The notes under the pieces: model-generated
What the model was told of the DNA's origin: nothing
The model's input: the letters and a program-made list of their open reading frames with translations, nothing else
Database searches by the model: none
Translations under genes and position numbers: made by a program
Shown: piece by piece, positions 1 to 64,000 of the stretch
How positions within the stretch are numbered: the first letter of the stretch is position 1
Layout of the letters: the number at the start of each line of letters is the position of its first letter
Origin: Mustelus asterias
Taxonomy: Eukaryota
Direction: 5' to 3'
Assembly: GCF_964213995.1 (NCBI RefSeq)
Contig: NC_135805.1
Span: 76,818,001-76,882,000 of the forward strand
DNA: 64,000 nt

Positions 1-393
1 TCTGGTGTGCTCCATGTGCCTATCCAATAACCGCTTAAATGTTCCTAAAGTGTCTGACTCCACTATCACTGCAGGCCGTCCGTTCCACACCCCAACCACT
101 TTCTGCGTAAAGAACCTACCTCTGATATCCTTCCTATATCTCCCACCATGAACCCTATAGTTATGCCCCCTTGTAATAGCTCCATCCACCCGAGGAAATA
201 GTCTTTGAACGTTCACTCTATCTATCCCCTTCATCATTTTATAAACCTCTATTAAGTCTCCCCTCAGCCTCCTCTGCTCCAGAGAGAACAGCCCTAGCTC
301 CCTCAACCTTTCCTCATAAGACCTACCCTCCAAACCAGGCAGCATCCTGGTAAATCTCCTCTGCACTCTTTCCAGCACTTCCACATCCTTCTT
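1..393 (-). mobile_element. CR1/HER1-type LINE 3' fragment (runs off the window edge)
   Basis: Nearly the same sequence as the CR1 copy at 22520-23240. The reverse strand encodes the QRRFTRMLPGLE C-terminal region of CR1 ORF2. Confidence 0.9.
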
Positions 394-1999
394 GGCACTA
401 CTTCACTCCTCACACTCACAGCTTGCACATTGCCAACTATTTAACCATGACAGGCACATTGCCCACACAAATTGCACCACACTCAAATTCCTCTCTCCTG
501 ACAAGATGATGCATAACCAGAAGCAGCAGGAACTAACCAGCAGGAAACAGGTATGCCGTATGTCCTTACTGTCTGGGGGAGAGAGTAATCACCATTGCTG
601 AGACTGTGAACAATAAAAAGGCTGAACTTTCAAAGACAATGGTATCCTCATATCCAATCTTCCTTCGCATTTCCCACTTTTCTCTTATCCCACAATCTTT
701 TCAAATATACAAGTTGAAGTTTATGTAAGAAAGCTTATCTCCCTATGATTTTGCCTTTCTCCTTTCAGATACATGAGATTTTGAACTCTGGCCAGACGAA
801 ATGGTGAAATATAAGTTGGAAGTTCAGGAAGAAAGCAATGAAGAAAAAACACCATCATTCGCTCTCATGGTTGCAGTCACCTGATCAGATTCTGATACAC
901 TGTATAATCGAGGATAGCTTAGAGATGGGATTATAGTGAGACAATGGGTATAAGTGGCCTGCAACCAGGGGACAGGAGTAGCACAGGCACCCACTTGTTG
1001 AAGGTAAGGTTGCTCATAAGTTTTGCTGCAGAGGACTTAAGTGAGCACCTTGTTAGGATAGGCTAACTGATAGAAGACTGATGAGCATATAAAATTAGAT
1101 CTTTGGCACATTATCAGGTCTTCTAGAAAATCTGTGTGCAGTATCAAGGGGCAGGGAGGAGTCTGGTATTAATATGGCACAGGGCTTTGTCAGAGCTTAG
1201 AGATAATCCTTTGCAGCATGGAACTGATGCCTATTTCCATTAGCACACTTGTGTGCCCAACCATGATGCAACATCTGATGGTTGATGTCTCAGGTTCCTG
1301 GGCAACTCAAAGCAAAGACACCCAATATTTGGGTGCTGCAGTAGATGCTCAGACTTCTGTAAAGTCAGCTCAGCCTTAGCTTGTTGCTATCACAGCTGCT
1401 GATCCCAGTGTTCAAAGAGGCCTGCACAGCTGTCCAGCAATTTGTCCTCTAAAGCATTCCCAGCTTAACTGAGGCACCACCCTAATGGAGTGGCAATGGC
1501 TCTGTGGAGCATAAAACTGCTGTCCATTCTCAGGATGATGGCATCCTTCTTCCCACAATGTCAACTCAGCTTTATATTTGTTTGTCAACCAATTAGCCCA
1601 GATTGCTGCTGCTCATGTTGAAATGGTGCAGTCCAAAACAATGCAGGTCTTCTCGGGCCAGAGCTGTTTGTGGTCACCCTGCAAGGCTATCTGCAATCTT
1701 CCTCACTGAAACTCAACAGTCTTCCATCAGAGATGCAGCCCATTGGAGAAGCACTGTGCACAAGCACTTGGATGGGCAGAGGCGCATGGAAGGCAGACAC
1801 ACAAGTGATTCATTGACTTGTGTATGCAATATGGCAGTTGTTTGATTTATAAATTTGTGTTGGCTTTTACTTTTTGCATTGTGGCTAGGCCACAATGTCC
1901 CTGACAGCAGAAAGGTAGGATGGGGTGAATGGGGAATGGGCGAAACATTTGCTGGCATCACAGTCGGATGTGTCAATCACAGATAACTAATCCATTAAG

Positions 2000-2090
2000 G
2001 GAAAACATTGGAAATTTTCAGAAGGTCTGGCAGCATTTGTGGAGAGAGAAACAAAACTAACATTTCAGGTCTGTAACCTCTCATCAGAAC
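2000..2090 (-). repeat. Left arm of an old fold-back (PLE-derived) repeat containing a hammerhead motif
   Basis: Inverted relative to 7145-7260. The reverse strand of 2056-2090 reads gtt-CTGATGA-g-aggtt-aca-gacct-GAAA-tg-TT-agt. Confidence 0.65.
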
Positions 2091-2739
2091 ATAGGGCTCG
2101 ATTTTACCATCAAGCTGCGCTCATTTTCGGGCGTGAAAACTTGTGAAAGTTGGGTGTGAGGCGAGTAGCGCGATCCGTGCCTGCGTCCTCACCAGTTCCC
2201 CCTTTACAAAGGCCTGAAAATGGATGCAATTGGATATTTGTATGTATTTAAATTGACTCAACTTTACCAGGAATTCACCCTTTACCACTGTGTTCGCCAA
2301 TCCGGAATCGGTGGAAACGGACATGCTCAATAAAAGTCTGATTCGGGCGCTCCATCAGTGAGGGTTAGTGAGGAGGTAAGTGCGAAGCATCCGATGGCTC
2401 TCTGCTGCTTACGGGTGTCCTTTCATTGTGGCCATTTTCTTTCTCAGGTTGGTGGGGGCTCTGCGAGTGCGTGGGGAGGTGGGGGGGGGGGGGCTGTTGC
2501 TCAGCAGGGTCTCCGATGTCCAATTTGCAGCACGGACCCGGGTCTCAGCACTGACCTCGTGTCTTGTGGTGCTGCTGGGTCCTAGTGCACTCAGCACTCT
2601 GCCAGCTGAAGGATGTGCACAAAGCACTTGGAAATTCCACTGCTGCAGCCTCTCAACTTTTCAAGGAACTGTGATTGTGGGGAACATGTGACTGGGGGAA
2701 TTGAGAGGGCTGTGATTGTGGGGAACATGTGGTTGGGGG

Positions 2740-4136
2740 AATGGGCAGTATGGACAGTGACTGCTGATGGGCTAGTGGCAAGCTGCAGCAAGCCCGGTGG
2801 GGGCCGCAGGAGAAGGAGGGAGCAGAGACCCCGGCAGTTCTGTGCATGAGTGTCATTTGAACAGATGTCGGACACCGTGTTCTGCCGATGTCTCCGCCTC
2901 CGAAAGGAGACAGTGCAACACCTGTGCCACTTGTTGCAGGACCTGGCACCTAGAGGCGGTGGGGGGGGGGGGGGTGGTGAGGGTGTGCACCCACTCTCGG
3001 TGCTGTTAAATTGACATCAGCTCTGAACGTTTATGTGACTGGCTCCTTCCAGACCCCGAGCGGAGATGTCGGTGGCATCTCCCAATCAGCTATGCACACC
3101 TGTGTCAAGCCGGTCACAGAAGTCCTGTATGCCCGGGATGGGCAGTACATCGAATTTAAATTGGGCCAGGCCCATCAGGAAGCCCGGGCTGTAGGGTTCG
3201 CAGCCATCACGGGCATGCCTAACGTGCAGGGGGGTCATCGACTGCACCACGTCGCCCTCAAGGCCCCGAATGAGGCATGCGAGGACAGCTAGGGATGCCC
3301 TGATCACCCAGTTGGTTCAGTGGCTAGGGGCTTGTGTCTGTGGGTTCCATCCCCCATCCCCATCCAAGTCCTTCTATCTCCTACAGAATCCATGGAGATT
3401 CATCAACAGAAAGGGGTTCCACTCCCTGAATGTTCAACTAGTGTGTGACCATAGTATGAACATTATGCACGTCTGTGCAAGACACTCAGGCAGCGTGCAC
3501 AATAGATTCATTGTCGGGAGCTCGGACACCCCGGACACATTTGAGGAGGAGCCCAGGCTGCGGGGGTGGATTGTGGGTGATATGGGTTACCCGCTTTGGA
3601 CATGGCTGATGACGCCTGTGCAGAGGCCTGTGTCTGAGGCGGAGTCGTGCTATAATGAGGCCCATGTAGCCACCCGTGCGATAGTGGAGAGGTGCACAGG
3701 GCTCCTTAAAATGAGATTCCAGTGCCTGGACCGATCTGGTGGAGCCCTCCAATACAGCCCTGTGATCTCTTCCCGCATTGTGGTGGTGTGCTGTGCCCTG
3801 CACAACCTGGCTCTGCAGAGAGGTGACCTATTGGAGGAGGAGGACGTGGAGGCTGACCAGCCGGGCATCGCTGGGGAGGAGATCACTCAGCAGGAGGAGG
3901 AAGAAGAAGAGGAGGAGGAAGAAGACGAAGAACACGCCTTGGAACCCCACCCAGGCACTGGAGGGCTGGCAGCTCGAATGAGGCATGCGAGGACAGCAAG
4001 GGAGGCCCTGATCACCCAGTTGGTTCAGTGGCTAGGGGCTTGTGTCTGTGGGTTCCATCCCCCATCCCCATCCAAGTCCTTCTATCTCCTGCAACATTGT
4101 CACACCAGAATGGTGGGCCTGGGTACGCTGCGTTAA
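2740..4136 (+). pseudogene. Harbinger (HARBI1-like DDE) transposase, disrupted
   Basis: Motifs seen: LNVYVTGSFQ, GISQS, QG(VID)CTHVAL (frameshifted), NRKGFHSLNVQLVCD, GDMGYPL..WLMTP, YNEAH..TR..VER..GLLKMRF.CLD and CCALHN. It carries a stop, frameshifts and a 116-bp insertion. Confidence 0.92.
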
Positions 4137-4599
4137 CGAGTTTTTTGGCAGTCAGGAGGGTGATGACGACTCGCTGAGCACCATGATGATGATGCTCTGG
4201 TGCAAACTAGTCTGACTCCTACCTGAACTCTGCATGCACGCTGGCACCTGGGCATATGTCTGTGTAGTGAGTAAGGGATCTGAAACCCCCATGCAGGGCC
4301 CTGGGGCGGGAATCGCTCGTGGGTTCTGGGGAACCAATAGCTTCCTTTTCTCAATGACGCAGCATTGAGGGGCCTCCCCAACTGACATCAACATGAAGCA
4401 TCCCTCCGGTGATCATCAATTGAAGAGGATTCCTTTTCGAGACAAATCTGTCACAGGTGGGTGGTGAAAAAACATTTAATAATTGTAATAAAGGTGTTTA
4501 AATAATAAGTTCAAACATAAAAACTTGTGAATGGAAAACATTAAGGAGCTTAAATATCTATTTAACAAGTGCAGCCCTTCACCCGTGCCATCTCAGTGC

Positions 4600-6912
4600 A
4601 ACTACAACTTCCTAACCTTACATGGCCTACCACTGTGTCTCAGTGACTCCCCAGAATGTATATCGGAGGTGGAGGGGGCCAGCTGCCTACCTCACCCTGT
4701 GGCCTGTGATGTGTGTGGCGGGCATCCTCTGGAGGCCCTGAACCTTGAGGGCCCTGGCCTGCTTCCAGGTGTCTGGGATGTTTTCATGACACCCTCTTCA
4801 TCCCGCTGCCCCTGAGATGCCCCGGTGTGAGGCAGGGGGAAGTCAGAAAGTGTAGCCACAGTCACAGTCTCCTGGCTGAAAGGCCCCGGCATGGGCCCCG
4901 AGCCCTTCCTCCTCCCTTGGGGTTCCTGTGGGCCGGCGGTGCTTCTGCAGTGAGCTCCAGATGCTCCGGCATTACCTGGCGCTGCCAGTCCTGGAGGACG
5001 ACCTGCGTCCTACCCATGGTGGTCGAGCCCTCTGTGATGGCCACCTGAGTCGGGGGCCACCTGTTAATGGCCACAGCAAGTGCCCTCTGAGACTGGGCCA
5101 CGCTCTGCAGCCCTTCAGCATGACCCTTTGCGATTGGGCCATGTTCTAAAGGGCTGCTGCCGTAGTCCGCTGTGTCTCAGCGCTGTCCCGCTGGGTCCCC
5201 TACAAGCTCTTGAGCCTCTCAGCCATGGGCCGCAGAATCTCGAGAAGCTTGTTCAGTCCTTCAGCTGTAGCCTACTGTGACTCAGCCATCGCTTGGAGCC
5301 TGACACTCATGGTGAGGATCCCCTGCCCCAGGCTTTCCACTGCAGACGCCACCCTTGCAGTGTTGGCCTGGGAAGCACGCAAGATAAGCAATAGCTGGAC
5401 CACCTGAAAGCTTTGGGACTCCTCCCAACAGCCTCGTAGTTGGTCCAGTGTGGCCATCAGCCCCTCCTGAATTCCCTGGCTCTGTTGCTGCATCTCCAGC
5501 AGCTGAGGGAGAAGTGATCTCAGAGGCCCAGCATGTAGCCTGGGGCCAGCTGAGTCCTCTCTTCCAGCAGGCTCCTGCATGCCAGAGGCCTCGGATGTTC
5601 CCTCCTCCACCTGATGTACATTATCAGATGTGTCGTGCTCACCAGAGAGTGACCCAGAAGCCTCACCACTAACTGGACCCACCGACATGTCAGTATCTGG
5701 GATGGTGAATTGTGAAGTGGAAGCTGACGCCAAAACTGTGCCACCCTCGGAGGTCCCTTCACCCATATCCTCCGAGGACTCATCCGAACTGTCCTGAACA
5801 GGATGGGCGGTAGCTGCAGCAGGGGCCTGGAGTCCACAAGGCCCAGGGGCATCTGGATCTGTCCCTGCAACGCAGGACACAAGGTTAAGTGCAAGGGCGG
5901 GTGAGGAGGCCAGGATGCCAAACACGTGATTCACATTTCTCCATTGAACATGGAACAAAACACCAAGAAAATTACATCACAGGAACAGGCCCTTCGGCCT
6001 TCCAAGCCTGCAGAGACCAGGCTGCCCATCTGATCTGTTACCCCCTACCCTTCCGGGGACCATATGCCTCTATCCCCATCCCATTCTCGTAACTATAAAG
6101 ACACCCCTTAAAGGTCACAGTCGTATCTGCCTCCACAACCCCCCCGGCAGTGAGTTGTGGGCACCCACCACTCTCTCTGTGCAAATAAACATGCCTCGTA
6201 CATTTCCTTTAAACCTTACCCCTCACACCCAAAACTCATGTCCCCGAGAAGTTGCTTCAAAGTGAGTGGAGGAAGGACAGGTGCTCACGTCTTGACAGTA
6301 GCCCGACCATGGTGTCACTGACAGCCCGCATCACCCCTTCCCTTGAGAGCTCCAGTGCCCGCTCCTTAAAGGGGGTGAGGACCCGGAGGTCTGGCTCACC
6401 ACCCCCTGTCTTCGCCCTCTCTTTGTTGTTATGGTTGGTCTTCTCCTGTGGAGACAGAAGGAGCCATGAAAGAAATGATGGCGTGACTACTGCAGAGTAT
6501 CAGGTGGTGGCCCTTAGAGAGCAAGCACAATAGGGTTCATTAGGGGAACAGGAAGGAGGTGCTTGGGGGTCAGGAGCTGGATGCGTGCAGGGTGCTGGGG
6601 ATGGGAGGATCTGGGGAAGATTTTGGGGGAAGGGGCTAGATGGGGTTAAGCACTCGCCCTTGCTACCCGCATGAGAGCTTTGACCTTTTTGCGGCACTGC
6701 TTCCCGGTTCGGGCACTGACCGAGGAGGTGACTGCCTCCCAGGCTGCATTTCCATCAGCCCCCCTGAGTCTGTGTCCTCCTGGGGGGGGGGGGGGGGGGG
6801 GGGGGGGAGGAGGGGGTGGGGGGGGGAGGGGGTAGGGGGAGGGGGGGGGAGGAGGGGGTGGGGGCGTGGGGGGACTATCCGGCCCTGGAGGGATGTGGCA
6901 GGGGAGACACAT
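4600..6912 (-). pseudogene. Harbinger Myb/SANT-like DNA-binding gene, three exons, disrupted
   Basis: The exon 1 remnant reads AWEAVTSSVSARTGKQCRKKVKALMRVAR. Exon 2 (6445-6289, ccacag|...|gtgag) reads EKTNHNNKERAKTGGGEPDLRVLTP. Exon 3 starts at 5864 (ttgcag|), in phase with the 5272-5958 ORF, and continues through stops to a basic C-terminus near 4600. Confidence 0.85.
5945..6250 (-). mobile_element. CR1 3'-end fragment inside intron 2 of the Harbinger Myb gene
   Basis: aggcccttcggcc...cccaccactctctctgtg...ctttaaacctt resembles the CR1 3' ends at 22430-22630 and 52140-52400. Confidence 0.75.
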
Positions 6913-7144
6913 TCTATCATTTTTTTTCTGCGCATGCGCAGCTGGAGGCGCCGATCGGAGCTGCAGGATTTAAGGTGTGTTAAGCCCCGCCCACAGGCTT
7001 GTGCAGCGCGATTCGGAATCGCTGCTATTTTTTCAGGCAGAGTGTGTATGGGGGCGCCTGAGGACGGGTCTAAAAGTCAGATCTGAAACACTCCCAGTTT
7101 CAAGTCTGCCAACACTTAGAATCAAAAATGGTAAAAGAGGGCCC

Positions 7145-7260
7145 ATTGACCTGAAACCTTAATTCTGTTCCTCTCTCCACAGATGCTTCCTGATTTGTTT
7201 AGCATTGTCATCAACTTTGGTTTTCATTTCAAATATCCAACATCAGGAGCATTTTGCTGT
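7145..7260 (+). repeat. Right arm of the fold-back repeat split by the Harbinger
   Basis: gacctgaaaccttaattctgttcctctctccacagatgct is the inverted counterpart of 2025-2072. Confidence 0.65.
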
Positions 7261-7269
7261 CCATATTAC

Positions 7270-8546
7270 TGTCCAGAAAAGGGCTGGTGTCTTCCCCTCT
7301 TCTCCCTCCTGTGGTTCAGCTCCTTGTCATATAGTTGGTGGCAAGGGCTGGGCCCTCATGATGATGAAGTTGTGCAGCTTTCAGGAGATCATCAGAAATC
7401 TTGACATGAGCTCTACAAAATACTACAGGACTGCTTCAGTGTGCGTCAAACAGCAGAAGTGCTGTTTAAGCACCCCAATGAGCTACTCCATCACATTTTG
7501 TATGGCAGTTTGGGCTTCATTCTGTGCATGCTGTGCGTAAGCTGCACACTGACGTCATGTCATGAACCCTAACCTAAAAGAATAAACCTTATTACCCAGT
7601 AGCTAACCTCTGATTTTCTGTGGAATCACAAATGCAGATGGTACAGCAGAGTACTGCAGAGTGGAAGCATCATGAATACTGCCAGGGTACTGCATGATAT
7701 TTAATGTGTGGTCGCACACCAGCTGGATATTAGGAAGTGTATTCCTTTCAATTGTGGTACATCTCAGGGTTGACATGTGCTGCCCACAAAGCAACGTGCA
7801 TGCAGTTAATGGCACCCTCTATCATGGGGAAGACTGCAATCTTTGTGAAGTCATGTGCACTCTCTTCCAAGACATATTCATCTCTCTTGGAATACAGAGG
7901 CTCAGTGATCCCTCTCAGGCAATAGTGGATGGCGAACTGCAGAAGTCAGGTAAGATCATTGGATACCCTGTGCATTTGCATCCTCTCCTCCTGCTGAGAG
8001 CCATTCAACCCCTCTCCTCTTCCCCTTCTCATCTCCAGCAGTTTTTCCTGCTCTGTGTCACAACTGCTCATTTTTCCTGTGCTGCAGTGTAGACCAAGGC
8101 GAATGCAAACTATAGCACCCATGTCACAGAACACAGTGTGTACAGAATCTTTGAAGTCAGAACAAAGTCCTTCAGCATGTGCCACACCACTCCCTGTAGA
8201 TGTCAGCAATGTTAAACAACTTTGAGAACCAGTGAACACTTTTACAACTAACCTGCAATTTGTTGATATTCCCTCTAAGTGGCTTCTCTGCTGCTGAATA
8301 TGTGTTTGGCTGGTGTTTAGGGAAGGGTGGTAGTTTGAGTGTGGACCTCCAAAGTGGTGCCAATTCAGCGGTACACGCTGACTGACATCAAGATTTGCAT
8401 ACGCTTTATACCTCCAGCAGATCCTCACTGCATGGGTGCCAACAACCCCACCAAGTCTGCACGTGCACTGCAGATTCCATTTTTGAGTCAAAACGGCACT
8501 TGTAGCACCAAGAAAATGTGCACTGAAGCACTGAATTTTGTGCCCA
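7270..8546 (-). mobile_element. Older degraded Harbinger (transposase remnant and one end)
   Basis: Reverse-strand peptides GAINCMHVAL and NIQLVCDHTLNIMQYPGSIHDA; TIR-like aattttgtgccc near 8545. Confidence 0.75.
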
Positions 8547-8924
8547 TCATGTTTTCCTATGACATGGTTTTAATATTTGTGTTACATCTGGCATTGCATA
8601 CGTTAAATTGTACTCACCAATAAAATGTCACATCAATGGGTGACTCCATTGATACGACCTAGGATGATTTATAATTCTATTTTTGCTCAGATGTGCATTC
8701 TAAACTGAAAGTACTCAGAGTTAAAGGTCATATTCATCCTCTGAGAATTCAACAATGACCTCAAACATATCTTTAGCTGACTCAGCCATATTAAATGAAA
8801 CAGTATCTAAAAAGCACAAACACATTCTTTCCAAAGGCCACAAAGGATAATTTAGCAGGAAGTGACCTGTGTTCTGATCTCTTGTTTACAGTTACAAAAT
8901 GATGGTCAATTTTGTGAAAAGATA

Positions 8925-9190
8925 ATACAAGAACACAAGAAATAAGAGCAGGAACAGACTATACAGTCTGTATAACCTGCTCCGCCATTCAATTTGATCA
9001 TGGTTGATCCTGGCCTTCAATTCCATTTTCCTCTTGGCTCCCTATATCTCATAATTCCATTCTGCATTTAACAATGGAAGCTTCGAGAACCCTCTGGAGT
9101 GAGAATTCTAAAGATTCACAAACTTTCAGTGAAATAATTTCTCCTCATTTCAGTCCTGAATGATTGGCTCCTTACCCTGAGACAATTGTC
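8925..9190 (-). mobile_element. Degraded CR1 3' fragment
   Basis: Degenerate (acaagaa)n tail followed by a 3' UTR resembling 59385-59450 plus 61151-61300. Confidence 0.65.
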
Positions 9191-9239
9191 ATCCAGTGGT
9201 GACAAAAGATCCTCCAGCCACTCAGCAGGAATCTTCTAA

Positions 9240-10126
9240 TGTAATGGCCCAATTGGTCACACAGGTTCCTTTCTTCCCCCAGGTCCCACTCTCTGGCTCC
9301 TTGTGTGGAGTTAAGTAAGGTTTTTTTAAAAACTCCTGTTCTCTGCAGTTGTAAGTAGATCTTTTTCAGTTTGGTTTCATTGCTGCCAAGTATCTATGAG
9401 GGGTCTTTTTATTGCTCCATCAATAGCTTAAATGGGGCCTGTTTATTTTAACTCTGGGTTGTTTTACGATCCTGCATTGTTAGGAGGATTGTCATGTGTT
9501 TTTGGATGGTTTTTCTTTTCTTTCCAGTAAGTTTAAGGTTTAATTTTCTGTTTGGCTGCAGTTGGAGTTGAGTTTTAGAAGGGACAGCAAACTGAAAAGA
9601 AGTCTCTCTCTCTCCATGGTTTTGGAAATTCTGCTGGTTATCTGAAAGTAAGATCTTGCCTTTCTGAAGGGGGAATCTGCTGTTGGTGACTGCCTAGAGT
9701 CCCTGAAACTGTTCTGACTTCAACCTGTTCTGAATCTATCCAGAGAACTGCAGACTTCATCCAAAGGACTCACGTCCAGTATCACGTGAGCATTGGTCTT
9801 TGCAGTGTTAAACCTGTGAAAAGGGTCTTTTATCTATGGGATTGGTTTGATTGGAATACATTCGATAGATTTGTTAAGGGTTATACATTAAAGTGGTTGT
9901 TTTGTTTCTTATTTGTAATTGATAAGAGTTCTTGCTAATGTTCTTATTATACACGTTAACTATATTCTTAAATAAACTTTGTTTGATAAAAATTCCCTAG
10001 TGGGTCATTTGAATCATACCTGCAGTGAAACATATCATGCTTATCCTATCCAAATTCAAGATGCAAAACTTATGATCCAGGCGGGCTCCATAAAATGCTT
10101 TGGAGTTTCTGACCTGAACCATAACA
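9240..10126 (+). mobile_element. Solo-LTR-like sequence (~887 bp)
   Basis: Begins tgtaatgg and ends ccataaca (TG...CA with a short terminal inverted repeat). AATAAA near 9971. No TSD visible. Confidence 0.6.
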
Positions 10127-10129
10127 TTT

Positions 10130-10660
10130 GCTACCCCCAGATCCTGCTCTTCAGATCCTTGCTTTCCCCAGGCCTTGCTCCCTGGCCTCTTGCTTTTCCT
10201 GACTCCTTGCTTCACCAGGGTCTCGATTCATATGTGTGGACCGCTCAGGTGGTTCTCTGCAATATGCACTGGAGAGGGTTCCTGCATGATCAGTTTGCTG
10301 TGCTTTTCACAATTTGGCTGTGTAAAGAGATGAATCTTCCACAGAAGGACTAGAGAATGGAGTGTGAGCAAGATGACAGATGGGATGGTGGTGATGTGAA
10401 AATGTCTATGAGAGAATGAGGGTTGATAAGTGTCCCACATTAATGGATGTGTGAGATCTGTGAAAAGCATTGCTGTTTGAGTACATGATGCAATGCTAAG
10501 AGTTTAATAATGGAGGGAATTGAGAGAGGACTTACCCTGGTGGAGAGGATGAGATCATTCATCTGCTTCCTGCACTGCATGATACTTCTGGCGAGGTTGC
10601 TAGTCGCGCTGACCACCTGGGCAATGGTCTCCCAGGCTGGGGTGGGTGGGGGAGGTGGAG
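10130..10660 (-). mobile_element. Degraded Harbinger Myb/SANT gene remnant
   Basis: The reverse strand of ~10537-10645 reads PAWETIAQVVSATSNLARSIMQCRKQMNDLILSTR|gtaag, the same motif and splice position as the Myb exon at ~6660-6745. Confidence 0.7.
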
Positions 10661-11767
10661 GTTGGCAGATGTGGTTGGTGTGCTAATACTCCAACTACAG
10701 AAACAATTACCCTTATTAATGACTTAACATAACCAATAATCCCACTCTACATGTGTAAATTGAAACAGCACTTTCTCCACAGGAATACAGTCTTCATAGA
10801 AAACCATCCACAGTCACTCCCAGCTTCCAGTGGGTTAAGTTCTCTTCAATTCAATGAGTTGCAATGTCCCATGACCATTATAAGGTTTTTGATAAATTCC
10901 CAAATCAACTACCAGAAATTCCTTTTCCTGGTCATGCTAGAACAAATCTTTAAGTGTCTTTAGATTTCCATGGTATGCATCTCTTCAACTTGAGACTGTC
11001 CTCCCTTTCACATTCTGCTAACCATGTTGGTCGCAGCCTTTTGTCTCTGAGAGCTGTCGCTCTCTCTCACTTTGTCTCTTTTTCTGACTAAAAACTCAGA
11101 CAGAAAATTCATGCCTTTGGTGTGAACATCTTGCACCTTTATTCTCAGTGAGTCTCAACCTGGGCCCCGGGTCTGCAAGGTAACCAAGCCACAGAGGTTT
11201 CTTGTTAGACAGAGCTCATAGCAGACCACATATTTCTCTGTTCAGTACTCCATTTTATCTTGAATTTAAAATACAGTCAAAAACATAACCATTTTATAAA
11301 ACCTTGCACTCATAACAAGAGCTGTAGGAGGTCAGAGTTCAATGAAAGTTTGCTGTTCATGCTGAAGGAGATGATACATTGCCATGTCCATCTGCCTGGA
11401 TTGCTTCAATCTAACAAGTCATTCCTTCTCTATCAGAGTCTAGCAACTAGTTCCAAGGCTGCACAGCATCCCAACTTCCCCTAGCCACATTTTGCTCAGT
11501 ATGTGTGTGTTCTTTTGCCTTGACTCTGCCTGTTTGGAAACACAATACGTTATCAATTACAATAGCAACATTCTAGTAGTATCATTCCCTTCTGTAAAAG
11601 TAAACTTGCCTGAAGAAATCCTACATTCCAATTTATTTTTGCCAGTAGAGATCAGAAAGAAAATGTATTAGATGTTTTTAATTGGAAATAGTTAAAATTG
11701 CAATATAAACTAATGTCGATTGATTGTTATTATATTGTTGGAATTGGCAGAAATTAACGTAAACAAT

Positions 11768-11914
11768 GGGTGGAATTTTCTGGCTGTTCTTGCCGGCAGG
11801 ATCTTCTACGGCGGCAAGATCCCGCCACGTGTTTCCTGGTGGCAGGGGTGCATAGAACGGGAAACCCCAATGTTGGGCTGCCTACATGGGGCGAGGGGGT
11901 GGAAAATCCCACTC
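11768..11914. mobile_element. Harbinger-type MITE (~147 bp)
   Basis: Ends gggtggaattttc / gaaaatcccactc; flanks aat/aac. Confidence 0.65.
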
Positions 11915-12421
11915 AACAGGTCCTATTTTAACTCTATGCAAATAGATGAACCTTGAGTGAGTTGTAATCTTGCCCATTAACTCTGTTTCTCTCTCCACAG
12001 TTGAGTGTTTTCACCATTTTCTGTTTTTTTCCCCCCAGTTGTTCCCTATCTCCCTTAGCAGGTACCTTCATTTTATTGAACAGCTTAATCCGCTTACCAC
12101 ATAAAGTCCTCATCTCCAGGAAATATAATCCAAGTAACCCAGTTCCTGAATACAGATCAGTCTCCAAGGCCAGTGTATACTTCCTAAGATGGGAAACCCA
12201 AAAATAAAAGGGAATGTGTGAAACTGAGTTCTCCCCTAACCGAGACAGAATTTCATAATACTTTGTTGTCTTTAGATTCTAAACTCTAAAGTTAACAAGC
12301 CTGACACCTGTTTGCTTATTTCTTCCACTTAAAAACTAATTTTTCTCAGCTATCTATCCCTTAAATCCCATTGCTTATCTATTCCCTCTAACCCACCATG
12401 TTCACAATTATTTCAATTTAA

Positions 12422-12618
12422 AATCCCTACAGTGCAGAAGGAGGCTGTTTGGCCCATCAAGCCTGCACCGACAACAATCCCACCCAGACCCATCCCTGTA
12501 ACCCTACGTATTTACCCTGCAAATCTCCCTGACATTAAGGGGAAATTTAACATGGCCAATCACCCGAGTCCCTGGCGCAGTGAGGCAGCAGTGCGAACCA
12601 CTGTGCCACCATGCTGCC
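12422..12618 (-). mobile_element. HE1-type tRNA-derived SINE, internally deleted
   Basis: Head and tail match the complete copy at 22629-22964; the middle is missing. Confidence 0.8.
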
Positions 12619-13884
12619 TCCAATTGACAGCTGTTCTAAATGATAGCAAAGCCTACTGCCTTACTGAAGACAGAATAAACCAACAGCTTGTGACCTGTTC
12701 AAATTGAAGTTAACAATTTTCAACTATGAAACAGGCACACAAAACTTGGTTTAAAAAGAAATCATGATGCTGAATCTAACCGGTCGATGGACGGTTAGCA
12801 ATCATGACTCAGACAAAGCCATAACAAGGGAGAATTTCAGCCAGGTACATACTGCACTTACTGAAGGTTTCAATGATTTTAATCTTATCATGGAATTTGA
12901 AACATACATACTGCATTCCATTAATGGAGTACACTGAAATAATTAGTTTGTAATCTTACTTAGAGGTCTGAAGTATGACTCATTATTTAAGAAATTGAAC
13001 ATTGAGCTGTTGTAGCAGGGCATACTATACTGACACTGAGACTGGAATATACCTGACCAGGCTAGCTCGTCTCGCCATGTCATACATGATATGTGAGTGT
13101 TTAATGTGGGATGTCAAAAGGGATCATTGCCTCAAATCATCTCCTATATTTGGTTTTAAATTGCAGGATCAGTGCACTGTCAAAGAGAAAACAGCGACAC
13201 ATTTATCAGCTGCTGGAGCCATTACAGGTGCAAGAATTATAATTGGCCCAGTTCAGGTGAACATAAGCCCTTCTGTGCCTTGAAGATAACACTGGCGGCT
13301 CACTACTCTTTGACAATGTATCCCCATATATTTATTCCTCAGCATCAGCCCAGCCTACAGAACTAGTAGGAGTTTAGCCACAATAGTCTATACGGGCAAC
13401 CAACTGCCAAAGCAAGTTGTCCTCGTTCCTGGATTGACCTCCATTCCCCATTCACATGGAGATAGTCAATTGAATGGAGGTGATGGGATGGCGGTGGCAG
13501 GGGTATTGTGTAGTGAGGAGCTGTGGAAAGAAGGCAATATTCTCCAGCTCCGCAGCATTGTGGTTTGATGCTCCAGCATGCAGAGCACCATACCTTGGGG
13601 CACAGCTTAATTAGCACACACACCTAGCATGTTTCAGATAAAAATCATGTAAAATGTTTTTTAAAATTTTCAAAATGAGATATAAATTAGATACATTACT
13701 ATAGTGCATCCTGTTTAGACTGCTTACTTCAGCACAGTGTGTCTGTGATATTGAATTCAGTGGCTGAAGCCCTAATCAACTGCATTGACCTTAATGGTGT
13801 TAAACAGTATAAGTATTATTGTGGCTACAACCACCCAGGTGAGTGGTGAGGTGTAGGAATGTAAAATTCTGGTCCATGTTCTGA

Positions 13885-14425
13885 CCAATATTTATCCCTC
13901 AATAACAATTCAAAATTGTTTATCTGGTCATTATCATATTGCTGTTTGTTGGAGCTTGCTGTGTGCAAGTTATAGAACCATGGAGTTCCTGCAGTGCAGA
14001 AAGAGGCCATTTGGCCTATCGCGTCTCACAGACTCTCCAAAAGAGCATCTTACCCAGGCTCAATTCCTGCCCTATCCTCGTGACCCTGCACATTTACCAT
14101 GGCTAATCCACCTAACCTACAAATCTCTGGACACTAAGGGGTAATTTAGCATGGCCAATCCACCTGACCATCTTTGGACTGTGGAGGAAACCCACACAGA
14201 CCAAGGGGAGAACGTGCAAACTCCACACAGACAGTCACCTGAGGATGGATTTGAACCCAGGACCCTGGCGGTGTGAGGCAGCAGTGCTGACCACAGTGCC
14301 ACCATGTTTCCTTCATTTTAATAGCAATTACACTCCAAAAGTAGTTTATTTGCTGTGAAGCACTTTGGGACACTCTGTGGTCATGAAATGCATTACATAA
14401 ATATGCTTATTTCTTTTTTTCTTTG
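13885..14425 (+). mobile_element. Deu-domain/SacSINE1-like SINE remnant interrupted by an HE1 copy
   Basis: tatttatccctc...ttatctggtcattatcatattgctgtttg..gagcttgctgtgtgcaa precedes the HE1. After it comes gtttcct...ctgtgaagcactttgggaca...ataaatatgcttatttcttt, an L2-like tail. Confidence 0.65.
13971..14306 (-). mobile_element. HE1-type SINE
   Basis: Near full length. The reverse strand has a tRNA-like head (tggcactgtgg A box, ggttcaaatcc B box) and a CR1-like tail. Confidence 0.88.
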
Positions 14426-14449
14426 AATGTTGTCTACAAAATATGTGAC

Positions 14450-15722
14450 TGTGACAAAGGTAAACTTCCCTCCTCATCCTGCTTGACCTGTCTGCAGCAT
14501 TTAATATGGCTGACCACACCATCCTCCACAAATGCCTCTTAACTGCTGTCCAGCTGGGTGGGATTGCACTTGCCTAGTTCCATTTTTACCTATCCATCCA
14601 TACCCAGGGAATCACTTGCAATGGCTTCCCTTTCAGCTCCCCCACTATATCCACTTGTATTCCTCAGGGATCTATCCTCGGCCCACTCCTATTTCTCATC
14701 TTCATGCTGATCCTAAGTGGCATCATCCGAAAGCACAGTGTTAGTTTTCACATGTACACTGAGAACACCCAGCTCTACTTCACCAACACCTCCCACGTCT
14801 CCTCTGCTGCTAAATTATCAGAGCCCACAGGTGGCCATGCCTTCAGTTGCCTAGGCTCTGAGCTCGGAATGCCCTCCTTACACCTCTCCACATGCTTACC
14901 TCACTTGGCTCCTTTAAGACACTCATTATCCATCACCCAGTATTGGATGACTAGAAATTACTTTCAATTACATCTAGATGAAAATAAAACCATTATTTTC
15001 AGTCTCCACTCCAAACTCTTTTTCGTGGCTACTGATTCCACCCACCTCTGTGGCAACAGTTTGAGATTAAGCCAGACTGTTTGCAGCATGTGACCCTGAG
15101 ATGATCTTCCAATGTCATATTTACACCATCACTAAGACTGCTTTTTCCACCTCCGTAACATGACCCAACTTTGCCTGTCTCGGCTCCTTTGCTGATGAAA
15201 TCCTCATTTGTTACCACGCAATACAACTATTCCAACAGACTCCTGGTACCTTCTGTAAACTTGAAGTCATCCAAAACCCACATCTTAATTTAATCAAAGT
15301 TCTGTTCTGCAACCCCCAGTGCTCTCTGACCTGCATTGGCTCCTACTCAAGCAACTTGAGATTATAAAATGTTCATCTTATTTTTAAATCTCTTCCTTAA
15401 CTCTGTAATCCCCTCACTATCCTCTGAGATACCTGCTTTCCTCCAATTAGGACCTCGAGAGCATCCTGGATTTTAGTCACCCCACTACTGGTGGCCATGC
15501 CTTCAGTTGCCTCGAAGCTCTAGAATACCCTCTTTACACCTGTCCACATCTTTACCTCACTTAGCTGCTTTAAGAAACTCATTAAGACCTATCTCTTTTT
15601 TTAAGCTTTTGTCATCTGACCTAATTTCTCCATGTGGCTTGGTGTCATATTTAGTATTCAACGATCCTGTGAAGCACCTTGGGACATCTTATTACAGAAA
15701 TACACAACAGAAATACAAGTTG
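14450..15722 (+). mobile_element. L2-clade LINE, 5'-truncated and degraded
   Basis: Peptides LLILLDLSAAFNMADHTIL, PQG..LGPLLFLI and FHMYTENTQLY (degenerate YADD); L2-type 3' tail ...tacaagttgtagt. Confidence 0.8.
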
Positions 15723-16564
15723 TAGTCGGTATAGTAGTGGAAGCAGCGGCAGAAGTCATCATACAAACAAGGGTTGTAAGTTGTCCAAGTTCTGCTATAG
15801 GCTGTCATGAGCTATTCTATGACCAGAGTAGCCGCAAATGGAGTTGAAAGCCATGGAAATGTCATTGAGCAGTCCTAGTTCTGAATTTATGAATAAAGTT
15901 TTCTGCCTTGTACCTGCTACATTAAACTGCAATTGTCATAATTCTTTTCATTCTCATAATTTATCTACATTCACTGCGAGTTTTCAGTTCTCTTTTTCAC
16001 AGTTCAGTATTTCTGTGTCCTGAGTAAAGAGGAACACATTACTTTTTATTCCCTCGCCCAGCTCATATGTGTGAGTAAGAGGGAGAAGCAGAGAGAGTCA
16101 AGTATCTCAGATCTCATTAATGGGGATTCAGTTCCCCCTATCCATGGATTTCCATTTTTTATCAATTCACCGTCTCTATTTCCTGAGCAATTTTCCAGCC
16201 ATCCCATGAAGTTAGATTGCAATTTCATCCACAGAGATGTATTATGGGCTATTGGGCCTTACAATGAAAGTCCTAGAAGTAACCACTGGCATTTGTTCAG
16301 TTAGTTAATATTGGTTTGGGAAGTGGTAGCTGTGCTGTGTTTGGCTCCTGTGTCTCCATAACAGTGAGGGAGAATTAGCTGAGACTTCCATTGGTCACAA
16401 TTTAGTGAGTCCATGTGTACATGTGTGGATGCTGACTGAGGATGGCATTGAACTGAGCTATGCTGTTCCCTGTAGTTGAATTGCCATTGTCACTTAAGAA
16501 GAATGTGCAAGGAATTGGGTGGCTGTTGATAGTCAGAACAATGTATCATAATATGAGTAAGTGA

Positions 16565-17815
16565 TTGGATTTTCTGGGCATGTAACGAAGTGTGTGGATG
16601 AGGGTAATGCGGTTGATGTAGTTTACATGGATTTCAGCAAAGCCTTTGGCAAAATCCCACATGGGAGACTTATTGAGAAGGCTAATGCATGTGGGATACA
16701 GGGTGATCTGACAAGGTGAATTCATAATTGGCTTAGCAGTAGGAGTTGGAGGGTGGTGACAGACAGCTGCTTTAGTGACTGGAGGCCAATGACCAGTGGC
16801 GTACCACAGGGATCTGTGCTAGGCCCCCTATTGTTCGTCATTTGTATAAATGACATAGGTGACTATGTGGGGGGTAGGATTAGTAAGTTTGCCGATGGTA
16901 CAAAGATTGGTCAGGTGATTAACAGTGAAGTTGAGTGTCTTGGGTTATAGGAAGACATAGATGAGATAGTCAAATGGGCAGATAAGTGGCAGATGGAATT
17001 TAACCCTGAAAAGTGTGAGGTGATGTGCTTTGGAAGGAGTAATTTGACAAGGAAATTTACTGTGAAAGGTCTGACGCTGGGAAGTTCCAAAGAACAAAGG
17101 GACCTTGGCGTGTTTGTCCATTGATCTCTGAAGGCAGAAAGGCAGGTTAATAGGGTGGTGAAAAAGGCACATGGCACACTTGCCTTTATCAATCGGGGTA
17201 TAGATAACAAAAGCAGAGAGGTCATGATGGGTTGTATAGAAGTTTGGTGAGGCCACAGTTGGAGCACTGTGTGCAGTTCTGGTCACCACATTAGTGGAAG
17301 GACGTGAACACATTGGAGGAGGTGCAGAGGAGATTTACCAGGATGCTGCCTGGGATGGAATATTTAAGTTATGAAGAGAGGTTGGATAGGCTTGGGTTGT
17401 TTTCGTTGGAGCAGAAAAGACTGCGGGGCGACCTGATAGAAGTGTTCAAGATTATGAAGGGCATGGACAGAGTGGATAGTGAGCAGCTGTTCCCCTTAGT
17501 TGAAGGGTCAGTTTCGAGGGGACACAAGTTAAAAGTGAGGGGTGGGAGGTTGAGGGGGATGTGAGGAGAAATTATTTTACTCAGAGGGCGGTGACGGTCT
17601 GGAATGCGCTGCTTAGGAGGGTGGTGGAGGCGGGATGCCTCACATCCTTTACAAAGTACCTGGATGAGTACTTGGCACGCCATAACATTCAAGGCTATGG
17701 GCCAAGCACTGGCAAGTGGGATTAGGTGGGCAGGTCAGGGCATTTCATGCTTCGGTGCAGACTCGATGGGCCGGAGGGCTTCTGCTGCACTGTAATAATC
17801 TGTGATTCTGTGACT
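16565..17815 (+). mobile_element. CR1/HER1 LINE, 5'-truncated, with stops and frameshifts
   Basis: Peptides DVVYMDFSKAF, TSGVPQGSVLGPLLF, SKFADGTK and VQRRFTRMLPG; (tctgtgat)-type tail. Confidence 0.92.
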
Positions 17816-17917
17816 CCAAAGGAGGGAGAAATTCATAAATAAGTATAATAGCGTTACAATGTGCTCTTTCTTTGATGAAGAGATTGTTTTGCTTTTTTGA
17901 AGTTGGAGGTCAGACTA

Positions 17918-18588
17918 CGGTGGAATTCTCCCATGCTCCTTCCATTCAAACGGAGGGTGGGGGGAAGAATTTGTCAAAAGACTCTAAAATCGGTTTTATT
18001 CCTGTGTGAATTTCTCATGGTATCTTCTGCTGGTGCCTGTCATGGTGAATCGGGAAACCCACTGGAGGCTGGCATAAAACTCATTTGCATCCTGTTAATG
18101 GGATGTAGATGAAAGCTCAACCACCCACACCCGATTCTCCGCAGTGTCAGTGGTACACGCTGGCACAAAAACATACCTGGAACAACATGGTATCCAGATG
18201 TCAAGGATGGAGGGGGCAGGCAACCCTGGACCGTGGAACACCACAACAGCAGGTGGGGAGAGCACCTGCAGGTGGACTATCCAGATTCAGTGTCCTGGAG
18301 GAGTCCATCTTCCAGCCTCTCAGTGCTCTTGGAGATCCATCTTCATTTTCAGGAGGTCCATCTTCTTTCTTCAACAGTGGGTCAGTGATGTTGGGCACCT
18401 TTTCCATAGGGTGCCCAGATAGGATGGCGGACTACGTGCCATCAGGCTTGCTCTGCTATGGAATATTGCACAAAACACCCAGTTTCATAATTAATGAGGT
18501 CAGAAGATTCGGCACACCTCCACAGTGGTGGAACTCTATGTTCCTGTACCACCAATGGACCTACTCCCAGGATGAGATAATACCCCCC
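17918..18588. mobile_element. Non-autonomous Harbinger-like element
   Basis: Degenerate TIRs cggtggaattctcc / gagataatacccccc; internal atttgcat-type motifs like the other Harbinger ends. Confidence 0.5.
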
Positions 18589-18897
18589 TTTTAGTGTTAC
18601 CAACATAATGAACTGAGGTTTTCTTCATGGGATGTGATTGTAAATCTCCTTTATTGGGGAGGTGCTCCTTCATGAACAAGAAGAACATCTCAACTGTAAA
18701 ATTTTTTTTAAAAAACCTGATACAGACATTTTAAAATATACTTGAAAGAACAGAAATAAAATAGTAAGCAAAAATAAGTATTTCAATTTTTAAAATCTGT
18801 CCACAATTCACACTAACTACAGCTTCACAATAAACATTACATAACTGCACCACAAGATGGTACTATTCAACTCTCATCTATCCTGTTTATGGAATAG

Positions 18898-19228
18898 GGG
18901 TGATTGTGGTAAAGTGGTAATATCACTGGACTGGTAATCTGCATGTCCAGGCTAACACTGTAGCGGCACTCATTGCAGCTGGTGGAATTTACATTCAGGT
19001 AATAAATCAGTAATGGCGGCCATAACAGCTATCATTAAAGCCCTTAAGGGAAGGAAATTTGTTATCCTTACCCAGTCTGGCCTACATGTGACTCCACACC
19101 CACAGACTGACTCTTAACTACCCTCGGAAATGACATAATCCACTCAGTTCGAGGGCAATTAGGGATGGGCAACAAATGCTGGCCTTGCCAGTGACACCCT
19201 CATCCCGTGTAAGAATATAGAAAAAAAA
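18898..19228 (+). mobile_element. SINE whose 3' tail is shared with the LINE at 20870-21530
   Basis: tRNA-like head (gtggtaaagtggtaa). Tail gggcaattagggatgggcaacaaatgctggcc...catccc followed by an A-rich end. Confidence 0.7.
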
Positions 19229-20559
19229 GTAAATTAACTTCCTATTGAACATTTAACATTTTAACGAAAGAGTCACTGATTTTTAGTTTTTGCACTTCAT
19301 GGCTACTTGAATATTACTTTAAATAGTAATAAAGGGCTGATTTTGATGTTTATGTAGCAAGGGATTGCGGGGAAGTGAGGAGGTGGCTGATAGACCAGCA
19401 GTGAGTCATAGCCAAAGGGGCATGGACAGGCATAGTGCACTTCAAGCATACTCTGCATGCCCAGTCTCTCCAGAGGGAAGAAAGCCAGTCAAATTATTTT
19501 GCACGTAAGCATCGCTTTACGTCACACTTTCAAGCCAACATTTAAAATAAAAAGTTACATGCCAACATGCCATCATATTGTAGTTGTAGACTCGAGTCCA
19601 TCGATAGAGCTGCTGAAATCTCCTTGGCTGCTCTTAAACCAAAAGTCTCATCTACTGCGTGCAGATTTTGGGACAGGAAATCAGTTTAAGGAAAGTACAA
19701 GAAACAAATTGAAATTTTAAAATTTAAATTGTAAATCAAAAAATATATATTTTTTTGCAGCAAACTTCAAAATAATAAATAAATGTGCCCCTAGTCACTT
19801 CCTAGTCCCTACTTCTTCCGATTCAGTTCTAAGGTTATTTTGCCTTACTTATCATGTGTGACACTGAGATTTTCTATTGTCAGTACAATAATACTAAACT
19901 CTTACATGTACCACACACTCATTGCACCTCACTTGCTTCTTGTAACACTCTCCCAATCACATTTTCCCTGTTATGCTCTTCTAACTGATTTTGATGTTAC
20001 AAGAGATCTGCTAGTAATAATCATTGCTTTTTCCATCCACCTGCCAAATCATAGACATTTACCCATCTTTTTCAATATCAACTGCATAAGTGAAGGTTCT
20101 TTTTTGATTTCACTCTCCCCCACCCCCAACACACCACAAACAAATTATCAACATTACACAAGCAATGGCAGGCAGAGTCCAATAGTTCATGTTTGATGTG
20201 TGCGCTTGTACTTATATTTGACTGGTTTTGCTGCAAAGCTATTTTGTTAATTTCTTTTAAGTTGCATTCTAGCTCCTTTATTGCTTAAATTTAAATACTT
20301 CAATGCTTTAGTTATTTTACAAATGTTCTTTCCTATAACACTTTTTCCTTGGATTTTTGTAAATTATTATACCTTGTTTAAATAATCATTGGCAGTGCTA
20401 AATGGAGTTTTTATTATATTGTTCCTTTTTAATGCAGGTTAACTTTATATATTTATAAGTTTTGATTTGTTGGCTCCATTATTATGGCTGTTGCATAATA
20501 AGTGCTTTTGCCGTTGTACTAAAATGAGCAATTTCTGTGAATTAAGATATCACAACTGC

Positions 20560-20685
20560 AGAATATAAGGTGGGAAAGTGGAGTTGAGGATTATCAGATT
20601 AAATCAGTCATGATCTCACTAAATGGCGGAGCAGACTCAAAGGGCCAAATGGCTTACTATTATGTCTTATGGACTTATATGTTCA
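20560..20685 (+). mobile_element. Short CR1 3'-end fragment
   Basis: aatggcggagcagactcaaagggccaaatggc followed by a (ttatg)-type tail. Confidence 0.6.
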
Positions 20686-20869
20686 GTCAGATTATCAAAT
20701 GATTTGTTAAACTCAACAGGATTTTTGCTAGTTTTCACGTATTTTGGTGATTTTTTTTATTTTTCAGGTTACAGTTTAGTTATTGGAAGAAAGCAGACGC
20801 CAATGAAGGATGCTATCCTTGCTCCCCATGTATGATTCAATAGAAGAGATTTCTAAGGTGCTAAGTGGT

Positions 20870-21530
20870 TTCAACATCCTGGGGGTTACCATTGACCAGC
20901 AATTGAACTGGACTGGCTATCAGAGCAGGTCAAAGGCTAGGAATCCTATGGAAAGTAATTCATCTCCTGACCCCCCTCAAAGCCTGTCCTCCATCGACAA
21001 GGCACAAGCCAGGAGCATAATGGAATACTTGCTGCTTGGCTGGATGAGTTCAATTCCAACAACACTCAAAAAGCTCAACACCATCCAGAACAAAGCAACC
21101 TACTAGATTGCTACCCCTTCCACAAACATTCAATCTCTCCACCACCGACGAATAGTGGCAGCAGTGTGTACCATCTACAAGATGCACTGCAAGAACTTAC
21201 CAAGGTTACTTAGGCAGCACCTTCCAAACACGATCATGACTATCTAGAAGGACAAGGGCAGCAGAGACTTGGAAACACCACCATCTGGAGGTTCCCCTCC
21301 AAGTCATTCACCATCCTATCTTGGAAATATAGCACCGTTCCTTCACTGTTGATGGGTTCAAATCCTGAAACTTCTTCCCTAACAGCACTATGAGTGTACC
21401 TACGCCCCAGGGACTGCAGTCGTTCAAGTAGGCTGCTCACCACCACCTTCTGAAGGGCAATTAGGGATTGGCAATAAATGCTGGCCGAGCCAGCGATGCC
21501 CACCCACATCCTATAAATGCATTTTTAAAA
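20870..21530 (+). mobile_element. CR1-clade LINE 3' fragment (second family)
   Basis: ORF2 C-terminal peptide NILGVTIDQQLNWT...KAQARSIMEY...TTLKKLNTIQNKA; 3' UTR with an A-rich end. Confidence 0.8.
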
Positions 21531-22067
21531 ATCATATTTTGGCATCTTTCTTAAGATGTGTTATCTTTTGCATTTGTTCTCAAGTGTTGTAGGAAGTTAA
21601 TACAGTATTGGATCTAGCTGTCACACTCTGCCAGGCTAGTTAAATGCTTGAGAAGGGATGCCAGGATTGTCAAGTGGAGCAACTTTCTTCACATCCAACA
21701 GATGCAGCAGAACCTCTGCTTTGTAATCTAAGGTGATGAGTTCTCCATTACAAGGCTCAATTATTAAAAACATACAGTTTTTTGCCTCTTGGAAAAAATA
21801 AAATATACTTTTGAAATATTGACAGCCTTGATAAAAAGCTTTTCCCTCTGTATATGTTCACTTACCTACAAGTGGGGATATCCCTTTAAATTTTAACAAT
21901 TATTATGCCCTGTCTTTTGTGAGGTTCCAGCACCAGATTGAATCTGGGCTGAGAACCACAGGATAATAAGATATGTATTTATTGGTCAACCCAAAAAGTT
22001 CCAGGAGTTCAGCCCAATGAGAAAACATCTTAATGTCTGTGTGCTATGTGCAAAGGTGTACCTTTGA

Positions 22068-22350
22068 ATTCATAGGATCCCTACAGTGCAGAAGGAGGCT
22101 ATTTAGTCCATCGAGCGTGCACCAACAACAATCCCACCCCAGGCCCTATCCCCGTAATTCCATGTGTTTACCCTGCCAATCCCCCTGACACTAGGGACAA
22201 TTTAGCATGGCTAACCAACCTAACCTGCACATCTTTGGACTGTGGAAGGAAACCGGAGCACCCGGAGGAAACCCACGCAGACACGGGGAGAATGTGTAAA
22301 CTCCACACAGACAATCACCCAAGGCTGGAATTGAACCTGGGTCCCTGGCG
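22068..22350 (-). mobile_element. HE1-type SINE, head slightly truncated
   Basis: High similarity to 22629-22964, including the B box. Confidence 0.88.
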
Positions 22351-22415
22351 GGAATTATCAGTTTTGGACAGGGATGACAAAGCAAATTGAAAGATTTACT
22401 AATTTCATATAATAG

Positions 22416-23353
22416 AACATAGAACATAGAACAGTACAGCACAGTACAGCCCTTCAGCCCTTGATGTTGTGCCGAGCTTTGTCCGAAACCAAGATCAAGC
22501 GATCCCACTCCCTATCATTCTGGTGTGCTCCATGTGCCTGTCCAATAACCGCTTGAAAGTTCCTAAAGTGTCCGACTCCACTATCAAAGCAGGCAGTCTA
22601 TTCCACACCCCAACCACTCTCTGAGTAAATCATAGAAACCCTACAGTGCAGAAGGAGCCATTCGGCCCATCGAGTCTGCACCGACCACAATCCCACCCAG
22701 GCCCTACCTCCACATATTTTACCCGCTAATCCCTCTAACCTACGCATCCCAGGACTCTAAGGGGCAATTTTTTTTAACCTGGCCAATCAACCTAACCCGC
22801 ACATCTTTGGACTGTGGGAGGAAACCGGAGCACCCGGAGGAAACCCACGCAGACACGAGGAGAATGTGCAAACTCCACACAGACAGAGACCCGAGCCGGG
22901 AATCGAACCCGGGACCCTGGAGCTGTGAAGCAGCAGTGCTAACCACTGTGCTACCGTGCCGCCCCTCGGACATCCTTCCTGTATCTCCCACCATGAACCT
23001 TATAGTTATGCCCCCTAGTAACAGCTACATCCTCCCGAGGAAATAGTCTCTGAACGTCCACTCTATCTATCCCCCTCATCATCTTATAAACCTCTATTAA
23101 GTCGCTTCTCATCCTCCTCCGCTCTAAAGAGAAAAGCCCTAGCTCCCTCAACCTTTCCTCATAAGACCTACCCTCCAAACCAGGCAGCATCCTGGTAAAT
23201 CTCCTTTGCACTCTTCCCAATGCTTCCACATCCTTCTTATAGTGAGTGACCAGAACTGCACACAATATTCCAAATGTGGTCTCACCAAGGTCCTGTACAT
23301 TTGCAGCATAACCCCACGACTCTTAAACTCCAACCCCCTGTTAATAAATGCTA
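22416..23353 (-). mobile_element. CR1/HER1 LINE, 5'-truncated, interrupted by an HE1 SINE
   Basis: (atagaac)n tail at ~22412-22432. Reverse-strand peptides YRTLVRPHLEYCVQFW and VQRRFTRMLPGLEG. Confidence 0.92.
22629..22964 (-). mobile_element. HE1-type SINE, full length and young
   Basis: The reverse strand begins gggcggcacggTAGCACAGTGGttag...GGTTCGATTCCcgg (intact Pol III A and B boxes). CpG-rich, with a CR1-like tail. Confidence 0.93.
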
Positions 23354-23354
23354 T

Positions 23355-23900
23355 GAGTGATGGGAACTGAAGGACAAGTAAATGGAAGGCGCCCCAGGGT
23401 GGAAAGGGTAGGGAACACCTGGAGGATCTTGAGGTGGGCGATCAGGGTCTTGGGGGTAAGCCGGTTGGGGGTGGGGGTGGGGGGGGGGGAGGTCCAGAGG
23501 TCATTGGGCCTCAAGAGGAGGGCACCCCCCTTAAAGCAAAAGGGGACAGCTGATAGAGGCTTCCCTTTCCCTTCTTGCTCAAATCACCCCCTGAGTCGTC
23601 ATCCACTCATCACCCTAAATATTGAGGCTGGGTGCTTAAGGACCTTAATTGGGGCAAAGGTGGTCTTCTGTCAGAGGCCCTGCCCACCCCACTGTAAAAT
23701 GGCTACCAAGTTGGTGCAGGTGTGATCCCAGAGGGAAACACCACCATGAAATTTCACACTCTTCACATTCTTTGCTCCCACCTCCCCCCCGACTCCCCCA
23801 CTCCCACCCCTACCCATCTCAGAATCGACCAGGGGGAGTCGGGTGGGGGGGAGGAAGGTCCAGAGGTCATTGAACCTCAAGAGGAGGGCACCCCCTTTAA
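23355..23900 (+). repeat. Dispersed direct copy of 24447-24917 plus a second short copy of ~24565-24623
   Basis: Long near-identical match, visible in the DNA and in the paired ORF translations at 23357 and 24449. Confidence 0.95.
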
Positions 23901-23939
23901 TAGCTGGAACAATATTTGTATTTAAATTGAAAATCTTAC

Positions 23940-23984
23940 CTAGAGCCAACCACCAATGCCATACCAATGGAAACTCAGCCATAA
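23940..23984 (-). CDS. TMEM244: TMEM244 coding exon (45 bp if the GTAAG donor is used)
   Basis: ttttcag|TT ATG GCT GAG...GCT CTA G|gtaag. Translates to (V)MAEFPLVWHWWLALG, matching the TMEM244 EFPL..HWW.ALG motif. In frame with the preceding exon. Confidence 0.92.
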   Translation of the reverse strand, partial: LWLSFHWYGIGGWL

Positions 23985-24172
23985 CTGAAAAATATAATTG
24001 AGATATATCAATTTTTCATGTCTTTACTGAGGCACTTGTGAGTTACCCACGTGCAAAATAGTTCATCAATATTAACTCCGAATAAATTTCAATAAAAACT
24101 TAATATACTTTCAGTCATTGCTTTGAACATCTATTTCTAATTGATACTAACAGTGAAGGCTACTTTAATTAA

Positions 24173-24940
24173 GGGCCCAGGATCAGAAACTCTGGCATGA
24201 ATCTTCATGTAGGCAAGGACTCTGAAATGACAGTGGGGGACACATCCCTGCCCAGTCCAGCAGCCCCGATGCCATTTCACATTCCAATAAGCATTAATTA
24301 GCATAAGACAGGATCGCCACTCCACATAGGATGAAGTCCCATTTTGGTGTGTTCTCAGCTAATCAGGTTGGCCAGCAGCTCTGCCTTCCCTCCAGGCAGA
24401 GTGCTGCAGTGGCCAGAAGAGGAAATGCAGGGAGCTGCCTGGAAATAAGTGATGGGAACTGAAGGACAAGTAAATGGCAGGTGCCCCAGGGTGGAGAGGG
24501 TAGGGAACACCTGGAGGATCTTGAGGTGGGCGATCAGGGTCTTGAGGGTAAGCCGGTTGGGGGTGGGAGGGGTGGGGAAGGTCCAGAGGTCATTGGGCCT
24601 CAAGAGGAGGGCACCCCCCTTAAAGCGAAAGGGGACATCTGATAGAGGCTTCCCTTTCCCTTCTTGCTCAAATCACCCCCTGAGTCGTCATCCACTCATC
24701 AGCCTAAATATTGAGGCTGGGTGCTTAAGGAATTTAATTGGGGCAAAGGTGGTCTTCTGTCAGAGGCCCTGCCCACCCCACTGTAAAATGGCTACCATGT
24801 TGGTGCAGGTGGGATCCCAGAGGGAAACACCACCATGAAATTTCACACTCTTCACATTCTTCCCCCTCCCCACCACTCCCCCACTCCCACCTCTACCCAT
24901 CTCAGAATCGACCAGGGGGTGAGCGCAATATTTTGGCCCC
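24173..24940. mobile_element. Non-autonomous Harbinger-like element (source of the duplication)
   Basis: Starts taa-gggccc and ends aatattttggccc; GC-rich interior in AT-rich flanks. Confidence 0.55.
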
Positions 24941-25862
24941 TTTTTCTGACTCTGATCAGATGAAAGAATACACACATAGCTTCCTCCAATTTTTCTGAGT
25001 GATCTTCCAATCGAAGACCTTTCACATGCAACTCAGTGCGGGAAATCTCACAGGGAACAATGCAGAGAATCTGTATAGAAACTACATCCCCTTCTTACAG
25101 CACTAGCTGTCATATTCTGAAGAAGGAATTTAAATGTCCCAAAAACTACAGAGGGAAGGTAAATGTGTAAGTTAAATGGGTAAGGTGATAGGGCGGTAGA
25201 TGGTAGGGTGACAGGGTTGCTAGGATGATAGGTGAATGGGATGGTAGGTAGGTGAGGTGGGTAGATGGGTGAGGTGGATTGGATGGCAGGTGGTTGGGAT
25301 GGATGAGGAGAATAGGGTGGCATGTGGATAGGTAGGTGAGATGAGTGAGGTGGCAGGTGGGTAGTTGTGGGGGTGGTTAAGGTGGCAGGTAGGTGAGTGG
25401 ATAGGTAGGTTGTGGGTAGTTGGGTCAGGCTGGATTGAAGGGGTATGGAGTCGGGTCGGGGATTAGTCAGATCAGGTTGGATGGCTGGTCAAATTGGATC
25501 AATGGGGCAATCAGGGGCTTGGGGGAGTGGAAGGTGGAGGCCAGTCAGGTGTGTCAGGGGGTTCATAGAGTCGTCAGAAGTGTCAGGGGTTTGGGACATT
25601 TAAATTCCTTCTTTAGAATATGACAGCTAGTGCTGTAAAAATGGTAAACTGGGTTAGTTGGCTAGCCAGGGAGTAGTCAGGGATCAGTGTGAATGATTGG
25701 GGGTGGGGGGGGAGGGGGGGGGATGCAGTCAGTACTAATAGTTACAGATATAATTGCATGTATACACAGAATTATATGGACCATCTTGCTGTGACTTTTA
25801 TGGGAGATCAACAAAACACCAAGCGCAAAGGTGTAAAAGCTTGTTTTTCCTGTTTTTTTCTG

Positions 25863-26027
25863 ATGTGGAGATGCCGGCGTTGGACTGGGCTAAGCACAGT
25901 AAGAAATCTCACAACACCAGGTTAAAGTCCAACAGGTTTATTTGGAATCACGAGCTTTCGGAGCGCTGCTCCTTCATCAGGTGAATCACTCAGCGCTCTG
26001 AAAGCTTGTGGTTCCAAATAAATCTTA
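25863..26027 (-). mobile_element. Penelope-like pLTR 3' fragment with a short inverted arm
   Basis: Matches the 3' end of the PLE at 30000-30099 in reverse. Flanked by ctgtttttttctg / ctgcttttttctg (12/13 TSD). Confidence 0.85.
25948..25984 (-). ncRNA. Minimal type I hammerhead ribozyme motif
   Basis: tcac-CTGATGA-a-ggagc-agc-gctcc-GAAA-gc-TC-gtga: perfect stems I and II, intact core, CUC cleavage triplet. Confidence 0.85.
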
Positions 26028-26851
26028 CTGCTTTTTTCTGGGAGTTTTCTAAACCTCACAACCAATATATGGAAATTGAGTCAAACTCCATTGCAGAATA
26101 CAATTAGGTATAATGAATGCATGTTATGTACCCAAATGTTAATGATTACTGCTCATATAGTGAAAGATTTAATTACAGTCCTTTAACTGTCTCAATGATT
26201 AGCTTATCATCACTTCATCATTCTATTTCACTGGTTGAACCCATGCTAAATTTGCACCTATGCAAGTACAAATATTAATCCATACATAGATGTAACAAAT
26301 ACATTTTATTTTTCAGCATATACATGCATCTAGATAATTAATGTACAGTTCAGCTAATCAGGTAAAATGCCTTCGCTTCGATAAGTCAATGAAGAGATCC
26401 AATGTCACATCCAAGATCCAGAGATGGTGATGAACATATAGAAGAGGTGCTGAGCATGTCAGTCACAGAAAAGGAACTGTCAGAACTGTTTCATTAAAGT
26501 CTTGTTCTGTGCACTGTCTCATTGGATCCAGTAAATTTACACAGTGAATAACTGAGCCATTCTGATCTGGAGGTGTCGGGTAAATCCACAGTCTTCACTG
26601 AGTTAGCGGATCACAGCCAGGGTGGAAGCAGATTAGGGAGGAGATAATTGGCCAATATAGGAAACAATCCCTGGAAACTGGGAAACACTGCAATTCAGAA
26701 GGGGGTTGGAGTAGCAATCAGGAGGGATAAAAACAGAACGTGCTGGAAAAACTCAGCAGGTTTACCAACAAACAACTGGCTGATCATTTGATCCAGCAGT
26801 GGGGAGCAGCATTTTCACGGAGTGCATCTTAGGTTCTGCTGAGAACACCAT

Positions 26852-28162
26852 GGCCGGGATTCTCCAAAAGAAATTCTAAGTCCCCAACATGCAGGAAAAT
26901 GGGAGTAAATCCCTCTGTATTTTCAGCGTGATTTCCAGAATGAATCTCCGATACTCTGTGCATCACAGAGTGCCCACGCAGGATTCACTCTGGAAATCAG
27001 GGGGCAAGGCCCATTCCTGCCCGAGAGGCTAGCAGCATAGCACTGAGCAGGTCACTGTGCATATGCCGATCTGTCAGCGCAGAGATCAGCGCATGCGCAG
27101 TGACCCCAACCCCACCCCACCCCCACCTTGCCGGTCTCCAGATCGCTGGCCATCCCAATCGCTGGCCATCCCTGCGACCCCCCCCATCGCTGGCCTTCCA
27201 ATCGCCCACCCCCAAATCGTTGACATCCCAGGTCTCTCCGGGCCTGCCCCAATACCCCCACCCCCCCATCACCCGCCCCACCCCTGGCCAGCCCCGATGT
27301 CTCCCCTCTGCCCCCCCCCCCGACAGTCCTGACCCTACCCCCATCACCCTCCTCCACGGGCCAATTCTGATGTTTCCGCTCCTGACAGTCCCGCCACTCC
27401 TGCCCCACCACCTTCCCATCGGCCAGCCCCGAGGTCTCCCTCCCCCAACAGTCCTGACCCGCCCCACACCTCCAATGACTATCCCTGAGCCCCTCCCCGG
27501 CAACCCTGACCTCACCCCTCACCCGGACAGCCAGCCCCAATCGCCCTCTTCTCTACCAGTGACCCCAATGCAGAGTGACAGCATGTACCCCTCCCCTACT
27601 GATCACACCCCAATAGGCCCTGTCCTCCAATAGGCCGCACCCCATCTGGCCCCATTCCCTTGGCACTGCCCGATGGCCTGTGGGCAGTGCCAAGGTGCCC
27701 CTTGGGCAGTACCAGTTCACCCCCTTGGGCAGTAACAGGCTGGCACTGTCATGTCGGCACTGTCAAAGGGGTATCGCCCCCTTACCCCCAACTTCCCCAG
27801 GGGGCCTCAAAGGCCTTTGTTCCCTCGAGTGGGGTTGGGTCACCTGTTCCCCATTATTGGGAGCAGGAGTAAATCCTGCTGGGTGAACAACTCCTGACTG
27901 GGGGAGGGGTGGGGGGGTTGGAGATGCTAGCAGGCCTGGAGACTTCAATCCCAGGCCCGCTAATCAGATGGAAATGTTGATTTCCACATTGTAATCAGCT
28001 CTGTGCTGATTTCCAACACAGAGCTGATTAGGCTGATAAACTTACCTCCGGAGACGTGCGGATGTTGTGACACCCAGCGGGAACCCGTGAAACGGCCCCT
28101 GCTGATGTCTCCCGGCCCGCTGCGCTACTCGAGCAGTGCAGCGGGTTGGGAGAATTGCTCCC
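26852..28162. mobile_element. Non-autonomous Harbinger element (1311 bp) with a C-rich low-complexity interior
   Basis: cat-GGCCGGGATTCTCC ... GGAGAATTGCTCCC-cat: TIRs and an exact 3-bp TSD (CAT). Confidence 0.85.
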
Positions 28163-28672
28163 CATATCATGGAATCAACCCTTTGAATTGAAGAATATTA
28201 GATATAGTAGATAAAGAAGTCAAGATGCAAGCCTGAGTGTACAATGCCCCTTCGCAGCATTGGAAATGAAATCATTTTACTCTGGCTGCATTTTGTAATA
28301 TGTAATTTCAGGCATGAAATGAGCTTCATTATAGCAAGTGTAAGCTTCATTAGAATTGTTCAATTATTAAGATCATTTGGCCCACTGTGTCTGTGCCAGC
28401 TCATTGAAAGGGCTATCCAATTAGCCTCACTCCCCTGATCTTTCCTCACACCCCTGCAATTTGTCTTCTTTTCAAGTATTTATTTCATTCCATTTGAAAT
28501 TTGCTACTGAATCTGCTTCCACCACATTTTTTCAGGCAATGCATTCTAGCTCAGAACAAATTGCTGCCTAAAATAATTCTCACCTCCTCTCGAATTCTTT
28601 TGCCAATTATCTTGAATCTATATCCTTGTTTACTGACTCTTTACTGAATCACTGAATCACTGAATCTTTACT

Positions 28673-29719
28673 GAATCACTGAAACAACTCTATGATGACA
28701 TCAACAAGTTCCATCCCACCATCAGGCTCACCATAGACTACTCTCCGGAATCGGTTGCATTCTTGGACACGCGCATCTCCATTAAGGACGGTCACCTCAG
28801 CACCTCACTGTACCGCAAGCCCACGGATAACCTCACGATGCTCCACTTCTCCAGCTTCCACCCTAAACACGTTAAAGAAGCCATCCCCTACGGACAAGCC
28901 CTCCGTATACACAGGATCTGCTCGGATGAGGAGGATCGCAACAGACACCTCCAGACGCTGAAAGATGCCCTCATAAGAACAGGATATGGCGCTAGACTCA
29001 TTGATCAACAGTTCCAACGCGCCACAGCGAAAAACCGCACCGACCTCCTCAGAAGACAAACACGGGACACAGTGGACAGAGTACCCTTCGTTGTCCAGTA
29101 CTTCCCCGGAGCGGAGAAGCTACGGCATCTCCTCCGGAGCCTTCAACATGTCATTGATGAAGACGAACATCTCGCCAAGGCCATCCCCACACCCCCACTT
29201 CTTGCCTTCAAACAACCGCACAACCTCAAACAGACCATTGTCCGCAGCAAACTACCCAGCCTTCAGGAGAACAGTGACCAAGACACCACACAACCCTGCC
29301 ACAGCAACCTCTGCAAGACGTGCCGGATCATCGACACAGATGCCATCATCTCACGTGAGAACACCATCCACCAGGTACACGGTACATACTCTTGCAACTC
29401 GGCCAACGTTGTCTACCTGATACGCTGCAAGAAAGGATGTCCCGAGGCATGGTACATTGGGGAAACTATGCAGACGCTGCGACAACGGATGAATGAACAC
29501 CGCTCGACAATCACCAGGCAAGACTGTTCTCTTCCTGTTGGGGAGCACTTCAGCGGTCACGGGCATTCGGCCTCTGATATTCGGGTAAGCGTTCTCCAAG
29601 GCGGCCTTCGCGACACACGACAGCGCAGAGTCGCGGAGCAGAAACTGATAGCCAGGTTCCGCACACACAAGGACGGCCTCAACCGGGATATTGGGTTTAT
29701 GTCACACTATTTCACATAA
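28673..29719 (+). CDS. PLE polyprotein fragment: RT C-terminal/thumb region, Cys-rich linker and GIY-YIG endonuclease (uninterrupted frame)
   Basis: Peptides INKFHPTIRLT, FLDTRI, LYRKPT, IPYGQALRIHRICS, CHSNLCKTC and NVVYLIRC..C...YIGET...LRQRMNEH. Confidence 0.9.
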   Translation, partial: ESLKQLYDDINKFHPTIRLTIDYSPESVAFLDTRISIKDGHLSTSLYRKPTDNLTMLHFSSFHPKHVKEAIPYGQALRIHRICSDEEDRNRHLQTLKDALIRTGYGARLIDQQFQRATAKNRTDLLRRQTRDTVDRVPFVVQYFPGAEKLRHLLRSLQHVIDEDEHLAKAIPTPPLLAFKQPHNLKQTIVRSKLPSLQENSDQDTTQPCHSNLCKTCRIIDTDAIISRENTIHQVHGTYSCNSANVVYLIRCKKGCPEAWYIGETMQTLRQRMNEHRSTITRQDCSLPVGEHFSGHGHSASDIRVSVLQGGLRDTRQRRVAEQKLIARFRTHKDGLNRDIGFMSHYFT

Positions 29720-30000
29720 ATATTTCTGCTTTTTTCCTCCTGAGTCTTTATCATGCGATCCTAGAATCAGAATTTATGTCACACTATTTGTAACTCCCAC
29801 AGTTGCGTGGACCTGCAGAGTTTCACTGGCTGTCTTGTCTGGAGACAATACACATCTTTTTAGCCTGTCTTGATGCTCTCTCCACTCCCATTGTTTTGTT
29901 TCTTAAAGACTGGATTAGTTGTAAGTATTCGCATTCCAACCATTATTCATGTAAATTGAGTCTGTGTCTTATAAGTTCTGTTTGTGAACAGAATTCCCAC

Positions 30001-30039
30001 TCACCTGAAGAAGGGGCTCAGAGCCTCGAAAGCTTGTGT
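30001..30039 (+). ncRNA. Minimal hammerhead ribozyme motif in the PLE pLTR
   Basis: tcac-CTGAAGA-a-ggggc-tcaga-gcctc-GAAA-gc-TT-gtg. Confidence 0.8.
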
Positions 30040-30233
30040 GGCTTTTGCTACCAAATAAACCTGTTGGACTTTAACCTGGTGTTGTTAAACTTCTTACTGA
30101 CTCTCCTGCCAGTGGAAACACTTTCTTATTTATTATACTTTTGTACACCTTAATTAAGCCTTCCCTCAATCTCCCCATTTGAAGCAGAACAGTCTCACGT
30201 TCTCCAGTATCTTCCCATGAACTGAAATCCCTT

Positions 30234-30360
30234 GGCTGGGATTTTACGGCTTCGCTCGTCCCAAAACTGGAAAATGCCGCCCGAGGTCAACGGACATTTC
30301 CATGGTCCACCTCTCACCCGCTCCGATTCCCGCGGCGGACGGGATGGTAACATTCTGGCC
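30234..30360. mobile_element. Young Harbinger-type MITE (127 bp)
   Basis: TIRs ggctgggattttac / gtaacattctggcc; CpG-rich; flanks ctt/cct. Confidence 0.8.
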
Positions 30361-30639
30361 CCTGTCTCTCTTATCATTTTGGTAAATGCTTCTGTACTTT
30401 CTCCAAGGTACTGACATTCCTCGTAAAATGTGTTGCTCAGAAATGGATGCAATACTCCAGCTGAGGACAAACCTGTGTTTAACAAGGTTTACTATAACTA
30501 CCATGCTTTCATATTCTATGCCTCTACTTATGAAGCCAAGAATTTCTGAGGTTTGTGAAGTTTAACATTACATTTCACGATCTCAGCTAAATTCCACTCT
30601 AAAGGCAAAATTTTACTTCAACTGACCTACTCTTAGTGT

Positions 30640-31560
30640 CCTTCATGAGTGACCATCTGCATGGAGAATCAGACAATGCAAGTCATTGAGTGCAGGTTGG
30701 TCATGACTGAAGATCTGCACACTCAGTCTGTCACATTACACAGGAAGGAGGAAAGCCTCACCGAGGTGGCTCAGTGACTCACTGAAGTGCAGCCAGGTTC
30801 TCTGCAGCTCTTGGACAGCAGGCAAGCCATGAGAGGAAAGATGCAGTGGGAATTCTTCTCTCCCACCACTCATTCCTTACTCCATCACCTCTCGTCAGCC
30901 CATGCTGGTTCCTGCCCTAATGACAGTTAGCCCCGCACCAGTGCAGATGAGGAACACTTTGGTGGGTCCTCACTGGTTTCAAACCCAGAGGCTGTCAGCA
31001 GGAGACACCTCAACTCTCAGAGCAGGGGAATGAGCAGCTTGTCTCCAGCTCTGCTGAAGCCACATGGATTGCATCACATAATAGGAGTAATCAGAAGTGA
31101 ATGAGAAAGACATGGTCGCACAAGAGGATTCGGGTGTTTTTAACAATGTTTTATGATGTTATTTATCTGTTGATTTCTCTGATTCAAACACTTTATCTGA
31201 AATCTTCATTTACCTGTAATGCGCTTTCCTGAATTTTAAATGGCCTTCAGGAGACCTTCAGGACCAGGTTAGAGGATGAGAAAAGGATGTCAAATGTGAT
31301 GGCTAGGTTTCTGAGTGTGGGAATGATTTATTTTGGGTTAGTGGTGCGGGTCACGGACAGGGGCTCTTTCAGGATTCATCAGCCAGGTCCTCAGAGAATA
31401 GCCCTTGACTCTGCTGCCAGCCACTGATGCTGTGCAGAGGAACAAAAACCTGTGGGAGATGTGACTGCATTCATCAGGACAAATGCAAGAATGCCAAATT
31501 TCAAATGATCGTAATAATTGATACCACAGGTGAAAGGAGTTATGATTAGATGGCAAGTTG
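30640..31560. mobile_element. Highly degraded Harbinger remnant
   Basis: The reverse strand near 31340-31520 gives KGYSLRTWLM (cf. GYPLWTWLMTP in the intact-length copy). Confidence 0.45.
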
Positions 31561-31889
31561 ACACTGGTTGGCTAAGGCTATGGAGAACAGAATTTTTAAA
31601 AATGCACAAGGCTTGAACATACTTCTTTTGTTTGCAGAGAATTGGTACATGCCTATGAACGTGTCCCTTCTAGCATGCATAGATGAACCATGTTAGGAGC
31701 GCAACTAATTTAGATTGATTGTTATAGCTATTAGTATACTCAAAACTGTTCAGCAAGTGCAGTCCAATCTCAGAATCTAACGTTAGATATTTTGTTTTGG
31801 GTTTTCAAGTATGGGCTGGTTGAGTAGAGCCTGCACCCTGCCTATTGCAATCAATCGAAGGAACATGCTGTCTGATTCAGTGTGTGTTA

Positions 31890-31982
31890 GCATTTCCTTA
31901 CGCACCTTAATATGCTCCACCCCACACTCAAAATCACTTTTGAGATGGAGCAGTCTAATGTATTCCATTTCCTTGATATGCT
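31890..31982 (+). mobile_element. Penelope-like RT fragment
   Basis: FLTHLNMLHPTLKITFEMEQSNVFHFLDML resembles the N..HP.I..T...FLD segment of the PLE at 28700. Confidence 0.65.
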
Positions 31983-33039
31983 GGCTATGACAAAAGATTT
32001 TTAAAATATATTTTTTGAGTTTATTGTGTTATTCTGTGAAATAGGTTTGTGGCTGTGTTGTGTCTGTGTATGTGTGTAAAACTAATTTAATTAAATGGAA
32101 GACAGTTGAGCTGCAATGTTTAGGACATCACAAGGGTATAGATGTGAAAGACATGCACTTGAGGTAAGTATGGCCAAGTTGAATTTTCTATAAACCATTG
32201 AGCTGAGGGTAGAAATTTGCATTAGGAGATAAAGAAGGTTTATTTTCCATTGTGAAATTTCAAAGGGGAGTAAGAGAGGTTTACAACTTGAAAAAGGTCA
32301 TAAATAAGTAAGGCAAGATTATTAAATTTTATTTGACCTGAACGTTGGGTCAATAGACAGAACATGAAAAATGTTATATCCTGGGAAAGTTAAGTTTCAA
32401 ATAAGGATTAAAGACAATGGAATAAAAATGAAAGAGGAAAAAATATTCCAGGAGAGATGTGAGAGCTGTGTTGAGAGTGGCCACGTGAGTCCTCCTGGGA
32501 TGCTATTCTGTGTTCAGAAGAGAACTATGAAGAGGCAAAATGAAATCCACCACTGAGGTGAGCCAGAAATATCATGAGGCTGCAAAAAATTAGTCTGGTA
32601 TTTTGAAGTTTCTTGAATTTCCATAACAAAGTGGAACAGAGAATGAGAAGTACGATAATATTCCCTACCTATTGCAGAAGTGGGTTTGCCTTGTGGTAAT
32701 ATTATTGGATTTTTATAGTCAAGCATAAGAGATTGTGCCCTAAAAGGGTGCTCATTTGTGAGTATAACCAAGTCGGAAGGTTTTTGAGGGGGAATTTCTG
32801 TGACACTAATTTTAACTGTGTAAATGTAATCTTATGTGTTTATGTTTTCTTTCATTTGGAAATAAATGCTCTGATATAATGTTTAAATCCCACATGTTAT
32901 TGTAATTTTTAACTTCCAACTTTGGTAAACCTACCATCTTGCGGTCAAAATACAACAAATAATAGAATTATGGTAAGTAGGCCAAGTTTCTCTTTGCGAT
33001 TTTGTTTGCATGGCAATTAACTTCTGCTTGGTCATAACA
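31983..33039 (+). mobile_element. Degraded solo-LTR-like sequence
   Basis: Ends gtcataaca and starts ggctatgac (imperfect inverted termini). AATAAA near 32860. Confidence 0.45.
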
Positions 33040-33601
33040 ATAACAATGGCTCTTGGGACATCAGGACTATTCTTTGTATTCAAGGCACCTCACCCTAATG
33101 AACTTCCCCACCACCATTACCTCAGTGTAGTGCTAGGGATGATGCAAAGACAATTCCACAAAAAGGTATTTGTCACATTACGTTCACCCCAGCCCTTAAC
33201 CCAGAGATCATGTTGGTCATAAAATTTGATATTACCAGATCATTTCCTGTGAGGTTCTTGGGAAGAAAATTAAGATTCACCAAAATGTATTTGTAATCAG
33301 AACTGCACATGTTGTTAGAACATTGATTTTTTTCTCATTTAAGATTCCCTCTGCTGGTATATGTATATCACGCAATTCAATTTTCAATACATTACACTTC
33401 CCAACTCTCACATGTATACTCTGCTGAAAAGGAATCTTCTTACACTTCAAATGGAGGTACAATATGTCTTTTTCTGTTCAGACGTATGGTGCTATCCTGA
33501 GTGTATGAGGCATGAAATTTTGTTTATATCAATATTAGATATCTCTTCAGAAAATATCATTATATTTTGAGCATTTAAATGATACAGAATACATTGCTTA
33601 C

Positions 33602-33727
33602 CTGTTGAGGTGACTGCAACATGAATAAGAGTAACTGTAATGGCATAATCCCAAACCCATTCTTTAACCACTCCAGCAAACAGCAACCCACTGACAAAGT
33701 AAGTCATCTCCATTGAGATCAGGTTGA
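33602..33727 (-). CDS. TMEM244: TMEM244 internal coding exon (126 bp)
   Basis: ctttcag|TC AAC CTG...TCA ACA G|gtaag. Translates to (V)NLISMEMTYFVSGLLFAGVVKEWVWDYAITVTLIHVAVTST, with the characteristic EWVWDYAI motif. Phase 1-1. Confidence 0.95.
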
Positions 33728-34444
33728 CTGAAAGACATAGGAAGATAATGGTGCAATCATTCAAGTAACAATAAAAACAAACTTAATCAACCCACAATGT
33801 TATAATCAGGCATGCTGCAGCAAAAATGTATTTTCTTCCCAGAAACTCATGAAGGAAAATCAAAGAATGTTTGAAAACCTATGATAATTGTATAAATTAA
33901 GGTTAATTGTCTACAGGTTGGAGGCGGCACACATTTGATAATAAATTATGCAAATATAAAGAGACACTTTCCAACAATATGTTTGAGGGCTTCTGCAGCC
34001 AGTGAGTGCTGCAGGGGCTGAAGTGCTGCATCATCAGCCCCAGGAACATTTTTTAAATTTAATATTTTTTTAAAGTTTTGTCTTTTTCTGTTACAGTGTC
34101 CCTATAAGGGCTGATCATTTGATTACTTTTTCATTGTTTATTTGTTACTCTAAAGAGTATGAAGAGGCACTTTCTGCCAGTACTCTTGGGGCCTTCTGCT
34201 GACTGTGGGTGCCACAGAGGCTGGAGTATATCACCACCCCCTAAAATGAAACTTAATTTTGATAAGCTTCCTTTCAAGTTCTGTTTTTGTTGCAGTGCCC
34301 TATTAAGCGGTTGTTAATTAGTTAATTTGGTCATTTGTTTTAGTTTTCTCACAATATTTCACTTTGTTCTAAAACTGAATAAAGATTGATTTCTGGTCTC
34401 CTCCTTCACAAACTGGCTGTAAGAAGTTTAACATGGTAGCAGAT

Positions 34445-34654
34445 AATCATAGAATCATAGAATCCCTACAGTGCAGAGGCGGCCATACAGCCCATCGAGT
34501 CTGCACCAACTCTCTGATAGAGTGTCTCACCCAGGCCCTCTCCCCTGCCCTATTCCCATAAACCCGCACGTGGCTAATCCATCTAACCTACACATCTTGG
34601 GACAGCAAGAGGGGCAATTCAGCATGGTCAATCCACATAAGCTGCACATCTTTG
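34445..34654 (-). mobile_element. HE1-type SINE, 3' half
   Basis: (atcatagaa)n tail and body match the other HE1 copies. Confidence 0.85.
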
Positions 34655-35546
34655 CTTTAAGGCAGTAACAGGACTACAGACAGGATTACAGATTTCTACC
34701 CATTTTTAGTCCATGTACCCATAAACAGATACAGTAAAAGTTTCACTAACAGAATGCTGTCAACAAGCCAATAAGACATCTGCCTACCACACAAATAAAT
34801 AATGTGGTATCTAAATTTCCAGGTACGTAGGACAGACATTCCAACGATTAGTAACTCATATCAAACTGTATGTTCCTTTGCCTGTTCACAGTAGGCACTG
34901 CACTGATCATATTCAACTAACATGTGCATGCAAAACTCAGAACATCATAACTAACATTTTGTGATACGATTCCACGATTGGACACTACTTGCTGGACAAT
35001 TCCGAATGTGCTAAGAATTACACCAACAGCCAATTTAAGATTATCAGTCAGCTGACATGTGGCTCACTTAGACTTGCTAGAAGCTACATACACAGGGACC
35101 TGTCCTCCATGGGCAGAAACAACATGTGCAGGTTTTGTGACTGTTCGAATTAAACAAAAGCATGGGGGTCAAAAGTTCCCTGGTGCATTCTCCATGGTAA
35201 TGTATCACCCAAAGTTGACTTGCCAACCGGTCAACAGACTTTTCTTACGCAGAATAAACTGTTGTTCCCTTTGAAATTTAACATTCTTGTCGCTGTCCTG
35301 ATGAGGTGAAAAGTTTCAATAACTTCTCTCTTTTTTCATCAATATTCAAATTCTGTACTATCAGGCAACTCCTTCTATATTTGTGCAGTGTTTTTATTCG
35401 TCCCATTGGCATTTTAACTTATTTTTCGAATATTTCTCACATGAAGTTATGTGATGCAGAGAATTACCAAGGATGCTGGATGTATATATTTTAAAGACAA
35501 TGATAAGTGTTTGTTTACCAATCTGTCAAAACTGTCATATGATGTG

Positions 35547-35823
35547 TGATGCGCGATTGATCCACACGGGAGACAAGGTCGTACCCGGGAATAAAGACTT
35601 TTATTCACAACAAGAATAGAGCATACTGCTTAACAATACTATCCCAGACTAAGGGCTACTAGGAAGTAGCAGTGACCTTTATACCCCTGTAAGAAGGCAG
35701 GGCCAAACGGAGTGTACCACAGAACAATGCTAACAGGTGGAACACCCCAACCCTAACCCCAACAGCAACACGAATAACATATGTACAAGTACCCATAGTG
35801 GTAACCATCTATGGTTCACCACA
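35547..35823 (-). repeat. Gypsy 3' LTR
   Basis: Direct repeat of 39896-40172, adjacent to the PPT. Confidence 0.97.
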
Positions 35824-35899
35824 TTCACCCCTCCTTTGAAAACAAAGGCCGGCAGGGTAAGGAGACAATACGAACTGTCCATATCTTCACAAGTTTAGC

Positions 35900-38800
35900 C
35901 GTATCGGAGGTCCGCACCGTCTCTGCGACCTCCGCAGTACCGGCTCCGGTGTCGGTTCTGGTGACCGTGGTGATGACCCTCTCTCCGAGGTGGTGTCCAG
36001 TGACTTCTCCAGTTCCTCACACACCTGTGGACCTCAAGGTGGCGACAATCTCCTGGACTCAGGCAAGCTGTACACGGGAGTAAGAGGATTAAGTTGAGGT
36101 CCCGATGCTGGCCGTGTCGAGTCAGGAGGGGAGAGAATGGACAAAGGAATCCTAACCAGGCGTGCGGGAGTGACGGGAATGTCCAGGTCCCCTGCAGGCG
36201 CCAGATCTCTGATAGAGACCGTGTCCTCTCGCCCATCAGGATATGCCACATAGGCATATTGAGGGTTGGCGTGGAGGAGATGGACCTGTTCAACCAAAGG
36301 GTCGGACTTGCGGGCCCTAACATGCCGCCGCAGGAGGACAGGTCCTGAGTACGTCAACCAAGACGGCAGTGAGGTCCCAAAGGAAGACTTCCTAGGGAAG
36401 GTAAACATCCGCTCATGTGGGGTAGCGTTGGTTGCCGTACACAGGAGGGATCGGATTGAATGGAGCGCATCAGAAAGTACCTCTTGCCAACGGGAGACTG
36501 GAAGACCCTTAGACCTCAACGCCAGTAAAACAGCTTTCCAGACTGTAGCGTTTTCTCTCTCGACCTGTCCGTTACCCCTGGGGTTGTAACTCGTAGTCCT
36601 ACTCGAGGCAATTCCCTTAGAGAGCAGGTATTGCCTCAAGTCGTCGCTCATAAATGACGAACCCCTATCACTGTGGATATTACTGGGGTAACTGAACAGG
36701 GTAAAGAGACCCCACAGGGCTTTGATGACCATGGCAGAGGACATATCAGAACATGGGATGGCAAAAGGGAATCGGGAGTACTCATCAACCACGTTGAGGA
36801 AATACACGTTCCGATCTGTAGAAGGAAGGGGCCCCTTGAAGTCGACACTCAGTCATTCAAACGGGCGAGTGGCCTTAATGAGGTGTGCCCTGTCAGGCCG
36901 GTAGAAGTGCGGCTTGCATTCTGCACAAACTTGGCAACTTCGAGTTATCGACCTGACATCCTCGATGGAGTAGGGCAGATTGCGAGCCTTTACAAAATGG
37001 AAAAACCGAGTGATCCCCAGATGGCAGAGATCATTGTGGAGGGCCAGTAACTGGTCCTCCTGCACACTGGCACATGTTCCACGCGACAGGGCATCTGAGG
37101 GCTCATTGAGCTTCCCTGGACGGTACATGATATCATAGTTGTAGGTGGAGAGTTCGATTCTCCACCTCAAGATTTTATCATTCTTTATGTTCAACAACAC
37201 GTTAAAAGGGAAAATCAAGGCCACGGACATCTGGTCCGTGAGCAGGGTAAACCGTTTACCAGCCAAATAATGGCGCCAATGCGTACGGCCTCCACAATGG
37301 CCTGGGCCTCTTTTTCCACAGAGGAGTGCCGAATTTCAGGGCCTTGGAGAGTGCGGGAGAAAAAGGCGACGAGCCTGCCCGCCTGGTTAAGTGTGGCGGC
37401 CAGGGCGAAATCAGATGCATCACTCTCCACCTGAAAGGGGATGGACTCATCGGCAGCGTGTATCGTGGCTTTCGCGATGTCGGCCTTCATCCTTTCAAAG
37501 GCTCGGCGAGCCTCTGTTGTCAGGGGAAAAGAGGTAGATTTTATGAGCGGACGGGCTTTGTCCGCGTAATTGGGGACCCACTGTGCATAGTACGAGAAGA
37601 AGCCTAAGCATCTTCTCAGTGCTTTGATGCTAGTGGGTAGGGGAAGTTCAAGGAGGGGACGCATACGGTCTGGATCAGGGCCGATGACCCCGTTTTCCAC
37701 CACGTATCCGAGGATTGCTAGGCGGTGCTTGCTGAATACGCACTTCTCCTTGTTATAGGTCAGGTTCAGGAGATTTGCAGTGCGTAGAAACTTCTGGAGG
37801 TTGGCGTCATGGTCCTGCTGGTCATGGCCGCAGATAGTGACGTTGTCCAGGTATGGGAAGGTAGCCCGTAGCCCGTTTTGGTCCACCATTCGGTCCATCT
37901 CGCGCTGGAAGACCGAGACCCCATTAGTGACGCCGAAAGGGACTCTCAAAAAGTGGTAGGGACGGCCATCCGCCTCAAAGGCCGTGTATTTGCGGTCCTC
38001 TGGGTGAATGGGGAGCTGGTGGTAGGCTGACTTCAAGTCGATGGTGGAGAACACCCGGTACTGCGCAATCTGGTTGACCATGTCAGATATGCGCGGGAGA
38101 GGGTACGCGTCCAGCTGCGTGTACCTATTAATGGTCTGACTATAGTCTATGACCATCGGGGGCTTGTCTCCAGTCTTGACCACCACGACTTGTGCTCTCC
38201 ATGGGCTAGTGCTAGGTTGGATGACCCCTTCCCTGAGGAGCCGCTGAACCTCAGATCGAATAAAGATCCGATCCTCAGCGCTGTAACGCCTGCTCTTAGT
38301 CGTGATGGGCTTGCAGCCTGGCATGAGATTTTCAAATAGGGAAGGCAGGGTAATTTTGAGTGTCGAGAGACTGCATGTGGAGCGCGCTGGACAATTTGGA
38401 GGCTGCTGTGTTCCCACTGAAAGAGGAGGGAGTGGCCCATCGTACTGCAGGGTCACACTCCTCAGGTGGACCATAAAGTCTAGCCCCAGGAGTACCGGAG
38501 CGCAAAGGTGCGGTAACACGAGGAGCCTGAAGTTCTCATAAACTGTGCCCCGCACCGTTAAGGTTACCACACAGCTCCCAAGAACGACTATAGATCGGGA
38601 CCTCAACGCCATGGAGATTGTCTGCCTGACAGTTTGCACATGGAGAGCGCACCGTTTCACTGTATCCGGATGGATAAAGCTCTCCGTGCTCCCGCTGTCA
38701 AACAGGCAATGAGCCAGACGTCCGTTTACCTCAATGTCCATCATGGACTTGTCGAGTCTGTGAGGCTTGGCCTGGTCCAGGATGATTGACGCCACTGTTG

Positions 38801-39851
38801 GATCCCAAGTGTAACTGCAGGCAGCTGAGATAGCCGACGACGAGGACCCCTGCTGGTCTTCTGCGGCCGGTGTCGACCAAAATGGCTGCGCCCACGGATC
38901 GCACGTGGTTGATGATGTCGAAAATGGCGGCACCCGCAGGTTGCACGTGGCTTGCGTCGTCGTCATAGGAAATGGCGGCGTCCGTGGCTCGCACGTGGCT
39001 GAAGACATCGACAAGGCCGGAGACGAGGAGATGGATCCTGGGGAGTCACACGCAGCACTGCTGGGCTTGGAAGGGGTCTTTGCTCGGCACAGTTTTGCAT
39101 AGTGCCCTTTCTTTCCACAGGCGGAGCAAAACACCGTCCTGGCCGGACATCTCTGACAAGAGTGCTTCGCCAATCCACAGAAATAGCACCGTGGGCCTCC
39201 AGGAGCTGCCGCAGCCGTCAGGTCTGAAGCTGAGAGCATGATCGCGCAGTTCCGAGGAGCCGCCGAGTACAGTTGAGGCGGTGGCTGTGCTTGCCATGCT
39301 GTTCCCACGTGGTCAGTGGGGTAGGTTTCGAGATTTCTGGAGGCCGTTTCCATTGCATCGGCCAATTCTACCATCTTAGCCAGGTCCAAGTTACCCTGTT
39401 CGAGCAGCCGCAGGCGAATATAGGATGAGCCGATTCCCGCCACGAACGCGTCTCGGATAAGATCGTTGGTGTATTGAGTAGCCGACACCTCCTTGCAGTT
39501 GCAGGCTCTGGCTAGCTATTGAAGTTCGCGCAGGTACTGTCCCGTAGTTTCACCGGGCTGCCGCCGTCGAGTGGCTAATAGGTGATGAGCATGGATTTCG
39601 TTCGGCTGTTTATGGTACAGCTTCTTGAGTAATTCGATGGCCTCTTTGTAATTTTGGGAATCACAGATTGTTGCATACACAGTGTCGCTCACCCTGGCGT
39701 GGAGGACCCGCAATCTGTCGGCGTCGGACTGGACTGCTGTCGAGACGTCGATGTAATCTTCAAAACACTTCAACCAATGGTCGAAAGTGTTTGACACTCC
39801 AGCTGCACGCGGATCTAAGGTTAGCCGATCGGGTTTCAGCATCTACTCCAT
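35900..39851 (-). pseudogene. Gypsy single-frame gag-pol, disrupted
   Basis: Zinc knuckles (CSACGKKGHYAKLC), protease LFDSGS, RT IDLKSAYHQ / PFGVTN / YLDN, RNase H SDASD, integrase HHCC and D..D..E (VDFKG, HSDRG, QVERE). In-frame stops near 39844, 39517 and 36854; frameshift near 37280. Confidence 0.95.
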
Positions 39852-39895
39852 TTTTCTTCGAACAAAATTTTTGATTTTATTGTTGTGAATAAAAT

Positions 39896-40172
39896 TGATG
39901 CGCGATTGATCCACACGGGAGACAAGGTCATACCCGGGAATAAAGACTTTTATTCACAACAAGAATAGAGCACACTGCTTAACAATACTATCCCAGACTA
40001 AGGGCTACTAGGAAGTAGCAGTGACCTTTATACCCCTGTAAGAAGGCAGGGCCAAACGGAGTGTACCACAGAACAATGCTAACAGGTGGAACACCCCAAC
40101 CCTAACCCCAACAGCAACAAGAATAACATATGTACAAGTACCCATAGTGGTAACCATCTATGGTTCACCACA
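39896..40172 (-). repeat. Gypsy 5' LTR (TATAAA and AATAAA on the minus strand)
   Basis: Direct repeat of 35547-35823, upstream of gag. Confidence 0.97.
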
Positions 40173-40989
40173 ATGTGCAATACCTTTCTCTCAGCTGTTC
40201 CAACCTATGTTCAAACTAAATATAAAATAATGACAGAAAGTACATAAAGGAGCATTCAGAAACTTTAATCTTTTGTCCCTAATATTCATCCTAGGTTCAT
40301 CTTAGTTGTAGACAGCTGGCATGCTCCAGTATTACAGATTTCTACCAATTTTTAGATTGTTATATGCACATAAACAGATACAGTTTGGGGAAATAAGACT
40401 TGTTTTTCTCTTTGAGATGTTAATGTAGTGATTTGCAAAGCATTTTGGTTGACAGACTCCTCTTCAAATGGATTTGTAATCAGGGACCCCCTGATACATT
40501 TATATTGTATGCCATATAATACGTACAACAGGAAAGTGTTGCATGTTCAGAGTCCTTTTAAGAAAACGGGTATCTATTAGGGTAGCATTTTGAAGACTAT
40601 TTCATGGATGTAGGCACTGATGAAACCAATCAGGCAAACCAAAGATAAAGGATTGAAATGACTCCACTAACATTTTGGTCCATGTCAACTGCATTGCACT
40701 GAATGTGGCTAAACATTGTCTGTTTATTGCATGCATATCCAACCAGTTCACAGATCACATCGAATACAAACATCTATTGGTCAAATCATTATTACCAGCA
40801 TTTTCAATCTATTTAGATTTTTAATAGGCTTAAACTGGAGTGTTACTTTAATTTAAAAAGTTGACTTTCCATAAACAGACCAATTTTCTATCTTCCAATT
40901 CTATTACAGAGTACTCATTTGAACAAGACACCTTTGGAAATACTTTACAGACTTGTGAAAATGCAATCCAGTTTCTCAGTGTTACTTAA

Positions 40990-41870
40990 TCAACAACACC
41001 TTAAATTTATATAGCGCCTTTAATATAATCCCTGGGGTCTTTACAGGAGGATGATAAAATAAAGATGACACTGAGCCACATGAAAAGATATGGGGTTAAA
41101 TTTAATGCATCCTATTGATATGGGGAAAATGAGTGATCAGGCCCACTTAATTGTGGGAGAGGCCCTGTGTCAGTTTTCCTTCTTGAAGTTACAAAGCCAA
41201 TGCTCAGAGTGGACCAGGCGGATTTGAATCCATCTCCTTGCTTGCTCCAAAAACCAAATTCAAATTCAAATTAAATCCAATTCATGGTCTTCACAAGGGA
41301 GACAAAACCCAAGCTGATAAGATAAGGCATCGCACCCCATCTTAGGCTTCATCCAATGTTTAGGGTGAGATGTCAATTAGGCTTATTAATGAGACAATTG
41401 ATACCCAGTATCCTGAGCCCATCGCACATTAGTGGTGGTTTACAGATTAAATGGCTTTCCAGCGCACTTAAACAATTGCCCAGCAAGCCCTGTTGGCTTC
41501 CCAGTGAGGGGGCACCTGGCAGTCAGGCATTCTGCATCCAATCAAGAGACCTGTGATCAGTCAGGTGGTGGCCACTGAAATCCGAGTCTCTTAAAGGGAA
41601 AAACAAAGTAGAGCAGTGCAGTAAAGGAATTGCAGTACTTAAGTCCTTGGCAACTGAAGGCACAGCCACCAATGGTGGAGCAGTTAAATTGGGAGTGCGC
41701 AAGAAGCCAGAATTAGAGGAGCGTAGATACCTCTGCAAGTTGTGAGGTTGAAGGAGTTTACAAAGGTAGGGAGGCGCGAAGATGAAGAGGGATTTGAAAA
41801 CAAGAATGGGAATTTTAAAATTAAGACATTGCTTGACCGGGAGTCAATGTAGGTCAGCAAGCATGGGGGT
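40990..41870 (-). mobile_element. L2 3' fragment interrupted by a Harbinger-like non-autonomous element (~41092-41590)
   Basis: caacaac...tttatatagcgcctt tail; 41600-41870 is the reverse of the L2 3' region seen at 15300-15540. Confidence 0.6.
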
Positions 41871-43041
41871 GATAACCATTCAAGGAATTTACATGATGAC
41901 GACACAATAGAAAATTTAAGTAAGAGAAACTGACATATTTTCCACAATTTCAAGAATCAAACAAACAAGAGATTACTTTAAACAGCAAGGGAAGGTCTGT
42001 CATTGGGTCCTGCAATTACACTATATAACAATTACATTGTTAAACCAATTGCATTGTTAAAGACATGTGATAAGCATTGGATAACCTATAAATTGACACA
42101 TTTATTTCATTTTGCTTCAGAAGAGTATAAATGGACACAGCTGTAACAGTGAGGGTTGAAGAAATGAGGAGAGTGTGCCACTTTTGTTAAATGTCTCATG
42201 AACAAATCCGCTTGAGGGAAAAGACTAACTTTAAGCTTATTCTTCCGTTGTATATGATTATTGTAATTAACATGGCTAAGCAGCATTGTAATAGGTGGGG
42301 GCATGAGTTGGCAGAGGGGCCCTGGAGAGTGGATGAGAAGGCAGTTAGTGCGAGGGGCTATAGGGTCCAACAGTTTTTGTTCCAAATGGGGCAAATGTTT
42401 GCGACGGGCCCTTTTAAGCCAAGGGGAGTCTACTGACTTGGGAAATTTACTGACTTGAGCTGATTGCCTTGGCAGTGAAAATCCAGCACTCAGAGTAGTG
42501 AGATTTGGAGACTGTATTTTAGTTTAGTTTGAAAATTTGCCAATGTATTTACTCATCTATCTCCTTCCAACAATGTAACAGCTCTTTCTTGCTTCTTTAA
42601 CCTAAGCTGAATAAATTCAGTGCAATGAAGGAAAATTGGAACAACTTCCGTTTCATTGCCAGATCTGTGTTTTCCTCTCATCAGCCCCAGCAGTAGCATC
42701 ACAGTCAGATTTATCATTGCCTGTTATGTGATCTTAGTCCAATGCAATCCTCCTGGCGATGATGTTCAGGGTTCTGATTCATTCACCAGTGATGGAGAAG
42801 ATGGATATTCAGTCCAGTTGCACTGATTAAATGAAATGTTAATCATTGAAGCAATTGAAGATGGCTGAACTCAAGGAACTCCTTTAGTGATGACCTAGTG
42901 CTGCGATGGTTAACTTTCTGTTACCAAACTATCTTTCTTTGTGCTTGGTATAATCCTACTTCAGTGTTTTCCCTGGATGTTCGCAGTAAGAAGTCTCTCA
43001 ACACCAGGTTAAAGTCCAATAGGTTTATTTGGTAGCAAAAG

Positions 43042-43078
43042 CCACTAGCTTTCAGAGCGCTGCCCCTTCGTCAGGTGA
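43042..43078 (-). ncRNA. Minimal hammerhead ribozyme motif
   Basis: tcac-CTGACGA-a-ggggc-agc-gctct-GAAA-gc-TA-gtgg. Confidence 0.8.
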
Positions 43079-43244
43079 GTGGGAGTTCTGTTCACAAACA
43101 GGGCATCTAAAGACACAAACTCAATTTACAAAATAATGGTTGGAATGCGAGTCTTTACAGGTAATTAAAGACTCACATTCCAACCATTATTTTGTAAATT
43201 GAGTTTGTGTCTTTATATGCCCTGTTTGTGAACAGAACTCACAC

Positions 43245-43281
43245 TCACCTGACGAAGGGGCAGCGCTCTGAAAGCTAGTGG
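43245..43281 (+). ncRNA. Minimal hammerhead ribozyme motif
   Basis: Identical to the motif on the opposite arm. Confidence 0.8.
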
Positions 43282-43480
43282 CTTTTGCTACCAAATAAAC
43301 CTGTTGGACTTTAACCTGGTGTTGTGAGACTTCTTTACCCCAGTCCAACATCGGCATTTCCACATCATGACTTCCCTGGATGTTGTCAGGGATTGGATGA
43401 CCTAGAAAATCTGATTTATTCTTGTCCATCAATTTTTAAATCATTTGTGGGAGAGGGGCATTGTTGGCTAGGCCAGCATT

Positions 43481-43789
43481 TCATAGAGTCCTACAGTTGA
43501 GAAGGAAGCCTTTTGGCCCATTGAGTCTGCACCGACCACAATCCCACCCAGACCCTATCCCCATAACCCTAGTTAGTCCCCCTGACACTAAGGGGCAATT
43601 TAGCATAGCCAATCAACCTAACCCGCACATCTTTGGATTGTGGGAGGAAACTGAAGCACCCGGAGGAAACCCACGCAGCCACGAGGAGAATGTGCAAATG
43701 CCACACAGATAGTGACCCAAGCCGGAATCGAACCCGGGTCCCTGGAGCTGTGAGGCAGCAGTGCTAACCACTGTGCCACCATGCCACCC
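43481..43789 (-). mobile_element. HE1-type SINE, full length
   Basis: A and B boxes (tggcacagtgg, ggttcgattcc) on the reverse strand; inserted in an older LINE/SINE tail. Confidence 0.9.
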
Positions 43790-44529
43790 TTTACTGCGCA
43801 TCACTAATTTTCCTTTAGAAGGTGATGCTGAGTTGCTGCCTTGAACTGCTGCAGTCTATTAAATTACTTTTATTCAAAGCACACCTGCAAGTTTTGTTAA
43901 TTAAAGTCAAATTTTAAATCGATACTAATTTTTAAAAATGTAACTATTAAAAAAAACAAAAATAGTGTGGTGGAATCCATGGTATCAAAACTTTTTTTTT
44001 GGAGCCAGGCCCGAATTGAAAAAAAAGCTTGTTGGTTATTTGATGTCTGTCTCTTTAAGACAGAACACCATAAGAGGGTCACCTGACATGAGAGATCAAT
44101 GGGAACCAAGAGTGAGTGATCACACCAGAGAGAGAGAGAGTTCTCTCTCAGGCAGTTTTAATTCTGGAATCATATAGTAAGCATGTAAGAACTGGAGCTT
44201 GGTTCCAGGAAGCTTTAATGCCTCCTGTACCATAGTTTCTTTTTATCAATAAATACTTTCCTTGTTCCTAACAAAGTCTGAAACCTCTCTTAACAATTCC
44301 AGAAAGCAGCCACACAGAAATACAGAGCAAAACTGAAAAGGGAAACTGAGAAAAGAAGTTGACCCTCTCAGTTGCTAAGGAAGCTAAGACTGAAACTGAG
44401 ATGGGAAACCAAAACTTCTCATTGAAGCAATATAAAAGGACAGAGAGCCATCTGAGCTCTGATGCTCAGTAGTTGATGATCCCAGTAGTGCAGTACAGGT
44501 AGGTTGAAAAGATGGGCTAGACCCAGAAG

Positions 44530-44820
44530 CTGAGAGTAAATCACGCTGTTATTTTCAGTGGGAATTTCAGAATGAATCTCCCACACTCTGTGCACTGCAG
44601 ACTGCACTAGCGTGAATCTCACTGAAAATCAGTGGACAGGGCCTATTCCCACTGGAGAGGCTGGCAGCATAGCATGGAGCTGGCCATGGCACGTGCTGAT
44701 CTGTCAGGGCCGAGATCAGAGCTTGCACAGTGATCCTTGTCTGCCGGCCTCCTGATCACTGGCCAGCTCGATGCTGGTCAGCCCCACAACTCCGCATCAC
44801 CGGCTGTGCGATTCTCTAGA
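44530..44820 (+). mobile_element. Fragment of the same Harbinger family as 26852-28162
   Basis: gagtaaatc...cagaatgaatctc..actctgtgca...atctgtcag..cgagatcag matches ~26900-27100. Confidence 0.7.
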
Positions 44821-44824
44821 TGCT

Positions 44825-44940
44825 TTTGATTTGATTTATTATTGTCACATGTATTGGTATACAGTGAAAAGTATTGTTTCTTGCTTGCTATACAGACAAA
44901 GCATACCATTCATAGAGTACATAGGGGAGAAGGAGAGGAG
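44825..44940 (-). mobile_element. Rex1/Babar-type LINE 3'-end fragment
   Basis: (tttga)n tail and 3' UTR match 59451-59565. Confidence 0.75.
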
Positions 44941-44989
44941 ATGCTTCCCAGGGAGTCAGCAAAATAATCTCTCAAGCACGGCCACAATA

Positions 44990-45480
44990 GGTGTTATTGG
45001 TGGATATAGACTGTCTGACTATTTGACCTTTTCTAAAGTCATATGTTCCTTAAGCTGCAGTATGTCTGAAAGAGCATCATGAGCCACTCTGAAATTAATT
45101 CAGTCTCTTATGAGTTCCATCTTAAGGTCAGCACAGTAGCAACCTTCAGACAATCTGTACAATTTATTTATAAAAGAGTCCAGGCTGTTGAACACGTTTG
45201 TTGAATTTTGCTCTCTTTGAACTTAAATTGCTTTTTGGATTCAAATATCCATTGCATCGTTTTAAAACTTCATCAAATTTACCTGAAGATTTAATTATTC
45301 CTTGCATTGCAATCATATCATTGGCTAATGGACCTACTAAATAAAGTAGTGTATTCAGTTGTTCAGATTCTGTCTTTTTATCTAATCCTGCTATCATGTA
45401 TTCAGAATCCATTTCGCTGAAGTCCAACCTTTGTTTGGTCTGGTAATGTTAATTTGCTGTCCGTAGTTGCTTTAAGGTTC
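44990..45480 (-). mobile_element. Degraded Gypsy gag remnant
   Basis: GLDKK...QLNTLLY.VG...PKSNL..KRAKFNKRVQQPG resembles Gypsy gag. Confidence 0.65.
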
Positions 45481-46899
45481 AGGTGAGTAGAGCTTTAAAT
45501 GCTCAGCAGTTTAAAAAGATGGCACAACAGTAACTTTTTTGGAGAGTCTTTCCACATGGTGGGTTCTGCAGAGGTGGCTTGCCATTAGCTGCTGGCAGGA
45601 TCTCCCAGGTCCTGCTGCAGTCAGTGGACAATTCCTTTGCTTATCTGCTGTGCTGTTGGGGAATCTGCCATGGGGAATTGTCTTTGGTGGGAAGGGCTGG
45701 AAAACCTGGCCCTTTGTCTTTGAGTAACGTGCAGTACAAAACCAATCAACTATTCTGGGCTTTCCCTGCGATATTGGATTATTTTTGGCCTTTTGCAGTT
45801 TATTCCCAGCTTTGGTTGAGGTTTTTAAGCGTTTACAACAAGCTCAGTTGCTATATGGCATGGCACTGATTCTGAACCCAGGCTGGCTATGGTGCTTTTG
45901 GAAATGGGCTGAACTTAATTCTTCCCAAGTTGAGCACTTTTACCTTCAATATTTTCTGGCTTCTTTTCATAAATATTTTGAAGTTAATGATGTCGTGATC
46001 ACTGTTGATTAGATGATCTCTCACTGTTAAATACTCTACTTAACCTGTTTCAATTTCCCAGAATCATATCCAGCATTGCTGCCTTCCTTGATGGACTGCA
46101 GACATATTGGATGTAATTTTAGATATGCTGGGAGAGCTGGTGGTGGTGAGGGGCTGGGGTTTATGAAAAGAAGCCAGAAAATATTGAAGGTAAAAGTGCT
46201 CAACTTGGGAAGAATTAGTTTCAGTGATTTAATAAAGGGACCTAACACAAGTAGATTGGAAAGGGTGATTGAAAGGTAAAGCAGTTTCAGGAAGGGAAGG
46301 CATTTAGAGAAGAGATGGAACAAATTAGCCATCTGCTTTGGAAGGGAGTAGATAGAATATTAAGTTATTGCACATGAATGGCAAAGGAAATAAAGTTCCA
46401 AAAAAGAGAAAAAGGAAACACGTGCAAATGTCAGGAGCAAGATTCCATCAATAAGCAGGAAGATTATGGAAAGAATAGGAAGGAATTGGAAAAAAGAATC
46501 CAGGAGGGGAAGGAAGGAAGGTGAGAAAAGATCACCAGGCAACATTAAATTGAACCTAAAATATTTGTGTTCTCAGTTGAGTGGATTCCCAAAGGACAAG
46601 CAATTCCACGGGCCACTACCTGCTTGACCCATGTGACATACTTCATTAATATAATTTGAAGAAACCCATGCAGCACTGTCTTCCCCTGAGATTCGACATG
46701 GTCTGCGTTGCACAATGACTTTCTCCCCTATAAACTCTTAAGTGATTGACTACGGAAAAAGTATCTATCTCTGACCCAAAGGGGAATCTTCGCCTAAAGA
46801 AGAGGATGTGGCTAAAATATTAAGTGAATAGTTTGCATTGCTTTCACGAAAGAAGCAGATGATGTGAAGTTCACAATGAAAATTACAGGATTAGGATTT

Positions 46900-47105
46900 T
46901 ATTTTTAATGTATTCTTTCACGGGATGTGGACATTGCTGACAAGGCCAGCATTGTTGTCCATCCCTATTTGCTCTTGACCTAAGTGGCTTGCCACACCAT
47001 TTCAGAGAGCAGTTAAGAGGCAACCACATCACTGTGGGGGTGGCATCACATGTAGGCCAGATCAGGTAAGGATGGCAGACTTCCTTCCCTGAAAGGCATT
47101 AATGG
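46900..47105 (-). mobile_element. SINE 3' fragment (same family as 18898-19228)
   Basis: Reverse-complement match to 19040-19225. Confidence 0.7.
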
Positions 47106-47655
47106 GTGGCTTCAGAACAGCCTTGGTGATATCCCCTTGACTTTGCAGCAATTGCTCCCATGCTTACTTATAAACCAACAATGACTAAACATTAGAAGTA
47201 ACTCACTGGCTGAGAAGGGTTTTGAAATATCCGAAGGCAAATGTAAAATGTAATTTCTTTCTCTCCAACTGCAGGGCTTTTGCTCGATGACAAGATTAGA
47301 AACTCACTGGGGGTAAGTTGAACATTTAGCCACCTATAAACAGTGCCCAATGTTTCCTTTCAACTGAAGTCAGTGCAATGTAAGGGGATAATAACAATGT
47401 AATATTGATAATAACAATGTAATATTGATCCAATATTGCTCCTTTTTTCTTCTATCAGCAAAAGGTTACCGTGCCATATGTGGAAATTCAGATGCAAATA
47501 AATGGCCTAACATTCAGTACCATAATATTGTGCTAATATTAGCATCACTATTAATATCTCCTTAACTCACAATCAAGCAAAACCTCATAGCAGCCATTAG
47601 TAACAGCATTATGGTACATAATCAACAATACGGCATAAATTTTATACTTGCTTAC

Positions 47656-47729
47656 CCATGTATTTTGAGCTTGGGAATGATGGTTCTGTTTTGAAATCAA
47701 ATGGTATCAGAACATCATATGTTTCAAGC
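47656..47729 (-). CDS. TMEM244: TMEM244 internal coding exon (74 bp)
   Basis: The minus strand reads ttttccag|G CTT GAA ACA...TAC ATG G|gtaag and translates to LETYDVLIPFDFKTEPSFPSSKYM. This matches the PFDFKT.PS motif I recognise from vertebrate TMEM244. Its phase-1 end joins the next exon in frame. Confidence 0.93.
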
Positions 47730-47936
47730 CTGGAAAAATATAATCAACATTTTTATAGCAGAATTTCAACAATACACTTACTGGAGTATAAACAAATACT
47801 GAAATATAACAGAAACAGCATGATCCAATGACTAGAGATGAGTGATATTATTCTACATAACAATCACGCTCACAGTACCCTAAACTCTTTATTAAATTTT
47901 TAACAAGAAAGAAGAAAATATTAAAACATTTTTAAT

Positions 47937-48815
47937 ATGGTCGTCCGGGAGGCTCCTAGCCTCCCGGACGACCATATCTGTGCTGGGTGTGTTGAGCTGC
48001 GGTTCCTAAGGGACCATGTTAGGGAACTGGAATTGCAGCTCGAGGACCTTCGCCGGGTTAGGGATAGTGAGGAGGTCATTGACAGGAGCTATCGGCAGGT
48101 GGTCACACCGGGACCACGGGAGGAGGGTAACTGGGTAACAGTGAGGAAGGAGAAAGCTCGGTTGATGGTGAGCACCCCGGTGGATGTGCCCCTTAATAAT
48201 AAGTACTCCTGTCTGAGTACTACTGGGGTGGACAGCCCACCTGGGGGAAGCAGCGGTGGCAGTGTCTCTGGAGCTGAGCCTGGCCCAGTAGTGCAAAAGG
48301 GTAAGGAAAGGAGGGTAGTGCTAATTGGGGACTCTACGGTGAGGGGGTCAGATAGGCATTTTTGCGGACACAGACGGGACTCTCGGATGGTGGTTTGCCT
48401 CCCTGGTGCAGGGGTCCGGGATGTCTCTGGTCGAGTCCCAGAAATCCTGAAGGGGGAGGGAGAGGAGCCGAAAGTCGTGATGCATATAGGTACTGCTGAC
48501 ATAGGTAGGAAGAGGGAAGGGGTCATGAAAAGAGAATATAGGGAGTTAGGTAGACAGCTGAGAAAGAGGAATGCAAAGGTAGTAATCTCGGGATTGCTGC
48601 CTGTGCCGCGGGAGAGTGAGAACAGGAATCGGTGGAGAATGAATGCGTGGCTGAGGGACTGGAGCAAGGGACAAGGATTTGGGTACTTGGATCATTGGGA
48701 CCTCTTTAGGGGCAGGTGTGACCTGTTTAAAAAAGACGGGTGGCACTTGAATCCCAGGGGGACCAATATCCTGGCGGGAAGGTTGGCTAAGGCTACTGGA
48801 GAGACTTTAAACTAG
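47937..48815 (+). CDS. CR1 ORF1 (partial zinc finger/coiled coil plus SGNH/GDSL esterase-like domain), 5'-truncated
   Basis: HICAGC, a leucine heptad, VLIGDS, CLPGA, HIGT.D and DGWHLN..G motifs. Confidence 0.92.
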   Translation: MVVREAPSLPDDHICAGCVELRFLRDHVRELELQLEDLRRVRDSEEVIDRSYRQVVTPGPREEGNWVTVRKEKARLMVSTPVDVPLNNKYSCLSTTGVDSPPGGSSGGSVSGAEPGPVVQKGKERRVVLIGDSTVRGSDRHFCGHRRDSRMVVCLPGAGVRDVSGRVPEILKGEGEEPKVVMHIGTADIGRKREGVMKREYRELGRQLRKRNAKVVISGLLPVPRESENRNRWRMNAWLRDWSKGQGFGYLDHWDLFRGRCDLFKKDGWHLNPRGTNILAGRLAKATGETLN

Positions 48816-48820
48816 AAAGG

Positions 48821-51734
48821 TTGGGGGGAGGGAATCGAAATGAGGGGACTGAGAGCGAGGAGGTTAGCTCGCAAATAGATAAGGAATGTAAACAGGGTAA
48901 GAGGGAGGTTAGACGAGTGATGGAGAAGGGAAGTGCTCAGGCTGAAGGTCTGAGATGTGTCTATTTTAATGCCAGGAGTGTAGTGAATAAAGTGGATGAG
49001 CTTAGAGCGTGGATTGCTGCTTCGAATTGTGATGTGGTGGCCATTACGGAGACTTGGATGTCTCAGGGACAGGACTGGGTGCTTCAGGTGCCGGGTTTTA
49101 GATGTTTCAGGAAAGACAGGGAGGGAGGCAAGAGAGGGGGGGGAGTGGCACTGTTGATCAGGGATAGTGTCACGGCTGTAGAGAAGGCGGACGCCGTGGA
49201 GGGATTGACTACGGAGTCTCTGTGGGTGGAGGTTAGGAACAGGAAGGGGTCGGTAACGTTGCTGGGTGTTTTCTATAGGCCGCCCAATAGTAACAGAGAT
49301 GTTGAGGAGCAGATGGGGAAACAGATCCTGGAGAGATGTAGGAATAACAGAGTTGTCGTGATGGGAGATTTTAATTTCCCAAACATAGATTGGAATATCC
49401 CTAGGGCTAGGGGTTTGGATGGAGAGGAGTTTGTTAGGTGTGTCCAGGAGAGTTTCCTGACACAGTATGTGGATAAGCCTACTAGAGGAGAGGCTGTACT
49501 TGATCTGGTGCTGGCTAATGAACCTGGACAGGTGGAGGATCTCTCGGTGGGTGAGCATCTTGGGGATAGCGATCATAATTCTATCTCCTTCACGATAGCA
49601 TTGGAAAGAGATAGGATCAGGCAGGCTAGGAAAGTGTTTCTCTGGAGTAAAGGGAAATACAGTGTCATCAGGGAGGAAATTAGACGGGTAAATTGGAAGG
49701 AGGCATTCTTGGGGAAAAGTACCGAAGGAAAGTGGAGGATTTTCAAGGAATGTTTGTCTGGAGCTCTGCATGACAACGTTCCGATGAGACAGGGGGGTGT
49801 TGGTAGGGTACGGGAACCGTGGTGCACGAAGGTTGAGATGAACCTGGTGAATAAGAAAAGAGAGGCGTACAGAAGGTTCAGAGAGCTAGGAGGTGTTAAG
49901 GATTTAGAGGAGTATACGGGATGTAGGAAGGAGCTTAAGAAGGAAATTAGGAGAGCGAGAAGGGGGTCATGAGAAGGCCTTGGCGGGTAAGATTAAGGAG
50001 AATCCCAAGGCTTTCTACAAATATGTCAAGAGTAAAAGGATGAGATGTGAAGGCATAGGACCCTTAAAAGGTGAAGGGGGAAAAGTTTGTGCGGAACCGT
50101 TAGAAATGGCGGAGCTGCTTAATGAATACTTTACCTCGGTATTCACGGTGGAAAGGGATCTGGGTGGTTGTACTGCTGGTTTGCGGTGGACAGAAAGGAT
50201 CGAGCATGTGGACATAAAGAAAGAGGATGTGTTGGAACTATTGAATGGCATCAAGGTTGGTAAGTCGCCGGGACCGGATGGGATGTACCCCAGGTTACTG
50301 TGGGAGGCGAGGGAGGAGATTGCGGAGCCTTTGGCGATGATCTTTGCATCGTCGATGGAGACGGGAGAGGTTCCGGAGGATTGGAGGATTGCAGATGTGG
50401 TCCCTATATTCAAGAAAGGGAACAGGGACAGCCCGGGAAATTACCGACCGGTGAGTCTAACCTCAGTGGTTGGTAAGTTGATGGAGAGGATCCTGAGAGA
50501 CAGGATTTATGATCATCTAGAGAAGTTTAGTATGATCAAAAGTAGTCAGCACGGCTTTGTCAAGGGCAGGTCGTGCCTTACGAGCCTGGTTGAGTTCTTT
50601 GAATATGTGACCAAACACATTGACGAAGGAAGAGCGGTGGATGTGGTCTATATGGACTTCAGCAAGGCGTTCGATAAGGTCCCCCATGCAAGACTTCTTG
50701 AGAAAGTGAGAGGGCATGGGATCCAAGGGGCTGTTGCCTTGTGGATCCAGAACTGGCTTGCCTGCAGAAGGCAGAGAGTGGCTGTGGAGGGGTCTTTCTC
50801 TGCATGGAGGACAGTGACCAGTGGAGTGCCCCAGGGATCTGTTCTGGGACCCTTGCTGTTTGTCATTTTCATAAATGACCTGGATGAGGAAGTGGAGGGA
50901 TGGGTTGGTAAGTTTGCTGACGACACCAAGGTAGGTGGTGTTGTGGATAGTTTGGAGGGATGTCAGAAGTTGCAGCGAGACATAGATAGAATGCAAGACT
51001 GGGCGGAGAAGTGGCAGATGGACTTCAACCCGGATAAGTGTGTGGTGATCCATTTTGGCAGATCCAATGGGATGAAGCAGCAGTATAATATGAAGGGTAC
51101 CATTCTTAGCAGTGTAGAGGATCAGAAGGACCTTGGGGTCCGGGTCCATAGGACTCTTAAATCGGCCTTGCAGGTGGAGGATGCGGTCAAGAAGGCGTAC
51201 GGCGTACTGGCCTTCATTAATCGAGGGATTGAGTTTAGGAGTCGGGAGATAATGCTGCAGCTTTATAGGACCCTGGTTAGACCCCACTTGGAGTACTGCG
51301 CGCAGTTCTGGTCACCTCATTACAGGAAAGATGTTGAAGCCATTGAAAGGGTGCAGAGGAGATTTACAAGGATGTTGCCTGGATTGGGGGGCATGCCTTA
51401 TGAGGATAGGTTGAGGGAGCTTGGTCTCTTCTCCCTGGAGAGACGAAGGATGAGAGGTGACCTGATAGAGGTTTACAAGATGTTGAGAGGTCTGGATAGG
51501 GTAGACTCTCAGAGGCTATTTCCAAGGGCTGAAATGGTTGCTACGAGAGGACACAGGTTTAAGGTGCTGGGGGGTAGGTACAGAGGAGATGTCAGGGGTA
51601 GGTTTTTCACTCAGAGGGTGGTGGGTGAGTGGAATCGGCTGACGTCGGTGGTGGTGGAGGCAAACTCGTTGGGGTCTTTTAAGAGACTTCTGGATGAGTA
51701 CATGGGATTTAATGGGATTGAGGGCTATAGATAG
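48821..51734 (+). CDS. CR1 ORF2 (APE endonuclease plus RT) with one +1 frameshift at the G run 49962-49966
   Basis: NARS, ITETW, YRPP, GDFN and SDHN; then NYRPVSLTS, DFSKAFD, PQGSVLGP and FADD. The two ORFs join if one G is removed (RARRGHEK). Confidence 0.93.
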
Positions 51735-52107
51735 GCCTAGAGGTGGGGATGTGATCGGCGCAACTTGTGGGCCGAAGGGCCTGTTTGTGCTGTGGCTTTC
51801 TATGTTCTATGTTCTATGTTCTATGTCTCCTACCTTCTGTTTTTCAGATTTAACTACATGTGAAATAAGTTTTGGCTTCACACTCACCATGAAAGTGCCT
51901 TCAAAGCTTTAATGGCCATCTATTTAAACCAATTTGACTCACCTCTAATATTCCAAATGAGGAATGTGCAGTGCTCTGTATAATTGCACTCATGTTTCTT
52001 CACTTTTATATTCTTGTGATAAAATTTTGCATCTACAAACTAACCTTCAATGATTTGTACATCTGGATGTTAATCATTCCTTTACTTATCTTCCCTGTCC
52101 ATCAGTG

Positions 52108-54373
52108 TTAGAACCATAGAAAACCATAGAAAATTACAGCTCAGAAACAGGCCAGTTGGCCCTTCTTGTCTGTGCCGAACCATTTTATGCCTAGTCCCAC
52201 TGACCTGCACTTGGACCATATCCCTCCACACCCCTCTCATCCATGAACCCGTCCAAGTTTTTCTTAAATGTTAAAAGTGACCCCGCATTTACCACTTTAT
52301 CCGGCAGCTCATTCCACACTCCCACCACTCTCTGCGTGAAGAAGCCCCCCCTAATATTCCCTCTAAACTTTTCTCCTTTCACCCTTAACCCATGCCCTCT
52401 GGTTTTTTTCTCCCCTAGCCTCAGCGGAAAAAGCCTGCTTGCATTCACTCTATCTATACCCATCAAAATCTTATACACCTCTATCAAATCTCCCCTCAAT
52501 TTTCTACGCTCCAGGGAATAAAGTCCCAACCTATTCAATCTCTCTCTGTAACTCAGCTTCTCAAGTCCCGGCAACATCCTTGCGAATCTTCTCTGCACTC
52601 TTTCAATCTTATTTACATCCTTCCTGTAACTAGGTGACCAAAACTGTACACAATACTCCAAATTCGGCCTCACCAATGCCTTAAATAACCTTACCATAAC
52701 ACTCCAACTTTTATACTCGATACTCCGATTTATAAAGGCCAATGTACCAAAGGCACTCTTTACGACCCTATCCACCTGTGACGTCACTTTTAGGGAATTC
52801 TGTACCTGTATTCCCAGATCCCTCTGTTCAGCTGCACTCTTCAGAGTCCTACCATTTACCCTGAACGTTCTTCTTTGGTTTGTCCTTCCAAAGTGCAATA
52901 TCTCACACTTGTCCGCGTTAAACTCCATTTGCCATTTTTCAGCCCATTTTTCTATTTGGTCCAAATCCCTCTGCAAGCTTTGAAAACCTTCCTCACTGTC
53001 CACTACACCTCCAATCTTTGTATCATCAGCAAACTTGCTGATCCAATTTACCATATTATCATCCAGATCATTGATATAGATGACAAACAACAATGGACCC
53101 AACACCGATCCCTGCGGGACACCACTAGTCACAGGCCTCCACTCAGAGAAGCAATCCTCCACAACCCCTCTCTGGCTTCTTCCATTGAGCCAGTGTCTTA
53201 TCCAATTTACTACCTCCCCATGTATACCTAGCGACTGAACCTTCCTAACTAACCTCCCATGAGGGACCTTGTCAAAGGCCTTGCTGAAATCCAGGTAGAC
53301 AACATCCACCGCCTTCCCTTCATCCACTTTCCTGGTAACCTCCTCGAAAAACTCTAATAGATTGGTCAAACATGACCTACCACGCACAAAGCCATGTTGA
53401 CTCTCCCTAATAAGTCCCTGTCTATCCAAATATTTGTAGATCCTATCCCTTATCACACCTTCCAATAACTTGTCCACCACCGACGTCAAACTTACTGGCC
53501 GATAATTTCCAGGAGTTCTTTTGGAACCTTTTTTAAACAACGGAACAACATGAGCCACCCTCCAATCATCCGGCACCTCCCCCGTGAATACGGACATTTT
53601 AAATATGTCTGCCAGGGCCCCTGCAAGTTCAACACTAGCTTCCCTCAAGGTCCGTGGGAATACCCTGTCCGGTCCTGGGGATTTATCCACTCTGATTTGC
53701 CTCAAGACAGCGAGCACCTCCTCCCCTTTAATCTGTAAAGCTTCCATGGCCTCCCTACCAGTTTGCCCTATTTCCGTAGACTCCATGCCCGTTTCCTCAG
53801 TAAATACGGGTGCAAAAAAACCATTTAGTATCTCCCCCATCTCTTTTGGTTCCATACACAGTGTACCACTCTGGTCTTCAAGAGGACCAATTTTATCCCT
53901 CACTATCCTTTTGCTCCTAACATACCTATAGGAGCTCTTTGGATTTTCCTTCACTCTGTCTGCCAAAGCAACCTCATGTCTTCTTTTAGCCCTCCTGATT
54001 TCCCTCTTAAGTAGCTTCTTGCACTTTTTATACTCCTCGAGCATCTGATGTGTTCCTTGCTGCCTGTACATTTCATACAACTCTCTCTTCCTCTTAATCA
54101 GTGTTACAATCTCCCTCGAGAACCAAGGTTCCTTATTCCTATTTACTTTGCCTTTAATCCTGACAGGAACATACAAACTCTGCACTCTCAAAATTTCTCC
54201 TTTGAAGGCCTCCCACTTTCCATTTACATCCTTACCAGAGAACAGCCTGTGCCAATCCACACTTCCCAGATCCCTTCTCATTTCATCAAATTTGGCCTTT
54301 TTCCAGTTCAGAACTTCAACCTGAGGACCAGATCTATCCTTATCCACGATCAGGTTGAAACTAATGGCATTGT
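52108..54373 (-). mobile_element. 5'-truncated CR1/HER1 LINE with an uninterrupted ORF2 frame (52191-54373)
   Basis: Complete RT motifs (FADD) and a (ccatagaa) tail. The first ~27 aa of the listed 754-aa ORF come from flanking DNA. Confidence 0.96.
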
Positions 54374-55667
54374 TGTTCCATTTAGATTGTTTTCCCATTT
54401 TGCATCCAAAACCTACCACCACAGAATTGAAAATAGAGGATGGTGATTCAATCATTATCTGTTCTAAACTCTGTCAGATGAAGACAGAGATAATTGACCA
54501 ACTTGGCTATCTACCTCTAGCTCTGTATTTTCCTATGTTTCAAACATTTATCTAATTTTCCTTGATAGTTTTTATACATTGCTGGCACAATTTCAACCTT
54601 TGGGTTAGACTATACAATTTTGCAGTTTCCTATTCTGTTCGTTACATCCCCTAGATCAATAAACAGCCTAAGAATTTTCTTTGGCGCTCGTGGGGTCCCC
54701 AGAATTTTCTCAGCTCACAGCACACGTTCTCGAGTGCCAGCCCACAAGTGTTGCCTTTCATTATAACAGGCCCAAGTGCTAGCTAGCTCAGTGTGGGAGC
54801 TGGCTGAATTTCCACATTCTGAATTGATGAACCACTGCAGGGCATCTAATTGGCACCCCTGCCCCTCAGATGGCATGGTAATGAGATCTGGATCGTGAGA
54901 TGAGCTCAGGCCTCACACTGGTACAACCAGACAGACAGAGGTTAGTCTGTTGACTTCACACCTATTTTGGATACTTCTTGGCTCTTGAAGAATCTTACAG
55001 GTTCATAACTCTTTGGCCTGTCACTATTGAATGCCACATAGAAAAGAATCCTGTAGCAAAATGCTTATGGGCTATTCCAGTCACAATTGTGCAATTCTGT
55101 TGTGGGGAATGGGAGAATTGTATCCAGGAAGAACTGCACCCATCTCCTCAGAAATTTGCATGTGTGGATATGATTCATGTGGGTCCAATTTTAACAAACA
55201 GTGGGGCTTTCCAAAGGGACGATATATTAGGAAAATTTGGATATATTTTTTCGAATTTTGAACCTTTGTTCTCTTCTGGCCCAGATTTTATGGTCAGCAG
55301 CAAAGGAAGGCTTCATGACTTCAAAGAAAACTGCAGCGAGAAATTCAACTTGCCCACTGTTTAATTGATTGTAGCTTTGGTTAAAAAGGATTCCCAGTGT
55401 TAAGCAGCAGAGATGTCATCATGTTGTATAAGCAACTGATCATATTAAAGAACTGTTATGGGAAGCAAACCAAGAAAGCCAAAGCACCAATAATCAAATC
55501 ATTTCTTAAACTTTAATAGAAAACAAAATAATTGTTGGGTGTTAAAGTAGAAACTGAAATATCAATTACAATCATTTTTAAAATCTAGTCATTAGAAATA
55601 TAGTAACACAGAAAGAAAAGCAGCACAGAGAGGACATTTTGCCCATGTCCATGCCTGCATTAATCAT

Positions 55668-55922
55668 GATGTGGAGAACACACATCTCTTTAACCTGTGT
55701 TTAATGCTCCCTCCACCCACATTGTCTGTACCTTTAAGACCTGGCAGGTTGTAGGGATTCGCATTCTAATCAGTATTCTGCAACTTGATTTTGTGTCTGT
55801 TTGCACTGTTTGAGAGCACATTTCCCCTCCATCTGACGAAGGAGCAGCGCTCCGAAAGCTTATGGTATTTGCTACCAAATAAACCTGTTGGACTTTAACC
55901 TGGTGTTGTGAGACTTCTTACA
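55668..55922 (+). mobile_element. Penelope-like pLTR fragment
   Basis: Exact 11-bp TSD gcattaatcat (55657-55667 / 55923-55933). Starts with a short inverted terminal piece (gatgtggaga). 3' end matches the other PLE tails. Confidence 0.9.
55829..55865 (+). ncRNA. Minimal hammerhead ribozyme motif
   Basis: ccat-CTGACGA-a-ggagc-agc-gctcc-GAAA-gc-TT-atgg. Stem I shows compensatory changes versus tcac/gtga. Confidence 0.85.
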
Positions 55923-58019
55923 GCATTAATCATAACAGAAACATTTAACAAATTCCACAAATATAAGCATGTTTTTTCAGGGTCCAGAGATGATTCAAAT
56001 TGTAGTTAAAAATCCAGTTGCAACTGATTGAAGAAGACAGTTTTTTCTGGGGTTTTGTACAGTGATCTGAGAATGAGAAAAGTCTATCTGATTCACTGCC
56101 GACTCTGTCCATAGCGCAGCCTGTGGTGGAACAGTAAATTACAGGCGCCAACTTCAAGGTTTCTGCATTAATTGATGCTGTTCTAACTCCTAAAGTTGTG
56201 CTTGGATGTGGCGAGGTAATGATAGTGAATGCTGAGACTGTACTCTCTAAAGCCGAGCAGATTCCAGTCCATTCATTGTTAACCTTAGTGGTGTGAAATT
56301 CTTAATAAAATGTCGTCCATGCTTAATTCCGTTTTGATTCAGAACCTTTGATAATTAGAAAACAGGCTAAACATTGACAAAAAAAACCAGTTGTCAGGTG
56401 GTTGTCTATCCAGTCAAATCACTGGGTGCCAGTTTACCATTCTGATTGTTACTAATCAATACCTAAGGGCCAATTTAAAACAAAAAATACACTCCCACCC
56501 AGGGAGGCTTGCCTACTGGGAGTACGCAAGAGGAAAATTAATGGACAGAAAACAGTGGGGAATTCACTGAGGATATGAATAAAATGCTTCTTGTCAATAC
56601 TGTGGATTAGAAAACACACAACCCTACAACAAATCTAACAACCTTCGTGGCTTATTTGGTTCTATTATATTGAAAAAAATTGAGACTGTCAGTTTGCTGA
56701 CTAGGCATTCATTACCATTAACCATGGGCAATGCAGATAAATGTGGACAATAAAGGTCTGGTCCATATACAATAATCTTGTCAGATCTTTAACTTCATTC
56801 TGTATCTGGAGCATGTGTTCAGCAAACAAAAGTAGTTAACATATGTCTTGCACAGACAATTATTCCAATTAGCACTATTGGAATAATGTGCGATTCACAC
56901 CTCGTAGTATGTTTAGGACTAATGTACATCTTTAATTCATTGCTTCTATGATAATAATAACTTGCAGCGAGGAGTTGTATTTTTTTAAAATCAGCTCTGT
57001 AAAACAATGGTGTCAAATAGGAATGAAGTCTAGAATGAATTATTGTTTGTTCTAAATGTCCAACTGAGTATAATGAGAAAGTTATCATCAGATACGTGCT
57101 GATCTTAGAGCTGATTTTTCTTTTGCTCCATGATTCCCACTGACTTTCCCATACCTCCAAAGTAGTATTATTGTATATTATAAATTAGAAAGGCCTCATT
57201 GCTGCTGTGCCCCTGACTGTCTGCGGGTGCACTTGTGTGTGTAATTATGTCTGGTTTTGAAGCTTGTGACAGGTGTCATATCCCTCCTTCAGGGCTGAAA
57301 TTTGGTTAAGTGTTAAGTGAATTGAAACAAGGAGACAATTATAATTCAGGCAGATATAATTTCAGAATGTTCTGACTACAGATACATTAAAATTCAAACT
57401 TTGCGGCTCTGTCTGACTTTCCTTTCTCAGCGCTTGTAGCTGAGACAAAGCACAGCACTCAATGCTCATGTTCATGCAGATGTTAATTTTTCACCTGAGC
57501 CTTTCTGTTTTAATGATACCTATCGCTGTACTGTAATTCTAGGAAACTAGTCTGGGAGAAGTGCTTGTGTGCAATATGCTAGGCACCTTAATAGTTATTG
57601 CCTTTTTGAAGGTGGAATAAAAGGAAACCCTGAACCAAAAAAATCCATCTCCACGAGATTGCTGGTGCTGGTGCGACAAAAGTCCAAAACTCTCAATAAT
57701 AGCTCAAGCACTTCCAACCACTTGCAGTGTGGCCCACACAGTGCACTGTGACTGTAGGGGCACTAATGGGTGGCTGTGCTATGTGTGTGCCAAAGCTTGC
57801 AGACAGGTGGATCATGACATTAAACAAGATTAGGTGCCCAATCTACCATTATGTACCTCAGCTCGTAGCTTATTTAATTCCCAGCTGACATTCGAGTACA
57901 TGTGGTAACACCACTAGCACATTTTAATGGGATCACTGTCAGGTGAAGTGCAACGTATGTGGAATTACTATGTCTGATGTTATTGGGGAAGTTGACAAGT
58001 TTATGGATTCACAAGGGAG

Positions 58020-58345
58020 TGGTGCTGGTCTCTGACAATGAGGTGAGATGAGTTTGGAAGACTTGTCAGGAGAAAGACAGCTTGCAGCAATCGGAACTAT
58101 GATTTCAGATAACCTTTTGCAGGGAGAGGAAGCTGAGCAAAATGAGGAAGGAGGAGGGGAGCCCACCAAGGATTTTACAGAACACTTTTCCTACTTCCAA
58201 CTCAGCCGAGAGCAATGTCTGAGTTGTCTGTGTTTCATCAAGTGGTGCGACCTCCTACAACCCGACCTGCAGCCTCACAGCAGAGTGAAGGTAACTATCA
58301 GTAACTATCAGTAACTATCAGTAACTATCAGCCACTGTCAGTGGC
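58020..58345 (+). mobile_element. Degraded Harbinger transposase N-terminal remnant with a 10-bp tandem repeat (gtaactatca x4, ~58291-58330)
   Basis: HFSYFQLSREQCL..LCF...CDLLQPDLQP resembles the Harbinger N-terminus at ~2850-2950. Confidence 0.55.
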
Positions 58346-59450
58346 TCAGAAACACCAACGAGGGCACGTGTAGAGTGTCAGTGGCAGGAGTACAAGTGCT
58401 GGCATCCTGAAGGAGAACTGCATGCTTGTGCACCGTGGAACCACAGTCATTGCTCTGGGGCAAGGCCTCAAATCCTAGTAATTTACTGGATCACAGATTG
58501 CTAGACTGCTGTGAGAGCCTGCAAGCACCTTAGAACACTGGGCTTACATAGCAATAAACATGAACTCAGTTTGAGTTTCCACTGAGATATTGGCTGGCTT
58601 CTGTCTGAGCTGCAGTGAAAACTTGAAAACTGAGACATCAAATGCTGCATCACTAGTAGGTCCATAAATGATGTCATGAAGTTGATCACCACTTCCAAAT
58701 TAGAAATGATAAGCCCTAAATTCTGTGAGAAACCCTATACCATGTTGGGGCTAAACCCCTCGAAACAGAGCTACCAATCACCTTGATGTGCATCCTCAAC
58801 AACATTTTCTTCCATCAGAGTCCTCACCCAAGTACTCATCAGCAGAACTCATCAGTGAGCTTGCCCTCCAATTATGCAGATTCCATTTCTAAGCAAACCT
58901 TTTAAGTACAAATAGTATCAGTTTCTGAGCTGGTCGCTGCATGTTTGAGAACAATGCTTTTCTAATGGAGGCCTGATGTTTCTCTCCCTTTATTGTGAGG
59001 CTACTCTGGCCAAGTGGCAGGACTTGGGTAAGCAAAGAATGCAGAAGGGAAGGGGATGTGGTGGAAACTGAAGATCCATGATTGCACCACCTCCCACTTT
59101 CATTTCAAGCCAGGTAGCAGTGGGATTTGAGAAGGTGAATAAGGAAGGCACACCAACATCCTGAATGCTTCCAGCAACACCAAATATAACAGCCTCAATC
59201 ACAGCTAGCTCTATGCTGCAGAGTACAGCCTCTCCAAAAAGAGTCAGAAAATAACACATGTGGGAGGTCCCGTGCCACTTCTCTGCTACGTCCTGCTGTT
59301 ACATACAAACTGATCCTTCAAGAGAGAAGAATGTTAGAGTGTGTTCATTATGTTTGGATGGTATGCCTGCCATAGCTAAATAAGAATACACAAAAACAAG
59401 AAATAGGAACAGGAGTAACCATATGGCCCATCGAGCCTGTTCTGCCACTC

Positions 59451-61150
59451 TGATTTGATTTGGTTTGATGTATTATCATCACATGTATTAATGAACAGTG
59501 AAAAGTATTGTTGCATGCTAAACAGACAAAATATACCATACATAGAGAAGGAAAGGAGAGAGTGCAGAATGTAGTGTTACAATCATAGCTAGGGTATAGA
59601 GAAAGATCAACTTAATGCGAGGTAGGTCCATTCAAAAGTCTGATGGCAGCAGGGAAGTAACTGTTTTTGAGTTAGGTGGTACATGTCCTTAAACTTTTGT
59701 ATCTTTTTCCCAATGGAAGCAGGTGAAGAGAGTTTGTCCAGGGTGCATGGGGTCTTTGATTATGCTGGCTGCTTTTCCAAGTGTAGACAGTGTCAATGGA
59801 TGGGAGGCTGGTTTGAGTGATAGACTGGGCTTCGTTCACGACTCTTTGTAGTTTATTTCGGTCTTGGACGGAGCAGGAGACATACCAAGCTGTGATACAG
59901 CCGGAAAGAATGCTTTCTATGGTGCACCTGTATAAGTTGGTGACAGTTGTAGCCGACATGCCAAATTTCCTTAGTCCCCTGAGAAAGTAGAGGCACTGGC
60001 GGGCTTTCTTAACTACAGTGTCGGCATGGGGGAATCAGGACAGGTTGTTGGTGATCTGGACACCTAAAACCTTGAAGCTCTTGACCATTTCTACTTCATC
60101 CCTGTTGGTGTAGACAGGGGCATGCCCTCCACTACGCTTCCTGAAGTCGATGACTATCTCTTTTGTTTTGTTGACATTGAGGGAGAGATTATTGTCGTCG
60201 CACCAGTTCACCAGATTCTCTTATCTCTTTCCTGTCCTCTGTCTCATCATTGTTTGAGATTTGAACCACAATGGTGGTGTCATCAGCAAACTTGAAAATC
60301 GAGTTGGAGGGGAATTTGGCCATACAGTCTGAGGTGTATAAGGAGTATAGCAAAGGGCTGAGGACACAGCCTTGTGGAGCACCGGTGTTGACGATGATTG
60401 TGGAGGAGGTGTTGTTGCCTATTCTTACTGACTGCGGTCTGTGGGATAGGAAGTCTAGGATCTAGAGGGAGGAGCTGAGCCCCAGGCCACGGAGTTTGGG
60501 GATGAGTCTCGTAGGAATAATGGTGTTAAAGACTGAGCTGTAGTCTATGAATAGGAGTCTGACATAGGTGTCCTTGTTATCTAGGTGTTCCAGGGTTGAG
60601 TGCAGGGCCAGGGAGATTGCATCTGCTGCAGACCTGTTGCGGCAATAGGCAAACTGTAGTGGATCCAGGCAATCTGGTAGGCAGGAATTGATTGTGTCAT
60701 GACTAACCTTTAGAAGCACTTCATAATGATGGATGTCAGAGCCACCGGACAATAGTCATTAAGGCATTAAGGCCTGGCTTTTCTCTGGTATCGGGATGAT
60801 GGTCATCTTCTTGGACCTCAGATTGCTGTAAAGAGAGGTTGAAGATATCTGCAAATACCCCTGCCAGCTGGTCCGTGCGGGACCTGAGTGCTTGTCTGGG
60901 TACCCCATCGGGCCAGTTGCCGTCCGTGGGCTGATTTTTGAGAAGGCTGCTCGGCAATGGTGACCTCAGATACAAGTTCGTCCGAGGCTTCCTTGATGGA
61001 GGACGTGCTCTCGCTGACCTCTTGCAGGCATAGAATGCATTGAGCTCATCAGAGAGGGGTGCATTGGAGCTAGTGATTTTACCTGCCTTAATCTTGTAGC
61101 CTGTTATGTCTTGCAGACCTTGCCATAGTTGGCGTGAGTTGTGTGGCCAG
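59451..61150 (-). mobile_element. Rex1/Babar-clade LINE, 5'-truncated, inserted in an older CR1 3' fragment
   Basis: Peptides [15 protein letters not shown]...[15 protein letters not shown] and YRCTIESILSGCITAWY. TSD cactc (59446-59450 / 61151-61155). The host CR1 continues at 59385-59450 and 61151-61300. Confidence 0.9.
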
Positions 61151-61769
61151 CACTCAATATTATCATCGTTGATCTTGGGCTTCAACATCATTTTCCTGCC
61201 CACTCCCTATTTCCTTGAATTCCCTGAGAGATCAAAAAATCTGTCCTTCGTAGTCTTAAATATAATCAACGATGGAGCATTCACAACCCTCTGGGTTGAT
61301 TTACATTCACTTGACAGTCAGTGGCTGGACACTCATTTTGTCTTAGTGATTGAAATGGGCAGTTCAAGGGCACCAATTGGATAATGCGCTGATTCAGCTA
61401 ATAGACTTCAATTTCCGTCGCCAAGAGTGGATTGGTGGTACTGCCACAGTCTGAGCTGGTTAGATCTTGAAGAACAAAGTTGCCGGACTGCCTGTCTGTC
61501 AGGTGATGGGAGATAACTGACAAGGGAAAACCTATGAGACTTTGTCCTTACCCTATGCCTGACACAGATTAATCTGTCCCTGACAGGATTCAAAGGAAAG
61601 ATCACCACACAGTCCTTGTGAACAGAGTCCCATCTTTACACGAAAGATTCCACCATGCGGCACTACCATCATGCTAAGTGTGATAGACTAAGAACAGGTG
61701 TAACAACTCAAAACAAGTGTTCATGAAGCTCCATGAGCCTCGCACAGCAGCAGAACTGTCAATCACCAC

Positions 61770-63150
61770 ATTGCCTCCTCATAAACCAGCATCTCCTTCA
61801 CACTGTGATCACCATCCAGCTGGATTGCCCACCCTGGTTCAAAGAGGCATGTAGCAGGGCATGCCAGAGTTGCAGCAGGCATGTCTGAAAATGAGGTGAA
61901 ACTAGAACACAGAACTATATGCATGGTAAAGAGTGGAAGCAGCATGCTATCGACAGGACTAAATGATCCCACAACCAAAAGAGCAGATCAAATCTCCATA
62001 GTCCTGCCATATCCAGCCACAGGCAATGATAAAATATTAAATAACAGGTGGAGGAAGATCCATGAACATCCCCATCCTCATTGATAACAGAGCCCAGGAC
62101 ATGAGTGCAAAAGACAATTGACACCATCTTCAGCCAGATGTGCAGATTTAGCCAGCAATAGCCTGCTCTCCAATGCTTAGTTTGAGTTCTGATGGTGCCA
62201 TTTGGACTTGGACCTCCTTAAAGCCTTGAGGCCAAACATGGATACAAGAGTTGAAATCTAGACATGAAGCGAGTGTAATTACCCTTGCCATCAAAGCAGC
62301 ATTCCACCAAATATGGCATTAAGAAGCCCTAGTGAAATCAAAGTCAATGGGAAAACTCTCCAGTGACTGGAGTTACAATTAACATAAAGGAAAATGGCTT
62401 TGGTTGTTGAAGGCAAATCATCTCAGCCCCAGGATATTAGTGCAGGAGTTCCTCAGGGCAACATTCTGTCCCAAATATCTTCAGTTGTTTCATCAATGAA
62501 CTTCCCCCACAACTCCTCCCCACCCCCACTCCCATTCCAAGATTTGCTGATGATTCCAGTGTTCAGTTCCATACACAATTCCTTGAATAATGAGAGAGTT
62601 CACTACATTCAATGCTGTCATCAGCATGCAGAATTCACCATTGAGCAGAAACTGGGACTAGCCACATAAATGCTGTTGCTTAGAGTAGGTCAGAGGCTGA
62701 ATTGTCTGTGGAAAGATGACACTTCCTGACTCCCAAGTCCTAGGAGTGTGATGGGATACTCTCCACTTACTTGGACGAGTGCAGCTCCAACAATACTCAA
62801 GAAATTTGACACCATCCAGGACAAAGCACTGCTCTTGCTGCCCCGTCCATCGCCTTAGCATCTATTCTTCTACCCTGTTGGCATAACATCATTGCAGTGT
62901 ATACTTTCACTGGAACAATTTATCAAAGTTTTTTCAGCAGCACTTCCCAACCCCACAAATTTCACCATTGAAAAAGGCAAAAGGTAACAGATACCACCAA
63001 CTCCAAATTCCCCTCAAAGTCACACATACCGTCTGACTTGCACATATGTCACTATCTTCATCATTCAGCCAAAATCCTGGAATTTTTTGTCCAACACCAT
63101 TGTGGGAGCATTTTCACCACATGGACTGCACCATGGTTCAAGAAGAAGAT
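61770..63150 (+). mobile_element. Degraded CR1-clade LINE (family of 20870-21530)
   Basis: GKSSQPQDISAGVPQG.IL peptide; 62740-63145 is similar to 21010-21440. Confidence 0.75.
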
Positions 63151-64000
63151 CTTTTAATATCTCCTTCTCCCACATGGTGACATATCACATTCAAGCTGAG
63201 AGCAGGCTGGGCTTATTTCTGGATTTTGAGTACAGTCATTCCTAAATCACTTGATGAGAGCCAAGAGAATGTTGCAGAGATTGACTTATTTTATGAGTTT
63301 GTTTGCCTCCTCCAGATAAAGTAAATGAGGAAAGCTTAGATAGAATCCATTTTCCACTATCCAGATCACAGATGGGTGAACTCGTGTGTTGCACAACTGG
63401 ATCATCCTGATAGTCTTTTACCCGATGGTGTAGAAAGCATCAAAATAATAAACCTGCCACAGGAAATGCCAGTGAAGCAGTCTTAGATTTGAACTGATTA
63501 CTCATTTTGTTGTACCTCATCACAATATGTCTAGACACCTTTCTCTCCTTTCCGGGAATACGGTTGCTATGGTGAAATGAACTGGAATTGTTTATTGTGG
63601 TATTATACAGAAGAGTGTGCAATAATGCAATGGCTGATTGATACAATAACATAACTGCATCTGCCGCCACACAAATTACCTTTCGTTCTAGTTTCTGAAA
63701 CAAGTAAAAATGTGGAAATCCTATCCCAAAATTTCACTCTGGAGTAAACATAATTTCAGCATAAATTCTCCTTGGCAGCCAGTTGCGATGATAGTTGAGA
63801 TAGGCTTTGAATGCGGCGATGTCTGGATCTTTCTAAACAGTTTTAACCGTGGTGTCAATTTTTTTTAAAAGGCTCGAGAAGCACTGACCGCAGTCTAAAC
63901 AAGCTTGCATAGTAAACATTCAGTATGAATTCAGAGTTTTGTTTTAGCCTTAATAATATAAAAATCATGAAGAAAATTTGATTATCCTGAAAGAAGATTC

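Follow-up and report, generated by a model that had tools for sequence, protein, structure and literature searches.

The six hammerhead motifs found in a 64,000-nucleotide stretch of the Mustelus asterias genome (contig NC_135805.1; hereafter the window) are end-repeat stubs of Penelope-like elements (PLEs), five of them being pLTR stubs of one young family and the sixth a stub, now decayed, from an older one. They are probably minimal type I hammerheads of PLE end repeats acting in the RNA of full-length elements, with the window copies as passengers; as activity is likely confined to full-length-element RNA, these copies are likely inert. Many copies begin at the predicted cut site, which suggests a trace of RNA self-cutting during jumping. 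A young and very numerous family provides a genome readout, in which junction positions can test cleavage and two-site priming without bench work.

A first-pass annotation of the window had proposed the six motifs, on both strands, and inspection of the sequence confirmed every one of them in place (Table 1). When the window was scanned for CUGANGA..GAAA candidates and both stems were tested, 6 of 21 candidates passed the stem I and stem II tests, and these were exactly the six proposed. All six follow a common plan of CUGANGA, an extra purine, a stem II of 5-6 bp, GAAA, 2 nt, UH and a stem I of 3-4 bp, i.e., the core with helices I and II that characterizes the PLE minimal type I hammerhead. 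The additional nucleotide lying between 9 and 10.1 is A in five window copies and G in the copy at 2059, and helix III is replaced by a palindromic 15.1-16.1 segment, which reads AGCU in family 1 and, for family 2, ACGU or its decay product AUGU. The G10.1-C11.1 pair is GC in 17 of the 23 rows of the alignment described below, GU in three and AU in three; in both 43k copies G10.1-U11.1 replaces G-C through CpG decay, and the 2059 copy has decayed to AU. The motifs at 43046 and 43249 sit on opposite arms of a single insertion, so that the six motifs represent five insertions. None of the hammerhead models in Rfam matched the window at E values up to 5, and the folding z-scores of the monomers, which range from -1.3 to +1.3, are uninformative.

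Table 1. Hammerhead-bearing insertions and host exons in the window
Feature	Positions	Strand	Details
Family 2 minimal hammerhead	2056..2090	-	core 2087-2059; predicted cut 2059/2058; family-2 tail onward to ~2000
Host exon, 45 nt	23940..23984	-	23984 spliced (GT..AG) with 33602 in a run X1 contig
Family-1 subfamily D insertion	25861..26031 (ends approximate)	-	hammerhead 25984-25948, core 25980-25952; predicted cut 25952/25951, after CUC; long tail; partial inverted arm 25991-26025
Inverted arm, 35 nt	25991..26025	+	89% complementary to 25934-25968
5'-truncated Penelope-like element, subfamily A	28664..30099	+	ORF remnant, pLTR, hammerhead 30001-30039, core 30005-30035(+); predicted cut 30035/30036, after CUU; short tail; element antisense to host gene
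TMEM244-like host exon, 126 nt	33602..33727	-	best Atlas match a SYS1-family cluster (0.83), a lead only
Palindromic insertion, subfamily C	42983..43371	.	arms 42988-43157 and 43166-43335, 97% complementary; hammerheads 43078-43042(-), core 43074-43046, and 43245-43281(+), core 43249-43277; left short tail, right long tail; flanking 13-bp direct repeat (from 42969 and 43372)
TMEM244-like host exon, 74 nt	47656..47729	-	AG/GT, phase 1 at donor
Subfamily B pLTR stub	55665..55923	+	hammerhead 55829-55865, core 55833-55861; predicted cut 55861/55862 (CUU); short tail; ~12-nt inverted long-tail remnant at 5' junction; flanking 11-bp direct repeat

The assignment of the motifs to PLEs, likewise made in the annotation, is borne out by an adjoining ORF remnant and by full-length copies. 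The remnant (28664-29716, a 351-aa open frame) lies directly upstream of the 30005 motif and comprises an RT thumb, a CX4CX2C linker and a GIY-YIG domain, whose Pfam match (E = 2e-4, 22.0 bits) falls just under the cut-off of 22.6; a full-length ORF from another locus matches it at 94% identity (326/346). Inspection of eight loci with long ORFs yielded a complete unit, L150, in which a pLTR with hammerhead is followed by an 892-aa ORF and a second pLTR with hammerhead, plus an inverted copy. Its two hammerheads are in direct orientation, 3,016 nt apart, and the ORF begins where the long tail ends. The 892-aa protein shows RVT_1 (Pfam, E = 7.8e-10), a DKG motif and the CX4CX2C linker; Pfam gave no GIY-YIG match in this full-length protein, where the motif with its two cysteines was recognised by eye. 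Family 1 displays the features of EN+ PLEs, namely a single ORF with RT and C-terminal GIY-YIG on the one hand and pLTRs, an inverted 5' copy and a one-sided tail on the other, and its hammerhead is located in the pLTR both in the window (28664-30099) and in L150. A CX2-5CxxC linker ahead of the endonuclease has been described as a mark of the Neptune and Nematis clades (PMC8557442), and CX4CX2C occupies this place in the window remnant as well as in the full-length ORFs; judged by this linker motif rather than by a tree, family 1 would belong to the Neptune/Nematis type. With EN+ PLEs of that type (Craig et al. 2021, PMC8557442; Arkhipova et al. 2013, PMC3846280) it has in common an RT with DKG, the linker and the C-terminal GIY-YIG, and also pLTRs, an inverted 5'-truncated copy, a tail of 30-40 bp at one end and target duplications. 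Intact full-length copies exist and are usable for assays.

Among the five family-1 motifs of the window, the downstream tail and the flanks are 77-95% identical, and the copies fall into subfamilies distinguished by stem I (A, cac/gtg; B, ccat/atgg; C, tcac/gtgg; D, tcac/gtga). Family 1 is regarded as young because the best 150 of 26,548 candidates for the RT segment are 95-100% identical. The several shark PLE families of the annotation reduce to two, one young with at least four subfamilies and one old, so that the plurality of families was overstated. The old family, to which the 2059 motif belongs, counts 38 tails in 864 kb, three of them with an intact core, and a single remnant (27%, E = 5e-5) ties it weakly to a PLE ORF. 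Family-2 copies generally have just ~3-4 nt in common upstream of the core; hence, truncation of the 2059 stub by an adjacent unrelated repeat was dropped as an explanation. A DNA search with the 2059 region returned that adjacent repeat, not the hammerhead family. One head-to-head pair occurs in family 2.

In the 3.68 Gb of genome searched, the AGCU-type pattern was matched 150,130 times (74,910 forward, 75,220 reverse) versus 22 times for the reversed pattern, and the ACGU/AUGU type 9,856 times versus 305 for its control. Chance does not explain the motifs, given these counts. They also bear out the earlier reading of stem III as a palindrome, with AUGU as decayed ACGU. The density of the AGCU type is one match per 24.5 kb, so that in this genome such a window is nothing unusual. 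A scan of 464 kb gave 17 matches versus 0 for the reversed and 0 for the complement-only pattern, the regular expression having skipped some known copies.

The element setting, the minimal hammerheads and their covariation match what Cervera and De la Pena (2014, PMC4209133) described. In that study, single motifs did not cleave and dimers cleaved at a low level. The vertebrate maxima it gives for minimal hammerheads are ~4,000 in coelacanth and ~9,000 in Xenopus, in contrast to ~150,000 pattern matches here, and 5' junctions at the cut site, counted in the present work, do not figure in the text consulted. No shark is named in that text or in those of its supplements that were searched. In a literature search, likewise, neither shark PLE hammerheads nor copies that begin at the cut were the subject of any title or abstract, in a corpus that covers subscription journals thinly and in which cartilaginous fish may figure in supplements beyond the search. 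The motif is thus of a published kind, in a lineage not found named in the literature searched.

Covariation was evaluated on an alignment of 23 hand-picked rows, comprising lineage representatives plus five window copies, with a control that ignores relatedness. In these rows, 95.7% of the cells are paired and both sides change in 9 of 11 pairs; the covariation score of 0.725 was reached by 0 of 500 shuffles, and slid controls did not exceed 0.14. The centre of the palindrome changes from GC in one family to CG in the other. For pair 1.1-2.1, all fetched loci together provide 158 copies with an intact core, which split into UA (84), CG (52), UG (13) and unpaired (9). All 11 core positions are invariant among the 23 representatives and H17 is never G, in a core which the search partly imposed. 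The covariation is a matter of a few lineage-level events among source lineages. Accordingly, the stem covariation of the first-pass annotation stands between lineages, but two of its examples, gtt/agt and aggtt/gacct at 2059, look decayed from agtt/aact and aggtc/gacct. Its proposal of structural selection fared similarly: selection on the source elements is supported and visible between their lineages, whereas among inserted copies the core does not stand out by significantly stronger conservation. With the subfamily pattern as reference, 31 of 40 copies could be scored (nine truncated or gapped ones were dropped), and post-insertion changes amounted to 3/288 at non-CpG core positions versus 24/1,057 in the tail (p = 0.24). 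Core decay lies below tail decay, though not significantly, so weak selection may act on inserted copies.

How these elements insert can be read from their arrangement. An unselected 864 kb around the window contains 40 family-1 copies, 26 of which form 13 head-to-head pairs, and each of the 13 pairs combines one long with one short tail (p = 9e-5). The same combination was found in 40 of 42 adjacencies of a larger, partly selected and overlapping set, its two exceptions being false pairs. Most insertions are short and 5'-truncated, about two thirds of the copies standing in head-to-head pairs; the median copy extends just ~120 nt 5' of the tail anchor, and the copies form a continuous truncation series of 41 to >1,600 nt into the ORF. 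An inverted long-tail piece at the 5' junction was also seen in 4 of 10 unpaired short-tail copies, including the one at 55.8k. The ends of reverse transcription fall at two fixed sites, ~18 and ~55 nt beyond the tail anchor, the outer one coinciding with the start codon of the ORF. The tail contains AATAAA. Fold-back of a long-tailed primary cDNA, considered as a general origin of the mirror arms, was rejected on two grounds: neither arm, the long-tail one included, is systematically longer (16/14/10), and short-tail arms starting from +1 can have long-tail partners. One-sided tails and inverted copies have already been published (PMC3846280, PMC8557442); the difference here is that the rule of one long and one short tail has been counted (13 of 13 unselected pairs). 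A close parallel is PAc, a Poseidon element of Anolis carolinensis, for which the tail was tied to two reverse-transcription start sites and both target strands were found to be cut and extended (Frangieh et al. 2024, PMC11167929). PAc resembles family 1 in its two internal start sites, in the cutting and extension of both strands and in a hammerhead near the ORF start; its ORF, however, begins inside the hammerhead, while the ORF here begins where the long tail ends, ~100 nt downstream.

Copies starting at the predicted cut site were counted as those whose three upstream bases all differ from the element, with positions four bases up- and downstream as controls. Subfamily A gave 1,433 starts at the cut versus 240 upstream and 1,043 downstream, and subfamily B 747 versus 242 and 910. 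Hand counts of the first 100 copies listed for each downstream control identified 33 intact B-type copies in the case of A, leaving ~700 to which subfamily C contributes, and ~35 copies of one microhomology junction in the case of B, leaving ~590. Hence, there is a peak in A, and, the downstream controls being high, a step without a clear peak in B. At -1, T was found in 26 of 100 listed A starts (hand count), which is close to background and thus places these starts at +1; G, at ~25 of 100, is not in excess. Examination of individual loci showed true 5' ends in 20 of 20 cases for A and, for B, an insertion into an intact copy in 1 of 20. Of the 27 cut-start loci with a partner arm, 24 have an arm that begins no earlier than -4, and in the remaining 3 it runs 16-97 nt past the cut. 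The excess of starts suggests that a minority of templates is cut before copying, with some trimming at the junction.

The same counts could also arise if nothing were cut in vivo, the excess at +1 being due to a pause of the RT at the palindrome duplex, to transcription start or to microhomology, and the fold serving as a protein-binding or folding signal. The high downstream controls favour this, as does the +1 base of subfamily A, which follows a pyrimidine in an initiator-like manner. For PAc, hammerhead mutants were without effect on insertion in vitro and RNA-seq turned up no reads with an end at the cut (Frangieh et al., PMC11167929), unlike the enrichment of starts in genomic copies here; moreover, Naiad elements thrive without canonical hammerheads (PMC8557442). 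Against it stand the six-fold step of A on exactly the predicted bond, with the base composition at -1 given above, the recurrence of a three-fold step in B despite its different sequence, the invariant core and absence of G from H17 among the representatives, even allowing for the partly imposed core, and a cleavage assisted by protein that core mutants no longer show (PMC11167929). On balance, a history without cutting appears rather unlikely.

If self-cutting does take place, the published work would suggest that two motifs pair via the AGCU (or ACGU) palindrome, thereby completing stem III, and that the dimer cuts weakly after CUH, probably with the help of the element protein. From the data presented here, the endonuclease would open both target strands and each end would prime at one of the two sites, which would account for the mirror-image form of the stubs. 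Some templates, roughly scaled a minority of a few percent, may have been cut beforehand, and copies of these would begin with the base that directly follows CUH. Where a host transcript reads through an insertion, pairing of the inverted arm with the sense hammerhead would silence the ribozyme. That thousands of copies stem from hammerhead-cut RNA and are fossils of cleavage in vivo, that mirror arms arise through two-site priming and that mirror silencing lets the genome tolerate ~150,000 ribozymes is, taken as a whole, a proposal we hold to be evenly balanced between right and wrong.

Alternatively, the short copies might constitute a non-autonomous element, a retrozyme or SINE, that spreads as cut and circularised monomers. 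Their short median reach 5' of the tail anchor and the few nucleotides shared upstream of the core in family 2 would fit such an element. Non-LTR retrozymes can indeed be very abundant, axolotl having 126,247 type I hammerheads (Cervera and De la Pena 2020, PMC7229834; Li et al., bioRxiv 10.64898/2026.07.22.740005), and according to these reports they resemble the present case in their very high copy number in a vertebrate, in a link to PLE pLTRs and in one chondrichthyan record. The same sources, however, describe them as tandem repeats, with canonical hammerheads in axolotl, in contrast to the dispersed minimal motifs in truncated coding elements found here. Instead of non-coding tandem repeats with a hammerhead in each, the copies are dispersed or head-to-head and continuous with the coding element. 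The truncation series of family 1 runs without a break into the ORF, the 3' ends lie at the tail sites rather than at the cut site, and no short-monomer arrays were seen in the copy listing of the 864 kb. Altogether, a non-autonomous origin is very improbable.

Apart from the elements, the window contains three host exons on the minus strand, which we take to be TMEM244-like and which were located by sequence motif. They have AG/GT ends and one continuous frame. The run X1 supports one splice joint only and represents a small share of data from another organism, its RNA nature being a guess. A Pfam SYS1 search did not match the window, and Pfam on two of the exons gave nothing useful. Two family-1 copies, at 43046 and 25952, are sense to the host gene and lie between its exons. 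The annotation had inferred that they could dimerise in cis and cut the TMEM244 pre-mRNA, a regulation that would be striking if true but is unsupported. Both copies do have full cores and compatible AGCU palindromes, and the 25952 motif in isolation is predicted to fold as a hammerhead with GAAAGCU mostly open. The copies reside, however, in different introns, separated by ~17 kb that include an exon, and in the transcript each is preceded by its own inverted arm, with which it is predicted to pair. For the 43046 copy a hairpin of 170 bp is predicted (-322.9 kcal/mol, z -36); for the 25952 copy, pairing with the 35-nt arm just 5' of it (-70.1 kcal/mol, z -4.5), by which the 3' strand of stem II, GAAA and the palindrome would be masked in the minus-strand transcript. 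In this context, GAAAGCU is unpaired with a predicted probability of at most 0.02 in both sense copies. The 43046 motif has lost its G10.1-C11.1 pair and does not favour the fold even in isolation, and the AGCU palindrome duplex is predicted to contribute only ~-4.2 kcal/mol. Such dimers also showed low activity in vitro (PMC4209133), and with some two sense copies per 100 kb of intron on average, the arrangement is an ordinary one. Cutting of the TMEM244 pre-mRNA in cis is thus very improbable. According to the predicted folds, the two intronic copies are likely locked in hairpins and harmless.

In the family-2 copies fetched elsewhere in the same genome (L216-L235), which belong to the older hammerhead family with an ACGU palindrome, common sequence 5' of CUGA extends over only about 3-4 nt. 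Hence, stem I, and not the cut site, seems to mark where these copies start. Near window-relative position 137408 (+), locus L078 carries a family-2 variant with the core UUGACAA, in which U3-A8 takes the place of C3-G8. As this variant is located in a head-to-head pair and present on both arms, it may derive from a template variant similar to that described in PMC4209133; alternatively, it may reflect parallel CpG decay.

In the young Penelope-like element (PLE) family with an AGCU palindrome (family 1), AATAAA is found 13-19 nt 3' of the predicted cut. This motif could serve as a poly(A) signal, and strand-bias tests of family-1 copies would be confounded by it. In the 5'-truncated family-1 PLE at 28664-30099 (+), the ORF end is duplicated at 29696-29789, 77 nt apart with unrelated sequence in between, and the 5' junction (28632-28685) represents a slipped 8-nt repeat. 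At another locus (L153), a long simple tandem array holds several inserted PLE copies.

Coordinates of repeats and mobile-element features in the window
Feature	Position	Strand	Content
Direct duplication	23353-23836 / 24445-24919		484 bp, 94% identical
LTR retrotransposon	35547-40172	(-)	frames for protease, RT, RNase H, integrase
AATAAA in family-1 copies	30051-30056, 43291-43296, 55875-55880		
First LINE of pair	47925-51731	(+)	GDSL-like esterase ORF1, endonuclease, RT
Second LINE of pair	52194-54473	(-)	
DDE_Tnp_4 transposase frame	3195-4133	(+)	

Within the TMEM244-like host gene, the 45-nt exon is flanked on both sides by the copies of the direct duplication, and an intron contains the LTR retrotransposon, whose 277-bp LTRs are 98.9% identical. 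The two LINEs are oriented toward each other; the domains of the first would fit CR1-type elements. Furthermore, the transposase frame harbors an internal 119-bp duplication (3267-3385 / 3975-4093).

Follow-up and report, generated by a model that had tools for sequence, protein, structure and literature searches.

A primer-binding position complementary to the element's own LTR in a branch of animal Ty3/Gypsy retrotransposons, and its likely use in tRNA-independent self-priming

The window analysed here, a stretch of 64,000 nucleotides of the Mustelus asterias genome (contig NC_135805.1, positions 76,818,001 to 76,882,000 of the forward strand), carries a copy of a Ty3/Gypsy LTR retrotransposon (Table 1). 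The hallmarks of this superfamily are all present: TG...CA LTRs, a TSD, a polypurine tract (PPT) and the order gag-PR-RT-RH-IN. The Pfam domains (PR, RT, RNase H and integrase) follow one another in Gypsy order, and among solved structures the Ty3 RT is the best match to the window RT. The two CCHC-type motifs presumably resemble those of Mag-type Gag proteins. Judged by its LTRs, which are 98.9% identical, the element is a recent insertion. Remnants of other mobile elements lie on both sides of it, including a plus-strand LINE remnant that we take to be of the CR1/L2 type.

Table 1. Coordinates of the features discussed, numbered from the first letter of the window
Feature	Position	Strand	Remark
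Ty3/Gypsy LTR retrotransposon copy	35547..40172	-	4,626 bp, coding region broken
5' LTR	39896..40172	-	277 nt, TG...CA
3' LTR	35547..35823	-	277 nt, 3 differences from the 5' LTR
TSD CACAT, 5' side	40173..40177	-	
TSD CACAT, 3' side	35542..35546	-	
Polypurine tract	35824..35837	-	adjoins the 3' LTR
gag-pol remnant	35887..39851	-	two CCHC-type motifs, PR, RT, RNase H, integrase
Stops in the gag-pol remnant	39843-39845, 39516-39518, 36853-36855, 36034-36036	-	
Frameshift in the gag-pol remnant	near 37215-37280	-	
PBS position	39880..39894	-	15-mer, exact complement of the LTR arm, no TGG
One-base spacer, LTR end to PBS position	39895	-	A here; A in 30/33 representatives
LTR arm, candidate self-primer 3' end	39948..39962	-	15 nt, AATAAA at 39949-39954
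Arm copy in the 3' LTR	35599..35613	-	no partner 15-mer downstream
LTR-internal hairpin GAATAAA/TTTATTC	39938..39955	-	predicted to hide AAUAAA in either LTR
TATA box TATAAA	40027..40032	-	sequence motif
Initiator-like TTAGTCT	39995..40001	-	predicted start 39999
LINE remnant	47925-51734	+	esterase-like ORF1, endonuclease, RT
LINE remnant, RT	52191-54473	-	
DDE_Tnp_4 transposase fragment	3195-4136	+	
Weak GIY-YIG match	28664-29719	+	possibly Penelope-like

On the element strand, the 5' LTR ends in ...CATCA and is followed by A (39895) and then by TTTTATTCACAACAA (39894-39880), which is the exact reverse complement of LTR positions 39962-39948. The sequence check thus agrees with the first-pass annotation, according to which the 5' LTR is followed not by TGG but by a 15-mer complementary to the AATAAA-bearing segment of the same LTR. 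Host DNA stands directly after the 3' LTR, so the arm there is without a partner. When the upstream 200 nt were shuffled, the longest complement averaged 3.2 nt and never exceeded 9 nt, and 15 nt was reached in 0 of 1000 shuffles. The stability of the whole 161-nt region is not unusual (z -1.48). Self-priming has been predicted in published work from an LTR complement of at least 10 nt that begins 0-5 nt past the 5' LTR (PMC6317226); here the complement is 15 nt long and the offset 1 nt.

We then asked whether relatives of the element keep the same arrangement. A first look at this genome gave 4,235 candidate places. Diverged loci were collected from the same genome by means of three diverged Gag N-termini, from metagenome contigs (the best 80 of 364) and from genome contigs (13 loci); a scan of viral contigs for relatives of the element found none. 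Among the 233 loci looked at, a Gag start preceded by 160 nt or more was present in 178; dropping 6 duplicates left 172. Anchored on CA-N-T(T/C)T, and therefore presuming that pattern, the count over these 172 unique loci gave 123 that pair at 12/12 positions and 156 at 11/12 or better; 3 loci had no anchor. The corresponding numbers are 98 and 125 of 134 in the same genome, and 25 and 31 of 38 outside it. The 172 loci show 26 distinct perfect 12-mers, each matching its own LTR. When the longest inverted repeat upstream of gag was sought without an anchor, most loci gave the same site. Among close copies, the exact pair is present in 28 of the 30 best loci of this genome (the window included), with one change in an arm and one in a PBS; these 30 are too similar to reveal covariation.

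The ends of 16 true elements could be set by paired LTRs together with a TSD. All 16 have a 5-bp TSD and a start A-T-(T/C)-T, and TGG is found in none. Five further candidate LTR pairs (L033, L042, L069, L111 and L112) were rejected as contig-end or coding overlaps. In 29 of 33 hand-picked family representatives, an exact complement of 12-18 nt runs from PBS position 1, a count inflated by the choice of well-paired copies; shuffles of the representatives reached 12 nt in 2 of 33,000 cases. The exceptions are L051 and L108, which have 1-2 internal mismatches, L060, which is out of register, and the unpaired L065; in L108 the 3' LTR copy restores the match, as seen by eye. Ten control Gypsy elements with a TGG PBS show an LTR complement of 4-7 nt only. 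The register is fixed (LTR...CA, one spacer base, then TTT), and the loop between arm and PBS measures 24-68 nt in paired families (53 nt in the window copy). The 3' end of the arm faces the LTR end, which is the polarity required of a primer. An A-run closes the arm, and the next bases are mostly GCC or ACC. These bases are strongly conserved in 28 families though unpaired with the PBS, and they often open a short stem (ACCT...AGGT); we regard them as a candidate cleavage determinant.

Several loci of this collection have peculiarities of their own. Just upstream of gag in L141 (G000:C15:73573219-73576485), an inverted R-U5-PBS copy stands in place of the normal 5' LTR end; the join is at a TGATG/CATCA microhomology. 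L012, L016 and L017 (G000:C2495, 9.5-18.6 kb) follow one another at intervals of about 4.35 kb. A PPT-like flank precedes the LTR in two of these three copies, and the arrangement fits a tandem array sharing LTRs. L111-L115, L117, L119, L120 and L123 are animal-type LTR retrotransposons on contigs filed in bacterial MAGs, where they are probably host contamination.

In an alignment of 10 subfamily representatives from the M. asterias genome, 97.3% of the cells pair; 9 of the 15 pairs have two-sided changes and none has a one-sided change. This degree of pairing was matched by 0 of 500 shuffles, and slid registers pair at 44-51%, controls that are inflated by the kinship of the sequences. RNAalifold, unaided, predicts the PBS-arm helix from the same alignment. 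Far-diverged metagenome families (RT about 44-66% identical) follow the same pairing rule with other sequences. The compensatory changes that the first-pass annotation had suggested looking for, between the post-LTR 15-mer and the LTR segment, are thus seen on both sides across the lineage, in a polarity and a register that suit a primer.

Pair types were counted at positions 1-12 in 161 copies (the count omits 6 duplicates, 3 copies lacking an anchor, and 8 that carry indels or rearrangements or do not pair). There were 1,886 Watson-Crick pairs, 7 G-U, 16 A-C and 23 others. Neutral decay would be expected to produce G-U and A-C at similar frequencies, and structural selection more G-U. Since wobbles are not enriched, strict Watson-Crick pairing appears to be kept. 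Such strictness fits a primer duplex. It is no proof of templating, because Ty1 and Ty3 inherit the PBS instead of copying the primer (PMC7472051); in light of that paper we downgraded the reading that perfect pairing proves the PBS to be copied from its primer.

Of the 7,990 candidates scored in the protein search, 1,311 matched. Sharks and rays supply the nearest named proteins (65-82% over RT-RH); further relatives from anemone, coral, sea cucumber and the nematode Trichinella are known as proteins, their PBS not having been seen. In an RT-RNase H tree of 56 rows, 30 self-complementary rows are split from 6 TGG rows with 100/100 support, in a sample seeded by the query, with few and long-branched outgroups and without chromoviruses; 5 loci with segments too short had been dropped. 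The named shark, ray, cnidarian, echinoderm and nematode proteins are placed among the self-complementary rows. Outgroup elements from the same genome, which by PBS and domain order we take to be Mag C-like and Gmr1-like, have TGG PBSs and occupy other branches.

No chromodomain was detected in any of 7 proteins (the integrase fragment of the window and 6/6 full-length relatives), and none of the 17 chromodomain loci in the genome lay within 1.5 kb of an integrase match. SH3_Tf2-1 matches were considered as possible sushi-type chromoviruses and rejected; either the RT lay downstream of the match, no match to RT was obtained, or the element next to the match belonged to the present clade. The separation from Tf1/sushi would accordingly be based on the missing chromodomain and on geometry, the tree itself being without a chromovirus. 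The clade probably works like Tf1 self-priming. We nevertheless do not file it under Tf1/sushi, because neither a chromodomain nor the pretzel structure was recovered. A search for motifs of the branch in part of the supplementary files of PMC6238403, PMC12471100 and PMC8556966 gave zero matches. No named clade was matched, and the branch may be MolGy or a Repbase group whose PBS has been left undescribed.

The start of the RNA matters for the position of the arm. The first-pass annotation had raised a start near 39962 as a point to check; the TATA box and the initiator predict 39999 instead, which would make the arm internal, at about +38 to +52. Nine of the 10 subfamily representatives of this genome have TATAA at a distance of 83-88 nt before the 3' end of the arm, and in 8 of the 10 a TCAGT or TTAGT initiator follows 31-33 nt past TATAA. 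The fixed-distance TATA box was seen in families of this genome only and not in metagenome families. A separate observation, made by eye, concerns the LTRs of several metagenome families (L048, L074, L107 and L119), where a pyrimidine tract closed by CAG stands about 10-45 nt before the arm. The tract resembles a splice acceptor and could set the RNA 5' end by cis- or trans-splicing.

Folding from the predicted start gave 11 inner pairs of the arm-PBS duplex at a probability of at least 0.97, with AAUAAA fully paired. Both of the local hairpins that had been put forward as competitors exist as sequence, and they differ in folding. For attttatt/aataaaat the predicted probability is at most 0.001, and it was discarded as a switch state; only GAATAAA/TTTATTC competes. 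In an RNA that begins at the arm, the latter draws level with the main stem, and in the LTR alone, without the 15-mer, it forms at about 0.8 and hides most of the hexamer. Because this hairpin is internal to the LTR and is predicted to hide the 3' signal as well, a 5'-specific switch is not predicted for the window family, contrary to the earlier suggestion that AAUAAA is masked only in the 5' LTR. The full 7-bp GAATAAA/TTTATTC hairpin was not seen by eye in other families.

The proposed connection with polyadenylation is supported in part. The arm contains a canonical hexamer in 24 of 31 families (AATAAA in 13, ATTAAA in 11), and a compensated change from AATAAA to ATTAAA within the arm was observed. 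In the other seven families GTTAAA, TTTAAA or GATAAA stands in the arm instead, two of these having a canonical hexamer elsewhere in the loop, outside the duplex; L046 pairs over 14 nt without an AATAAA/ATTAAA hexamer. Masking of the 5' AAUAAA is plausible as a by-product, likely a side benefit rather than the reason for the pairing. The retroviral poly(A) hairpin of HIV-1, a virus primed by tRNA, lies inside the repeat and pairs AAUAAA in the 5' LTR. Here AAUAAA is predicted to be paired in the 5' LTR as well, mainly with sequence beyond the LTR, at the PBS position.

Further structure around the duplex was sought by prediction. A stem opening right after the arm exceeds the shuffle mean in 24 of 28 families (0.72 vs 0.38) and is weak in the window family (0.16 vs 0.29 for shuffles). 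A third 'pretzel' duplex, between post-PBS sequence and the loop, was predicted at p<0.05 in 1 of 28 families, and an extension of the stem beyond the arm was supported in just 3 of 28.

Self-priming of this general kind is already known. Tf1 provides the demonstrated case, and the literature searched also ascribes self-priming to the Tf1/sushi and Tcn1 chromoviruses and to TAR copia elements of plants. For Tf1, PMC7175516 describes a primer that consists of the initial 11 nt of the transcript and is released by RNase H; it sits within a three-duplex pretzel (bioRxiv 10.1101/2022.12.06.519325). Tf1/Tf2 of Schizosaccharomyces pombe, Tj1 and Tosmo1-3 are counted among the Tf1/sushi self-priming elements (PMC7175516, PMC4600332, PMC5341516, bioRxiv 10.1101/2022.12.06.519325). 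The present clade shares with this group, as far as these sources describe it, the Ty3/Gypsy domain order and a PBS position that complements the element's own 5' LTR in the same polarity, and in many families a second stem adjoins the primer duplex. It differs in that neither a chromodomain nor the third pretzel duplex was detected. Whereas the Tf1 primer is the very 5' end of the RNA, the arm here is predicted to be internal; it usually carries a poly(A) hexamer, ends in an A-run and forms a duplex of 12-18 nt. Self-priming has been shown experimentally in Tf1, and we infer it from sequence for the present clade.

Other elements are similar in part. Plant Tcn1 chromoviruses and TAR copia elements are recognized by the same kind of LTR complement as the one found here, and they belong to another superfamily or branch and to other hosts, the survey in PMC6317226 being of plants. 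Skipper of dictyostelids, like the present clade, has a pyrimidine-rich stretch in place of a TGG PBS; unlike it, Skipper has a chromodomain and no complement in the left LTR (PMC5006619). Metazoan Gypsy clades outside the chromoviruses, MolGy included (PMC6238403), share animal hosts and a single gag-pol frame with the present clade. In the Saci2/lennie group (PMC4558846, PMC12471100), lennie is described with a tRNA-Leu PBS and a mostly 4-bp TSD, in contrast to the lack of a tRNA PBS and the 5-bp TSD of all delimited elements here. Self-priming in this animal branch was not found in the literature searched, which included PMC6934838, PMC3601003 and PMC2774666; the branch may already be catalogued in Repbase or GyDB.

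At the level of sequence, what is established is the pairing potential, its register and polarity, the two-sided changes and the absence of TGG, all across a whole RT branch. Considering this evidence, we think it likely that the site after the 5' LTR is a PBS for tRNA-independent self-priming. Transcription would begin at the TATA/Inr, some 37 nt ahead of the arm, which would fold onto the PBS across the loop of 24-68 nt. The RNA would then be cut at the 3' edge of the A-run of the arm, probably by the RNase H of the element as in Tf1, and minus-strand DNA would start from the 3'-OH thus freed, the primer being about 50 nt long in the families of this genome. The Tf1 cleavage mechanism is an extrapolation here, because the Tf1 primer is an RNA 5' end and the present arm is predicted to be internal. 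Given the usual overlap of arm and hexamer, the 5' AAUAAA would be covered by the arm-PBS duplex as well. In most families the start codon of gag comes about 0-36 nt past the PBS arm (29 nt here, at 39851), and with a start codon so close the PBS duplex could also affect gag translation.

Three other explanations of the complementarity have to be weighed. A tRNA-derived PBS would stay nearly fixed, and the 26 different perfect 12-mers that match their own LTRs argue against an incidental LTR match with priming by a host tRNA, a tRNA fragment or another small RNA. A family-specific site that always matches its own LTR is, on the sequences at hand, a stronger argument against tRNA than our tRNA screen, in which the longest complement of the 15-mer was 7 nt among 28 distinct tRNA calls, a partial set covering 8 anticodon types. 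The missing TGG in the independently delimited elements and an Rfam scan of 39500-40300 with zero matches point the same way. Half-tRNA priming does exist in copia lineages (PMC6317226), and the small number of tRNA calls leaves this explanation some room; even so, we consider it very improbable. It is less far-fetched, and still improbable, that the duplex serves to hide the 5'-LTR poly(A) signal and that something else primes. Such a function would account for the hexamer in most arms and its compensated change, for a partner 15-mer present solely after the 5' LTR and for the predicted full pairing of AAUAAA in the 5' context. Pairing is kept, however, where the hexamer has been lost from the arm (7/31 families and L046), even with a canonical hexamer lying outside the duplex in two of the seven, which counts for priming. 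Masking should also need neither a fixed one-base register nor strict Watson-Crick pairing, the local hairpin of the window family is predicted to hide the 3' LTR signal as well, and the lineage would be left without any primer site.

The remaining explanation keeps an own-sequence primer and takes it from elsewhere, either from the R copy at the 3' end of the genomic RNA or from a short RNA polyadenylated in the 5' LTR, trimmed to the A-run. Covariation and the tracking of the hexamer by the arm are explained equally well by such a primer, and the arm, which is also present in the 3' LTR and overlaps the poly(A) signal, should lie near natural RNA 3' ends. The intramolecular 5' fold, predicted with high probability for its 11 inner pairs, and a loop kept within the 24-68 nt suited to a local hairpin argue against it, and no precedent was found in the literature searched. 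We therefore regard a primer from elsewhere as improbable to about the same degree as masking without priming.

Self-priming by the arm of the same 5' LTR is thus the reading that we prefer. Its fullest form, an animal Gypsy clade outside the chromoviruses with independent tRNA-free priming, an internal poly(A)-bearing R primer of about 50 nt cut at A-run/GCC, a duplex that also silences the 5' poly(A) site and an escape from silencing by 3'-tRNA fragments, is a tentative proposal that we consider less likely than not. If true, this branch without a chromodomain would represent a further, probably separate origin of self-priming with a different geometry. One would then expect the RNA to be cut where the A-run meets GCC, with a primer of about 50 nt, and the failure of tRNA-based PBS annotation on these elements would be explained. 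The elements would also offer no PBS to 3'-tRNA fragments, which would have a bearing on host defence (background in PMC7472051).
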